A stretch of 64,000 nt of DNA. Origin: Lepidodermella squamata. Lineage: Eukaryota; Animalia; Gastrotricha. The translations under genes and the position numbers were made by a program. The notes under the pieces were generated by a model. It saw nothing but the letters and a program-made list of their open reading frames with translations. It had not been told where the DNA came from and searched no databases. Location of the stretch: positions 186,001 to 250,000 of the forward strand of contig JBLDXI010000050.1 of NCBI GenBank assembly GCA_047495785.1. Direction: 5' to 3'. Each line of letters starts with the position of its first letter. Positions within the stretch are counted from its first letter, which is position 1. Shown here piece after piece: positions 1-64,000 of the stretch.

Positions 1-68
1 CTAAATTAATTGACAAATAGCACCAGAGATGATTTTTTGAGATGGGTTAATTGCTGAATAGAAAAGGA

Positions 69-229
69 CAATATGCGGAGTAGGATCCGGGAGCTGAGGT
101 GTTTTCTACTGTCACGCAGCCGAAGAAACCAAAAGGGCCCCCTTGTGGTTTTTCCAGCCTTCCCTCTGGTTGAACCCCCGGAGCTGGGGTGTCTCGCGAC
201 ACCCCGGCACCCCTGCTCTTCTCACCCTG
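69..229. mobile_element. Degenerate copy of hAT-like MITE family (TIR CAG(T/G)GTGCGA)
   Basis: Internal sequence matches copies at 23785-23938 (inverted) and 63734-63878; ends in CACCCTG; the left TIR is decayed. Confidence 0.6.
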
Positions 230-355
230 TCAAAAGATGAAACAGCTCTTTCATTATTCATTTATTTAAGGTGCGCATTATAATCATCATGAATGATTTT
301 GCTGTACAATAACGACAGAGATAAGTTTTTATCAGGTTTTCTCAACTAAATTCCT

Positions 356-1533
356 TCACTTTGGTTCACATTGGTTTTTCCATTTCGACAGCAATAGTGA
401 AACCTTACGTGTCCAACCTGGCCTGAGCATTTGCACGCAAGCTCCTACGGTAGCATGCAAATTAACGCAAATAACGCCTATCTTTTGCAACCAACTTGAG
501 GCATGGTGCGGCCCAAAATCAGTGTAGAACAATTTGAAAACGACTGAGATTAGCGCGGGTGTGTAGGAGGCGCAGAATATTGCAAAAACGACGATGGATT
601 GCTGAGCGAAAAAGATGTCACGATCTCGCCATCTCTCCGCCTTGGACGATCGACCTCGAGCCCTGCTATTCTCACTGTTATCACTTGCCCTCATTTGCAA
701 ATTTAGTTTTCGGATACTTCGAAATATCATGTAGTAATTTTTGGCTAAGAAGTTTAGCGGGATCGTGATGGTGGCCGCGGAAATCAGGAGAAATAGAAGA
801 CCTGAATCAATATTGCCAATCAGCCTGTAAGCCTGTATTGCCAATCAGCCAATCAGGCAGTGCAGATCCAAACTGGGTTGCCATCATTCAACCCTTCAAT
901 CACGATAAATTCATTGAGCCAGATTTGACGAGGCCAGATTGCGACGAAGAAACAACCAATAGTACAAAAGCAGTAGAGGCCAATAACCCATAATATGAGA
1001 CGTTTGGTGCTGGCTTCGTAATTCGGGCTGTTCGAAAGGATACAGAGACGGCGCTCATATGAAATCATAGCGCTAATAAAAATGCCAAAAGCCCCATGGG
1101 AGTATTCAACCCAAAATACGACAGGGCATGTCCAGTAATCCGCTTCCCAGTAGCCTGTTCTAAAAATGACCGCAAGACCGGCAGTGCTGATGAAAGCGAA
1201 AATGATATTTCTAGCACCGTTGATCGCGATCAGCATAAGAAATCCACGTTTTACCTGCCGCTTGTACAAATCGATGCAGCTGGCGATTGTTACTACGGTT
1301 ACGATAGCCAGGGTGATTGCATACATTAGCAAATGAATGAGACGGCCGTTCATTGTGACGTAGTCGAGGTCATGGAACCAGCCGATGAAATGGGGTCTCG
1401 GGTAGTCGTAGCCAGAATCTGGCAGGTAAACGTCAATCCAGCCTCCGTTGATCAGCCGTGCTCTCAAACATGACGAGTTTCCTTGCTGCGCCGTTTCATT
1501 GGTCTGCAATAAATTCGATGTATTGCTGTTCAT
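356..1533 (-). pseudogene. Class A-like 7TM GPCR pseudogene, paralog of 2795-3964
   Basis: ORFs 853-1533 and 356-844 together align with the intact paralog. The frame is broken after WICTA by a short duplication (TATTGCCAATCAGCC at 811-825 and 836-850) that creates a stop. Confidence 0.85.
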
Positions 1534-2794
1534 TTCTGCTTCGAGAAGGCTTTCTTCTGAAAAGCAAACTTTTCAAAAGTAGCACAGTTTCACACAAACT
1601 CCTCGAGACAATCGATAATTTTACCTGCGTGGTCAATGTATCAATATTGGTAATTAAACTCACCCAGCTCATCCCGCACTTCAGTATTAGACCGTCTGAG
1701 TGTATTGAAGCGGCCTCAGCAAATCTCCACACAATTTCTTGTCTATATGATCAAGAGGGCAGCGCTTAAATTCCTTATTTCGGACGTCTCGAACACTGTA
1801 GTTCCTGAGTGCGATGGTTTAATCAAACCGCCCAGGGTTTGTGCGTGATTTCTGTGCTGAATAATTGTCCTGCGGAAACACTGGAATAGCTTATTACCGA
1901 TCTGAATGTAACAAACCTCGTTATTATTTCGTTATTTAGAAATATTTTATTATTTCGAGGGTTTCAACATCGTGATCTATGTTCGCAGCATCATCGAAAT
2001 CTATACATTTTCCCCTGATGGCGCTTTGCAGATCTTGGCTTAAGAGCTCAGAGAACTGTGAGTCTGCAATATCTGCCATTGAATATTAAAGATTCTGAGA
2101 TTGAGGTACATCACATGTCATTGATGAATTACATTTTGTATTTGCCGCTCATCGATCCTTCTTCGCAATCTCTTGCATGCAGGACTAAGGCCCACGTCGA
2201 TCTCTTATTCGCAGAATTGTTCATTAAATTGGCAGAATTGAGAAAGACGTTTAGGAATGGGATGAAGGGAAGATCATTTTCGGCTGAATAATTATTTTTT
2301 CTCATCATTGTCAATGATATTACATATCGTCTCTTACGAAGAAAAGGCCGTACGGCGCACCCGTAACGTCTAAAAAGTTTTGTCTCCATACCCAGGGCCG
2401 GATCATCTTCAGGTGGCATAATTCATGTGGAAATCACGAGAGGATTTCGTGGAAGTGACGTTCAGCTATTGCATTGGGACAATTGCTAAACCTTTTTAAA
2501 AATGACTTCCTATCATTTCGTTTGCAACCATTAAAATTTGTCGAAATCAATAAACATTTTTTTTTAAATATACATATCACTGAGCACCTTTACTCGATGA
2601 ACAACACTAGCGAATATTATTTGTACTGATTTTCCGAGATTAGTTCAGTTATTCAGGTTTAGATTCTTGTTTAGATTAATATGGAACTGTTCACTCAATA
2701 TGTAACGTGCGTACCCCTGAATAACTTTTGCAATAACGATAACAATCAGTTCAAGTTTCTTCAAGCACGTTACATATTGAGTAGCAGAATTTCT

Positions 2795-3964
2795 TCACCT
2801 TGGTTCGCTCTGGATTTTCCATTTCGACAACAGCAATGAAACCTTACGTGTCCAACCAGGTCTGATCATTTGCACGCAAGCTCCGACAATAGCCTGCAAA
2901 TTAATGCAAATTTCACCAATCTTTTGAAACCAGCTTGAGGTATTGCGCGGCCCAAAATCTGTGTAGAAAATTTTGAAGGCGACTGCGAACATTGCGGGTG
3001 TGTATGAGGCGCAGAATATGGTGAAAACCGCGACGGATTGCTGAGCGAAAAAAATGTCACAACTTCGCCATTTTTCTGGCTTTAACGATCGACCCCGAGC
3101 CCTAGTATTCACACTGCTTGATCTTAGACTATCACTAGCCGACATTTGCAGATTGGGATTTCGGATACTTCGAAAAATTATGTAGTAATTTTTGGCTAAG
3201 AAATGTACTGGAATTGTGACGCTGCTTCCGTAGAACAGTAGCAATAGAAAACTTGAATCAAGATCACCCACCAGCCTATATTGGAAGGCAGTGCAGATCC
3301 AAACTGGGTTGCCACCATTCAACCCTTCAATCTCGATAAGTTCATTCCGCCAAATTAGATGAGGCCAGATTCCGATGAAGAAACAAATGGCAGTACAACA
3401 GAAGTAGAGGCCAATGACCCATGCAAGGAGACGTTTCGTACTGGCTTCGTAATTCGGGCTGTTCGAAAGGATGCAGAGACGGCGCTCGTATGAAATCATG
3501 GCGTTCATATAGGTTCCAAAGGCCCCGTTAGCGTATTGTATCCAAAATAGGGCAGTGCATGTCACATGATCTGCTTCCCAGTAGCCTGTTCTAAAATTCA
3601 TCGCAAGACCGAGCACGCAGATTAAAGCGAAAACGACATTTCTAGCACCGTTGATCGCGATCAGCATGAGAAATCCACGTTTTACCTGCCGCTTGTACAA
3701 ATCGACGCAGCTAATGATTGTTACTGCGATTACTAAGAATAGGCTGATCGCAAACATCAGCAAATGAATGAGACGGCCGTTGGTTGTGTCGTAGTCGAGG
3801 TCATGGAACCAGCCGATGAAATGGGGTCTTGGGGCATCGTAGCCCGAGCCAGGCAAGTTAACTTCGATCCAGGCTCCATTTATTAGCCGTGCTTTCAGAC
3901 TCGACGAGTTTCTATGCTGTGTCGTTTCATTGGTCTGCAATAGATTAGACGTATTGCTGTTCAT
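2795..3964 (-). CDS. Intronless orphan class A (rhodopsin-like) GPCR, 389 aa
   Basis: About seven hydrophobic segments, N-terminal N-glycosylation sequons, Cys at the start of TM3 and in ECL2, a DRY-like ISYERR motif and a TM6 FCASYTP motif. Confidence 0.8.
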   Translation of the reverse strand: MNSNTSNLLQTNETTQHRNSSSLKARLINGAWIEVNLPGSGYDAPRPHFIGWFHDLDYDTTNGRLIHLLMFAISLFLVIAVTIISCVDLYKRQVKRGFLMLIAINGARNVVFALICVLGLAMNFRTGYWEADHVTCTALFWIQYANGAFGTYMNAMISYERRLCILSNSPNYEASTKRLLAWVIGLYFCCTAICFFIGIWPHLIWRNELIEIEGLNGGNPVWICTAFQYRLVGDLDSSFLLLLFYGSSVTIPVHFLAKNYYIIFRSIRNPNLQMSASDSLRSSSVNTRARGRSLKPEKWRSCDIFFAQQSVAVFTIFCASYTPAMFAVAFKIFYTDFGPRNTSSWFQKIGEICINLQAIVGACVQMIRPGWTRKVSLLLSKWKIQSEPR

Positions 3965-5090
3965 TCCTGCACGATATTATGATTTTGTTTTGAAAAGCAA
4001 ACTGACAATTTCGAAAGCAGTACAGTCTTCAAGACAATCGATAATTTCACATGCGTAGTCAATTTATTAATATTGGTAATTAAATATAATACAGGTATAC
4101 TGCTGTGTAACTTCATTGCTTTGTAATATGTTTGATGTAAAGCTGCATCCCTGCTACGAGGGGCGAACTAACAATTTCAAGAAGCAGTGCAGTTATATAC
4201 AAGCTCTTCTCGACAATCTAAAATTTTACTTGAGTAGTCTATGTATCAATATTGGTAATTAAAGGCATAAATTATTCTCGCAGTCATTTAGCACATCCCG
4301 CACTTCAGCATGTGAACCTCCGCGTATATTATTTCGCGATGAAAAAACTTCAACATTCTCCCATACAACATTTCCTGCGCACAAGATCGAAGGGGCAGCT
4401 CTAATTTTGGACAGCGCACTAATTCGGTGGCGACGCCATTCAAAGGCAACCTTACCGTTTGAAATCGGCCAAACTCGTTGAACTGATTTTGAATCCTAAT
4501 GGAACGGGAATGATGGCGCTCCAACATGGCGGGTTTGGCCTTGGGTAGGGTCGAAACGAGGGTTGGTTAAGCGGCACACATAATGAATCCATTTCCTGAT
4601 TTATAATGAGATCTTCAAACTACAGTAGGGGCTCGTTTGATTGGCCCGACCGGCAATCTCAAGCAACTCAAGCCCCCAGTAGGTTAGGCTTATTTGACAT
4701 TTGTGATTATTTAGGGTTCTGCTGCGGATCGCCGACGGTATGAGTTTCTCAATTTTCGTATTTCATGCTCACTAAATTTTACTTATAATAGGTTTATTAA
4801 TGCCCGAAAATTGTTACTCAAAGCGACGCGTCAGTTCAGAGGTGGAAAAAATGTCGAAACCAGACGTAATTGAGACAAGAATTGAGATGGAGAAGAAACA
4901 CGATAGCAGTTAGTATGAAAAATAACAACGTAATATGAACAAAGGGAGAATTACAATGAATTAGTTGTGAATCAAGTGCTGGTGTGCACTTATTGAATTC
5001 TTCAGTATTCTTCACGCCAGATTAAAGTTGAAAGGTGAACCTATGATGAAGCACCAACGATGCACGCATCACGCATATATTTGAAAGGTT

Positions 5091-6283
5091 TCAGGATAAC
5101 ATCTGCGAGAAAAGCATTGCGTCAATGACCATCACCGCGAGAACTGCCAATGCAGCGATTGCCAAATCCAGCATACGATTGAGCGGCAATGTCAGGGATT
5201 TGCTCAATTTGAAAACTTTGGTTTTCACAGAATCCGAGATACTCGGGCTCAAGCAACTATAGGCCGTAATTATGACAGCTGCAACAAATTTAGCTGCCAC
5301 CATGTATACCAGATAGACGTGGTCTGACGTTGTCGGCATCATGTCAAAAATAAGGGTAAGAAATACGACGTAAGACAGAACGACGGTAACGCAAAATGCT
5401 GATTGGTCCCTGTTAACCGGCTCAGCTATCAAGGAAACGACTTGAAGAATGAAAAGGGTGATGGTTGGTACAAAGATGTTGCAGACGTAGTAGCTACTTT
5501 TGCGGCGAAATTGTCATGTCGAATTGTCATGTTGACTCGGTCAGCCCTGTAGTCACCATTATCGTGCTCAGATAAATAGGTGTTATTTTCCAAGGGCTCA
5601 AGGAGCGACCATATATCAGTGTCTACGATAAAAGCATTCTTAGCTGCCATGTCGATTTCGAATCTCTCAAGATAGAGCCATGCACCCCTGTAAACATCAT
5701 TGGATTCGAAAACCAGCGAGCAGGCTTGTGTATCGAAGGGGAATTGGCGGTAGCTGAAAGCAGTGCAGGATACGTCGAATCGGTCGAAAACGGCATAATA
5801 CATTTGAGATAACTCTGGACGTAATGGAAAGACCCAGACCTGGTCACTGAATTTACGAGTGAAAGCAGGCGATTCGAAAGCCGTCAAATGGGAGATCCCT
5901 GGCGTCCATATATCAAAGGCTGGGATGGAGAAATGGAAATGCAACTGTCCACTGTCCGGGATGTTGCATTCTCTCTCGGACAGCAAATCTGTACAATTCG
6001 GAGTTTCACATGGCAGTCCCCATTCCATAATCATTAGCGCAAGTAGAGACAGCTTTTGCTCCACATCGTCGATTCCCACGAAACGATGGAGGAACATCCT
6101 TATAGTAACGAAAACCGGAGAGGTGTCATTGTTATGAACCGCTTGCTCTGTAGGCAGGCTTTTCGAACGGACTGCCGGGCAATATTCATTGAATTTGGCC
6201 TCTAATTTCTCAGTAGTTGACCAATTGGCTGCTCCTATCGACGAGAGCTTAACCACGAAAAGCAGGAATATCGAAGATTTCAT
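5091..6283 (-). pseudogene. Intronless divergent Cys-loop ligand-gated ion channel subunit, frameshifted
   Basis: Signal peptide, IDDVEQKL, WTP and Cys-loop CTAFSYRQFPFDTQAC. Duplication of AATTGTCATGT (5509-5519/5522-5532) shifts the frame just before RRKSSYYV-M1; M1-M4 continue in the frame of ORF 5091-5432. Confidence 0.85.
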
Positions 6284-7369
6284 GAGTCATATAATATAAC
6301 AAGAGATGGTAGGCTGAAATGAATCTGAGAATCGCCGCAGTCAGATTCGGAAAATCCAACTGTCAACGCGGCGCCGTCGAGACAAATTTCCTGTACATTG
6401 TTTGCTTGCGTGGGGATTCATTCCCACCATAACAATCAAAATAAAGATGTTGCCGCAGTCCCCATGCAAATGCTCATTTCCTTAGCCACTTCATAATATT
6501 TTGCGTCAACTCGAGGAAAATGGGGCGAATCAATCCAACAAGCGATGTTCATAAAGTCTACGCTTCCAACATTACTTGAGCAGTGATTAAGCGTTCGGGT
6601 ACAGCGCATTGCAAGCTGTTTCATTCCGAGTCGGCAGTTAGGCCCGAGCAAACCCTGCCAATCTAAGTCTTTGAATTGTCTGCGGTTTCCGCCCGCTAAC
6701 GCATTTAGCGTGGATCTGGTACCAAAAGAAAGCTATGACATTTTGCATCGATCCTATTAAATCCATTTTAGTAACTGAGGACGCGCGATTCACGATGGTG
6801 CAAGCTCTTAAAGTTTTAAAATTCGTAATTTTCGAGGAAATCTTTTTTGATACAGCTTCAAAATTCAGGTTGAATAGAGCGATTCTTCAGCCTGATCATC
6901 AGTTCAATGTTGCCGGATGGCAAAGTAGATTGCAAAAGCTTTGAATGTCTCGGAATTTCTAGGCTGCACCTCTTTGTCGGCACTCTGATATTCTTTGTAG
7001 TGTCGCCTGGGCTTGCATTTCGGAAACTACGATCATTCGGAGCTGTGCGATTCATGAATTTCATCGTTGAAAGTAATGGAGACGAAGTGCCAGAAATTAT
7101 TGATTATTTGAGTAGGAATATTTTGCGCAATAAACGAAATGCTGCAGTTTCCTTCCTGATCACCTCTCTACATTGCAATGGTACATCCTTGGTGCTCGCA
7201 GAATGTGATTTAATCAGACGTGTCAAAACTATCAAGCCAACTTGAGGATGTGCTCAGACAGCAAAAAGCATCTGAAACGTCAAATTTAGCTTTCCTTTTT
7301 GGGTAAGAGTTAGAGTAGTAGAGCTAATTCAGTAAGAGTTGGATTTAACAAAGCTAATAAACTAAATAA

Positions 7370-9688
7370 ATGTGTCAGCGAGATTACGAAGAATTTATCC
7401 AGAATCCAAGTTGCACATTCAACAACAACATGCTGCAAATGCAAGTTTTTCTAATTTTACTCATTGCTACAACGATAGCAGCTTATCAGAACAAAACGAA
7501 GCTGTTATTGCTGAATTTTCAGCCTTATATCGGTATGGACCCTAGCACAGCCGCATCAACGGCTCTCACCAGTCAGTTTATCGTCGACATAGCTAACAGC
7601 CGAAGTGATATTCTACCCGAATACGACGTCGAACTCATTTCTTACGATGAAGTTCGAGGGACTTTCACTCCGAAACAGGTCTTTGATTTCTTGCGATATG
7701 AAGCTTCACCAAACGAAGTGAAGGCTCCTATCATGGTTGGCCCTGCATTTTCAACCGGTTGCAAGGCCGTTTCGCCGTTCCTACAGCAAATCAACATGAT
7801 CGCCTGGAGCAATTTATGCGCAGCAATGTCTTTCGATGATCGTAAAGCGAATCCATTGCTCCATATCTCGGTTACAACATCGCGACTCGCCCTGCTTTCA
7901 ATCGCGGTTTTCATCAAAAAAATTGGGAAGTGGCGAGATTATGGAATTGTAACAAACTCAGCGAATGTAAACGATTACACACTTGCTTATCTGCTCTATG
8001 AAAAATCTGCCCAACTCGGCTTGACGATGCCATATTTCAACATTTTGAATAACGAAGTCACGTCAGAAGACATTCAAACGCTAAAGAAGAGCGGGCTACG
8101 CGTCATAGCAATATCGATATCAACACCGCCATTGGTGAACCAGTTTTTATGTGAAGCCCATAGAGCTGGTCTAACTGGCCCTAGGTATGTCTTCTTCTTT
8201 CAGATGGGTGGCTTCGCACCAACGTCGCCAAGCTCGTGTTCGCAGCGAGTTATTTTGGAACTAATGAGCAATTCGTTTATTGTTGGCCCTGTGGATCTTG
8301 GCGAGACCCGAAGGCCTAGCGATCTAGGAATCGACTCTCAAGCTCTTTACAGTGTGATTAAACGTAATTTGGGCTCGTTACCTCAAAATATGATATTTCC
8401 CCACATGGAGCATGACGCGGTTACTGGCGTTATTCTAGCTCTCAATCGAACTGACGATAGGCTGAGACGTAATTTCGGCATCAGCTTGATCGACTACGAT
8501 AAATTCCCGGAATTGGTTGCTAGCCAAGCCCATCGAGCTTTATTAGAGTCGGATTATTACGGACTTACAGGTCGAAAAACTTTCAGCCCCGAGGGACATT
8601 TCCAAGGTGACCCAATGGGGTTGAATGCCTTCAACACGAAACTCGGAATCTATCCTGTGATTCGCGGGGTTCAACTCAAACCAGGCAGCTTTGAAGTAAA
8701 CGAATTTGACGTCGAGCCTTTACGAGCAATCAATTGGCCGCTTGGCTCGCCCCCAAAAGATCGGGCAACTCTCCACCTAATCATCGAGGAAACTTCCCTA
8801 GCTACTCAAACCACAATATACATATTGGCTGTTGGGCTTTCGATCGTCGAAATCCTGGCTGTATTCCTCCTCAAAGGCCGATTTCAAATTTCGAACATTG
8901 CCGGAACTTGCGGCTGCGTTATGATAAATGCTTCAGCATGTTTAGGCGTAAGCGAGGATGTTCCATTTATTTCTTCAATATTCCTTGCTATAATTGGTGG
9001 ATCGTTGACGTTCGCGACTACAACCTCTCGGCTTCACCTAATCCAGCGTCACATTCGAGGTCAAATCGAGGCATATTACGCTGGGCTGTTTCAAAAAATG
9101 GCTCTGGATCACAACATAGGCGGTCTATCTCCAGCTAGCAAATATATCGGCAGTTTAACTCATGCTTCGATCGGGGTTTCATCGAGCGCTTGGAAAAGCA
9201 TTGGCCGCAAAACAGCTCTGGCTACGGGATTCTGCTTCTTTTGGATGACTTCCCTATCTATCACATGGATTTGCATACAGAGCTTCGTATGCGCTCTCGA
9301 ACTAAACAGCGAGCCATTTTACGATGAAATCAAGGATGAAATTGTCGAAAACAAGTCGATCTACTGCCGCGAATCTGGCCCTGCATCCTGGGGCTTGCTC
9401 GGAATCATTGGTGCAGCGATTTTCCTGATGCTATTCAGCTCTTTGCTGCCAACTTATCAACTGAGCCACGTGAAGGGGCTGGACGAGCTGAAGCCGCTGT
9501 ATATCGGGGCCTGTGCCTCAATGACCTTGTATCCGGCTCTGATTTTGATTGCAGTCCTAACAATGGGACAGCCAGTGACTGAGAGAACTGCGGTTTCTTT
9601 CGGCTTGCTGATCATTTCTGGCGTGAGTTCTGTCGGTTGGCATTTGCGATGGAAAGCAAAGTTGAGACTGCGTCGATCAACAAAATAA
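7370..9688 (+). CDS. Intronless class C GPCR-like protein (Venus-flytrap/ANF-receptor domain + 7TM, GABA-B-like architecture)
   Basis: Signal peptide (start probably ~7430-7440), IANSRSDILPEYDVEL and VGPAFSTGC motifs, YYGLTGRKTF, WPLGSPPKD, no Cys-rich domain, seven hydrophobic segments and a short C-tail. Confidence 0.85.
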   Translation: MCQRDYEEFIQNPSCTFNNNMLQMQVFLILLIATTIAAYQNKTKLLLLNFQPYIGMDPSTAASTALTSQFIVDIANSRSDILPEYDVELISYDEVRGTFTPKQVFDFLRYEASPNEVKAPIMVGPAFSTGCKAVSPFLQQINMIAWSNLCAAMSFDDRKANPLLHISVTTSRLALLSIAVFIKKIGKWRDYGIVTNSANVNDYTLAYLLYEKSAQLGLTMPYFNILNNEVTSEDIQTLKKSGLRVIAISISTPPLVNQFLCEAHRAGLTGPRYVFFFQMGGFAPTSPSSCSQRVILELMSNSFIVGPVDLGETRRPSDLGIDSQALYSVIKRNLGSLPQNMIFPHMEHDAVTGVILALNRTDDRLRRNFGISLIDYDKFPELVASQAHRALLESDYYGLTGRKTFSPEGHFQGDPMGLNAFNTKLGIYPVIRGVQLKPGSFEVNEFDVEPLRAINWPLGSPPKDRATLHLIIEETSLATQTTIYILAVGLSIVEILAVFLLKGRFQISNIAGTCGCVMINASACLGVSEDVPFISSIFLAIIGGSLTFATTTSRLHLIQRHIRGQIEAYYAGLFQKMALDHNIGGLSPASKYIGSLTHASIGVSSSAWKSIGRKTALATGFCFFWMTSLSITWICIQSFVCALELNSEPFYDEIKDEIVENKSIYCRESGPASWGLLGIIGAAIFLMLFSSLLPTYQLSHVKGLDELKPLYIGACASMTLYPALILIAVLTMGQPVTERTAVSFGLLIISGVSSVGWHLRWKAKLRLRRSTK

Positions 9689-9904
9689 TGCCAACGGAGA
9701 TGTTGGAAGCTTGATTGTATGAAGAATGTTGGTGCAAATGACTGATAAAATAATGAAATGATGAATAAACCCATCCCGGAAACCTCACACATAAATTCAA
9801 AAGATTCTGCCAACATATTGGCGAGGCGAATCACTCCAAACGTTTTATTCACTATTAAATGATTCTAACACTATTTTGAGCAGTAAAGACGTCACAATAA
9901 CATG

Positions 9905-11220
9905 TTAATATTCCGTCGGCCAATATTGTTGGTTGTTGCCGAGAAAATCGCTCCACATACGACTCCACGAACAGCTCGAATACTCGATTGTGTAAGCGTT
10001 CGGAAACAGTGCCTTGCAAGCCGTTTCATTCTGCGTCGGCAGCTGGCCCGAGCAAACCTTGCCGATCTCAGTCTTGTAATCGCGCCAGTGGTAAGGGTGG
10101 ATCAAAGCCGGCGGTAGGAAAGCCAGATCGTAGACGGTCGCCGAGCAGTTGCGAGGCGTGCCTTGTGTCCTCGGTGTTTTATCAGTCATGGCTTGCTTCA
10201 TCTTCGAATAGGTCAAAATGGCGTTGTAGAACGCAACGGGGCCGGTTTTGAACTCTGGCCGGATGTTGAACGGGTATTTGTCATGCATGTGGATCGATTG
10301 GATGAGCGCAACCAGCCAGAACGGGTGATCCCGTTGCGCCATCAGGAAATTTGCTGGGATGTTGTTCTTGTCGCGGCAAGTGTCCAGACTGAGGTAGCTT
10401 GCTGTCACTGGGCGAGTTGCGTTCTCCAGTAGGGCGTCGATTGACCGCAGAGGTTCGATGTCCAAGTCGGCATACACGCCGCCGTAGCGATGCATTTGAA
10501 AAAAGTGACTGATATCAGACTTCATAATGCCAACCGGGAAAGAGTCGTATGTCTTCAAGAACCAGGTATAATGCCTGAAATTGGAAAAGATATAAAAAAT
10601 AGAATATTTGATTGAAAATCTCAAAAGCAAATTTTAGATCATTTTTTATTTTTCAATGATAAATATAATTTTTATAATTAAAATTTAAAATTAATTTTTA
10701 TAAATAGTAAATTTGATAAATTTTATTTTATTTGTAAAAATGAGTTGAAAAAATTATCGAAAAATCCGAGAATTTATAAATAAAAAAATGATAAAAAAAT
10801 TAGGTACCTTGCTACCAGATTTCTGTTGTCATTGTCGGTCCATAAATGATGAGTCCAGGTAGGATGAAGATCCAGCCAAGCTTTCCGATATCTTTTGTAC
10901 TTCTCCGGTAAACTGTGGCTGTCCTTCCAGGTCTGATGAAGAATTTTCGGGATTTTGTATTTGCCACTGGATATCAGCTTCACAGCCCGAAGCTTCGCAT
11001 CCAACTTGTCGAATTCTTCAAATTCCGACTTTGAAGCTGTCGTGGCGATATCAGGCAAGCGGCTGCTAGTTCGCAGTAGCGATGAGACTAGAGATTCATA
11101 CTCGGCTTGAGATCGTTCTTGTAAGGCTTGATTCTTCAGGAGGACGAGCAAACAAATTGTAACAACAACACTGTAGGCAATCAAAACTGGCCCCAGCTTC
11201 TTCGATTGCCGTTGGTGCAT
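9905..11220 (-). CDS. GT32 (DxD, OCH1/SUR1-like) glycosyltransferase, type II membrane; exons 10808-11220 and 9905-10574
   Basis: N-terminal TM anchor, KIPKILHQTWK, HHLWTD and YGGVYADLD motifs. The AT-rich GT-AG intron 10575-10807 joins the two ORFs in frame. Confidence 0.88.
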
Positions 11221-11394
11221 TTCTGGTAATAATCCTATAAAAAAGTTCGAGAGAAACAATATTAAGGCAAAAATACAGCCGATATAACTTTTTGTGCGAT
11301 TTTTAGAAAAATATCAATTCATTTTTTCAAAGACGGCGCGTGCTTTATTCCCATTCATCTGTTTTCCAGCGTAAACAGTTTCATTGAATAAAAA

Positions 11395-12907
11395 TCAGGC
11401 TTGAAATAATAACATTATCAAGAGAAACACCCAGTTTATAGATAGAACGAAAGCCGAATTCTTAGATTTCGGCGCTGATGGGTTCTGATTTTTCGGTTCG
11501 ACCCTTGATGTTTGCATGATAGCTGGCCCCTCAGTTGGGCTATCCATTCTCAGTAGATTTACCTGCCCTAATCGAGAAGCTGCCATTTGGCTGAACAGCT
11601 CAATCGCTTTCTCTTTGATAGTCTGCAGAACAGTAACAACCTTTGTCGCAATTTGTTCTTCGGTCAGTTGCGTCAAACTCCGCAGAGCCACTATGTAATC
11701 CGCAATCACACTGCCTTTCCTGAAGTTTACGATCCTAATGTTAGCTACCGAGCCATTCAGACCAAGTGCTGTCCGATTCATTAGTTCCATTAGGCCTGGC
11801 ATCATGTAGTCTGACAGCGCTTTGAATGTTCCAGAAGCTGGGTTATTCAGGTCAGGATTCCAAGGATCGGTCACGATAACCAGTTGCTGCCGTAGGGCTG
11901 CTGTACACTTTGATCTGGTAAAGGTAGGCAGGTAGCAAATCAGGAAGGAGAAGGAAAGTCCAAACATTTGGATTCACAAGGTCCACAACGAAATAATCGT
12001 TGAACCTCTGGATAACCAGCTTATTGCCATTGCTTGTATCGTATCGAACAGCTATATTGACCTTGTCCGAATTATTGACAGAAATTAGCCAGCCTGGTTT
12101 TGTCATTTTGAACATGAAACCTAACGAGTAAGACTGCCGGCCAGGTCCTAGTGCGTCGCTAGCTTCTAGGTAACTACCGCGTGACCCATTCAATCGGTAG
12201 CCGGTTCGAGTTTGATTCCCGACCGGGGTTTCAAGCCCAAGAAATCCTTGCATTTGAAAAGGGGGCACATCAGGAACTTCGGATGTTAGATTGGTCTCGT
12301 AAGTTAACGGCCAAAACGCTTTTAGTTTCGATACGCTGCTAATTTGAGGTTGGCCGCAGGTTATAGATCCACTAGGTAACCATTGCCCATTAAGGCAGCT
12401 CATGTCTGAATAGAAACCATTAGCGCAAATTGGCCGAAGTACTGTATTCGATGGTTTCCAGTTGTTATTTGGTGCAGCTGGGCCACTCCAAGTTCCCAAA
12501 GCCGAGCTAGCCAAGTTCCCAATAGCTCCATTCGCAGAACCCCCTTTGCATTGAGCCACTGATGTTCCTGCTTTGACATCAAGAGTCAAATGAATTACAT
12601 GCGGTAAATTGTGCGAATTCTTACCGAAATCGTTGCAACTTTGGACTGACATCGACCACCAGCCACCATCTAAGCATTTTATAGTTGTGGCATTCGTTGT
12701 TGACGAGCAATTTAGCAAAATCTCGGTTCCGACTGGAAAAGTTTTATTTCCATTTGTTACGAAACTATAGGAGCCATGTCGTATTGCCATGCTGTATAAG
12801 CCCGTTAAATTGGTATCAGTTGATGCGTTCCAGTTACATATCTCAGTCGCTGATGTTTCAGAGGCTATAAAAACGAATGTTAAGATGGTGAGCTTTAAAG
12901 GCTTCAT
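11395..12907 (-). pseudogene. Sushi-LamG-lectin-SEA family copy 1, internally deleted and frameshifted
   Basis: Sequence jumps from LamG WTFLL directly to the end of the lectin domain (PAYLYQIKVY), then to SEA (RQQLVIVTDPW) in another frame. SEA motif FRKGSVIADY and the hydrophobic tail are retained. Confidence 0.75.
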
Positions 12908-13340
12908 AGAAATAGTTGGTGAGACGAAATGGCGTGGCTTGAAATCAATCGAATGCTACGGCGGAGACCTGAGAGTTGCGAGACGAAACAGTTGGCTTTG
13001 TTTGTCATTCAATCATTGTTGTTTGAACTTCTCGGCTTGCTTTGAAACTAGAAACATTTCAAGGGCATCGATTTTGCGTAAGATGTGAGAAGTAATTGTT
13101 TTATTTGTATCATTAATTGTAGATGCACTGACTGTTCTCCGTTTCGTCTATCCTAGTGTTTCTTAGCCAGGAAAGACATTCAGCCAGTGGTTATTCCAAG
13201 TTCTCTGACCATTTATGGTAGACATTAACGGATAATTCATCATAAAATATTACTGTGAGATCAATTCTTTCCAAGCATGTATTTACAAAGTTTATTCTTC
13301 AATTAACCATTATTTAACCATTTTCTTAAGACAGTTAAAG

Positions 13341-16223
13341 TCAGGCTTGTGTTATCAAGCTTATACATAGTACAGTTAAATCCATGGCTAAACCAACACC
13401 GGAATTCGCAGTTGATGAAGCTTTCTTATTGTCAGTTGGCTCAACTTTCGATGGCGGGGCAGTTTTTATCGATTTAGACCCTGATGTTGGGCCATCCATT
13501 CGCAATAAGCTAACCTGGCCCAATCGAGACACTGCCATCTGGTTGAAGAGCTGTACCGACTTATCTTTGATGACTTGCAGAGCAATAGTAACTTTCGCGG
13601 CGATTTCCTCCTCCGTCAGCTGTGTCAAGCTGCGAAGCGCCACAATGTAATCAGCAATAATACTGCCCTTCCTAAAGCCGATAATTCGAACGTCAGACGC
13701 TGAGCCTTTGAATTCAACAGCAGTCCGATTCATCAATTCAATGATGCCGGGCAGCATGTAGTTTGCCAAGGCTGTGAATGTCTCAGAATTTGGGTTATTC
13801 AACTCAGGGTCCCAAGGATCAGTTATTATGACACGTTGACGCCCAGGAATCGTTATATTTTCACCTTTAATACTGAAATTCATGACCAACTCGTATCGAA
13901 AAGGCAGGGAAGGAAATGGGTCCGGAGTCGTACGCGGACCTTCTGTTGTAACCGCGCACTTTGAATTCGTTGTGCTGTTGTAGACTTTGATCTGATTGAG
14001 GTAAAATGGCAGCATAGATGGTGATAAACTGAATGGCAAAGCAGCTAAAATGCCGAATCTTATTGGTTGCTGAATGCAATTGAAGTCGTTCAAAGTATGC
14101 TGCGAAGCAATCGCAGCTTTCTCACTGCTTTCGCAAGATATCGCGATGGAATTCCCGACTTTTTCTACCGATATTACGTCCACATCACATGGCAATACGC
14201 TCGAGTTTGAAATCAAGCTTTCAGAAAGCTGGGATGGTTGAACCGAGGCGTAAACTTCCAGCCGTCTCGAGGCAATATACAGCACGATCGATAATCCGAT
14301 GAAGTTAGTGCCGTCCACATTGATCGGGGTATTTTTGTAGTCTCCAACGTCGAGATTAGCTGTAGCCTTATCGGCGACAAAGTAGAAGCTCAGGGCGCCA
14401 CCTCTTGGTTGAACTGACACTTGGAAATCGACTCGCCAATCATTCGCAGCGTTGAGTGTCTGATTTCAAGATAAATTTGATGAAATAAAAAGTTTCAGAT
14501 AAACACTGCTCACTGATGACGACCAAACAGCTCCTCTTTGACCGACGTAGGCGAGCCGGGCAGTCATTCCGCTCTCGGTTATAGCTGCTGCGCCTCTCAG
14601 GTAGTGTAAGTCTGAAATTGATTGGATATGTTGAAATTTATCAAGGTTTATAGAACAAACGAAGATTTGCAATGTTGACAGACTTTATCGGGTCGTACTG
14701 CCACGATATCTCAGGGAATGGCCGTGTTGCAGCCAATGGAGATGATATAGCTTGATGAAAAAAATTGAAGCTTAACAAAATGAAAAAGCCTAATTACTTA
14801 TTTCTAATTTTTAAGAGATAAATTAAAAAAAATGTGTAGAAATTTTTTTATTAATTATAATTTGTTAGTCAAATTTGCATTCAGCTGAATAACTTATACT
14901 TACTTTTAATGCAATGCTTGTACAATATTTCGGCCGTATTCATCTCCATGTATGCTTTATCAAATAGCATTAAACAAGCAACGCGAGCATCTGGGCTTCC
15001 CACTTCATTGGGCGATCTTGGGAACAAAAACAGGAAATTTCAAATGTCCGAGATCAACAGAATCTGAACATCTTGTTACTGGGGTTAACTTGGAAAAAAT
15101 TAACAATTAACAAAAAAAGAAACCTTCTTCCGACGTAGAAAGTCGCAGGGTAATTTCTGTTGAAGGACCACGAAGAGCCGGTGGTAAAGTTGACAGTCGT
15201 TATCGTTCCGCCAACAACGTTTGCGACGCGCTGATTGGCGTTTTCGCACGCAAGCAGCAAGAATGTCCAAGCCTCAGGATCCACAAGGTCCACAGTGAAA
15301 CTGTCGCTAGAGCCATAAATAGCCAGTTTTTTACCACTGCTTGTATCATATCGTACAGCTACGGTTACTCCGTTAGAATTTCCAGCATTGTCGATAGTAA
15401 CCAGCCAACCAGCCTTTGAAACTTTGAACATGAAACCGAGAGTGAAAGACCGCGGTCCATCGTCGAGTTTATGTAAGGCTTCTAGGTAATCACCCTTATT
15501 GCCACTTAGTCTGAAACCAGTTTGAGTAGAATTTCCACTCGGTTTCTCAACCTCCAAAGTCCCCTGCATTTGAAACGACGGCGTCGTTGGAACTAGCGAT
15601 GCAAGATTTGCTTCGTTGGTGAGAGGCCAAAACGCCTTCAACGTAGATGGGCTAGTACTCAGAGGCTGGCCACACGTAAGCGTAAGAGCTCCGCCTGGGA
15701 ACCACTTCCCATTAAGGCAGCTAAGGTCCAAGTAGAATCCATTCGCGCAAATCGGCCGTAGAACTGTATTCGATGGTTTCATATCAGTCGTAGCGGGAAA
15801 CGGGTCATTCCAGATTCCTAATGCCGAGCTGTTGAGTAGTCCTATAGCGTTATTCGCATCTCCCCCTTTGCATGACGCAGCTGTTGTCCCTGCTATCCAT
15901 TGAATAGAATGGCGAGAGAACTATCAAAAAATAAACTAACCAAAGCTGTTACAGGTTTCAACAGGCATAGACCAAACGCCGTCACTCAGGCATTTGATGG
16001 TAATCGAGTTCTTTGTTGAGGTGCAGTTCAGCATCACCTCATTGCCAACTGAGAAAGTTCGATTTCTTGATGTATCAAAGGTGTCAAAATCAAATCGTAT
16101 TGCCATGCTATAGAATCCATTTAGATTACTATCGCTTGACGCGTTCCATTTACATAACTCGATCGGGGCTGTTTTGGAGGCAAGCGAAACGATTGTTAAC
16201 AAAAACAGTACAAGGCGATTCAT
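13341..16223 (-). CDS. Sushi-LamG-L-lectin-mucin-SEA GPI-type surface protein, copy 2 (six exons, apparently intact)
   Basis: Exons ~15941-16223, 15124-15892, 14904-15016, ~14661-14750, ~14515-14611 and 13341-~14459 splice in frame at GT-AG sites. Signal peptide, CCP-like C..C.xGxW..C modules, RLAYVGQRGAVW...DWRVDF lectin-like strand pattern, FRKGSIIADY and hydrophobic C-terminus. Confidence 0.78.
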
Positions 16224-16999
16224 GGTGAATTTCTCTCAGAACAGTGACAAACCCAAGCGCTTTGGTTAAACCTAATTGAAAATTCGAAAGGGGCGTTTTA
16301 ATCGCTTGTTTACACCTGCGCCCAATTAGAATCGCGAAAAACTCCCAGATAGTGATGGGAGTAGCATTCAATTTTAATTTTAATTTTATGTTTACATTGC
16401 TTATTTTAACAGTACCAACCAACGAAAGGATTCATCCCCCTCCAGACCATAAAGAGCAAAAATGGAGATTTACCTTTTTTGTCAGCTTTAAGAGGTTTGG
16501 GAGCGTGTTTTAGTGGGAAATCACATGTTTCTCGCTTCGCTCGAATTTGTGGTTGAAGCAGCGAGAAATGCCGGGAATCTTTTCCTAAAAGGGTTCATGT
16601 TATATCAGTAATGAGAAACAATCCATCCAGTTGTGACAGATAATTTCGTAAAATCAGTTCATGAAGCAGCCACTTTTGTTAAGAATCGGAGAAAATAACA
16701 TATTTAGTGTTTTTGTGATTTATTGCTTCCGGTGAAAAGTGGCTGCTCCTTTCTGCATTTTTAGCAATCGGTCAAATATCGAGATTGCTTGAATACCTGG
16801 TTGCAAAACCGATCGATTTAATTAAATCGGCTCAAAACTCCTATATATTAGCTCTGATCACAAACCGGAAGACATTGTTTGCTTTAAAAAAACGACGACT
16901 CCATATTAACTTCGGGTGGTTAGCGAAAAATCGATGCTCGGCTTTTATTTCAGCAAAACTGGCATTCAATTTGAAACAATCGCAAATTAAAAAATTGTG
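16224..16999. promoter_or_regulatory. Probable bidirectional promoter between head-to-head surface-protein gene and Cys-loop gene
   Basis: The two start codons diverge ~780 bp apart; the interval is preserved almost identically at 37231-38026. Confidence 0.45.
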
Positions 17000-18417
17000 A
17001 TGTTTGTAATAATCTTTCTGGTAGCACTTGTAGGCGCAGAGGAATCATCCTGGTTAGGCATGTTAGGCCGAGATGATTTTCTATCAACTTTCCCCGATAT
17101 TAAATCGCCTAATTTACCATCTGAGTATCGAATGCGATGCGGCGAAGAACTGCCGGTTGGCTTGACTTTGACTGCGTTCAGAATGCTTGAAGTCGATGAC
17201 CTACAAAAATCGTATGTTTGATTGGATCTTTCGTTATTATCGAGATTCTTATAAATTCACGCGAATAGAATGTCAATATCTGGAATAGTAAGGATTTCCT
17301 GGTATTACAACTGTGGCAAACCAGTCGATTGCTCGAGATTGGCGAATCCCTTGAGCCGAGATGCCTGTAACAAAAGCGCGGAACTCATCAATTTTTGGTT
17401 ACTTGCAGGCAAGCCTGATGAAGCGCCTATTTGGTACCCTCAGCTGATTCACTACAATGGATTGACCACCAGTCGAACTCTTGAAGAGTAAGTCAAGGCT
17501 AGTTTATTTGAGCAGCCTCAAGCCTTCTAGCCTTCGAGCTTTTAAGATATTAAACTAGCATTTGTCTCGAACTTGAATCCTGATTTTTCAGACTTGGTTC
17601 CGACATTGAGGTCTCGTTGTATCCCGATGGCCGTTTAAATGGTCGCTATGACAGTTTCGGAACGATTTCATCAATCTGCAACAACGCTTCATTCAGATCC
17701 TTCCCATTCGATGTATTCCGATGCACAATCAAATTCTGGTCTCGTGACACTGCGAATAAAGTCGCGTATAACATTAAGCAGTTCAAACTATACCCGGATT
17801 TCGTCGGCGATTCGGACATTTGGAGTCTGGACAGCCACAGCAGCTCACTGTCATCAGTAGGAAACAGTGGGAACCAGACGTTCAAGTATGTTCTATTCGA
17901 TATTTCGGTCAGGAGGAAGCCGGTTTACTACGTTGCGACAATCTTCCTACCGACCTATGGGCTATTCCTAACTCAAATCATGGCCATAGTCATCCCACCC
18001 GATTCACCAGAACGTGCAAATTTCAGCATGAATGTCGTGTTAGCGTACTCAGTAACCCTGGGCATGCTGTTCACAATGATACCGCAAACCTCTGAACTCG
18101 TCTATATCGTTCTGCTGATTTCGCTGAAATACGGAGCTGGTATTTTGTTGACGGTTTACATGCTGTTAGCTTGCGAATTGGCAAGAAAGCCATGGTATGC
18201 TGGGAAAATTCGCTGTTATTATATTGCAGTAGTCTTTCAATTTGAACTGAATAGTTTCCCGTATCTAGTGATCGCTGTAGCTGCAGGCCTGAAGTCGGTC
18301 TTTTCTCGCCGATGCTGTCTTGAATCTGGCGACTTCTCGCCCCAATTTTTGGCACGATTTTATTTTTATTCTATCAATAAGCTACAGCCAAATAACACAC
18401 TGTTTAGGACGACATAA
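17000..18417 (+). pseudogene. Cys-loop channel subunit LGIC-a, copy 1; native M4 removed by an inversion
   Basis: Exons 17000-17211, 17269-17487 and 17592-onward; Cys-loop CNNASFRSFPFDVFRC; M1-M3 present. After WYAGKIR (18214) the frame runs into inverted 3'-flank sequence, and the real M4 lies on the minus strand (ORF 18404-18652). Confidence 0.75.
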
Positions 18418-18643
18418 GTATAATCAGTGCAAAGTCTGGTACTAGAATGAATAGCAAAGTGAACACGGCAATAATACGGATTCTTGAAGTCATGAAACGG
18501 CCGAAGCGAATTTTCCCAGCATACCATGGCTTTCTTGCCAATTCGCAAGCTAACAGCATGTAAACCGTCAACAAAATACCAGCTCCGTATTTCAGCGAAA
18601 TCAGCAGAACGATATAGACGAGTTCAGAGGTTTGCGGTATCAT
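18076..18643. repeat. 139-bp inverted repeat (18076-18214 / 18505-18643) with 290-bp spacer
   Basis: Direct reverse-complement match of the M2-M3 coding segment. Confidence 0.92.
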
Positions 18644-19026
18644 GCCCAGCATGCTCGCGTTTGGTTACGCTACGTATGCGCTCTATTTTTACTGAGTAAG
18701 CAAATAAGACTAACACGTAACTGTTCATATACTTGCACATTCGTGATTTGTAGCTCATCCTGAATTGAAGCTTCCCGAAAACGATACATTGACTTGCAAG
18801 CCCCTCTGAAATAATAGCCCGGGCTACTACGTAACTTGATAAGATGCGTGATATATGGACCCTAATGCCAAGTCAACCATCATGGATCATGGGTGTGCAC
18901 GAAATAGTTACACGTTATACGAGTATGTTATACGTAGGTTATGGTTTAAAGTCAGACGCGCCCGCGTGCTTGACAAAGTCACGGAGTTCCCCGTCAACTG
19001 TCAAAGGCCGCAGGCCGACAGTGGTA

Positions 19027-19250
19027 ATGTTCAGTTCTTATTTGACCAAAAATTTCAAAAAAACATAAAAAAAACAATCATAAACGCTTGTGATGCTGGT
19101 GGTAATCCTTCTTGTAGCACTTGTTGACGCCCAAGAGTCTCGGATCGGCGCGATCAGAAATGATTTTCTGGCCACTTTAACCGATATCAAATCGCCCAAC
19201 CTTCCATCCGAGGTTGCTGAGGTGGAAGTTTCATTGAATCGGGATGGTAG
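19027..19250 (+). pseudogene. Fragment of LGIC-b (exon 1 fused to the start of exon 3)
   Basis: Matches ~41570-41752, then jumps to sequence matching ~42468-42504 (TGCTGAGGTGGAAGTTTCATTGAATCGGGATGGTAG). Confidence 0.8.
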
Positions 19251-19618
19251 AATTTAAGGAATCCTTGACGGTGAGGAGGGCCCTTGAAAATACCCTCGGG
19301 CTTCGCTCCGCTACGCCCTCGGGCATTTTCAGCAAGCCGAAATCGAGTTTTTGCCCGAAACACAAGTTTAGGATTCCTGTTCCCACATGGTTGGTTATAT
19401 TCCGAAGAAAACCCAATTTTCCGCTCGAAATCTGGATAAAATGTCTAACCACTCATACCACGGTGTCTGATTTAATTAGTTTTGTTGCAATAAAAAAATC
19501 AACCTTAAAAAACGTTTAGCAAATTATTTTTGTTTCATTCCTTATTGAATCGAACTATTTTGGGACCGAATTCTTTTCGGATTGAAATCACGCTCGGCAT
19601 CGGCGATTTAATCCTCGT

Positions 19619-19638
19619 CATAGAGAACGTTCTCTATG
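19619..19638. mobile_element. 20-bp palindromic transposon remnant with perfect 8-bp target-site duplication (P-element-like)
   Basis: ATCCTCGT-CATAGAGAACGTTCTCTATG-ATCCTCGT. Confidence 0.7.
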
Positions 19639-20016
19639 ATCCTCGTAAACGCAGTCGATTCTAACCAAATGCAGTTCGCTGGCAGCAACACTAATCAGCT
19701 CATAAAAACCGCAATGCTCAAGAGATTAGGCTATTATTCGAAAGCCCGAATTTCCTCTTGGCCAATCCGACTCCGGCGATCAACCCTGCGGCGATGATGG
19801 CGATGACGGCGATTAATTTGAAGGCCTTGCTGAATAAATGCAACGAAACATCGAAGAATATGCGTCTAAATGATGTCAATTTTTTGTTACATTTTTAACA
19901 ATGAAACGCCTACAACTCACCTTGCTATTTAGCGCTTCTCGCGATTTATCAATTCCGCATCATATTCACTTTTCATAAGTCTAATATGATTGATATGCGT
20001 GCGAACTATATTGATA

Positions 20017-20218
20017 CAGTGCTCCCTCGTTAAAGGCACCCTTTTTATAAGACCGTTTCTTTATCGAGGGCTGTTTACGATCGGAAGAGGATTAGCGCCC
20101 CACATGGTGCCAATTTTTTGCTTTTTCGTAATAAATGTACGGCACCCTTGTTAAAAGCACCCCTTGTTTGAAGAACGGGTCTGGCTCCCGACCCAGTGCT
20201 TTTATCGAGGGAGCACTG
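20017..20218. mobile_element. Tc1/pogo-type MITE
   Basis: TIR CAGTGCTCCCTCG...CGAGGGAGCACTG flanked by TA; a related copy lies at 58739-58927. Confidence 0.85.
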
Positions 20219-20527
20219 TATCCTACTTCTCCATATAACTGTTTCCTGGTTATGGGTTACTGGTTTTGGGAAAACAAATTAGATATTCGGAATCAGCGCA
20301 AAAATTGGGGTGCATGTTTGCGCACGGTTATCGTGAAAAATGGAGAAGAAATGGGAATGTAAAGAAATTAACTTGTGCGAGCGTAAGAAAGCGCGCGTGC
20401 ACGTATCAGCTACACACGGCTTCCCCGCTCATGCGCGTGGGACTGCTTGGTCCACGAGAGTCTTCTCATCAAGCAGACGAAGATCGCAGTGAGCCTCAAC
20501 GTGCAGTCTGACTCAATTAAATTAAAG

Positions 20528-21050
20528 CTATTTTGACAGTTTACATCCTGATGCCTTGTTGGGCTTTCGTTCTTTACTGCATTCATTCTTGTTGTGTTTT
20601 CTTTTGCTGTAGCCTGAAGATGGTCCGCGCAAGGACCGAAACGTCGACAACAGGTAATTCAAGACCTCGAGAAATCTAGTTTTCTGAAAGAACAGGCCCC
20701 ATGCAGCTCTCAGCGGCAGTGAATAGCCACGAGTCCACGGTGATTTTCGCGCCAGCTTCAATTAAAAGCCGGGCAATCTCAACACTAGTAACTATCAGAC
20801 GCAGCTCTTTGTAAAAAAGGTGTCGCCATCCCGCCGAGAAACAGCGCTGATGTGCGCGCCATTTTCGATCAAAACGCGAAGGGTGGCGACGTCCAAGTCC
20901 ATACCCATCAAGGGGATAGTGAGAGGTTCTTCCCCGCATAAGACATTGATGTTAGCGCATTTTGCTATTAGCAATAGCTTCGCTAGCTTACTTCGCTCAC
21001 ATTGGGATTCTCAGGGCAATAACAAATAGCTCGTTCGTTGCGTTTTGTCA
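20528..21050 (-). pseudogene. Degenerate ankyrin-repeat gene fragment
   Basis: Ankyrin-like segments in shifting frames: LAKLLLIAKCANINV, LRVLIENGAHISAV and VEIARLLIEAGAKI. Confidence 0.55.
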
Positions 21051-22251
21051 CGGCATCAGCTGGTAGATTTAGCGATAGGATGTACAATGCGGCCTCGATA
21101 AATGCAAAGGGTCGGGAGACAGGCGTTTGCATTTACGGAATGCTGCAGTTAGAGAGGGCTGTTAAAGAGCTAGCGATGAATCACAAGTGCGAAGTTTTTT
21201 CTTAGTTGCTAAGGCGACGATGATTTAAGGGGGAAAACTTTGTTCATCCGACCAATGTCTTATTTCATTCGACAACCAAAAATGTGACAGAAACCAGCCG
21301 ACTTGTTTTTTGATATTTTCAAAAAATTACATTAAAAAATGGACTACTTCATTGATTTCAATGGGCAGGGTGCGATCTTCGATGCCCGCGTGCGCACGAT
21401 ATAATTTGTCATTCGCAATCTCAATGAGCTTAAATAAAAAACGACGGTCTGTAAAGATCTAGAGGTTGGGTGTTCGGTGAGATAACACCGCGCGACCGGC
21501 AAATTAAAAAGCTATAAATCCGCTGCAGCGCTGTAATGTTGTTGCTAATGACGCCTGTTTTCACCGTAAATAAAAATTGTCAAACTAAAATTGTTATTTT
21601 AATGAAAATAATTTTTCAACAAATAAAACGAACGGAAGACAAAATCGCTTGGAAATACGGAGGTTTTCCAAGATTCATCACTAATTTTTTACTCTCATTA
21701 TCAATCTACTATTTTAGGTCTTTTACCTTTTAAATCGACTCGATGAAGGAGATTGCAAATTTGGCGCAAATAACACGCTGGCACGTGCGAAATTTTTTTT
21801 CAAAGATTTTGGCGGCGCGTGCCTCTTTTCTTCAATTAACATGACTTTTTATGAGCACTATAGATAACAAAATACTGGAGATATGACACTCACGATCTAG
21901 CCCTGTTATCTGAAAATAAAATCACGCGACCTTTGGACCCTATACAATGCGATTGCATTGCGAAAACTTCGACCAGAAGAAGCCAGAGTAGAATGTGCGT
22001 GTGCGTTAGTTCATTCCAACACTAAACAAACAAAAAACGTTTTATCTTGCTGTTACAAGTTCTTTACAAGTAATTGCAAGTTATCTTATGTCTTATCATT
22101 TATAATCCCGCTGTGAATTTAGAAACCTTAGCTGGGAACATAAAATCCCGCAAAGCTTACTGTTTCGCCTCTCCTTTCTTTTACCCTCGGTCACTCAAGT
22201 GATAAAAACTTCCTTTTTGTTTTCGTTTTCGTCTTGATCTGTACAACGATC

Positions 22252-23553
22252 ATGGGAACGACCTTTTCCTTTATGGAGGCGGAGAAAAAAACATGGACAG
22301 AACACACCTTATACTACGATCACGGCGTTCGGAGAACTAATTTGGCTCTGCTCTCCCACTTCAAGGATGGGGAGAGAATTTATTTGACCTATAACGAAAG
22401 CAGTTGGGGCGGTCTTCAATACCAGCACTGGTTCATAACAAATGGAGAATGCTTTTTTGAATTCGGTGGTCAGAACTTGGATATTTATCACGCAAGAGTA
22501 GCAATCAACACTAATCGTCGCTCAGGATTTCCAACCACCACCTCAAAGGTCATGGATGATGAAATGCGGCAAAGGATGAAATTAGTGTTAGGTATGAGTA
22601 ATTACTCCTTATGCTTGCGAAACTGCGAGCACGTCGCTAACTTCGTGTTCCGTGGGAGCTGGACTAGCATGCAACTAATTGATTCGGGATATTTGATTTC
22701 CTTCTTTCGCGACGTGTTGCTGTCAGAAAAAGCAATTACACTTGTTAACAGCTTTCCTTCGTCTATCAAACCCCATGTTTTTGATAGTGAAAGTAACAAA
22801 GCATATAGCTTCATTACTGATTCACTTAAAGCTACGCAATTCAGTTATTATCTTGACTTCAATGAGGAAACATATAACATCTTGGTTATTGGTCCCACAG
22901 GAAGCGGTAAATCCCGCGTGATAAATGTCCTTTTCAACCAGGAGATTTGCCAAAGTGACACTAGACACAAAAGTGTAACTCGAGACTGTTATTTTATACG
23001 TGGAGAAGGAACAGTTTTCAACAGAATCAAAGGAAGAAAGGAGATGACGCCTATTGTTGTAGCTGATACGATCGGGCTTTGCGATACCGAATGGAGTGAC
23101 GAAGCCACAGTAAGCAAGATACGCAGTCGTGTGGATTCAAACTGGCGGTATCTCGACGCAGTAATGATTGTTTACAGGGCTGGGCGACTGGAAAAACCGC
23201 ATGTGAAAAGCTTGAAAGCTATTCTTGATTGGCTTGGCTACCATGAAGGGAACAATCATTTGAGATTTCTTTTTGTCGGGACCCACGGTGAACATCTTAC
23301 GGAAGAAAAGCAATCGGAATTGCGGAAAGAAGCTATAGAAATGTTGGGTTTGCGTAGAACTATGAGACAACTGAAAAGTATCGGCCAGTTAGAATCATTG
23401 GTGTATGTTGGGTTTCCACCGGAGGATTCACTTAATGAAAAAGGCATCGCGAAAGTAAAAGAGAGTTGGGAATGGTTGCGGCAAATAGTCTTACGGAATT
23501 GGAACGCGGAACGTTTGGACATTTCTGGATCAAGAGGATGCAACATTCTTTAA
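22252..23553 (+). CDS. LRAT/H-rev107 (permuted NlpC/P60) domain fused to AIG1/GIMAP-like GTPase; N-myristoylation and C-terminal CaaX motifs
   Basis: First ATG at 22252 (MGTTFS); YQHW...NYSLCLRNCEHVANF; GPTGSGKS (G1), SVT (G2), DTIG (G3), THGE (G4-like); ends in CNIL; intronless. Confidence 0.85.
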   Translation: MGTTFSFMEAEKKTWTEHTLYYDHGVRRTNLALLSHFKDGERIYLTYNESSWGGLQYQHWFITNGECFFEFGGQNLDIYHARVAINTNRRSGFPTTTSKVMDDEMRQRMKLVLGMSNYSLCLRNCEHVANFVFRGSWTSMQLIDSGYLISFFRDVLLSEKAITLVNSFPSSIKPHVFDSESNKAYSFITDSLKATQFSYYLDFNEETYNILVIGPTGSGKSRVINVLFNQEICQSDTRHKSVTRDCYFIRGEGTVFNRIKGRKEMTPIVVADTIGLCDTEWSDEATVSKIRSRVDSNWRYLDAVMIVYRAGRLEKPHVKSLKAILDWLGYHEGNNHLRFLFVGTHGEHLTEEKQSELRKEAIEMLGLRRTMRQLKSIGQLESLVYVGFPPEDSLNEKGIAKVKESWEWLRQIVLRNWNAERLDISGSRGCNIL

Positions 23554-23784
23554 GAATCCATACATAATGCTAAAAGCTGAAAATACCTACAACATAAACT
23601 AAAATTGTTCCTTCGAAGCTATATTGCTATATAGATTGCTTACATACACTACATATACATTATAGCACATTTCCAGGTCCGCCGAAGTTTCCTCCAAGCG
23701 CGAATCCTGATCGGTCCGCCAGTATTCAGAACCGATTGAATATTTGGTCGGATTCGATGAATTTTATTTTTGTATCAGAACCGC

Positions 23785-23938
23785 CAGTGTGCGAAGTACA
23801 GGAGTGCTGGGGTGTCGCGACACCCCAGCTTCGGGACTCCAAACAGAGGAAGGCTGAAAAAACCACGGGGGATCCCGTTGGTTTCTTCGGCTGGGAACTA
23901 GAAAACACCTCAGCTCGCGGATCGTTTTTCGCACACTG
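23785..23938. mobile_element. hAT-like MITE
   Basis: TIR CAGTGTGCGAA...TTCGCACACTG with 8-bp TSD AGAACCGC/AGTACCGC. Confidence 0.85.
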
Positions 23939-26049
23939 AGTACCGCAGGAAAATTCGAAAGTTAGTCTTCGTAATAGCCGCGCGCGGTATTTCACTACGA
24001 TTGGCTGGCATCAACTTTTGGGGTGATTACCGTTTGCGCGACTTATTTTGCGCGACGCGATCTGCTGGACTATTACATGGAGCGCATGCAAGATTCGTGT
24101 CGCGCAAAATCAAGTTTACTCTGGGTCGCGCAAATAGAGTCGCGCAGATGGGAGCCGTCTCAACTTTTGCGCGCGCAATTCCGCAAGTCCCAACAATTAT
24201 TCAATAAATTATAACTTCTAATCTAATATAATCGACAGTTATTTATATTGGAATGTTGGAATTTGAATGGGAATAGTTTTTACCGCTCTGTTCCATCTGC
24301 TGTAAGGATTGAGGATAAATTGAATTGCAGAAAATTGCGGGGTTTAATCGAGATTTTGCTTACTGGCCTTTATGGGCCTTTGTAAGCGCTCCTAAATGTG
24401 TTGCGCAATTGCTCGAAAAACGCCAGCCAATAAGAGCGCAATAAGAGCCAATGAAGAAACTAAGGCGGGCATGTTACCAGTCAAATTCAAATAATAGTTT
24501 ATTCCAGTAATTAATGACCAATACACCCCTCCACGAAGTCATGCTTGAAATTGGCCTGTCGATTATTCTTTTGTATTCGGTACAAAAACAAAATGGTTTT
24601 CAGAAATATTGATTGTGTTGTCAAATCAATTACATGTTCATCAATTACAGCTTTGAATGAAATAATAAAGAATAAGTAATTAGTTTCATCATTTACTCAA
24701 GTTCTAAGGGTTATTGTTATTGTTATCCAAATCGTCATAGCAGCGATTCAATGTGTTATCCGGATCGTATCGTAAAATATGACTTCTTAATGGCCGAATT
24801 ATAAACTCATAAAACTTTCTTACAAGCAGGGAATTTTTGTTATTTTCTAAACAAGCGGCGATTTTTTGATATGTTTATATCAAAAATGCCCACTAGTCTG
24901 GAAAATATCACCAAAAACCCCACTTGTCAAGCACTCAGAATAAAACCCAAAAAAGTTAAAGAAACACTCCTAAAACGATTTTATTAAGAATCACAAAAAT
25001 TGGGTGAAAATTGGGCAGCATTATGGGAGAAATAGCACACGACAGGTATCGAATCAGGCAGAATCACCCCAATCGAACAGCACTTAGTGCTCGGAAAAAT
25101 CGGGCAGAAAAATTGCAGGAATTCGCGAGAACTATGTCGCGGAGATCAAGAAACAATCGGCCAGATTTCGATGAAATCCGAGAGATCTCGGGCAGCATTT
25201 GATCCCAAGAATCGCAGCACGGCATCGCTTGCGTCTTGCGACATTGAAAGCTAGACGATACAGCGAATCGAGCGAAGTAGGCAATTCGATCAAGTCTCGT
25301 TGGGGCATTTGTGTCCATGCGTTAAAACGGCCCTGGGTCTAATATATAATTTATCTTATTAGAGGTAATTTCCTATAAAATTCTTGCCTACAAACAAGCT
25401 CGTACACCCGTGAGCGCGCAACATTCATCGGAAACAGGGGCACCTCTCCATACTCCCAATTAGGCTGATTTTGCGTAGTGTTGAATCGTTTGGCAATGTA
25501 TGTCCACAGGGTGCTGCTGCCTACTTGAGATATATCCGATCACGTGACGTTTAATTTCGAGATTCTGGCCACGTTGAAACCAGCTAATTAAGATTTGTAC
25601 TGTACCTTGTCTGAAGATTGCAAATCGCTTCAGGTCAGAGATTTTAGCATGGGCATTCATTTTAAAAGGCTTCTACTGGCATTATTTCTTTCACAAATGC
25701 CTATGCAGCGAAGCCGAGGCTACTGTGGCCCGGAATGACGCAGAAGCTCAACGTACCAGACCCCAGTCCTACAGCTATGATAGACTACGTCAACATGCTG
25801 GTATGCTGGCTGGCAGGCTGGCGATGAGTTATGTTCATTAATGTCGTCCGCAATTTTAACATCGACAAAGAATCTAACCACAATCGCCATTCGGAGGTTC
25901 CTTCGTTCCTCTAGCGCTGCTGCAGCAGCTGCTGTTGCCGATAAAAGGAAACCGCCGTCCATTTTCAGTTTTCAGCGATAGCAAAACCATCGCTCCTAAT
26001 TTCTAAATCTTGAGTATTTGCATAAAAAGTGATTAATTTCTTCACTGTT

Positions 26050-26385
26050 AATATAGTAACGCCTTGAAAAAGCCCTGGCGTCACTATTTTGTATTTTACT
26101 GACAATATACACAAAACAGTAACCCCTGGCGTTCCTAAATATTTCTGTAACGCCTTGAGCTAATTTTCTGTAAAATGAGTAACGCTTTCGTTTTGCGAAA
26201 TAATTCGTAACGCTATATTCTTTTTGAAATGGGACGAATTTTCAAATCTTTGAATTTAGTAACGCCTGTGAGAAAATTAGCAACGCGTTACGCTTTTCTT
26301 CTACGCTTCGAGCGATGCTATTTAAATTAGCTACGCGTTACCCATTTCATGCGAAAATCCATTAAATTGTCTACGCGTTATTCAA
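26050..26385. repeat. Cluster of GTAACGC/GCGTTAC motifs resembling DNA-transposon subterminal repeats
   Basis: About ten TAACGC-type motifs, with orientation switching near 26285; termini not resolved. Confidence 0.4.
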
Positions 26386-26485
26386 TATTCATTCAAATAA
26401 AAAATTTTTCAACAACGTCTCTTTATTTTGAAACAGCAGTCTTAAAACATCGTATAAAGCGAAAATTACAGAAAAAACCAACAAG

Positions 26486-27276
26486 TCACCAGCTGTCAAA
26501 GTGCAGCGTTACCCAGGTATCTAGGCTATCTGGCTCGGGCTGTACAGTTTCGAATGCCTGCTGTGGCGGCTGGCTTTCCGACCCAACAACACTGGTTCCG
26601 GGCTGATCGCAGGCTTTGGCCGGGAGTGGGGCAGCGCCGGAAATATCAGCAGTGCTGCTTCCAGCCTGACCATTGGAGATGGGCGGATCTTGAGGAGCAC
26701 CTGAGCTTGCGGCAGCATTGTTTCCAGCCTGACCATTGTAAATGGGCAGAACCTGAGCACCTGAGCTTGCGGCAGCGTTGTTTCCAGCCTGACCATTGGA
26801 AATGGGCAGAACCTGAGCACCTGAGCTAGCGGCAGCGTTGTTTCCAGCCTGATCGTTGGCGGCGGCGAGTTTGGCATCCGGTTCTTTACCCTCGTCCCGT
26901 AGCAAGGCGTACTCCTCAAACCAGATTGGGCAGAAAGGGTAGGTTTGAATTACCCTACGAGAAAAATCGATTTTATAGATTCAAATACAATGGTTGTTTC
27001 AGCTTACGATTTGGAGAAGTTTTTCAAGTATTTTTTCCGCTGTGCTTGTTCACGCCCGTTCCTAGCGTCGATAATGGGCGGGCAGTTCGCTCTGAAATTT
27101 AAGAGTAATATATTCAAGGTCCTTTCAAATCTCAAGCACAAAAAAAATGACTGCTGTTCTCTGGAAAGAGAGCGCTCATCCTGGTCATCGTTGGACTCGC
27201 CTGTTGCAAATAGTCGCGATCCAGTTTCCTGGAGCTCGGCAATTGTCGGCACGCGGCAGGGATAATTTTCGAACAT
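26486..27276 (-). CDS. Two-exon hypothetical protein (245 aa) with 20-aa tandem repeats, probably a CACTA accessory ORF; exons 27008-27276 and 26486-26954
   Basis: The GTAAG...CGTAG intron 26955-27007 joins ORF 27004-27276 in frame to ORF 26486-26905; the gene lies directly downstream of the transposase relic. Confidence 0.6.
26649..26859. repeat. Coding minisatellite, ~60-bp unit, ~3.5 copies (GQAGNNAAASSGAQVLPISN)
   Basis: Directly visible tandem repeat. Confidence 0.9.
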
Positions 27277-27342
27277 TTGTAAAATTTTAGTTTACTCAAT
27301 TACTTAATTATAAAATCCTAAAATATTGAACAAATTTTATTA

Positions 27343-27990
27343 TCAAAATACGATATCAGGCAGACACTTGGGTACCGCAAGAATTTCGAAAGATGATTCG
27401 TTCAAACTAAGCTTTTTATACACTTTCATATGCGGAAGAGTAAAAGGAATGACGAGATCTTTAGCCGCAAGTCGCTGAATAATCAAATCGGTCTTATATT
27501 TACAGATAAATGCATTGATGGTTTTGTTATATTCACTTGAAAGAATTTCAATGGCCAACTTGTTTTCAGGCAACAACTCGATGATCTTACCAAAGGTGAA
27601 TCGATTATCAGAATCACCTCCAGGAACGAGGACGAAGTTTCCAACACGGAACTCAGGCAAGATCTCAGGCAAGATCTCATTTTTTCAGGCAAGATCTCAT
27701 TTTTATAGGACATAGCCGTTTTCATTTGTAACAAGCAGGATAGAGACAGAGACATGTTTAATCGATTTTCCCACTGACGCTTTTGTACCACGTTGTAAGT
27801 GGCTTCGAATCGAATAGTTGAGTAATGGCGCGATGGGCCATAATTAATAAAACACTGAGGGAGATGAAGCAAAAAATGCGATTTGGGTATGTGATTTTTT
27901 TTTAAATACTGCTTTTTTTGGTTTCGGCCACGATTTTATACATCCGTAGATATTTATAGTCGTAAGATTGTGTTTTGGATAGTAGTAGGT
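27343..27990 (-). mobile_element. CMC/EnSpm (CACTA) transposase C-terminal relic, frameshifted
   Basis: PKSHFLLHLPQCFINYGPSRHYSTIRFEA matches the PK.H.L.H.....GP......RFE motif; continues in another frame as FRVGNFVLV...FGKIIEL; tandem CAGGCAAGATCT copies at the shift. Confidence 0.7.
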
Positions 27991-28119
27991 TCTTTCTCTA
28001 CGTGGCTTCAAGTACAATTTGTGTTTGTTCAGAAAGGATAAAATGAGAGGAGGAGGTGAAACAGGAGATCGTACGATGGAGAGGTTGTTCAGTTTTCATA
28101 TCACTATGCACATGTCTGT

Positions 28120-29290
28120 TCGGTATATTATTTGTAATAATTATTATAATTATTATATTGTTATTAGTATTATTTGTGTGTGATGACCTCACCCTACCTC
28201 GCAGGTCCCGGGGACAACTGGTCACCCAGAATCAGCCTCTGCTTACGCGAAGGTTGCGCTAGCCCAGGCTGACAACACAACCTTCGCTGAAGGAGGCATT
28301 TTAGCCCGCTCGGCAGAAACTGACCCTGCATTCCACGCGCCGGGCCCCAGAGAGCGAGTGAAGCCATACCATTTTTTTTTATAATTATTTTTCGAGCTTG
28401 AGTGATTATTCTTTTCGATCGTGTTTGTGAATGCAGTGGCGTAGTAGCGTAGTAGTATATACAAAAAAAAGGTTGGCACAGTAAAGAGAAAAAGCAGTAT
28501 ACAGCAAATTGTGGCATTTAAGTCATAAAATTAAGCATAGCAAAACAGATATAGCAGTAGTATAATACAATGAAATTATAGGTGAACATGAAGGTTATGA
28601 GTGGCAGTATTGTCGTAATTCGCATGTCAGTATTCAGTATGTATTTTGTAAATAAGGCGATCGCCAACGATAGTTTTGAGTAATATTCGCGTCATACATT
28701 TTTCTAACTTGTATTTACAAAATGTATTTACAACATGCATCAAATAATTCGCGTTCTCTTCTGTACTCAAGCTTCTAGTCGCGAGCGAATGACATCGAGT
28801 GGAGTGATAATAGATATTCTGGATGGTAAGAGAGGCTGATGTTGTAGTAAATTGCGAGCGTCAATACCCGCGTCGGTCCCCACTCGAATGGCTCGATTAA
28901 TCGTTTTGACTGTTCGTTCGATGATGCGTGCTCGAAACATGTCGATTCTGGCGTCACTGTGCAGTTGCTCTGTGCCGTAAAGCCTAGGTTTTCTCAAACA
29001 TATTTTTAGAGCTTGGTTTTGAGTGCGCTGCAAAATTTTCATGTTGTCATCAGACATGCCGATGTAGGATTCGCAGCCGTGTTCCATAGCCGATCTGATG
29101 GTGGCTTTAAAGACCGTCAGGGCTTGCCTTGTGGCCATGTTTATTCTATTGCTACACAGTCGGCGCAAACAGGTAATTCTGCCCGACACCTTATCCTGTA
29201 ATTTTTGAACATGACTGTTAAAATTTAGTTTTTTATCGAATGTTACACCAAGATAGGTTATTTCCGGGAGCCAGGGCAGCACATTACCGT
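28120..29290 (-). mobile_element. 5'-truncated non-LTR retrotransposon (LINE): RT C-terminal ORF 28767-29282, 3'UTR and (AAT)n-like tail
   Basis: YLGVTFDKKLNFNSHV and LQRTQNQALKICL motifs; AT-rich simple repeat at ~28124-28175; abuts the truncated surface-protein gene. Confidence 0.8.
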
Positions 29291-30214
29291 TAACACATTA
29301 CCGTTAACGTATAATCGTTGAACCTCTGGATAACCAGCTTATTGCCATTGCTTGTATCGTATCGAACAGCTACGTTGACTTTGTCAGAATTATTTACCGA
29401 AACTAGCCAGCCTGGTTTTGTCATTTTGAACATGAAACCAATGGAGTAAGACTGCCGCCCAGGTCCGAGGGCATCGCTAGCTTCTAGGTAACTACCGCGT
29501 GACCCATTCAATCTGTAACCGGTTCGAGTTTGATTCCCATTCGGGGTTTCAAGCCCAAGAAACCCTTGCATTTGAAAAGGGGGCACATCAGGAACTTCGG
29601 ATGTTAGATTTGTCTCGTAAGTTAACGGCCAAAACGCTTTTAGTTTCGATACGCTGCTAATTTGAGGTTGGCCGCAGGTTAGAGATCCACTAGGTAACCA
29701 TTGCCCATTAAGGCAGCTCATGTCTGAATAGAAACCATTAGCGCAAATTGGCCGAAGTACTGTATTCAATGGTTTCCAGTTGTTATTTGGTGCAGCTGGG
29801 CCACTCCAAGTTCCCAAAGCTGAACTAACCATGTTCCCAATAGCGCCATTCGCAGAACCCCCTTTGCATTGAGCCACTGATGTTCCTGCTTTAACATCAA
29901 GAGTCAAATGAATTACATGCGGTAAATTTTGCGAATTCTTACCAAAATCGTTGCAACTTTGAACTGACATCGACCACCAGCCACCATCTAAGCATTTTAT
30001 AGTTGTTGCGTTCATGGTTGAAGAGCAATTTAACAAAAGCTCGGTTCCGACTGGAAAAGTTCGATTTCCAGTTGTTGAAACTATTGGAGCTATATCGTAT
30101 TGCCATGCTGTAAAATCCCCTTAAATTGGGGTCAGTTGATGCGTTCCAGTTACACATCTCAGTTGCTGCTGCTTTGGAGGCTATAAAAACGGCTGTTAAG
30201 ATGATTAGCTTCAT
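29290..30214 (-). pseudogene. Sushi-LamG-lectin-SEA family copy 3; only the 5' part, frameshifted in exon 1 and truncated at the LINE
   Basis: Near-identical to 11995-12907; similarity ends at ~29310 with the tandem duplication ACATTACCGTTAAC. Confidence 0.85.
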
Positions 30215-31285
30215 GAAAGTCTTTCTTAACAGGTCTAAAGCGCAAAGTGGCGTGGCTTGAAATCAATCAAATGCTGCGGAGAATCGCGAGGCGAAACCTG
30301 TTTGCCATCTAATCGCAGTTGTCTGAAAAGTCTACTTGCTTTTAAATCAGAAATATCGATTCTACGTGAGGTGTTTGCACATGTCATAAGATTTCTGTAG
30401 AGTCGTTTTTTGTTCATGTTCTGATCAAATTTTCGTATCGCCAAAATCTTCAGGATGAGACAGGCGGAAGTCCCACTTCTCGCGAACTTTCCTCAGAACC
30501 TGGAAGCTTTTTTCAATGTCCACCCTCGCAACACCATGGTTTTTCAAGTGTCCAACATTCGAGTATTCGCTAAGATCGCTACTCTCCAATTCAGCTATTT
30601 TGAAACATCCTGAATTGTTATTTCCCAAAGTCACACGATGCTGAACATCAGCTGGAATTGAAATTGAACAATTGTGCAGCGAGGAAAGTAGCCCCAGGGA
30701 TGCCAGGGACGATGAGGGTGGTACCGGGGACGCGTCTCTGGTATAGGTTTGGGGTTTGGTAGTCTCAACCTTGTAGGTTGGCAAGGGGAGCGTAGTTTCA
30801 TCCCGCATGGTGATGTATTTTGCAATGTGGGGCTGTTTAATGGCGATCCTACGTGTTGGGCATGAATTAGATAAAGCTTATCGGCAGAAATCATTGGGGA
30901 TAGTCGTAGTCATCATGAGACGTACCAGGACGCGGCGGCTCACTAAAAACGCCTTTTTTGCGATGTTATTTTTTAATGAGGTCCGAAGGTCATTGTGGCT
31001 AAAAATAACCTCATTAGCCATTAGCAGCACGTGTTCACGCAAAGATGAGTTTTGCAGCGACCTAAAGATCTCGATCTTGATCTCTAAGTCTAAATTATTT
31101 ACGATATCTTACAGGGACCCGTGTCGACGTTTGCTTTCTATTCATTCGCAGCTTGCTGCTACAATCTCGCCCAGGCGCCCTCTAAAACGGGTCCCTTCAC
31201 AATAAGCTTATATGGAAATGTGGTGGCTATGGATGCCTGCGAGGCCGGCTATTAAAAAACAATGAGTGCTAGCGATATTTCCTGG

Positions 31286-31561
31286 CTAGAGGTGTATAGC
31301 TAAGAATGTTGCCGGAGCTTGGCATGTCTGGCCATTCGTTGCACACTGATTGTCGGTTTTGGCGATGCAATTCTTGGCGCTAGTATCACAGATATTACCG
31401 GACGGTGTGCAGGTTTGACCTGTGTTGCAAGCGCTGACAGGAGGGCTGGGAGATGCGGTAGAGCATGTGATGGTTGGACACGGAGTTGTTGTCGACGATG
31501 GAGGGCAAGCTGTAACAGCGGCACATGCGGCAGCAACAATAGCCAGCGCAAGGTGAGTCAT
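31286..31561 (-). CDS. Small secreted Cys/Thr/Pro-rich protein, 91 aa (C-terminus possibly degenerate)
   Basis: Hydrophobic signal peptide, ~9 Cys in the mature part, internal C..GQTC repeat and a TATAAAA box at 31639-31645 on the minus strand. Confidence 0.6.
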   Translation of the reverse strand: MTHLALAIVAAACAAVTACPPSSTTTPCPTITCSTASPSPPVSACNTGQTCTPSGNICDTSAKNCIAKTDNQCATNGQTCQAPATFLAIHL

Positions 31562-32740
31562 CTGAAGATTTGTGGATAAAACTGAATATGCTTTGTTGAA
31601 AATCGCTTAGACTACAACCGAGGTGTTATGGCTTGAGGTTTTATAGGGTGCGCGAGACAAGAGGTTAACGCCTCCATCAGTCAATTGCTCGCGTCGAGAC
31701 GATATTTTCTCCTTGATTACTACGCCTTCGTTGTCTGGTTAACTACACGTCAACACCACGTAGCCGGCAATGCTCTCTTCGCTGGTGGAGCCGATGCTCT
31801 CGTACATTGTTAACGTACACACACATTGACGTCTGCCTGTAATACGATCATAATTAAAATTGTCAGATTCACTGGTTAAAATAAACATGGGCGCCGCCAC
31901 GAAATGGCATCATGAGTATAGAGTTCGTAAACGCGTCTTATTATGTTGAAGCTGTCGCGATATTATTAATCAAGTGGGATTTAGGCGAGAGAATTGTTGG
32001 CGATAATGCCTTTTGCAATTTTTGCCGTAGAAAATGCCTATTTTTGCGAACATCTTCAATGGATTTTCTATTAAGATGACATCCTGCGGAAAGGTCTAAC
32101 TTGGCAGATATTTAGATCAATAACCCGCCGTAAACCAAGAAGTTCCATCTAGAATCAACGGACAGTATGCGGCTTTCAAAGGGTATCCTTCCCTTCCCCC
32201 TCCTCATTCCCTAGCTCGGCCAGACCGGAGAAGAAAATGAGATTTTCTCCCACTATAAAAACGACTGATAAGATGATTTGGCGAAACCGGTGGTTTTCTT
32301 GCTGTTTGCCAACCAATCAAAGTTTTGTCTGATTGCTATTAAAGTATTAAAGTATTTTAAAGTAGAAACATATATTTCTGGTGAGTTTCTATCATTATTT
32401 GTAAATTTACCATCTGTTCTCCCTATTGTCTTTTCTATCCTAGTGTTTCTGGTTTGTGAGGCAATTCCGAGCTCTGATCTGACCGTGCGGATGCCGCGGA
32501 TTCCGCGTCTTTTAATATAAGAATGAACCTGTTCGATGCAAAAAACTCCAGCGCTACGTCCCTGTTGAGTCTCCTACAATCTTCAAGGTCGAAGGCGTTC
32601 AGAAACTGTGACGCGAAGACATAGGGCTGGAGGTTAGTGAGCAAGCAGGGCATTTGCTGAATTATGGCGATTTCGTGGCTGGTTTTTGAACGACCCGTTT
32701 TCGGTGGCGCGGGATCGGTTTCATCCGGACATAGCTCGAA

Positions 32741-33306
32741 CATTATACTCCCGTTTTGCAGGTCAAAGGTCACACGTGCACACGTGATCAAAACGTGTGA
32801 TCAAAACACTAAAATTTTAGGTTGTTGCTAGTGTGGTAGTTTCGTCGTTTCGTCATTTCGTCATTTCGTCACCATGAAAAAAAAATATTAAAAAAAATGT
32901 TGTGAGCTGGAGTCGAACTATCAACCTCTGGTTTCCTGAGCTATAGCTTGAACCACTAAACCACACAGGAGACACATGGAACCCGTCTTAGAATCAATTG
33001 ATATAGGCCACAGCTAAAGCATACTTCAACAAGATAGATGCACACGATTTTAAGACAACTTGCTTGCTTAGTGGTTCCAGCACCAGCACTCGAAACCAGA
33101 CTCCAGCTCATATCATTTTTTTTATTTTTTCCAAGTTTTTTCAGTCTTTTGGAAGTTTTTCAAAGTGACGAATTGACGAAATGACGAAATGACGAAACCA
33201 CCACCAACTTAACAACAAGCAACAACTTAAAAGTTTAGTGTTTTGATCACACGTTTTGATCACGTGTGCACGTGTGACCTTTGACCTGCAAAACGGGAGT
33301 ATAATG
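32741..33306. mobile_element. Fold-back MITE with long TIRs, 2-bp AA TSD and tRNA-like sequences inside
   Basis: CATTATACTCCCGTTTTGCAGGTCAAAGGTCACACG... is mirrored at the right end (~75 bp near-perfect, longer imperfect). It interrupts a degenerate minus-strand ORF (32435-33720). Confidence 0.85.
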
Positions 33307-34325
33307 AAGTAATTTATTTAGAGTGGCTAATTGAACTTTACTCGACGAACGCCATTGGTGGGTACTCGGCGAGCATGTTTCAGCAGCTTCTGGAGAGGTG
33401 AACTCGATCCCGACGTCAACACCCTGCAAAATCGATGATTGGGCAATATGGCATACTGGCCAATTAATCGTTCTTCAAACTTTTCTAGGTTGCGGAACTG
33501 ATCTTCGACGTCATGGAGTATGACCGTACGCTTTTCCGAAATCATGCGTTTTGTATCTGCGGCGGGCTGTTGGGGCATGCCTCTCTTTTCCTTCCTGTTT
33601 GAGAAAAGGAACTGTTCGACGAAACGTTGAAGCTGTGGTCTGACTGCTACCAGTTTCGGAATTCGTGTATTCATCCACCATCATACCTGTCTCAGTAGCA
33701 ATAGCAATAGCGAAGAGCAATCGAGCCCTGATGACTGTTCGCTGTTAGATCTGGGATTAAGCGAGTAAAATCGCTTAACTCACTCGATGGCGTTTTTGTA
33801 GGAAATTCCAATTTTTGAATAAACATTATTTTTGTGTCACATCATCCTGTGGAAAGGCTCTATAGGAATTAGACTCTATAGGACTCTTAGCAGATAATCA
33901 GACATACTTAGCCAAAGTTCAATTCGGAATCAACAGAAACATTTCCTTTTCCGCCCAACGCGATCTGAAATAGCTTTTTGAAATTTCTCGATTTGGGGCA
34001 ACTGGCTGGGCCCGCAAGTTTTGGTAAATAGAGATGATTCGTGATAAAAACGGCGGCTTAGCTCCATCACCAGCTTCCCCCGATAGAGCTTGAATAGCTA
34101 GACAACAGTGATGATCAGCCCTTGCCATATCAGATGCATAAATTTCATTTTTTTGAAATGGCATTTCCGCCTGAGATTTGATTTGATTTAGGCCACTTTT
34201 TGATGATTCGATTCATGAAATAGATATTAATGTGAGTTGAATTTTATTTCATAACTTTCCAATCATATTTAAACAAAGTTAATTCCTCAATTTACAATTA
34301 ACCTAGTTTCTTAAGACAGTACTAG

Positions 34326-37230
34326 TCAGGTTTGTGTGATTAAGTTTATACACAGTATAACTAAATCCACGGCTAAACCAATACTGGAATTCGCAGTTGC
34401 TGGAGCTTTCTTCAAGTCAGTTGCCTCAACTTTCGATGGCGGGACAGTTTGTCTCGATTTAGGCCCCGATGTTGGGCCATCCATTCGCAATAAGCTAACC
34501 TGGCCCAATCGAGAAACTGCCATCTGATTGAAAAGCTGTATCGAATTGTCTTTGATGACTTGCAGAGCAATAGTAACTTTCGCGGCGATTTCCTCCTCCG
34601 TCAGCTGTGTCAAGCTGCGAAGCGCCACAATGTAATCAGCAATAATACTGCCCTTCCTAAAGCCGATAATTCGAACGTCAGACGCTGAGCCTTTGAATTC
34701 AACTGCAGTCCGATTCATCAATTCAATGATGCCGGGCAGCATGTAATTTGCCAAAGCTGTGAATGTCTCAGAATTTGCGTTATTCAGCTCAGTGTCCCAA
34801 GGATCAGTTATAATGACACGCTGACGCCCAGGAATCGTTATATTTTCACCTTTAATACTGAAATTCATGACCAACTCGTATCGAAAAGGCAGGGAAGGAA
34901 ATGGGTCCGGAGTCGTACGCGGACCTTCTGTTGTAACCGCGCACTTTGAATTCGTTGTGCTGTTGTAGACTTTGATCTGATTGAGGTAAAATGGCAGCAT
35001 AGATGGCGATAAACTGAATGGCAAAGCAGCTAAAATGCCGAATCTTATCGGATGCTGAATGCAATTGAAGTCGTTCAAAGTATGCTGCGAAGCAATCGCA
35101 GCTTTCCCACTGCTTTCGCAAGATATCGCGATGGAATTCCCGACTTTTTTACCGATATTACGTCCACATCACATGGCAATACGCTCGAGTTTTAAATCAA
35201 GCTTTCAGAAAGCTGGGATGGTTGAACCGAGGCGTAAACTTCCAGCCGTCTCGAGGCAATATACAGCACGATCGATAATCCGATGAAGTTAGTGCCGTCA
35301 ACATTGATCGGGGTATTTTTGTAGTCTCCAACGTCGAGATTAGCTGTAGCCTTATCGGCAACAAAGTAGAAGCTCAGAGCACCACCTTTTGGTTGAACTG
35401 ACACTTGGAAATCGACTCGCCAATCATTCGCAGCGTTAAGTGTCTGATTTAAAGATTAAATTGATCAAAAATAAGTTTCAGAGGATCAGAGCTCACTGTT
35501 GAAGACCAAACAGCTCCTCTCTGACCGACGTAAGCGAGCCGGGAAGTCATTCCGTTCTCGGTTATAGCTGCTGCGCCTCTCAGGTATTGCAAGTCTGAAA
35601 TTGATCGGATATTTTGAAATTTATCAAGGTTTCTAGAACAAACGAAGATTTGCAATGTTGACAGACTTTGTCGGATCGTATTGCCACGATATCTCAGGAA
35701 ATTTTTGCGTTGTAGCTAATGGAAATGAGATAGCTTGATGGGAAAACAATACAATGTAACGTCAATTTTTAAATATTTTTTTCAAATATTTTTTTTATAT
35801 TATTGTCAACATAAGCTCTGGAATTAAATGGATAAGGAATCTTCAGAGTTTCATAAGAAGAAGCTTTAATAAATTTGTGAAATTTTCAATACAACGAAGT
35901 AATGTCTTACTTCTCATGCAATGCTTGTACAATATTTCGGCTGTATCCATCTCCTTGTATGCGTTATCGAAAAGCATTAAACAAGCCACTCGAGCGTCTG
36001 GACTGCCGAGTTCATTAGGCGATCTTGACAACAAACACAAAAAATTTCAAATGCCCGAGATCAACAGAATCTGAACATCTTGTTACTGGGATTAACTTGG
36101 AAAAAATTAACAATTAACAAAAAAAGAAACCTTCTTCCGACGTAGAAAGTCGCAGGGTAATTCCTGTTGAAGGACCACGAAGAGCCGGTGGTAAAGTTGA
36201 CAGTCGTTATCGTTCCGCCAACAACGTTTGCGACGCGCTGATTGGCGTTTTCGCACGCAAGCAGCAAGAATGTCCAAGTCTCAGGATCCACAAGGTCCAC
36301 AGTGAAACTGTCGCTGGAGCCATAAATAGCCAGTTTTTTACCACTGCTTGTATCATATCGTACAGCTACGGTTACTCCGTTAGAATTTCCAGCATTGTCG
36401 ATAGTAACCAGCCAACCAGCCTTTGAAACTTTGAACATGAAACCGAGAGTGAAAGACCGCGGTCCATCGTCGAGTTTATGTAAGGCTTCTAGGTAATCAC
36501 CCTTATTGCCACTTAGTCTGAAACCAGTTTGAGTAGAATTTCCACTCGGTTTCTCAACCTCCAAAGTCCCCTGCATTTGAAACGACGGCGTCGTTGGAAC
36601 TAGCGATGCCAGATTTGTTTCGTTGGTGAGCGGCCAAAATGCCCTCAACGTAGATGGGCTAGTACTCAGAGGCTGGCCGCACGTAAGTGCAAGAGCTCCA
36701 CCTGGGAACCATTTCCCATTAAGGCAGCTAAGGTCAAAGAAGAATCCATTCGCGCAAATCGGCCGTAGAACTGTATTCGATGGTTTCAAGTCAGACGTAG
36801 CGGGAAACGGGCCATTCCAGATTCCTAATGCCGAGCTGTTGAGTAATCCTATAGCGTTATTCGCATCTCCCCGTTTGCATGACGCCGCTGTTGTCCCTGC
36901 TTTACATTGCATGGAATGACGTGAGAACAATCAAAAAATAAACCAACCAAAGCTATTGCAGGTTTCAACAGGCATCGACCAAACGCCATCACTCAGGCAT
37001 TTGATGGTAATCGAGTTCTTTGTTGAAGTGCAGTTCAGCATCAGCTCATTGCCAACTGAGAAAGTTCGATTTCTTGATGTATCAAATGTGTCGAAATCAA
37101 ATCGTACAGCCATGCTATAGAATCCATTTAGATTACTATCGCTTGACGCGTTCCATTTACATAACTCGATCGGGGCTGTTTTGGAGGCAAGCGAAACAAT
37201 TGTTAACAAAAACAGTACAAGGCGATTCAT
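34326..37230 (-). pseudogene. Sushi-LamG-lectin-SEA family copy 4 (duplicate of copy 2), pseudogene
   Basis: Highly similar to 13341-16223, but has TCA>TAA at 35192-35194 and a 1-nt deletion near 35148 in the last exon. Confidence 0.85.
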
Positions 37231-38026
37231 GGTGAATTTCTCTTAAAAACAGAACAGTGACAAACCCAAGCGCTTTGGTTAAACCTAATTGAAAATTCGA
37301 AAGGGGCGTTTTAATTGCTTGTTTACACCTGCGCCCAATTAGAATCGTGTTCGAAAAACTCCCAGATAGTGATGGGAGTAGCATTCAATTTTCTGGCCAG
37401 GAGATTTTAATTGTATGTTTACATTGCTTATTTTAACAGTACCAACCAACGAAAGGATTCACCCCCCTCCAGACCATAAAGAGCAAAAATGGAGATTTAC
37501 CTTTTTTGTCAGCTTTAAGAGGTTTGGGAGCGTGTTTTAGTGGGAAATCACATGTTTCTCGCTTCGCTCGAATTTGTGGTTGAAGCAGCGAGAAATGCCG
37601 GGAATCTTTTCCTAAAAGGGTTCATGTTATATCAGTAATGAGAAACAATCCATCCAGTTGTGACAGATAATTTCGTAAAATCAGTTCATGAAGCAGCCAC
37701 TTTTGTTAAGAATCGGAGAAAATAACATATTTAGTGTTTTTGTGATTTATTGCTTCCGGTGAAAAGTGGCTGCTCCTTTCTGCATTTTTAGCAATCGGTC
37801 AAATATCGAGATTGCTTGAATACCTGGTTGCAAAACCGATCGATTTAATTAAATCAGCTCAAAACTCCTATATATTAGCTCTGATCACAAACCGGAAGAC
37901 ATTGTTTGCTTTAAAAAAACGACGACTCCATATTAACTTCGGGTGGTTAGCGAAAAATCGATGCTCGGCTTTTATTCCAGCAAAACTGGCATTCAATTTG
38001 AAACAATCGCAAATTAAAAAATTGTG

Positions 38027-41005
38027 ATGTTTGTAATAATCTTTCTGGTAGCACTTGTAGGCGCAGAGGAATCATCCTGGTTCGGCATGATCCGAGATGA
38101 TTTTCTATCAACTTACCCCGATATTAAATCGCCTAATTTACCATCCGAGTATCGGATGCGATGCGGCGAAGAACTGCCGGTTGGCTTGACTTTGACTGCG
38201 TTCAGAATGCTTGAAGTCGATGACCTACAAAAATCGTATGTTTGATTGGATCTTTCGTTATTATCGAGATTCTTATAAATTCACGCGAATAGAATGTCAA
38301 TATCTGGGTGAATCCACGAGTGACGTACAGAGAAAAATCCACCACCTCGAGATGCTATAAGCGAGCTAGCATCGGAATAGGTGATTCAACACCCATAAAT
38401 TTATATTCATTGGAAAGAGGAAGATTTTTTGCGTCTTTGCCTACAAAATCTAAGCTGGAGACTAAACGGGCGTGACTTGGTCGACGATACAAAGTCGCGT
38501 GACAGACAGAGAAAAAAATCCAGCGATTTTGGGTTCGATTTTGCAAATCAGATTTCCTCTGAATTAAAGCAGTTGGAGGCTTGATTTTTCATCCCATAAT
38601 TCGCGTATAACGTCTAGTTTGTTTTCCGGTAAAAAATAAGGGCTAATCATGCATACTTTGATAGTGATGCCCGAAAAACGCCGTGACGTACAGAGAAGTC
38701 CTAACGTGACGTACAGAGGACCATTTTTTAGATGCTACCTATCGTCGTAGCTTGCGAATATATCATCATCTGGGTATTTTTCGACGTTATTTGACAGCAG
38801 CTAACTTATTAGCATATAATTCTGTGCTTAGTTTTGCAATTAAGCATGCAGGTTTCATTGGTCTAATTTTAGGCACTCGTGAGACCCCACAAATTTAAGG
38901 AATCACCGTTTTTTCGATTTTACAGATATCCTAGTGAACTTTTTTGAGTTAGGACATCGTTTATCATGATTCTTAATGTTTCCGACCCTCTAGAAGCTCC
39001 GTAGGTGCTACAATTATCGAATTTCATATTTTCACCTGCTGCAGCTTAGGCTAAAAAATACTGTTCACCAGCTTCGCGACAGAATTAAACGCCTCAGGAG
39101 CACCGAACGGATCGAAAACATCGACAAATATATAGAACATAGTACAATAAGCAAGAAAACACTCATCCCATGGTTTAGGATCCTATTTGGGAGGTGCACG
39201 AGGCTGATGGAAAAGACTTAAATTTGACCATTTAGCACAAAATCTGGATAGGTTCATAATTAGGCTTCAAGCACTAGTTGGAACATCAACAACGGTTTGT
39301 TTAAGTTAATTATATGCCACTTGCCATTAAAATAACCATTTCCAGCCATTAGGATGATTTTTAAGAATTCAGGTGAACAGAAACGTTCCGTTGGTAACCA
39401 TTTCTCTGTTCGTCACGATGAGATAATCCTCTGTACGTCACGCGCTTTTCTCATCTCTGGGAGTTTTCTGCAGGCAGCCAAGTATCAAAAAATGTTAATG
39501 AGGGTTCCGGGGAAGAGAATAAAAAGTTTTGGGCTGATTGGACCCGGTTCCACGGATTGGCGATGAAATTTCATTTTTTTCGTGACGTACAGAGAAATTT
39601 GACCCAATTTGACATTACATGGTGTCATTGCGTAATGAAACATCATGCAAGGTCGCGGCGACCTGCAAAACACTCGTCTCATATAGGCGGAAATAGTTAC
39701 CTAGCCGTTGAAAGCTGGAAACACCTGGACTTGAATAAGAATAAGTGCAAAAAATATGAAAAATTGACCCAAATTGGCTTCTTATACACTGAGTTACGTA
39801 ACAGACTGTCAAAGGTGTGATAATCGGGTAATTTAGAGAAAATTTTGCCAAAAAATGAAAGTTCAGATCACGAGCTTTCTGAAAATATATAATATATGAG
39901 GCAAATGCCAATTTTATTTTTGAGCTCCCCGGTTGACAAGATCGTGGATTCACCCATCTGGAATAGTAAGGATTTCCTGGTATTACAACTGTGGCAAACC
40001 AGTCGATTGCTCGAGATTGGCGAATCCCTTGAGCCGAGATGCCTGTAACAAAAGCGCGGAACTCGTCAATTTTTGGTTACTTGCAGGCAAGCCTGATGAA
40101 GCGCCTATTTGGTACCCTCAGCTGATTCACTACAATGGATTGACCACCAGTCGAACTCTTGAAGAGTAAGTCAAAGCTAGTTTATTTGAGCATCCTCAAG
40201 CCTTCTAGCCTTCGAGCTTTTAAGATATTAAACTAGCATTTGTCTCGAACTTGAATCCTGATTTTTCAGACTTGGTTCCGACATTGAGGTCTCGTTGTAT
40301 CCCGATGGCCGTTTAAATGGTCGCTATGACAGTTTCGGAACGATTTCATCAATCTGCAACAACGCTTCATTCAGATCCTTTCCTTTCGATGTATTCCGAT
40401 GCACAATCAAATTCTGGTCTCGTGACACTGCGAATAAAGTCGCGTATAACATTAAGCAGTTCAAACTATACCCGGATTTCGTCGGCGATTCGGACATTTG
40501 GAGTCTGGACAGCCACAGCAGCTCACTGTCATCAGTAGGAAACAGTGAGAACCAGACGTTCAAGTATGTTCTATTCGATATTTCGGTCAGGAGGAAGCCA
40601 GTTTACTACGTTGCTACGATCTTCCTACCGACCTATGGGCTATTCCTAACTCAAATTATGGCCATAGTCATCCCACCCGATTCACCAGAACGTGCGAATT
40701 TCAGCATGACTGTCGTGTTAGCGTACTCAGTAACCCTGGGCATGCTGTTCACAATGATACCGCAAACCTCTGAACTCGTCTATATCGTTCTGCTGATTTC
40801 GCTGAAATATGGAGCTGGTATTTTGTTGACGGTTTACATGCTGATAACTTGCGAATTGGCCACAAAGCCATGGTACGCTGGGAAAATTCGCTTCGGCCGT
40901 TTCATGACTTCACGAATCCGTATTATTGACGTGCTAATTGCCGTGCTCACTTTGCTGTGTATTCTATTATCAGACTTCGCACTGATTGTACTTATGTCAT
41001 CCTAA
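38027..41005 (+). pseudogene. Cys-loop channel subunit LGIC-a, copy 2; exon 2 interrupted by a transposon
   Basis: Near-identical to 17000-18214 and has a complete M4, but carries a 1650-bp insertion in exon 2. Confidence 0.85.
38306..39955. mobile_element. Non-autonomous DNA transposon (Sola2-like), recent insertion
   Basis: 14-bp TIR GGGTGAATCCACGA, 4-bp TSD ATCT, internal GTGACGTACAGAG repeats; the empty site is visible at 17278-17281. Confidence 0.9.
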
Positions 41006-41634
41006 ACGGTGTGTTATTTGGCTATTAATATTATCAAAATAAAATCGCATGAAAAACATGCATGGGATCGTGCCAACAATTGGGGCGAGAAGTCGCCACA
41101 TTCAAGGCAGCATCAGCGAGAAAAGAACGGCTTCACAATGAGGCCTACAGCAACAGTGATCACTAGATTTGGGAAACGATTCAGTTGAAATATCAAAGGC
41201 TCCTGCAATCTGACAACTTCAATTTTCACAATTCTCTCTCTACGGCGCCACATTCCAAACCAGTCTCTCGTGGGAGTAGGATTAACTCGATCGTTTGCGA
41301 TCAGTTTCAGAATAACTTCTATCTTATGCCTCACCTCTTTTCTTTATTAGAACTCTGAAACATTCAAAATGTCTTACAATGAAGTAGTCTGTCTTATGCG
41401 TTTAAATTTGATACAAGAGTTTCTTCGAATGGTTTCTCAAAATAATTGAACAACTTGATTAATTAAAAGCGGTTCATACCTTTAATCCTTTTCGAAAACA
41501 AACAGGAAGACGTTGTTTGCTTCACCCTGCGTACGCCGCAACTTTACAGCTGGCTACCGAATAAAAAATCAATGTTCAGTTCTTATTTCACCAAAAATTG
41601 CAAAAAAAACATAAAACAATCATAAAAGCTTGTG

Positions 41635-43198
41635 ATGCTGGTAATAATCTTTCTGGCAGCACTTGTAGACGCACAAGAATCTCGAATCGGCGCGATCAGA
41701 AATGATTTTCTGGCTACTTTAACCGATATAAAATCGCCCAACCTACCATCCGAGTATCGAATAATGTGTGGCGTGGAGCTGCCGGTTAACATGAGTATGA
41801 CTGCGTTCAGAATGGTTGAAATCGATGACCATCACAAGACGTAAGTTTCAGATAACCAGTTCGATTTATCCTAAATTCGCACCCTCATAGAATGACGATA
41901 TCTGCAATCGTGAGGTTCACTTGGTACTACAATTGTGGCGAAGTTTTGAATTGTTCGATTTTGCCGAATACCCTCAGCCGAGATGTCTGTTCCAAAAACG
42001 GCGATCTTGTCAATTTTTGGTCGCCTGATGGAAAGCCGGACGAAGTACCTGTTTGGGCTCCTCAACTGGTTCACAACAACGGATTAGCAACTGGCCGAAC
42101 TCTACAAGGGTAATTATCCAAGCATGATAAGGTCGGAAAAATAGAACAATAATCGTAAATGAACAAATTGCAAAATAGAAAGGGATTCGAGCATTAGAAT
42201 TGACTGGATTCACCGGTCCATCCCAGCTTAATCACTTTGAATCAATATCGAAGGAAAGAGCAGAGCACGAAGTAAGGGGGGAATGGGGGATATCGTATCT
42301 CCAGTTCGCAGGACCAACTACAGGGGGGACCCTTTGACCTTTCATCATAAAATTTGGCCCGAAAATACCCCCTAGTTCGAGGAACATACTTCGCGCACTT
42401 TGAAAGAGGATTCGTTTAATTCCAGACTATTCCTCGCCTATATCCCTAATTATCCACAACAGGCTTGGTGCTGAGGTGGAAGTTTCATTGAATCGGGATG
42501 GTAGGATTATGGGTCGTTACGACAGTTTCGGTGCCATTTCATCTATTTGCAACAATGCAACATTCAAAAAGTTCCCGTTTGATGTATTCCACTGTACAAT
42601 CAGATTCTGGACTCGTGACACAGCAGATAAACTCATTTATCGAATTAAACTATTCCAATTACACCGGGATTTCATCAGCGATTCAGATATATGGAGATAC
42701 GATAGCAATTACGCTGAAATAACACCGTTGACAAATGGCGAGAATCAGACGTTCCAGGAACTTCGATTTGACATTTCAGTGCGGAGGAAACCGATTTATT
42801 ACGTGGCAACAATATTTATGCCGACCTATGGGCTATTCCTAACTCAAGTCATGGCCATAGTCATTCCACCCGATTCACCTGATCGAGCGAATTTCAGCAT
42901 GACTGTCGTTCTAGCGTACTCAGTAACCCTGGGCATGCTGTTCACAATGATACCGCAAACCTCTGAACTCGTCTATATCGTTCTGCTGATTTCGCTCAAA
43001 TATGGAGCTGGTATCTTGCTGACGGTTTACATGCTGCTAGCTTGCGAATTGGCCAGAAAGCCATGGTATGTTTGGAAGATCCAGGTCAGCCGTTTCAAGT
43101 TATCGCGAATCCGTATTATCGACCTTGTGTTCACTGTTTTCACTTTGGTATTTATTCTGTCATCAGACCTAACACTAATTGTCCTCATGACATCTTAA
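41635..43198 (+). CDS. Cys-loop channel subunit LGIC-b, intact; exons 41635-41840, 41891-42109, 42463-43198
   Basis: Signal peptide, IDD, WAP, Cys-loop CNNATFKKFPFDVFHC, RRKPIYY-M1-M2-M3, ~20-aa M3-M4 linker and RIIDL-M4; introns in the same positions as LGIC-a. Confidence 0.85.
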
Positions 43199-43849
43199 AC
43201 ATTGTGTTTTCACAAATATTGGCTATATTTGGTACTGACATTGACGAAGTGAAATCACAAGAAAAAATCAAATATAAGCATGCACCGAGCTTGGACTAAA
43301 AGGTCCCAAAAACAAAACTTATGATAGTTGAAAAATATTTTTTTTAGAGGTTTTTGCATTAAGCTACATCATACTACAAAATTCAAGATACTTCCAGATA
43401 AAAATGCCTAATTTTAGGAATTTGCTAGAAAATAACCGCGTCAACGAAAATTACAAGACGCCTTCTGTTACAGCGGGTCCCCAGATCAAGTAGACGATTT
43501 AACGCAAATTTCTTATAGATTTTTGCAGCAACTCAGGTCTTGACATAATCCGGGATACTCGGACTCTCGGAGCTTACTTTGTGGCGAAATCAGATGGGCA
43601 AGTCAACTCGGTCAACCATGTTTTTACCGGAAAATCCCAGAATTCCTCAGGGTTTGTTTAATCGGGAGTGTCGAGAGCTTACAAGGAGCTGAATCAAAGG
43701 AATTCGATTTTGCCATGGCACCTATCTTTGCGGACATGCTTTTGCCGTTGAGGTCTCAGAATGCTATTTATTCTATCCTCGGACTTCTATCATCATGTCA
43801 TATTCAGCATCTGTTTTTCTTCACAATTTTTTGGCTATTTTTGTTCACA

Positions 43850-46581
43850 TTACCATAATGAAATAACAAGAACAACATTCGTTAAGAAGAAGCTTGCAAC
43901 TATCGCATTTGCATTTGATTTTTTAGCGTTTTTTGTGTCTGCTCCAGTTCCAGATACTTCCGTATCGATTTTACCACCTGGCGATGCGGTAGCTGCTACT
44001 TCAGTTGGGGAGGCATTCATTTTCAGCAAATTCACTTGCCCAAGTCTGTTTGAGCTTAGTCCAGTAAGAAGCTCGACAGCCTTTCTCTTCAATACATCCA
44101 CTGCCTCTGAAATTTTAGCCGCGATTTGATCCTCAGTCAATTGCGTCAGACTCCTCAGGGCCACGATATAGTCTGCTATGATGCTGCCCTTTCTGAACTT
44201 CAGAATTTGGACGCTCAGGATTGTTCCGTTCGTCGATGAAATGACGAGTTTTTCAATTGCTGGTGTCACGTACTGGGCAAGGGCATTGAAGGTGCCCGAA
44301 TTGGGGTCATCCAAAGCTTTATCCCATGGTTCTGACGAGACAACAAGATTCGACCCTGGAATTGTCAAATTCTCCCCAATTATGCTCATATTCATCAGTA
44401 ACTGATAGGAATAAGTCGCAGCTACGGTCGGCACTTGAGTTGAAGTCGTAGTCGTTGGGCCGTTTGTAGTTGAGGAGTTCGAATTCGAATAGAACTTGAC
44501 CTGATACAGGTAAGGGGCTCTTCGATACCCTGGGATGTCTCTAAGAAAATTCGCTCCAACGCCGTAGCGTAGATTCCCGCTTATGTCATGGAAATTCGGG
44601 ATATCTTTCGAGAAAACCGGATATACAGTTCCGTTGGCTTGACAGTAGATACGAAATGAAGTTCCTGCTTTCTCAATTGTCAGAATCTCCGCAGCATTCG
44701 GAAAGGCACATCCTCTAACATTTTCCGCTGTTATTTGAGTAGTCGAAAAGTTGCTAGGTGTTGATGCGGCTGATAGGGTGAAACTTCCGAGATTCATTCG
44801 CCAAATGACAACAAGGCCAGATATTTGGGACCAGTTTACATTGTACGCGTTCTCAGTTTTATCGACCGCTTGGTCAACATTGACACTAATTTGGTCGGCT
44901 AGCATGTAGAAATCAAGATCGCCCGTATGGGAATCTGCTGTCACGTGATACTCGATGTGCCAGTCGATTTTAGGCGAAAAAGTCTGGAAATGAGAGATGG
45001 AAATTCGAAAGCAGCTTATTTTTGAACTTGTTTTCCTGTTTCGATTTCCCCCAATTTTTATTTATTTACCTGTGAACTCCAAACACTGCCGTATTTCCCG
45101 AATGTAGCAAGCCGTATTGTCATACCATTTTCCGTTATCACTGCGGAACCTCTCACGTACTGTGTATCTAACATTAAAAACGAAACCTAAAATAGTGTGA
45201 TTTTAATTAAAGAACTTACAGAAATTTGCGATGTTTATTGAAAGGGATTCATCGTACGTCCATGGAACATTCGTGGAAGCTTTGACAATCGATTGAATGG
45301 CTGGAAAAAAATTAGGTAAAATGAGCTTTTCAATAAACTGCTTACTTCTCAAGCAGTGCTCATAGCAAACCGAAACATGATCTTGTCGATAGAATGCCGT
45401 ATTGAAATATTTGAGACAGCCGAGTTTGCCTTCAAAACCTGTGTCATTGCTTTGAAAAATACTTATAGCTGGGAATGTGAACTGGATTAGAAGTCCTTAC
45501 CTTTTCCCGACGATAAGGCTTAACTGCTGGTCGTTGGGTAAGGCCCAATTTTGTTTTGTTTTAATAGTGACCAAACCAGCTCCACCTCCTACCATTATGA
45601 CGTTGATACTCGTGTTGTTGATACAGGAGACGAGGACAAAAGTCCACTGATGTGGGACGTTGATTTTTACATTGGCTTGAAATGCCTCTGAACCACGCAA
45701 TAAGGTGATTTTCTGCTGTGTCGCGTCGTAGGACATCGTGATGTCAGGACCATTAGGTGTGTCGATCGTCCAAACCTGGCCAGATAAATCAGGCTTCATG
45801 AAAATACCAAGACTCCATTGCTGGCTGCCCTGTCCGGGAAGATTCCTTGCCACGACTTGCGAGTCATTTCGGAAGTAGTAGGTATTCAGGTTTTCCAGAG
45901 TATCGACTACAACCTCGAGGCTACTGATTCCGCTGTTCAGCGGCCTGAGATTGGTAGTGCTGGACATCGGCCAGAATGCCAGTAGATTCGAAGGCCCAGC
46001 ACCACCGCTACGGTCTCTGCAGCTGAAACTGGTCAAATCCGATATAAATTTGCCATTTAGGCAGGTTGTTTGTCGATAGACCCCTGAGTTGCACATCACC
46101 CTGATCACAGTATAGTTAGGATAGTCGATATCAGGTAACTTGGCTTGACCAGGCTGCCACGATACTTCTGAATCGTTACTCACGAAGAATTGGTCACCAG
46201 GAATCGTCCAACCAGTGATTCTACAGCTTTTCAGCTGGGATTCCGGATTTTCTAAAAATTTCAATTTTATGTCACAATTAATTCGTAAATCAAAACCAGC
46301 TCACGAAGATCAGAACAGCTGGGGACTGGATTTGACCAGTAGCCATTATCGAGGCATTTGATAGATGTCATATTCGTGGGGAAGGAGCAATTCAGCTCCA
46401 TTGTCACCCCGACCTCGAACCGCGTGGACTGTTTCGATGGGTGAACTTTTTGCACTGCGAGAAAGTCGAAGCCGTATTTTACCGTCATCGCATCCTTTGT
46501 TCCGCTCCAAGGGCATTGTTCTATTGCAAAAATGCTGGAGAAACACATTAAAAAATGCAACCCAACCCTTAGGACAATCAT
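43850..46581 (-). CDS. Sushi-LamG-L-lectin-mucin-SEA GPI-type surface protein, copy 5 (apparently intact)
   Basis: Same six-exon layout; VGK-SNDTGFEGKLGCLKYF LamG end; RLATFGKYGSVW lectin strand; FRKGSIIADY; hydrophobic tail. Confidence 0.78.
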
Positions 46582-46907
46582 ATCAGATATCCTATCAGTG
46601 AAATCTTGAAAATCACGAAAAATACAAGTTGGAGAAGTTTGTTTGTAAATCATATAAAATGTGCCAACATTTGCCCAATTATTTTTGAAACCAGCGGGAA
46701 AGCGAACTGTGAAGTTCGACTCGAAATTGATTGCAAACGATGAACCTCAACAGATTTTGACATTGCTCGTTTTTTTATCAGCAATATTTTCGACATTTGG
46801 ATGAAATCAGCTGAAAATTGATTCATCTCACAAAAACTTCGTTCAAGTCATTAAGGATTGTATAAGATGCAGAAAAGGTTATAGCCAAAGAAGTACTGAG
46901 GCTCCAC

Positions 46908-49734
46908 TTAGAATAACAAAGCAATCATAGCAATCATTAGGATACTGAGAGAGTTCGTTTTAAGCATGTTCGCGTTATCAGAGATTTTGCCCAAGTCAAG
47001 CTGTCCTTTGTAAAATTTGCCAGCAGCTGTGGCTGTCTCGACAGAACGATCCATTTTCACCAGATTCACCTGTCCAAGCCGGCGGAGACTGATTCCTGAT
47101 AGAAACTCGCCAACTTTTGTCTTCATTTGATTCACAACCACTGAAACTTTATCCGCGATTTGATCCTCAGTCAGTTGGGTCAGACTCCTCAGGGCAATGA
47201 TGTAGTCAGCGATAATACTACCCTTCCTGAATTTTACTATTTTAACGCTGAGAACTGTTCCGTTCATCGTTTGGGCTGTTGAAATCATAAGATTTTCGAT
47301 TGCTGGTATCATAAACTGAGCTAGTGCTTTGAATGTCTCTGAATCGGGGTCATTTAACGATTTATCCCATGGTTCTGTCGAAATTACTGAATTGCGGCTG
47401 GGGATTGTGACATTCTCCCCTGTTATACTGATATTCATCAGCAACTGGTAGGAATAGCTCGTCGATGCTTGCAAGTTCCCAATTGAAGTTTTTGTCGTTG
47501 TCCCTAACATAGACGGCTTCGCAATTACAGCTGGTTTGGTTGTAGAATCCTTCGCGTAAGAGTAAAACTTGGCTTGCATCAGATAAGCTGGGCTTTTGAA
47601 TAATTCGGTGTCCTGAAGGTAATACGCACCAATGCCATATCGTAGATTTTCAGAAATATTTTGAAAATTGGGTATATCTTCCTGGAAAACCAGCTTCATA
47701 TCGCCGTAGCCTTGACAATATATTTGGAACTTCGTTCCTATCTTTTCGATAACCAAACCGGTAACATACGCTGGATAAGCACATTCTGGCATGACCTGAG
47801 ACTTGAGTTGAATATTCGAAATATAATCAGGGGTAGTTGAGACTGATAGGGTGATATTTCCAATCTTCAAGCTCCACGTGACAACTAGCCCGGTGATACG
47901 AGACCATTTTATGTTGTACATGTTCTCAGGGGGTTCGGTTTTATCCATTTGGACACTCGTATGATCAGCCACTACGTAGAAATCAAGCCGACCCATATCG
48001 GTCGCTGCTCCAATGTAGAACTGGATGTTCCAGTCCATTTTTGGTTTGAAAGTCTGTTATAAAAGTAGCATTGAAGTAAGAAAAAATCAAGATCCCCAGC
48101 TAAGTTTAATGCTAAGGCTAGTCTAGGGGTTTTGGCTCACGGTTTCACGAACCAGCAATCTTAACTCTATCCGGAATCCCGGGCCATCATATGAAATTTG
48201 TATGAACTAATTACTTGTGAATTCCAAACAGTGCCGTATTGCCCGACTGAGGCGATTCGTATTGACAATCCATTTTCCGTTATGACAGCTGGACCTCTCA
48301 GGTACTGTTTATCTAGCATTGCAAAATAGAACGTTTTAAAACAGCAGGCGAAGATAACAGACAAATTCTACCAAAGTTTGCGACGCTCATCGAAAATAAG
48401 TCATCGTAAGTCCAAGGGAGCCGCGAATTCGCACTGGTTAAAAACGAAGGATTTCTGATGGCTGCGGAAAGATTCCGAGATAGGAAATTAATACTAGTAA
48501 AGTTAACTCACTTGCAAGACATTGTTGGTAGTAGATCTGAGAAGGGTTGGACGGGAGATAGCTCACACTGAAATATTGGAGGCAAGCAACGCGTCCCTCG
48601 AATCCATTATTAGGGCCAGAGTCCGCCCTGAAACAAGTGAAATCTGCCATGTTAATGTTCCTTTGATAGTCCTTACTTTTTGCCGACTATGAGGCGTATT
48701 GGCTGCTCGGTGGGTGGGGACCAGTTCTCCACGGTTTGAACAGCCACTGCCCCAACTACACCACCCGTCATTGCAACATACATACTTGAATTACTAACAC
48801 AGGACACAATGAGATGGGTCCATTTCTGAGGCTGAGTTATGTTGATGCTAACAGGCAATATCTCCGAGCCACGCAAAAGTACAATTTGCTGCAATTTTGC
48901 ATCATACGCAGCACTCGTATCAACAAGATTGTTAGAGCTCAGAGTCCAGATCAACCCGGATGAGTTGAAACTGATCAAAATACCTATGCTCCACTGTTGG
49001 CTACCCTGCAAATTCGTTGCAATTAGGCTCGAGTCCTTTTTCAAGTAGTAAGGACCTCTTGCAGGGTGATCCAAGCCGTTACCTCCGACCTTCATGTTGT
49101 TGATTCCAAGAGTAAGCGGTCCAAGGTATGTATCACTTGTCGATTGCCCACCTCCGCCTGTCCGTTCGTTGCAGTTAAAATTGTTCAAATCCGGTATAAA
49201 TTTGCCATTTAAACAGGTTGTTTGTCGATAGGCCCCTGAGTTGCACATCGCCCTGATCACAGTATAGTTTGGATAGTCGATATCGGGTAACTTGGCTTGA
49301 CCAGGCTGCCACGTTGTCTCAGAATCGTTACTGACGAAGAATTGGTCACCAGGGAGCGTAACCACATTGATCCTGCAGCTATTTATTTGATTTTCAGAAA
49401 TATCTAAAAAAATATCGAAGATTTAGGTGGATACGTTTTATCATTCTTCTAGCTCACGGAATTCAGCACAACGCGAGATTTGTTTAGACCAATAACCATT
49501 GTCCAGGCATTTTATCGACGTGAAATTTGAGGAGCAATTCAGCTCTAAGATTTGACCAACTTTGAACCACATATATTGCTTTGCCGGGATTGAGAGAGAT
49601 TGAGTAAGGAAGTTAAAGCCGTAGTTCAATGTCATAAAGTTCCCATCAGTGGTTCCGTTCCATCGGCAATCTTCAGCGGCGACGAGGAAGACGCGGCCGA
49701 GAAAAGTCCACGAAACAATGAATGGTAGTAGCAT
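46908..49734 (-). CDS. Sushi-LamG-L-lectin-mucin-SEA surface protein, copy 6 (in frame; lacks the NLKAYWPL strand)
   Basis: The exons checked splice in frame; in-frame deletion at the start of the LamG-like domain relative to copies 7 and 8. Confidence 0.75.
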
Positions 49735-50228
49735 TTAGTTTTCTGTTTTTCTTCAATGAAATTGAGGCGAAGACAAATGGGCTACAGACATTTTAATGAT
49801 GTGTTTGTTATTATTCAGGATTCAGGTTCAAGTCATACCATAACGATATGGCAAACACGGCTGTGGAGTGCATGCGAGATACTCTGAATACTACAAGTAA
49901 CCGAATATTCTAATTAAAATTATGCAATTAAAATTCATATCAAAAATAGAATGAACTCAGAATCTATCGAGCTACTGCCGAAATATTGAATTACTCACAA
50001 TTTGGTATTTTAAATTGTTCGATTCAGGATTCCGAGCTTTTCGTTTCTCTTAGTCTTCTGTAGCTATATTCTAAAATTTTACGAACGAATGAAAATCTTT
50101 TTATTTGTCCTTATTTTCCATGAACAATTTTCCTATCGATAATTTAGAATCAAACCATCATCAATCTAACAAAGCAAAATACAAAATAAAACACAATAGG
50201 AAAAGATAACTTCGAAATGAGAAAAATT

Positions 50229-53200
50229 TTATGTGTGAAAGTCACTCACGGCAATCATCAAAACAACTAATAATAGGAGATTAAGATCGAGATTGTTCGC
50301 TTTTGATTTCTTCTGATTTTCTGATGCTTTAACAGCAGCTCGTATATCTTTATCGATTCTGCCGGCTGAAGATACAGTGGATGTCGACACGAGCGGAAAG
50401 GGGTCCATTTTCACTAAATTGACGTTTTCGAGTCGACTCAGACTAATTCCAGATAGTAACTCGCCAACTTTGACCTTCAATATATTCACAAGTACCGCAA
50501 CTTTGTCCGCAATTTGCTCTTCAGTCAGCTGCGTCAAACTTCTCAAGGCCACAATATAGTCAGCTACAATGCTGCCTTTTCTGAATTTCACGATTTCAAC
50601 GCTTTGAATTGACCCATTTATCGTCTGAGCCGTCGAAGTCATTATGTTCTCGATTGCCGGTAACATGAACTGGGCTAGTGCTTTGAATGTCTCTGAATTG
50701 GGGTCATCCAACGCTTTATCCCATGGTTCTGTCGAGACAACAAGATTCGAGCCTGCAATAGTCAAATTCTCCCCAGTAATACTGATATTCATCAGTAACT
50801 GATGAAAGTAATGCATTTCTCCTAATGGTAAGCTCTCGGGAGAAATTTGCGGGTTTTTAGTAGTATTAGGGCTCTCTGCTTTAGTAGAGGATCTATCACT
50901 TATAGAAGTAGGAGTATCACTTGTAGAAGATGCAGAAGCCTTGCTGGTTGCAGCCAAATTATTTTCACTCGTTGTTTTTGGAGTGGATGTGTCCAGGGTT
51001 GTAATTACAGCAGTTTTAGGTGGAGAGGTATCGATTAACGAAGTTGACGTTGTAGAAGTAGATGTAGATGAAAATGTGGATGTAGCTGTAGGTGGAGTGG
51101 CAAAGGCTGACGAAGTCGGAGTTGAAATTGAAGTTGGAGTTGAGGCTGAAGATGTAGTTGTAGATGAAGTTGTAGATGTAGATTTGGACGTAGTTTTAGG
51201 TGGAGAGGTATAGGTTGACGAAGTCGAAGTTGAAATTGAAGTTGGAGTTGTAGATTTAGATGTAGATTTAGATGTGGATGTAGTTGTAGGTGTAGAAGTT
51301 GACGAAGTCGGAGTTGAAATTGAAGTTGAAGTTGTAGATTTAGATGTAGATTTGGATGTGGATGTAGACGTGGATGCAGATGTCGATGTGGAGCTGGTTG
51401 TACTTGAATTCCTTACATAAGAATAGAATTTCACTTGATATAGGTATGCAATGCTTTGCGACGGTGCAGTGTCCATCAAATAGTAAGCCCCGACACCATG
51501 ACGCAGATCTTCACCAATGTCGTGAAAATTCGGAATGTCCTTCTGGAATACCAGATTTGCAGTTCCATTGCTTTGGCAATAAACTCGGAACGCGGTCCCA
51601 ATCTTTTCGATGGTCAACATCTCCGCAGCTCTTGGATAGGCGCATCCAGGTATAGCCTCAGCCGCGATTTGTGTATTCGAAAACTTGTCCGGGGTAGATG
51701 TAGCTGATAGCGTGAAGCTGCCAAGCTTCAAGCGCCATTGGACAACTAAGCCGGAGATTTTCGACCAGTTGACGTTGTACATATTATCAGCAGTGTCGGT
51801 TTGGAAGAGGTAGATACTAGTTTGATAGGCTAGAATGTAGAAATCAAGTCGGCCCATATCAGCAGTTGATGCAAGATAGAACTGAATATTCCAATCATCT
51901 CGGGGGCTGAAAGTCTGTTAATGATTAAAAATGAAAAAGGGTGTATTGGAAGGGTAAATAATAGTAATACATTGATTAAAAAATCTTTGCACCTCATTAA
52001 AAAATCATATCATTTCTGATGTTCTGCTAGCCGCGGCGTCCTATAGTACGTCTCATGGAGGACAGTGGTTGGGGTTTTAGTTGGTGGTAGATTTTAGCGT
52101 TAGGGTTAGGATTCGGCTCAGGACTAGGGTTGAGGGTTGAGGTTAGAGAGGTGACCTAACCCTAACCCGAGGGGTGTGGCTTCAACAGCTGTTGATGGAG
52201 CCGAGTCGAGTGTGAAATCTGGGTTTTGCGTGCAAAATACCGGACCGTTATTCGACCTTCTTTCATGAAACCTGGATACGATGATAATTGCCAATCAATA
52301 TGAGCTTACTTGTGAGTTCCAAGCACTGCCATATTGTCCGGTTGAAGTAAGTCGTATTGACATGCCATTCTCTGCTATTGAGGCTGGCCCTCTCAGGAAT
52401 TGTGTATCTATCATCATTGAAAATAGTTCATTAAAAAAAATTCCTCAATCAAAGAGTCAATACCGAAGTTGACGAGGTGTATCGACAGCGAGTCATTGTA
52501 TGCCCACGGAAGGCCTGGGTTCGCACTGTTGATAGATGATGGATATCTGACAGCTGGAGTGATAGAAATGAATAGAAAATGCAAGTCCTAATTCGAATTT
52601 GAATTTGTGAGTACATGCGACGGGCATTCAACACATATAACTTACATGAATTTCTGAACATTTTTCAGAAATTGTTGGATTTTTTCAAGAAACTAATTGA
52701 AATTATGTGTACTTATTCGATCGCTTTAATCTCTTTTTTGCTATCGGTTATGGTGGTATGTTGCATCGGCCCCGCAGAAAGAAATTGATATCTTAAAAAA
52801 TGCTGCACTTACTAGCGATGCATTGTTGATAGAGAACCAGTGCGAAGTCGACAGTAGAATAGCTTTCATTGAACAATTTTATGCACGCAATATCACCAGC
52901 GAAGCCAGCGGACCCAGCATCGGTCCTGTTAAAATCGAATAATATTGAAATTGCAACAGATAAACTGATATTAGAGTTTACTTTTTCCCGATAACGAGGT
53001 CAAGCCGCACATTAGGTAGAGCCCAGTTTTCGGTCGTTTTGACGCTAAGCGAGCCTACTCCACCTCCAGCCATAGCGACATTCACGCTTGTACTACTGAC
53101 ACAGGAAACCAGGACCAGGGTCCATTGCTTAGGGTCTGTTATGTTGAGATTTACAGACACCCTCTCAGGCCCTCGCCACAGAACAATTTGCTTCAATTTC

Positions 53201-54059
53201 GAATCATAAGCTATTGCCGTGTCATTCTTGGCTGTACCATTAATCGTCCAAATCAACCCGGGCGAGCTGAATCGGATCAAGATACTTAAGCTCCATTGTT
53301 GGCTTCCCTTACCGGGAATTCTTAATGCTACCATTCGAGAGTCATTTTTGAACGAATATGCCCCTTTTCCGACAACCGTAGTATTGACCACGACATCTAG
53401 ACTGTTCACTAAACTAGTTAGCGGTTCAAGGTAAGTATCACTAGTCAGAGGCCAGTAAGCTTTCAGATTCGATTGCCCGCTTCCACCAGCCCGTTTGTTG
53501 CAATCGAATTCGGTCAAATCAGGTATAAATTCCCCATTCAGGCAGGTTGTTTGCCGATAGGCCCCGGAGTTGCACATTGCCCGGATCACAGTGTAGTTGG
53601 GATAGTCGATATTTGGTAACTTGGCTTTGCCAGGCTGCCATGTTGTTTCAGAATCATTACTCACAAAAACCAGACTACCAGGAATTGTAGCCACATTGAT
53701 GTTACAACCTTTTATCTTGGTTCCAGGATATTCTAGGATTTAGGGAATTAATACGATTTTATGATGAGAGTTTTGAGCTCACGAAAGTCAGCACACCGAT
53801 CGATTCGTGTCGACCAGAATCCATTATCCAGGCATCTAATGGATGTAACATTCGATGAACAACTTAGCTGTGCGATGATCCCATATTTGAACCAAGCTGA
53901 TGTATTTGCCGGCAATGCAATGGATTTCGTGAGAAAGTTGTAGCCGTAGTTGACTGTCATTATGGTTGCATCGATGGTTCCGTTCCACCGACATTGTTCG
54001 AGAGCTTGAATTCTAGCTGAGAAGCAGAATATTATCAAAGCCGTTGCTGCACGAAACAT
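50229..54059 (-). CDS. Sushi-LamG-L-lectin-mucin-SEA surface protein, copy 7, long Ser/Thr stalk (apparently intact)
   Basis: The exons checked splice in frame; RLTSTGQYGSAW...DWNIQF; ~200-aa S/T-rich stalk; FRKGSIVADY. Confidence 0.8.
52065..52170 (+). repeat. Degenerate TTAGGG-like tract in an intron
   Basis: TTAGGGTTAGG/GAGGGTTGAGG runs followed by CCTAACCCTAACCC. Confidence 0.6.
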
Positions 54060-55042
54060 TGCAGGGAATGATAGATGATAGAGAGTTCAGGTTTAGACCA
54101 ATTTCTAGAGTTCTGTGCGAATTTCTAACGATTTGTATGCAGTTGGTTGCAATCACTCGGTGAGTGTCACGTGTTCTAGCCGCATATCTGGGGCACACGT
54201 CCAATCAAGGAAGCTCTAAAGAAATGAACGCTCGTCAGTTTTTATCTGAAACAAAACGAAAGCGTCAAATCTTGAGGGTTCTTTATGAAAGTCACGGCAT
54301 TTCTTCATTTTTTAATCCTGAACAAACTGCTTTTCTGGAGCTTATGCTGGTCCGTTTTCTGCACTGAAGCTTTGAACAAGAGAATTAATAAAGCAAACAA
54401 GGTTTTATGTTTCATGACTGAAACGCTGAAAGAGACGAAATAGGAAAGAGAATTTCGCTATTCCGCTTGGCGAATGGCTCGCACGGTTTGTACTGTCTTC
54501 ATCATTGAATAGTTCTCTCATGGTGTTTAGCTTCGCCAAGTAAATCAGCCTGCTTCTAGGACAAATCGGCACCGAAAGTGGAGAGATTTCGGATAAAAAG
54601 CCATCGCTTCCATTGTTGATATATTTGCTCTCCGGTTGTCAAAGTCAGCGGCAAAATCAGCGGCTTTCCAGCAAGTTTTGAAGTCTCAGATCATTCCACA
54701 GTATCAGTCTCCTGATAAGAAGGCGTCTTCATGGATTCCACGGCGCGGCTGATATCGAATCGGCGGTTGTCAAAAATCGGGAAAATTCAAACACTCAGTT
54801 AGCGAATCAGGCACACTTACCATATATTTATTTATGATTTTTCCTATTTCATCTCTCCAAAGCTACCTCCATCAGGACTTGACCAGGCACTGCTCCATAC
54901 CTTATTGAGAATGAATCGAATCCTGGGGATCTGCAATTCATATATATAGAGAAATAACTAAAGCGAACATGGCATTGCCTAATTGATGATCACATGTTTA
55001 TTATCACAAGCTAGTTAGTTCGATGGCGCGATGCCAGCCGGC

Positions 55043-57573
55043 GAATTGTTCCACTTTCCCCAAACGATAATTCCCAAAGCGCATGTTACCCAAGTGGATT
55101 ATCTCGGTCCCCAAGCGCGCACATAGCTTTTTAATATGACATAAATACGCACACACGCGCGCGCACACACACACACTAATCGCGCTGTCGCACGCACCTG
55201 GTGAGCCGATTAAGGAGGATTAAGGTGGTGCAAAGTGTTATTATATGACGGCCGGCACTTCCGCCAAGTCACTAATCGTTGCCTATTCATCCTGATCATA
55301 TCCTGTTCTGATCGTAATGCCAAAGCGTCAGAAAAACACTGTTACATTACCTGCTCAACCTGTCGATGTCGGGTCCTTACCTGCACAGTCAGCCGAAGGT
55401 ACAGCGTTTTACTCACCCTGAGCAATCAAAGTTTTCATTTCTTTTTTATAACCAGAGGCACCAGTGAAGCGAAAAAGAGGCCGCCCACCCGGTTCAAAGA
55501 ACAAAGAAAAGCTTCAGTCTCAACCAGCGGCGCCCGCTGCCTCTGTGCTGACTACACGTGACAACAAGCAGCAACAATCACCGCCCCCGCCGGCTTTCAA
55601 CCCGACCAGTACTTCAACAGCTAAGATTGTGCGCACTGTTCCGTTTTCTCAGCGCATTGAGCTGGTTGAGCAGTCGGAAATGGGTGAGACCTCGGCGCCC
55701 TCGGTGTCTAGTGACGATTTACCCGCGCTTGAGAGTCAATTCAGCGAATTACCTGTTGTTCAAGAGCCGGCCGCGAACGCAACAGCAGCCAGTGACGTAG
55801 TCTCGCCGAACACCGTGCGGCAGATGAAGAAGCGACTTGAAGAGTTAACCAAGCAGAACGAAACTCTGAAGCAGGCTAAACAACAAGCTAAACCGAAGGC
55901 GCAAGTCAACACCTCCCTGAGTCCCGATCAGATGCAGGCGATGCTCGACTTGGCCCCGGAGAAGAACGCCGTGTACTACAAGTCGACGAAGGAGGGCACG
56001 GTCTTGAGCTACGCTGGGCATCGGTACATCTTCGACCGGCGCAGCGACGGCGCTGTCTACGTCCGCTGTTACGAGCACCGCACCGCGATCAAGTGCCACT
56101 GCACCTGGACCGGACCTTTACCCGATTGGCCTGAAGGACACAATGACTATTGCTATCGCTTCAATCTCGAAGAACCGCCGAAGCTCTCAGGTTAGTCTCA
56201 TTCCAATTTCGTGAAAATTCGTTAATTTTCACCTTTTTCAGGTCACGCAGAGCACGATGCCGATCGGATTTTCGCTGAAGTCGAACTAAACATCGCCAAA
56301 TTGCGCTGGGTTATCGAAAGACAACCTGGTATTACGCCTGGTCAGCACTACCGCCAAGTCAAGAGCGAAATCGCCGATATCGAAGTTCGCGAGGCATTTC
56401 CCGACCTCAAGGAAATCAAGTCCGGTTTGTACAAACGACGCGCCAATAAGTACCCGAAAAACCCCGTCAGCCAAGATGATCTGTTCGAGCTGTTGAAGAA
56501 GGCGGTTGATCGCGAGCTTGACAAGTCTGCCCAAGAACGGATCGAGGCGTTCTTGCTCACGCACGATAAGAACGAAAAATTTCTTTATCACATTGAGAAA
56601 CGCGAAGACGGCAAGTCATTCATCGTTTTCGCCACCGAAAAGGGTTTTCGCCGCCTCGCACGTGCCCAGCGCTGGTTTTTTGATGGGACATTCGCCATTT
56701 CACCAAAAATGTTTTACCAGATGTTTTCTATCCATACCCAGCGTGACGGCGCCACTTTTCCAGCCGCTTTCTGCCTCTTGTCGGAGAAAAGCGCCGATCT
56801 TTACACGGCTGTATTCGAGGCGATTATGGCGGGTATCGCGGACACGCATGAGGAATTGCAAGTAGAGGAAGCCACCTGCGACTACGAAAGCGGCTTGTTG
56901 CCGGTCGTTCGCGAGTTGAAGGGCAAGAACGCCCTCAATGCGCGAAAAGGACTTTGAAGGTTATTTCCGGCGCACTTGGCTCGGCAAGCGGTTTCCAGTG
57001 GCCGAGTGGAACGTGCATGGCCATTGTACGCGGACAAACAACGGCGTCGAGGGCTGGCACCACCGCATGAATGCCGTTGTTAACCACCGAAAGCACCCGG
57101 CGATTTGGTACTTCATCGAATCCATCCAGAAGGAGGAAGCCGAGGTGGCGGTGCAGATGGCCAAGCATGAGAAGCAGGGGAAAACGCTTTGCAAAACCAA
57201 GAAAAATCAAGTAGAAAAAAACAAAGAAATCCAAATTGTCGAAAAATGTTTTAATGAAAATTTGCGTACTCTTGAGGCTTCTCGCGATCCTCAAAAGCAC
57301 CACAAAAAAAACAAATTGTTAATTGAATATCTCGATAATATCTCGAAGCTGCTTAAGAAGAAGATATTTTGAGTGTTGTTACAACTTCCTGTTTACGTAT
57401 CTGTTTGTGCGCTCCGTCGACGTGCTGTTGTTACGCTGTCATCGCGCTAATAAAGTCTATTTTAATTAAATAGTATTTGTTTCGGGGATAAGTGCGTTGC
57501 GTGCGCGCGCGCGGGGATTATCAATTTGGGGCGCGCGTTTTGGGGATTTTCTTTTGGGGAAAGTGGAACACAC
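55043..57573 (+). mobile_element. Mutator (MULE) DNA transposon, defective
   Basis: TIR core TGTTCCACTTTCCCCAAA at both ends, TSD CAGCCGGC; encloses the transposase gene. Confidence 0.92.
55317..57372 (+). pseudogene. MULE transposase (AT-hook, FLYWCH-like Zn finger, DDE) with internal deletion and frameshift at ~56940
   Basis: KRKRGRPPGS; YAGHRY...RCYEHR...C; WFFDGTF...YQMFSIH; CDYESGL; RTNNGVEGWH. The CxFH segment is missing. Introns at ~55399-55455 and 56191-56241. Confidence 0.85.
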
Positions 57574-57784
57574 GCAGCCGGCAGGTCCTTACAACCTCAT
57601 AGCGGAACTTGAAAAGCGGAAAAGTGATCATACGTGGGTGGCATAAGTGGCATAAGGGATAGGTGTGTGTGATTAATTTATGAGGCATCACCGAGGCATT
57701 ACCGTAGGTTCGATTCCGTGTATGGCCAATCACATTTGTTTTTATATTTTATATATTATTATAATATCCTTTATTCATAGGAAG

Positions 57785-57987
57785 CATTGTGACGCCGAAA
57801 TTGCGTCTCCAAGACAAATCTGAAAATTAAAACTCGTCGTTCTTGCAGCGGAACCGGCTGATTTTTCGCCTACTGTCCTCATCTACCAAACCATCCTCAA
57901 ATACAAAAATTCAGCCTTTAAGACCTATTCCCGCAGGCTGCTCTATTGTTAGATTTTATCTTGCGACGCAATTTCGGCGTCACTATG
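57785..57987. mobile_element. MITE with ~35-bp TIR CAT(A/T)GTGACGCCGAAATTGCGTC
   Basis: Clear terminal inverted repeat; no TSD recognised. Confidence 0.7.
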
Positions 57988-58441
57988 AAACTTAAAGATT
58001 CTCATAGGTTTGGGAAACGCTGAGTAATTGTGTTTGGGCTTTTAACGCTGTTGACGACGGTTAAAAGTGAAGCCAAGTGAGGCTAAGATGTGAATACGTA
58101 AAATTGCCTCGGACCAAACAGGTTAGAAATCTTTCTACAGGTGTAACACGCAGGATCGTTAGTCGGTAGTTTGTAGAAGCAGAAAAATCCAAGGCAACTG
58201 GACATTAATATTTAAAAATACCGTCGCTAGAGTTTTGCAGGCTTGACAGCCAAAATGTTAAATAATTGCTAAGGAAAAGTCGTGTTTAATGGGTTAAAGT
58301 TTAAGTTAAACATGTTACGGTGTTGTTTTGAAAGCCAATTATGGCACGCGCTGGGTCTGAACTCGTGATTCGAAAACTTATTTGTATTAACCGACTTAAA
58401 ATCTCGCCAATAAAAATTTATTTGCTTCGCAAAACACATCA

Positions 58442-60106
58442 ATGAGGAGCTTTATTTTAACACTTTGCGTTATTCCCTTCGCGATTATCATCCAGGCATC
58501 TGGTCAAAACTTCAAGCGATGCTTCCAAGTGACCAACAACGCATTCACTACGTGCCGCGATAACAGCCCTACCTGTGATCCTATCAGCGAGCATCAGGTA
58601 TTTTGTTATAGGGATTCATGCCTAACTCACAGCTTTCCGTAGAGAGGCTTCCGAGATCCGAAGACTTTGAGTGATGGCAATTTTATAAATATTATTCGGA
58701 ATTTGGAATTTGAAACTCTCCGTTCCAAGAATCTTCTACAGTGCTCCCTCGATAACTGCACCCCCGCTATCAACACACCCTCTTTAATTGCAACTGTTTA
58801 TTGGACTCACAGCTGTCGCGTGGCACCATCTGTTTTAAGCAAAAAACGCAAATCCCTCGATAACTGTTTCCCTCGATAATTTCACGGGTCTGGACCCCGA
58901 CCCCGTGCAGATATCGAGGGAGCACTGTATTTAGATGGAATTTAATTTTAGTTTAATTTGAAATTTGAAATTTAACCAGTGTGCGACTTTCTGGAGAGGA
59001 TGGGGGATCATCCCACCCAGCTCGGCCGGGCCAGACGACAAAATAAGAATTTAGCCCACTGTTTCGTCAAATTTGAGAGGTTTATGAGGGCGTTTAAGTG
59101 GAAAATCTTCACAATTTTCCTTCTTCGCTCGTTTTTTAGTTGAAATTTAGTTTTGGAAAATACAGCAAAACAATTTTCTATCCCCGGCAGCTCCGGGATC
59201 CAAGATCGCACCCTGAATTCAATGCTGAATTTTAATTTTCATTGATATTTTATTCATTTAATTTAATTGATAAATAATTTATTTTTCAATACAGTGGGGT
59301 CCTTTGTTCCCAGATTTGGCAACTTGCCGATCAGGCGTAAGAAATCTTAAATTTGGGTCTCGTCACTGTAAATTTCTATCCATGTCGAGAACAGAATGCT
59401 AAGATGTGCTACAAACACGGCGCCCTAACTACACGATGCAATCCTGGCCTTGGAAGCTGTAAATTAACTGGCGAGCCAGCTGCTGCCAGAGAAATCGAGG
59501 TACGTTTCCACCTCAATCTCACATGTTATATTCATTTAATTCGGCTTTTTTCAGCTGAATTGGTTAAGGAACACCTCGCTGAAGGACAGCTTGGCCGCTT
59601 GCAATAATGCGAGATCGAAATTTACCGTAAATTCATTAGCTGAAATGTTGATGCTATTAAGGTTTTACTTGAATTTTCAGAATCAAGCGTTTAAACGATG
59701 CACAGACAGCGGAGTCGTGAAAACATGTGTCCCAACCAACTTCACTTGTCCGGAGAACTGGGTTTGAAGCAGTTAATCCTTATCGAGCTGATTGTGAGTT
59801 TTTTCTTATTCACAGCTCGAAGGCGGCAACACATACGGCAATTTTGGCCTCTGCATCTCACGTGGGACTTCACGTGAGTTTTTCAAATATTAAATTTTTA
59901 AATGAATTCGCTCAAAATGCACTGAAACAGTTCAAGTTGCTGCCAGCGAGAAGCCGCATGTCAGATGTTTCGATGCGTCTACTGGGAGCTTCATCGATTG
60001 TCGCCTCGAGACTACTGGCTGTCTAGCTGGGACTGAAACTCGAGAATTTTCGCCCGCGACGTTATCCAACAGGGCAAACTGCCTAACTGGGGTAAACTCT
60101 AATTAA
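58442..60106 (+). CDS. Seven-exon secreted protein (~229 aa) with four 4-Cys repeats; exons 58442-58597, 59295-59336, 59395-59499, 59555-59626, 59681-59761, 59816-59873, 59931-60106
   Basis: All six GT-AG introns keep an open frame, giving a signal peptide plus four C-x8/10-C-x6-C-x13/28-C modules. The 3' end is uncertain. Confidence 0.72.
58739..58927. mobile_element. Tc1/pogo-type MITE (intronic)
   Basis: TA-CAGTGCTCCCTCGATA...TATCGAGGGAGCACTG-TA. Confidence 0.85.
58977..59215. mobile_element. hAT-like MITE (intronic)
   Basis: CAGTGTGCGA...TCGCACCCTG termini; degenerate 8-bp TSD AATTTAAC/AATTCAAT. Confidence 0.65.
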
Positions 60107-60147
60107 TGATTAAATTTCGGGTATAGTGCTTATCAGTGTTTCGAGTG

Positions 60148-60325
60148 TTTCAGTTGATTCACAACCACCGAAAATTTGGCCGCAATTTGATCTTCTGTCA
60201 GCTGGGCCTCCTCAGGGCCACAATGTAATCGGCGATAATACTGCCTTTTCTGAATTTCACGATTTTAACGCTGAGAATCGTTCCGTTCAGCGTTTGGGCC
60301 GTTGAAATCATACGATTTTCGATTT
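60148..60325 (-). pseudogene. Isolated SEA-domain fragment of the surface-protein family
   Basis: Matches ~47125-47300 (VKIVKFRKGSIIADYIVALR) with a small deletion. Confidence 0.75.
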
Positions 60326-62094
60326 TGAAAAGAACCAATTATAGGTATTTGTGTCAACCAAAAATTTCGAACTTTGAAAGCAAAATAACAAAATTGCAAC
60401 TTCGAATGGACAACAATTTTACGAAGGAAATACACAAGTCACTCATAAACACTTTACGGCAATCATCAAAACAACTATTAATAAGAAATTGACATTGAAA
60501 TTGTTAGCTTTTGATTTCGCTTTCGGCCGACTATCTGATAATTTAGCAGTGGCGCGTATTTCTTTGTCTATTCTCCCGGCTGAAGGTACAGTTGGGGTCA
60601 CTTCGGCAGGAGAAGCGTTCATTTTGATTAAATCGACATTGCCGAGTCTACTCAGACTTATTCCAGAAAGCAACTCGCCAGCCTTTTTCTTCAGTTGATT
60701 CACAACAATCAAAACTTTAGCCGCAATTTGTTCCTCTGTCAGCTGGGTCAAACTCCTCAGAGCCACAATATAGTCGGCTATGATGCTGCCTTTTCTGAAT
60801 TTAACGATCTCAATGCTTTGGATTGACCCATTCAACATCTGAGCCGTCGAAGCCATTATAATGTTCTCGATTGCCGGTAACATGAACTGACTTAGGGCTT
60901 TGAAGGTAATTGAATTTGAGTCATCCAACGCTTTATCCCATGGTTCTGTCGAGACAACAAGATTCGAGTCTGCAATAGTAATATTCTCCCCAGTTATACT
61001 GATATTCATCAGTAACTGATATGCATAAGGCATAGGTCCTGATGGTAGGTTCTTGGTTGAAGCTTGTAGGCTAGTAGTCGTAGGGCTCTCTGTTTTTAAA
61101 GATGATATGTCTTCTGTAGAAGTAGAAGTATCACTTGTTGGGGATGCAGATGCCTTGCTGGTTGTAGCTGAATCAGTTTCACTCGTTATTTTGAGTGTAG
61201 TGTCCATGGTAGTAGTTGTAGGTGGAGTAGTATAGAATAAAGAAGTTGAAGTTGCAGATGTAGATTTAGATGTAGCTGTAGCTGTAATAGCTGTAGATGG
61301 AGTTGTAGCTGTGGTTGTAGATGGAGATGTAGATTTAGATGTTGATGTAGACGTGGATGCAGGTGTGGATGTGGACGTAGATGTAGATGTAGATGTAGAT
61401 GTGGAGCTGGTTGTCCTCGAATCGCTTTCATAGGAATAGAATTTCACCTGATATAAGTATGCAATGCTTTGCGACGGAACAGTGTCCATCAAATAGTATG
61501 CCCCGATACCATGACGTAGATTTTCACCAATGGCGTGAAAATTCGGAATATCTTTCTGGAATACCAGATTTGCAGTTCCATTGCTTTGGCAATAAACTCG
61601 GAACGAGGTTCCAATCTTTTCGATAGTCAGCATCTCCGCAGATCTTGGATAGGCGCATTCAGGGATAGCCTCAGTATTAGAAATGAGTATTAGAAAACTT
61701 GTCCGGGGAGGATGCGGCTGATAAAGTGAAACTGCCAAGCTTCAAGCGCCATTGGACAACCAAGCCGGAGATTTGTGACCAGTTGACATTATACATATTA
61801 TCAGCAGTGTCGGTTTGGAAGAGGTAGATACTAGTTTGATAGGCTAGAATGTAAAAATCAAGTCGGCCCATTTCAGCAGTTGATGCAAGATAGAACTGAA
61901 TATTCCAATCAATTCTGGGGCTGAACAGAGTTCATGATTTAAAATAAACACACAGCTTTTAAAAATTGGAGAGTAAATAATAAATTGATAATTGTAGACT
62001 AATAGGTACTTTAGGACTGATGGAGTAATAGGACTTTATAAGGTATATAGTAAGGACTTTATATAGTAAGGACTTTATTCGGGTAAGGGAGAGG

Positions 62095-62295
62095 CTTATG
62101 GTCAGGTTAGGACTATGGTTAGGCACGGCTACGGCTTTGAGGTTTTAAAGACTAAGAAAGTGACTAGGGCTATGCATTAGGGTTTCAGTTGAGGTTAGGC
62201 TTAGGGTTCGGCTTAGGGTTCGGCTAAGGACTAGGGTTTAGGGTTAAGGTTAGGGTTAGGGTTAGGGCGAGGGGTGTGGGGTGTGGGGTGTGTTG
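62095..62295 (+). repeat. TTAGGG-like tract in an intron (orthologous position to 52065-52170)
   Basis: GGTTAGGGTTAGGGTTAGGG plus variants TTCGGC/TTAGGC. Confidence 0.75.
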
Positions 62296-63733
62296 ATGGA
62301 GCCTAATCTGACATCTAGGATATGAGTGCAAAATACCGGACCGAAATTCGACCTTCTTTCACGCAACCTGGTTACGATGATAATTGCCAATTTATTAGCT
62401 TACTTGTGCATTCCAAACACTGCCATATTGCCAGATTGAAGCAAGTCGTATTGACATACCATTTTCCGCTATCGAGGCCGGCCCTCTCATGAATTGTGTA
62501 TCTATCATCAATGAAGACAGTTTATTTTCGAAAAATCTTCCTCAATCAAAAAGAAAATACCGCAGTTGATGATGTTTATCGACAGCGATGCATTGTATGC
62601 CCACGGAAGGCCTGAGTTCACGCTATTGATAGATGACGGGTATCCAATAGCTGGAGAGATAAATAAATAGAAAATTTTAAATAAACAACTTGAATTATCT
62701 CTTATTAATTTTCGAGTTTGAGAGTAAGTTACATAATTTTTAGGTCCCGCAGAAAGATATCGCACGAAAAAGTATACACTTACTTGCGATACATTGTTGA
62801 TAGAGAACCAATGCGAAGTCGTAAGTAATATAGCTTTCATTGAAAAATTTGATGCACGCAATATCACCAGCAAAACCAGCGGGTCCAACATCAGTGCTAC
62901 ATAAATCGAATGATAAAAATTTCAACGGATAAACTGATATATATTTGCTTACCTTTTCCCGATTACGAGGTCAAGCCGCACGTTAGGTAGAGCCCAGTTT
63001 TCAGTCGTTTTGACGCTAAGCGAGCCAGCTCCGCCTCCAGCCATAGCGAGATTAACACTAGTGCTACTAACACAGGAAAACAGGACCAGGGTCCATTTTT
63101 GAGGGTCTGTTATGTTGAGATTTACAGACAACCGTTCCGACCCTCGCAACAGAACTATTTGCTGCAATTTCGAATCATAAGCTATCGTCGTGCCATTCTT
63201 GTTTGTCGCATCGATTGTCCAAATCAACCCAGGCGAGCTGAATCGGATCAAGACACCTAAGCTCCATTGTTGGCTGCCCTTGCCGGGAATTCGCGATGCT
63301 ACCAATCGAGAGTCATTTTTGAAAGAATAAGCGCCCTTCCCGACAATCGAAGCATTGACTACGACATCTAGAGTGTTCCCTCCACCAGTTAACGGTTCAA
63401 GGTATGTATCACTTGTCAGAGGCCAGTAAGCTCTGAGATTCGATTGCCCACTTCCACCAGCCCGTTTGTTGCAATCGAATTCGGTCAAATCTGGTATGAA
63501 CTTCCCATTCAAGCAGGTTGCTTGTCTATAGGCCCCCGAGTTACACATCGCTCTGATCACAGTATAGTTTGGATAGTCGATGTTAGGTAACTTGGCTTTG
63601 CCAGGCTGCCATGTTGTTTCAGAATCGTTACTGACGAAAAATTGACTACCAGAAATCGTATTCACATTGATGTTACAGCTGTTCACCTTGGTTCCAGGAT
63701 ATTCTAGAATTGAGGGAAATAAGACGAGTTTAT

Positions 63734-63878
63734 CAGTGTGCGAAGTAGGATCCAGGAGCTGAGATGTTTTCTATAGCAAGTTTCTAGCACCCAGCCGAAG
63801 TAATTAAATGGTCGCCCCTGTGGTTTTTGAGCCTTCCTCTGTTTGGGGTCCTAGAGCTTAGGTGTACTTCGCACCCTG
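63734..63878. mobile_element. hAT-like MITE in intron 1 of copy 8
   Basis: CAGTGTGCGAAGTA...TACTTCGCACCCTG; absent from the paralogous intron at ~53740-53780. Confidence 0.85.
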
Positions 63879-64000
63879 TTTATCATGATAGTTTTGAACT
63901 CACGAAAATCAGCGCATCGATCGATCTGCCTGGACCAATATCCATTATCTAGGCATTTAATTGATGTAACGTTGGATGAACAATTCAGCTGCATGATGAT

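What the first reader, a model, noticed from the sequence alone, without database searches (positions are those of the whole stretch)
11395..64000. Expanded family of sushi-LamG-L-lectin-mucin-SEA GPI-type surface proteins
Seen: eight tandem copies plus a fragment, all on the minus strand, with a shared six-exon structure. The ORF track splits each gene into pieces. Spliced products read signal peptide, two CCP-like modules, a LamG/pentraxin-like domain, a legume/ERGIC-53-type lectin-like domain (RLTSTGQYGSAW..DW.(V/I).F), an S/T stalk, SEA and a hydrophobic C-terminus with no cytoplasmic tail. Established: SEA GSVVV-type motifs autoproteolyse in mucins such as MUC1, and known animal L-type lectins are mostly intracellular cargo receptors. 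Inference: this is a diversifying, sheddable, glycan-binding surface family for microbe, symbiont or self recognition. I do not recognise this architecture from any described family.
Basis: partly seen in the sequence, partly recalled or inferred. Interest (0 to 1): 0.85.

Follow-up and report, generated by a model that had tools for sequence, protein, structure and literature searches.

The report
Gastrotrich sushi-lectin-fold surface mucin family
A microscopic freshwater animal (very probably the gastrotrich Lepidodermella squamata) has about 30-50 related genes for probably lipid-anchored, self-cleaving surface proteins with two sushi modules and two lectin-shaped domains on a stalk; the domain order looks undescribed, but half of the copies in this window are broken and sugar binding is unproven.

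Summary
The family is real, but the count is overstated. There are eight minus-strand copies plus a SEA fragment, in three groups separated by other genes. Four (B, E, F, G) are intact six-exon genes of 814-1004 aa with the same intron phases. D and H keep six exons but carry stops, frameshifts or a lost acceptor. A and C lack exons through deletion or insertion.

Domain tests: module 1 is CCP (profile hits only CCP proteins); module 2 is its diverged duplicate. Both lectin-like domains model as ConA-type sandwiches (Z 16.2 and 13.7). SEA passes Pfam, with a near-invariant GS(I/V)(I/V)(A/S) cleavage motif. The tails look like GPI signals.

Not supported: the L-lectin calcium/sugar loop is missing; dN/dS is below 1 everywhere (0.15-0.26 in the window); a true mucin stalk occurs only in G and H. 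The genome holds about 50 matches; no homologue of the head was found elsewhere. Splicing is not shown by RNA.

Verdict: a new, lineage-specific variant of SEA-type tethered mucins, most likely a releasable surface coat or decoy. The scan noted this family before on adjoining and other DNA of this genome.

The parts
11395..12907 (-). Copy A, broken: exon 1 (12907-12625) and most of exon 2, joined by one deletion to about 20 codons of the lectin end, then by a second deletion to SEA and tail in another frame; first stop at aa 333
   Evidence: DNA contigs of run X1 cover the stretch without joints (same sample as the assembly)
13341..16223 (-). Copy B, intact, 823 aa; exons 16223-15941, 15892-15124, 15016-14904, 14750-14661, 14611-14514, 14459-13341; short stalk
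   Evidence: SEA Pfam 29.5 bits, cut-off 26.4
29311..30214 (-). Copy C, broken: paralogue of A (88-91% DNA), frameshift in exon 1 near 30070, cut inside exon 2 by an inserted element
34326..37230 (-). Copy D, six exons but broken: stop codon at 35194 and 1-nt deletion near 35148; segmental duplicate of B (93% over 4.06 kb)
43850..46581 (-). Copy E, intact, 814 aa; exons 46581-46305, 46251-45501, 45449-45346, 45300-45220, 45167-45070, 44983-43850
   Evidence: SEA 33 bits
46908..49734 (-). Copy F, intact, 817 aa; exons 49734-49458, 49403-48677, 48627-48512, 48461-48372, 48312-48215, 48053-46908
   Evidence: SEA 28.8 bits
50229..54059 (-). Copy G, intact, 1004 aa; exons 54059-53783, 53732-52982, 52925-52813, 52553-52464, 52407-52310, 51914-50229; about 200-aa S/T stalk
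53793..53993 (-). G module 1: CCP/sushi (4 Cys, Trp before the last Cys)
53500..53706 (-). G module 2: diverged duplicate of module 1 (CCP-like)
   Evidence: prob 90%; direct CCP evidence weak
52813..53472 (-). G domain 3: LamG/pentraxin-like ConA sandwich (exon 2 C-part plus exon 3)
   Evidence: model of paralogue L013
51423..52490 (-). G domain 4: legume/L-type-lectin-like ConA sandwich (end of exon 4, exon 5, start of exon 6); canonical Ca2+ loop absent
   Evidence: model of paralogue L045; column counts
50820..51422 (-). G Ser/Thr-rich stalk
   Evidence: sequence
50412..50819 (-). G SEA domain; predicted Gly/Ser cleavage bond between codons 50576-50574 and 50573-50571 (motif GSIVA)
   Evidence: (paralogues); PMC6954182, PMC2958558
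50229..50330 (-). G C-terminal GPI-signal-like segment: small residues, spacer, about 15 hydrophobic residues, stop
   Evidence: no GPI predictor available
60148..60338 (-). SEA-domain fragment with a frameshift (74% identical to G)
60443..64000 (-). Copy H, broken, runs off the window (exon 1 continues beyond 64000): exon-6 acceptor lost, +1 frameshift near 61685; 138-aa stalk

Best explanation
A lineage-specific family of tail-less, probably GPI-anchored, SEA-type surface proteins built as signal - CCP - CCP-like - LamG-like sandwich - L-lectin-fold sandwich - S/T stalk of 25-200 aa - SEA - GPI signal. SHOWN: gene structure, CCP identity of module 1, the two ConA-type folds (predicted models), SEA, motif conservation, purifying selection, birth-and-death turnover. 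INFERRED: the protein enters the ER, exchanges its C-terminal signal for GPI, and cuts itself at the Gly-Ser bond of SEA; the halves stay together until force or a phospholipase releases the head. MOST LIKELY ROLE (inferred): a releasable coat or decoy on an exposed epithelium (gut, pharynx or body surface) that holds a four-module binding head at different heights and catches microbial or food-particle ligands through a non-canonical, calcium-independent surface. It cannot signal alone. Confidence: architecture about 0.9; GPI anchoring about 0.8; SEA self-cleavage about 0.75; binding/decoy role about 0.4.
For: Four stop-free six-exon models with the same phases. The same six blocks in the same order occur in 27 of 30 loci examined; in two more exon 6 is not found within the fetched stretch and one is a fragment. 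Paralogue L013 lacks intron 1 and joins modules 1 and 2 in one frame. The module-1 profile hits 51 PDB sequences, all CCP-containing proteins (best E 2e-23 summed over repeats, best single domain 0.009); hhalign to this genome's own sushi domains gives prob 87.9%; the Atlas points to the Sushi clan. Domain 3: Z 16.2, rmsd 2.8 over 172 residues to AbnA domain 4; pentraxins and neurexin LNS at Z 11.6-12.0. Domain 4: Z 13.7, rmsd 2.9 over 156 residues to the E. histolytica legume-lectin-like domain; ERGIC-53 Z 12.6, VIP36 Z 11.9. SEA is over the Pfam cut-off in 4 copies. GSIIA or GSIIS occurs in 28 SEA-bearing frames, with GSIVA, GSVIS and GSTIS once each; known cleaved motifs are GSVVV, GSVIV and GSVIA (PMC2958558) and GSIVA (PMC6954182). 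The head diverges faster than SEA (B vs G 27-30% vs 52%). Cell-surface mucins act as releasable decoys (abstract of PMC6491460).
Against: No RNA holder was found, so neither splicing nor expression is shown. No GPI predictor could be run. Domain 4 lacks the Ca2+/sugar loop: D/N/E/H occur in 3 or fewer of 28 rows at columns 61-65 and 67 (7 of 28 at column 66), and the loop-A Asp is present in 17 of 28 paralogues but only in copy E here. Mutating Asp121 or Asn156 abolishes binding in ERGIC-53 (PMC3912170). Galectins and GH-associated modules score within 1 Z of the L-lectins, so the fold does not fix the family. There is no dN/dS above 1 in any head domain, which is less than a pathogen arms race would predict.
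Confidence: 0.45

Rival explanations
1. Structural or adhesive components of the apical matrix (cuticle or epicuticle, glycocalyx, egg coat, adhesive-gland secretion). The sandwiches bind proteins or matrix, as LamG and thrombospondin C-terminal domains do, and the paralogues differ by tissue or stage rather than by ligand.
For: Purifying selection in all domains; missing lectin site; thrombospondin C-terminal domains appear in the fold list (Z 10.4-10.8) and are extracellular L-lectin-like matrix domains (PMC6526912).
Against: Fast turnover with half the local copies dead, and heads that diverge to 25-30% while SEA stays near-invariant at the cleavage motif, fit specificity variation better than a structural role.
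Confidence: 0.3
2. Ligand-capturing co-receptors or decoys for a chemosensory system: the same kind of head is reported on Cys-loop channels in this genome, and the GPI forms would hand ligands to, or compete with, those channels.
For: Earlier notes s1-429968 and s1-393957 report such channel fusions (AI notes, not checked here). Cys-loop channel genes or fragments lie between the copies, and one was co-duplicated with B/D.
Against: The channel genes in this window are on their own, partly on the other strand, and show no head in my self-comparison. Being neighbours in a gene-dense, duplication-prone region proves no partnership.
Confidence: 0.13
3. The C-terminus is not a GPI signal: the proteins are simply secreted, or are held by a tail-less membrane helix; or part of the copy number and the lesions are artefacts of whole-genome amplification and uncollapsed haplotypes.
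For: The assembly very probably comes from MDA-amplified DNA (PMC11660948). C30/C60 and C42/C50 carry near-identical copy sets. A few paralogue tails are weak or cut.
Against: Copies in the window differ by 7-70% with dN/dS of 0.15-0.26, which is real evolution. The published assembly has QV 58 and no detected chimeric contig. Nearly all complete tails have a 15-residue hydrophobic stretch at the very end.
Confidence: 0.12

Closest known systems
SEA-type membrane mucins (MUC1, MUC3/12/17) and other Gly-Ser-cleaved SEA proteins (enteropeptidase GSVIV, matriptase GSVIA, GPR110/GPR116 GSVVV/GSIVA)
   Same: S/T stalk above a membrane-proximal SEA with the Gly-Ser cleavage motif (PMC2958558, PMC6954182)
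   Different: No transmembrane helix plus cytoplasmic tail; a GPI-like end; a folded four-module head on top; a short stalk in most copies; a multigene family of 30-50
Animal L-type lectins ERGIC-53 and VIP36; legume lectins; E. histolytica legume-lectin-like domain
   Same: Fold of domain 4 (Z 11.9-13.7 over 152-156 residues); N-terminal strand motif resembles theirs (own knowledge)
   Different: No sequence match (Pfam, PDB profile); Ca2+/sugar loop absent; no coiled coil, TM or ER/Golgi tail. The genome has separate true PF03388 genes on C21 and C55
Sushi-thrombospondins and thrombospondins (PMC6526912)
   Same: Secreted animal proteins that combine N-terminal sushi modules with two or three ConA-like/L-lectin-like domains
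   Different: Here there are no EGF or type-3 repeats and no DDD motif was noticed; sushi-TSP has no SEA, stalk or GPI tail and is known only from sponges and cnidarians
ADGRG6/GPR126 ectodomain (CUB-PTX-SEA-HormR-GAIN; PMC6954182)
   Same: Small disulfide module(s), then a pentraxin-type sandwich, then a cleavable SEA
   Different: CCP instead of CUB, a second sandwich, no GAIN or 7TM
Schistosoma japonicum SEA-domain family (PMC3886910)
   Same: Lineage-specific expanded SEA family in the sister phylum; surface (tegument, gut) location; glycan (GAG) binding
   Different: Small SEA-only proteins with no CCP or ConA heads; no sequence link was tested

Membership tests
CCP/sushi module | Four Cys (1-3, 2-4) with a conserved Trp before the last Cys, 60-70 aa (module 1) | tested here: met
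   Three Cys and the Trp invariant, the fourth Cys nearly so, in 27 rows; bonding pattern inferred
CCP/sushi module | Profile similarity to CCP domains (module 1) | tested here: met
   51 of 51 PDB hits are CCP-containing proteins; hhalign prob 87.9%; single sequences stay under the Pfam cut-off (E 1.6)
CCP/sushi module | Same for module 2 | tested here: inconclusive
   Homologous to module 1 (prob 90%); top PDB hit factor H at E 0.11; no match to own sushi profile; fold not searched alone
LamG/pentraxin-like domain | ConA-like jelly-roll of about 180-200 aa | tested here: met
   Model pLDDT 80-96 over residues 230-350; Z 16.2 AbnA D4, 12.0 ADGRG4 PTX, 11.9 neurexin
LamG/pentraxin-like domain | Sequence membership of Pfam LamG or Pentaxin families | tested here: not met
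L-type (legume-like) lectin | Legume-lectin beta-sandwich | tested here: met
   Z 13.7 (5zbt), 12.6 (ERGIC-53), 11.9 (VIP36); galectins tie within 1 Z but align fewer residues
L-type (legume-like) lectin | Ca2+ loop carrying the sugar-binding Asn (ERGIC-53 Asn156) | tested here: not met
   Columns 61-67 of A2 are R/R/S/K/T/x/G with almost no D or N. Register set by motif and strand order using an ERGIC-53 motif from memory; no residue-level structural alignment was available
L-type (legume-like) lectin | Loop-A Asp (ERGIC-53 Asp121) and loop-D Gly-Gly-Leu | tested here: inconclusive
   Asp at or one residue off this place in 17 of 28 paralogues; in the window only E has it; no conserved Gly pair after the G-x-x-A strand
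L-type (legume-like) lectin | Demonstrated carbohydrate binding | not testable with these tools
   needs a glycan array
SEA-type membrane mucin | SEA domain | tested here: met
   PF01390 over the cut-off in A, B, E, F; not reported for the whole G exon, whose SEA is 69-77% identical to E and F
SEA-type membrane mucin | Gly-Ser autoproteolysis motif in the beta2-beta3 loop | tested here: met
   FRKGS-I/V motif near-invariant; cleavage itself not tested
SEA-type membrane mucin | Long PTS region | tested here: inconclusive
   138-200 aa in G and H, 25-40 aa in B, D, E, F; 28-163 aa at 30-68% S+T among other loci
SEA-type membrane mucin | Transmembrane helix with a signalling cytoplasmic tail | tested here: not met
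   Hydrophobic stretch ends 0-6 residues before the stop
GPI-anchored protein | N-terminal signal plus omega site, spacer and terminal hydrophobic stretch, no other TM | tested here: inconclusive
   Pattern present by inspection and hydropathy; no predictor or experiment
Diversifying recognition families under positive selection (e.g. FREPs) | dN/dS above 1 in the binding domain | tested here: not met
   0 of 106 domain-wise pairs above 1; medians 0.21-0.45, maximum 0.73. Pairwise averages cannot see a few selected sites

The most novel reading that the evidence does not exclude
The family is a gastrotrich-specific, sheddable recognition repertoire in which an L-lectin-fold domain has moved from the secretory pathway to the cell surface with a new calcium-independent binding site, each paralogue has its own specificity, and the same head also feeds Cys-loop channels as a ligand-capturing co-receptor.
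Probability: 0.12. Interest if true: 0.75.

Novelty: new variant of a known kind. Interest (0 to 1): 0.42.

Why it matters
Almost nothing is known about the surface or defence proteins of gastrotrichs, the sister group of flatworms. This family gives a concrete, testable candidate for how a bacteria-feeding micro-animal coats and renews its exposed surfaces, and shows the mucin design (stalk, self-cleaving SEA, release) coupled to a folded binding head and a lipid anchor instead of a signalling tail. If the heads bind glycans without the canonical L-lectin site, that would be a new binding mode on an old fold. Against high interest: the parts and the lectin-head-on-a-stalk design are familiar, this genome holds many comparable shuffled expansions, and function, expression and selection for diversity are not shown.

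Tried and rejected
Homologue searches outside the genome found nothing. Word-index searches: lectin part, exon-2 profile, SEA part. Full HMMER scan of 1.84 billion representatives with the lectin profile: one hit, P0001, a bacterial CARDB-repeat/dockerin protein matched through four weak repeats; rejected as spurious. These blanks are limited by length windows and by the absence of most gastrotrich proteins from the libraries. PDB sequence profiles for the two sandwiches: nothing. Pfam on all members: nothing but SEA. Atlas searches for domain 4 gave only generic bacterial ConA-like modules. Domains 3 and 4 are not detectably duplicates of each other. Botulinum/tetanus HCN hits in the fold lists reflect the shared LamG-like fold at 8-15% identity; there is no toxin domain, so a toxin reading was rejected. 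COX1 search for species identity: none in the assembly; 18S loci were found but could not be compared with a named collection. Alignments A3, A4 and A6 were discarded for folding because fragments misaligned.
Full report
SOURCE. The window is G000:C50:186001-250000 of a 121.2-Mb, 151-contig animal assembly, with GC near 43%. The only run that holds the DNA is from 2024, and its study also has a 101-Mb run of another organism. This fits the MDA-HiFi genome of the gastrotrich Lepidodermella squamata (122.8 Mb, 157 contigs, GC 43.3%, QV 58, published with a 102-Mb C. elegans control; PMC11660948). The identification is an inference from these figures, not from a marker comparison.

OBSERVATION. 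Self-comparison finds eight related loci (A-H) and a SEA fragment, all on the minus strand. Exon models built from coordinates give stop-free proteins for B (823 aa), E (814), F (817) and G (1004), each with five GT-AG introns in phases 1,2,1,1,0. B is only 30-34% identical to E, F and G, which are 51-58% identical to each other, so the shared phases are not chance. The other four are broken. D has a stop at 35194 and a 1-nt deletion. H has lost the exon-6 acceptor and has a +1 frameshift. A has two internal deletions and stops at aa 333. C has an exon-1 frameshift and is cut by an insertion. DNA contigs of the source run cover A and B evenly with no joints, but they come from the same sample. 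The copies lie in three groups (A-B, C and D, E-F-G and H) with other genes between; B and D sit in a 4-5 kb segmental duplication that also carries a Cys-loop channel fragment.

FAMILY. In the genome, exon 2 has 53 matches and the lectin part of exon 6 has 49, on contigs C50, C30, C60, C42 and C85. Some sets look like haplotype duplicates, and 32 of the fetched exon-2 sequences remain at 90% identity, so I put the family at about 30-50 genes. Of 30 loci examined, 27 show all six blocks in order. Paralogue L013 has lost intron 1 and joins modules 1 and 2 in one frame, which is natural support for that junction. Trees of exon 2 and of the lectin part give largely the same subfamilies: E-F-G-H form one clade, B groups with copies on C30/C60. 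No RNA evidence was available.

HOW DOMAINS WERE TESTED. Searches ran exon by exon. For folding I used two natural open frames of paralogues: L013 (modules 1-2, domain 3 and exon 3, with about 17 intron-derived residues) and L045 (exon 5, 33 intron-derived residues, exon 6). Both models are poor in the parts with a shallow alignment.

DOMAINS. Module 1 has the CCP cysteine and tryptophan pattern. Its profile hits 51 PDB sequences, all CCP proteins such as CR1, CD55 and factor H, matches this genome's own sushi domains at prob 87.9%, and points to the Sushi clan in the Atlas. Module 2 is homologous to module 1 (prob 90%) but only weakly CCP-like directly. Domain 3 is a ConA-type sandwich: Z 16.2 to AbnA domain 4, 12.0 to the ADGRG4 pentraxin-like domain, 11.9 to neurexin LNS. 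Its ends resemble LamG_3 motifs (own knowledge), but no Pfam model recognises it. Domain 4 is also a ConA-type sandwich, best matched by a legume-lectin-like domain (Z 13.7, 156 residues), with ERGIC-53 at 12.6 and galectins tied within 1 Z over fewer residues. SEA passes the Pfam cut-off. The motif is GSIIA or GSIIS in 28 frames, with GSIVA (copy G), GSVIS and GSTIS once each; known self-cleaved motifs are GSVVV, GSVIV, GSVIA (PMC2958558) and GSIVA (PMC6954182). Complete C-termini nearly all end in small residues, a spacer and about 15 hydrophobic residues with 0-6 residues after them, the pattern of a GPI signal (established knowledge; not run through a predictor).

IS IT A LECTIN? ERGIC-53 binds mannose through Asp121, Asn156 and Gly251-Leu253 beside a Ca2+ site, and loss of Asp121 or Asn156 abolishes binding (PMC3912170). 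In 28 family members the strand after the invariant Gly ends in R-R-x-K-x-G or similar, with almost no Asp or Asn, where L-lectins carry the Ca2+ loop. An Asp near loop A is present in 17 of 28 but only in copy E here, and loop D has no conserved glycines. The register rests on motif and strand order and on an ERGIC-53 motif recalled from memory. So the domain has the fold of an L-lectin but fails a defining feature; any glycan binding would be non-canonical. Extracellular L-lectin-like domains without that site are known from thrombospondins, and sushi-TSPs already pair sushi with ConA-like domains (PMC6526912).

IS IT DIVERSIFYING? Whole-gene dN/dS is 0.24 (B-D), 0.26 (G-H) and 0.15-0.23 (E, F, G). 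Family-wide, none of 106 domain-wise pairs with dS of 0.03-1 exceeds 1; medians are 0.45 (CCP1), 0.21 (CCP2), 0.43 (domain 3) and 0.26 (domain 4). Heads drift further than SEA (27-30% against 52% for B-G), and half the local copies are dead. This is birth-and-death evolution under purifying selection. A few positively selected sites are not excluded.

MECHANISM. Shown: structure, folds as models, SEA, motif, selection. Inferred: ER entry, GPI attachment, SEA self-cleavage with the halves held together until force or a phospholipase frees the head, as for MUC1 and other cleaved SEA proteins (PMC6954182). With no tail the protein cannot signal alone. I rate a releasable binding coat or decoy on an exposed epithelium at 0.45, a structural or adhesive apical-matrix role at 0.3, a co-receptor role for Cys-loop channels at 0.13, and a non-GPI or partly artefactual reading at 0.12.

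COMPARISON AND NOVELTY. It works most like SEA-type tethered mucins but is not one (no TM or tail, short stalk in most copies). It is not an L-type lectin by site, and not a thrombospondin or adhesion GPCR. No homologue of the head was found outside this genome, and no paper with this architecture was found (open-access library only). The scan has noted the same family on adjoining DNA (s1-394201) and related head-stalk-SEA-GPI arrays elsewhere in this genome; those are AI notes and not independent support. Verdict: real, apparently undescribed domain order, a new variant of a known kind; interest 0.42.

Noticed in passing
window 349-1572 and 2788-4084 (-): Two duplicated rhodopsin-family GPCR genes (80% DNA identity); the second is intact at 389 aa (PF00001), the first is split across frames.
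   Followed up: partly
window 5091-6286 (-); 17584-18654, 40262-41230, 42404-43208 (+): Cys-loop ion-channel genes or fragments (PF02931); the plus-strand ones were co-duplicated with copies B/D.
   Followed up: partly
window 7370-9688 (+): Intronless 772-aa membrane protein with an ANF-receptor ligand-binding domain (PF01094) and a C-terminal hydrophobic stretch.
   Followed up: partly
window 9905-11313 (-): DXD glycosyltransferase gene (PF04488) immediately downstream of copy A.
   Followed up: partly
window 22144-23553 (+): AIG1-type GTPase with a weak LRAT-like match N-terminal to it; already noted as s1-404975.
   Followed up: partly
window 28767-29300 (-): 176-aa frame that reads like the C-terminal end of a non-LTR retroelement protein and cuts copy C; no Pfam hit, assignment from memory.
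   Followed up: partly
window 31289-31606 (-) and 58400-58639 (+): Two small frames with signal-like starts and cysteine-rich bodies; the first has no Pfam hit.
   Followed up: no
window 55452-57372 (+): MULE-type transposon remnant (FLYWCH and MULE domains) between copies G and H.
   Followed up: partly
window 11451-11691: A read contig with 11 differences over 241 nt lies on the SEA part of copy A, but the assembly has no such close second copy: an unassembled allele, or the missing 3' half of copy C.
   Followed up: partly
window 52070-52180 and 62080-62300: Intron 5 of G and H holds a short degenerate CCCTAA-like repeat stretch.
   Followed up: no
L013:1186-2388 (G000:C30, about 353.7-354.9 kb): Paralogue with precise-looking loss of intron 1, joining the two CCP-like modules in one exon.
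   Followed up: partly

Follow-up and report, generated by a model that had tools for sequence, protein, structure and literature searches.

Enzymes of the PLAAT/HRASLS and LRAT group (PF04970; for example, PLAAT4, 7zot, and HRASLS2, 4dpz) share a permuted NlpC/P60 fold, in which an H-box histidine precedes an NCEH motif whose cysteine lies at the start of a helix, and they are tethered to membranes through a C-terminal transmembrane helix. PLAAT enzymes hydrolyse or transfer phospholipid acyl chains. H-box and NC motifs also occur in picornavirus 2A proteins (Aichivirus, 7zv6; parechovirus, 7zu3; Ljungan virus 2A2, 7zua), which are viral, single-domain proteins with neither a GTPase nor lipidation signals. 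These H/NC proteins have been argued to be membrane-binding, lipid-binding or regulatory modules. The GIMAPs (GIMAP7, 3zjc; GIMAP2, 2xtn) and Toc34/33, for their part, carry an AIG1-type G domain, dimerize across the G interface and are anchored at the C terminus. To our knowledge, the membrane role of GIMAP/AIG1 GTPases is still unclear and the control of PLAAT-type enzymes is incompletely understood. Among invertebrates, an expansion of AIG1-like genes has been described in the nematode Halicephalobus mephisto; such genes are scattered patchily over invertebrates and fungi, and horizontal transfer was proposed (PMC6872716).

We find that a single gene of the gastrotrich Lepidodermella squamata joins a PLAAT/LRAT-type domain to a GIMAP/Toc34-like GTPase. 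The gene lies at 22252-23553 of the window (the whole 64,000-nucleotide stretch of DNA that was analysed), on the + strand, as do all features of the gene given below. Its reading frame runs for 433 codons without a stop or frameshift, from the ATG at 22252 to a TAA at 23551-23553; upstream there is a stop in the same frame and no earlier ATG. This complete, intronless coding sequence is colinear with 52 homologues identified by word search, and with a best E value of 3e-181 the resemblance is well beyond chance. The frame is thus a real, intact animal gene. The full-length AF2 model has a pLDDT of 87 and a pTM of 0.78. The first-pass annotation, made from the sequence alone, had described an intact intronless frame with YQHW, NCEH and G1-G4 motifs, an MGTTFS start and a CNIL end, and we find it exactly so, G4 being a variant; the fusion that it proposed is backed by a Pfam AIG1 match, by LRAT matches within the family and by fold searches. 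A PADLOC scan of the protein returned a generic GTPase match alone (mad8, E = 4.6e-6), with no functional information.

The gene is probably transcribed. Contigs of run X1, which is only presumed to be RNA, span 22239-24547 with 0 differences, and the unique flanks of the gene are covered by the DNA run X2 and not by X1. The same X1 contigs extend over 23554-24547, a possible long 3' UTR or read-through. We looked for a splice acceptor at position 22239, where X1 contig 2 has 30 unmatched 5' letters, and found no adjoining AG.

The N-terminal half (core at residues ~40-158; 22369-22725) is an NlpC/P60 domain, circularly permuted and of the LRAT/PLAAT, or H-box/NC, type, although structural Z values are moderate. 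The L. squamata copy itself scores 17-18.9 bits against LRAT (PF04970), under the Pfam gathering cut-off of 24.3. Across the 47 family members used for all conservation counts, however, 37 N-domains match PF04970 (best E = 5.5e-7), and two exceed the cut-off: P0026, from the rotifer Adineta ricciae (27.1 bits; 41% overall identity to the 433-aa protein), and P0035 (30.3 bits; 37%). The expected Pfam assignments were recovered for AIG1 in the L. squamata copy and for LRAT in two homologues. Alignment to a PF04970 protein with hhalign gave a probability of 97.9%, and the family profile matches HRASLS2, PLAAT4 and picornavirus 2A in the PDB. Using the N-domain model (pLDDT 87), we also found the NlpC/P60 fold by structure: VIA-align neighbors include Aichivirus 2A (Z 6.3), DUF862 (Z 6.0), PLAAT4 (Z 5.8; rmsd 3.0 over 88 residues), YiiX, TseH and CLN5 (Z 4.6), with scores of 5.8-7.3 falling in the tool's "middling" range. 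Foldseek against the PDB gave nothing at E <= 0.001 for this domain, with picornavirus 2A making up 5 of the best 10 matches, and an ESM Atlas fold search placed five LRAT (PF04970) clusters in rows 2-6.

The active-site motifs, of which the first-pass annotation had noted the His and NCEH, are conserved through the family. His59 of YQHW (22426-22428), the predicted catalytic H-box histidine, is kept in 44/47 members and aligns with the H-box His of 7zua. The NC motif N124-C125-E126-H127 (22621-22632) aligns with the NCEH of HRASLS2 (4dpz), and the permuted order, H-box His and then NCEH Cys, agrees with both structures. In the model, Cys125, the predicted nucleophile, opens helix 125-134. The second His of a Cys-His-His triad is absent: a Glu had been noted in its place, and HMM alignment to Ljungan virus 2A2 (7zua) sets Glu70 of FFEFGG (22459-22461; kept in 44/47) exactly on the second H-box position. 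Elsewhere in the NlpC/P60 superfamily the third residue may also be acidic or polar. Based on these alignments, we predict a catalytic triad of Cys125, His59 and Glu70. Thus the domain shares with PLAAT/LRAT enzymes its fold, the order and spacing of the H-box His and NCEH, a cysteine at a helix start and, by prediction, membrane tethering. It differs in the Glu replacing the second His, in ~40 family-specific residues before the core, and in being followed by a linker, a GTPase and lipidation signals instead of a C-terminal transmembrane helix. The picornavirus 2A proteins, alignable through their H-box and NC motifs over residues 56-136, rank first or nearly so among both the structural and the profile matches.

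These viral neighbors bear on an alternative reading, in which the N-domain is catalytically silent, or at least non-lipolytic, and serves as a membrane-binding, lipid-binding or regulatory module, making the protein a lipid-anchored GIMAP-like scaffold or switch. Consistent with this, N124 and E126 are kept in 47/47 members while Cys125 is kept in 36/47 and gives way to Ser, Ala or Gly in the other 11, so the motif may serve something other than Cys catalysis; in addition, the still open frame of one L. squamata paralogue (L010) encodes NSEH and a degenerate P-loop. Against it, Ser, itself a possible nucleophile, accounts for 9 of the 11 replacements, H59 and E70 each persist in 44/47 members, and the full Cys-His-Glu set is present in the L. 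squamata copy and 35 others. We consider a silent N-domain unlikely. Other permuted papain-like proteins suggest a different activity, with the domain acting as a cysteine peptidase, isopeptidase or thioesterase (PPPDE/DeSI, CLN5 or classical NlpC/P60) on proteins or protein-lipid thioesters. The DUF862 deSUMOylase, CLN5, YiiX and TseH share this fold, and weak Peptidase_C97 (PPPDE) matches occur in two members. However, LRAT is matched by 37/47 members and PPPDE by 2/47, the NCEH and the H-box spacing agree with PLAAT and 2A, and the Atlas neighbors are LRAT clusters, making a peptidase or thioesterase distinctly improbable.

An AIG1/GIMAP/Toc34-type GTPase with C-terminal helices makes up the C-terminal half of the protein (residues ~205-415; 22864-23496), as seen with Pfam, the PDB and Foldseek. 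The Pfam AIG1 model (PF04548) matches residues 209-353 at 4.2e-11, scoring 43 bits where the cut-off is 27. The best PDB sequence matches of the G domain are GIMAP7 and GIMAP4, and Foldseek gives Toc34 at 1.8e-9 and GIMAP7 at 5.8e-9, with ranks 1-33 occupied throughout by Toc34/33 or GIMAP1/2/4/5/7. Motifs G1, G2 and G3 are intact and invariant or nearly so across the family: the P-loop GPTGSGKS (residues 214-221; 22891-22914) has G219 and K220 in 47/47 members, G2 is T243, and the G3 motif DTIG (residues 272-275; 23065-23076) has D272 in 47/47 and G275 in 46/47. G4 is the variant THGE (residues 344-347; 23281-23292) rather than NKxD, which is found at this site in protist members; at position 347, 32 of the 47 members have D and 13 have E. 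The departure at G4 leaves GTP a putative nucleotide. In addition to the G4 variant, the protein differs from GIMAPs in its N-terminal enzyme domain and in its predicted anchor, a CaaL box where GIMAPs have a transmembrane helix, and at 15-21% identity the fusion family is separate from the vertebrate GIMAPs.

Between G3 and G4 lies a "conserved box" (YRAGR) whose Arg312 (23185-23187; kept in 46/47) is a candidate trans arginine finger: AVMIVYRAGR312 aligns with AIVLVLQLGR, which holds the arginine finger of GIMAP7 (3zjc). When modeled as a homodimer with GTP and Mg, the G domain gives an ipSAE of 0.61 versus 0.02 for the best control; in the tool's calibration, 21 of 30 solved homodimers and 0 of 23 solved monomers attained this ipSAE mark. 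Contact agreement between the dimer runs was >=86% and partner pLDDT was >=78. In the predicted dimer, Arg312 contacts P-loop residues 216-217 of the opposite copy. The model therefore predicts a G-domain homodimer across the nucleotide-binding faces, with Arg312 in the partner's P-loop as in GIMAP7/Toc34, though this prediction may reproduce solved GIMAP and Toc34 dimers that the tool had learned.

Both termini carry predicted membrane-anchoring signals, and the lipidation motifs first seen in this one copy are sequence signals kept across the family. The N terminus, MGTTFSF (22252-22272), fits the myristoylation pattern M-G-{EDRKHPFYW}-x-x-[STAGCN]-{P}, and the consensus (MGxxxS) fits 30/47 members. 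At the C terminus, the CaaL box CNIL (23539-23550), with its Cys at -4 and a terminal Leu, is a predicted geranylgeranylation signal; across the family Cys is at -4 of the CaaX in 45/47 members, and Leu is last in 39. An N-terminal myristoyl and a C-terminal geranylgeranyl group would place both ends of the protein in the membrane. In three L. squamata paralogues (L006, L008 and L009) the myristoylation signal is replaced by a hydrophobic N-terminal helix (Kyte-Doolittle 19-residue mean >2.1); this exchange argues for selection on membrane anchoring at the N terminus as such. This swapping of signal and helix among ten copies of one genome bears on how membrane targeting evolves.

The fusion family is old, widespread and mostly intronless. 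Ten intact copies are present in the 121 Mb L. squamata genome, where the closest paralogue is just 48% identical, and relatives occur in dinoflagellates, a nematode (Acrobeloides nanus, the sole one identified by name), a springtail, sciarid flies, a bdelloid rotifer and a tardigrade; the protist members derive from transcriptomes (MMETSP, Trinity). The family is under purifying selection in the paralogue pairs measured, two pairs giving dN/dS values of 0.019 and 0.108. No neighboring genes are held in common with the contigs of the closest relatives (L013, L014 and L017), and in a tree the L. squamata copies do not group specifically with the Adineta ricciae member. A broadly described fusion would have removed the novelty suggested in the first-pass annotation: the distribution is indeed broad, while no description of an LRAT-AIG1 fusion was found in the papers searched, the study of H. 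mephisto AIG1-like genes among them containing 0 mentions of the LRAT domain (PMC6872716). The patchy taxon spread makes this fusion a case for weighing gene loss against transfer.

The suggestion that the gene sits among transposable element relics holds weakly, for two features. A dispersed SINE/MITE-like repeat of ~160 bp lies 3' of the stop codon (23785-23940, no strand assigned); 40 copies were scored, at 80-90% identity, the genome has no fewer than 365 candidates, and the repeat coincides with a depth spike in run X2. The second feature is a LINE reverse-transcriptase relic ORF at 28767-29282. The repeats near the gene are short, independent insertions, and the one at 23785-23940 plays no part in coding function. 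A neighboring 772-aa ANF_receptor ORF has one match only, to a GABA-B receptor from a coral (23% identity). The further suggestion of mobilisation or retroposition is not supported: the locus has neither a poly(A) tail nor a flanking direct repeat, there is no intron-bearing parent gene, the nearest paralogue shares only 48% identity, and introns are lacking from all ten L. squamata paralogues, the closest metagenomic relatives and the Adineta ricciae gene, which makes intronlessness a family trait. That this copy is a retroposed or mobilised, unexpressed relic whose frame is merely open, as its lack of introns, the nearby repeats and LINE relic, and the guessed RNA status of X1 might suggest, is thus very improbable, given an intact frame with every motif conserved despite that paralogue distance, other species with intronless members too, and X1 contigs over the gene and not over its unique flanks.

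Based on the two domains, the anchoring signals and the predicted dimer, we favor a functional two-domain peripheral membrane protein, a membrane lipid enzyme gated by GTP and dimerisation, and give this reading a probability of roughly 0.55. Driven by GTP binding, the protein would dimerise or oligomerise at the membrane it targets, and this assembly would position or activate the LRAT-like domains. These domains would then hydrolyse or transfer phospholipid acyl chains, leading to local membrane remodelling or damage, and GTP hydrolysis by the arginine finger would reset the system. The GTP-regulated membrane-remodelling or defence effector originally suggested for this gene stays the leading reading, and nothing that we observed conflicts with it. 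A role in defence or organelle turnover is plausible from the analogies that GIMAP and GBP GTPases and PLAAT enzymes offer. The likeness to GBP1/2/5, also CaaX-anchored GTPases with nucleotide-driven assembly on membranes, is a working analogy only: the GBPs belong to the dynamin-like GTPase class and have no fused lipid enzyme, and we do not claim homology. A more specific proposal, which we offer tentatively, is that the protein is a doubly lipid-anchored, GTPase-gated phospholipase, in which G-domain dimerisation on a pathogen, vacuole or organelle membrane would switch on a membrane-breaching, PLAAT-like Cys-His-Glu enzyme.

At 433 aa and without introns, the gene should be easy to express. 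A conserved natural fusion with two anchoring signals and an arginine finger leads to the hypothesis that AIG1-type GTPases can gate a lipid-modifying activity. If the proposal of a GTPase-gated phospholipase is true, the family would represent an ancient eukaryotic effector, found from dinoflagellates to animals and contained in one polypeptide, and a single chain would do what vertebrates split between GIMAP/GBP-type GTPases and PLAAT enzymes.

The gene at 22252-23553 (forward strand) is an uninterrupted reading frame of 433 codons that ends in a TAA stop. Its first in-frame ATG is at 22252, with an in-frame stop further upstream, and the homologous proteins also start with MG at the matching position; a bacterial-type call with a TTG start at 22234 is an artefact. 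The protein begins MGTTFSF, ends CNIL, and carries YQH59W, FFE70FGG and N124-C-E-H127 in its N-terminal half, followed by the GTPase motifs G1 (GPTGSGKS, 214-221), G2 (T243), G3 (DTIG, 272-275) and a variant G4 (THGE, 344-347). The first-pass annotation had described an intact frame with these elements, and our reading of the ORF confirms every one of them in its place.

The C-terminal half is an AIG1/GIMAP/Toc34-type GTPase. The protein scores 43 bits against Pfam AIG1 (gathering cut-off 27), and its top PDB sequence matches are GIMAP7 (E 2e-6) and GIMAP4. An AlphaFold2 model of the full protein, built from the alignment of 47 family members, is confident (pLDDT 87.1, pTM 0.78), and its best 33 Foldseek matches are exclusively Toc34/Toc33 or GIMAP1/2/4/5/7 (E 1.8e-9 to ~1e-6). 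G4 differs by group, with the canonical NKxD in protist members and T-x-x-[DE] in animal-type members. The AIG1 "conserved box" is also present, and in the alignment YRAGR312 corresponds to LQLGR of GIMAP7. Because the GIMAP7 structure in PDB is that of the L100Q variant, with the Gln at index 105, the Arg aligned with R312 is residue 103, the catalytic arginine finger of GIMAP7. R312 is conserved in 46 of the 47 members. The arginine finger of GIMAP7 is supplied through dimerisation (PMC8066113). When two copies of residues 190-433 were modelled with GTP and Mg, the predicted dimer reached an ipSAE of 0.61 (best control 0.02), which may be a memory of solved GIMAP/Toc34 dimers and shows likeness, not binding. 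When the tool was calibrated, 21 of 30 solved homodimers and none of 23 solved monomers attained this level. Separate runs agreed on 86% or more of the contacts, with a partner pLDDT of 78 or higher. The predicted interface is symmetric and comprises the P-loop (216-217), switch I (237-241), switch II (277-279), the conserved box (310-316) and the G4 region (347-349), with R312 contacting residues 216-217 of the partner copy.

For the N-terminal half, the window copy taken alone is below threshold for Pfam LRAT (17-18.9 bits against a cut-off of 24.3). Evidence from the family is nevertheless consistent: 37 of the 47 N-domains match LRAT at E <= 0.1 (best E 5.5e-7), and those of the Adineta ricciae member and of homologue P0035 exceed the cut-off. 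An N-domain profile search of PDB returns HRASLS2, PLAAT4 and picornavirus 2A, and hhalign against a PF04970 protein gives a probability of 97.9%. We also aligned the N-domain model (pLDDT 87) structurally to ~48,000 PDB representatives. The best match is a Euglena respiratory supercomplex subunit (Z 7.3), followed by Aichivirus 2A (Z 6.3), a DUF862 deSUMOylase (Z 6.0), PLAAT4 (Z 5.8, rmsd 3.0 over 88 residues), YiiX, TseH and CLN5; all of these after the Euglena subunit share the permuted papain-like fold of NlpC/P60 proteins. In the ESM Atlas, the top match is the family's own cluster (TM 0.74) and the following five rows are all PF04970 clusters. With moderate Z scores and no Foldseek match in PDB at E <= 0.001, the fold assignment rests on the agreement of several weak-to-moderate lines and not on one strong match. 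The structural part of the first-pass interpretation, an LRAT/PLAAT-like domain fused to an AIG1/GIMAP GTPase, is thereby supported. The N-domain profile recovers almost only fusion members or their fragments, and therefore this LRAT subfamily appears tied to the GTPase.

An HMM alignment pairs H59 with the H-box His of Ljungan virus 2A2 and E70 with its second His, and the NCE residues of the two proteins coincide. The AlphaFold2 model places Cys125 first in a helix (125-134) with H59 and E70 on adjacent strands, a predicted papain-like arrangement. H59 and E70 are each kept in 44 of 47 members, N124 and E126 in all 47, and H127 in 46. The Glu in place of the usual second His, observed in the first-pass annotation, is thus a feature of the family. 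C125 is kept in 36 members and replaced by Ser in 9, Ala in 1 and Gly in 1. This variability underlies the rival reading of a non-catalytic N-domain and calls for caution.

Predicted signals for membrane anchoring lie at both ends of the protein. The myristoylation consensus fits 30 of 47 members, the remainder being mostly truncated gene calls or own-genome paralogues; a Cys at -4 is present in 45, and Leu is the last residue in 39. Among the ten own-genome copies, two start with MGxxx[SA] and two start without such a signal. In four others (L006, L007, L008 and L009) a strongly hydrophobic N-terminal helix stands in place of the MG signal (Kyte-Doolittle 19-residue mean 2.1-2.5 for L006, L008 and L009; the N-terminus of L007 is identical to that of L006), and L005 has a weaker hydrophobic stretch (1.0). 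The CaaX box is lost in L004 and L010. Since N-terminal anchor types replace one another, we suggest that selection acts on the anchoring of the LRAT-side end as such.

The ten family copies in this genome (121 Mb, 151 contigs) are all intact and intronless. Contigs C25 and C26 each carry two of them in collinear order, separated by 201.7 kb and 177.7 kb, and dS between counterparts is ~0.2, which suggests divergent haplotypes or homeologous regions. Purifying selection is evident in these pairs (dN/dS 0.019 with dS 0.24 for L006/L007; dN/dS 0.108 for L008/L009). In contrast, the tandem pair L003/L004 (G000:C28:1030723-1048616, 16.5 kb apart) has dN/dS 0.94 at dS 0.13, which points to relaxed or diversifying selection. 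L010 (G000:C24:1292535-1293716) keeps an open frame with a degenerate P-loop (GPPGIGKF), NSEH for NCEH and Gln for His59, and may be decaying or encode a pseudo-enzyme. The window copy, on C50, lacks both a counterpart of the C25/C26 kind and any close partner. Two metagenomic proteins come nearest to it (65% and 61% identity; 64% and 59% by BLASTP), and dS from them is saturated.

A word search found 52 relatives. Named animal members come from Acrobeloides nanus (nematode), Folsomia candida (springtail), Bradysia odoriphaga and B. coprophila (sciarid flies), Adineta ricciae (bdelloid rotifer) and Paramacrobiotus metropolitanus (tardigrade). The dinoflagellate Pyrodinium bahamense is also named, further members are MMETSP and EukProt transcripts, and the remainder are mostly metagenomic eukaryotic contigs. 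We rooted a quick ML tree on two of the dinoflagellate/protist-type rows (Pyrodinium bahamense and a EukProt transcript), and this choice of root imposes the protist-basal order. The crown of the tree consists of the animal-type sequences and is poorly resolved; the ten own copies are spread over at least 4 of its lineages, and the window copy clusters with homologues P0001 and P0002 (SH-aLRT 100). The Adineta ricciae gene is intronless. In B. coprophila, where two tandem copies with identical product lie ~5.4 kb apart (L023/L024, NW_023503572.1), the gene span exceeds the CDS by ~64 nt and translating the DNA straight through fails to give the protein; this member thus has a short intron, whereas copies elsewhere are intronless.

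The position of the window gene among transposon relics had been taken to suggest mobilisation or retroposition. We reject this, because we found no poly(A) remnant, flanking direct repeats or intron-bearing parent for the gene, and its nearest own-genome paralogue is only 48% identical. A dispersed SINE/MITE-like repeat of ~160 bp with a short GC-rich palindrome, GGGGTGTCGCGACACCCC, lies at 23785-23940; its 40 scored copies share 80-90% identity, at least 365 candidates occur on many contigs, and three copies on contig C7 are spaced at 8,170 bp. High-copy short repeats stand on either side of the gene (~21036-21403 and ~24716-25083), where depth in the DNA run X2 rises to ~17,500 against a background of 45. 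By eye, we also identified a LINE relic ORF 5 kb downstream (28767-29282, reverse strand) with the C-terminal reverse-transcriptase motif of a non-LTR retrotransposon (YLGVTFDKKLNF...). The gene is an old resident, and the repeats near it are ordinary insertions.

Logan contigs of run X1, which its record guesses to be RNA, span 22239-24547 with zero differences, and X1 is zero over the unique flanks 20300-20667, 21404-21587, 21956-22139 and 25452-25800. X2 covers gene and flanks throughout at ~45x. This pattern is suggestive, not proof, of a ~2.3 kb transcript with a 1-kb 3' stretch. The protist members derive from transcriptome assemblies. In a separate observation, X1 contig 2 disagrees with the genome over 30 letters upstream of 22239, a point that no AG acceptor adjoins. 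These letters may stem from a spliced leader or an upstream exon, or else reflect a difference between strains or an artefact of assembly.

Elsewhere in the window, three reverse-strand ORFs of 358-375 aa with SEA domains (13341-14417, 43850-44941 and 46908-48035; E 6e-8 to 1e-6) form a local gene family. A single-exon ORF of 772 aa (7370-9685, forward strand) has an ANF_receptor ligand-binding domain. The word search gives it a single relative, a GABA-B receptor subunit of a coral that is 23% identical, which shows that the lineage of this animal is poorly sampled.

In the literature searched, no paper joins AIG1 with LRAT in a relevant sense, or NlpC with AIG1, and expression gene lists are the only place where GIMAP and PLAAT appear together. 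The H. mephisto genome paper reports a nematode AIG1-like expansion and proposes fungal transfer, and never mentions LRAT (PMC6872716). Database labels of the members read only "AIG1-type G domain-containing protein" or "GTPase IMAP family member 4". As far as this literature goes, the fusion of these two known kinds of domain has not been described before, and its proposed role as a GTP-regulated membrane-remodelling or defence effector is a reasonable hypothesis.
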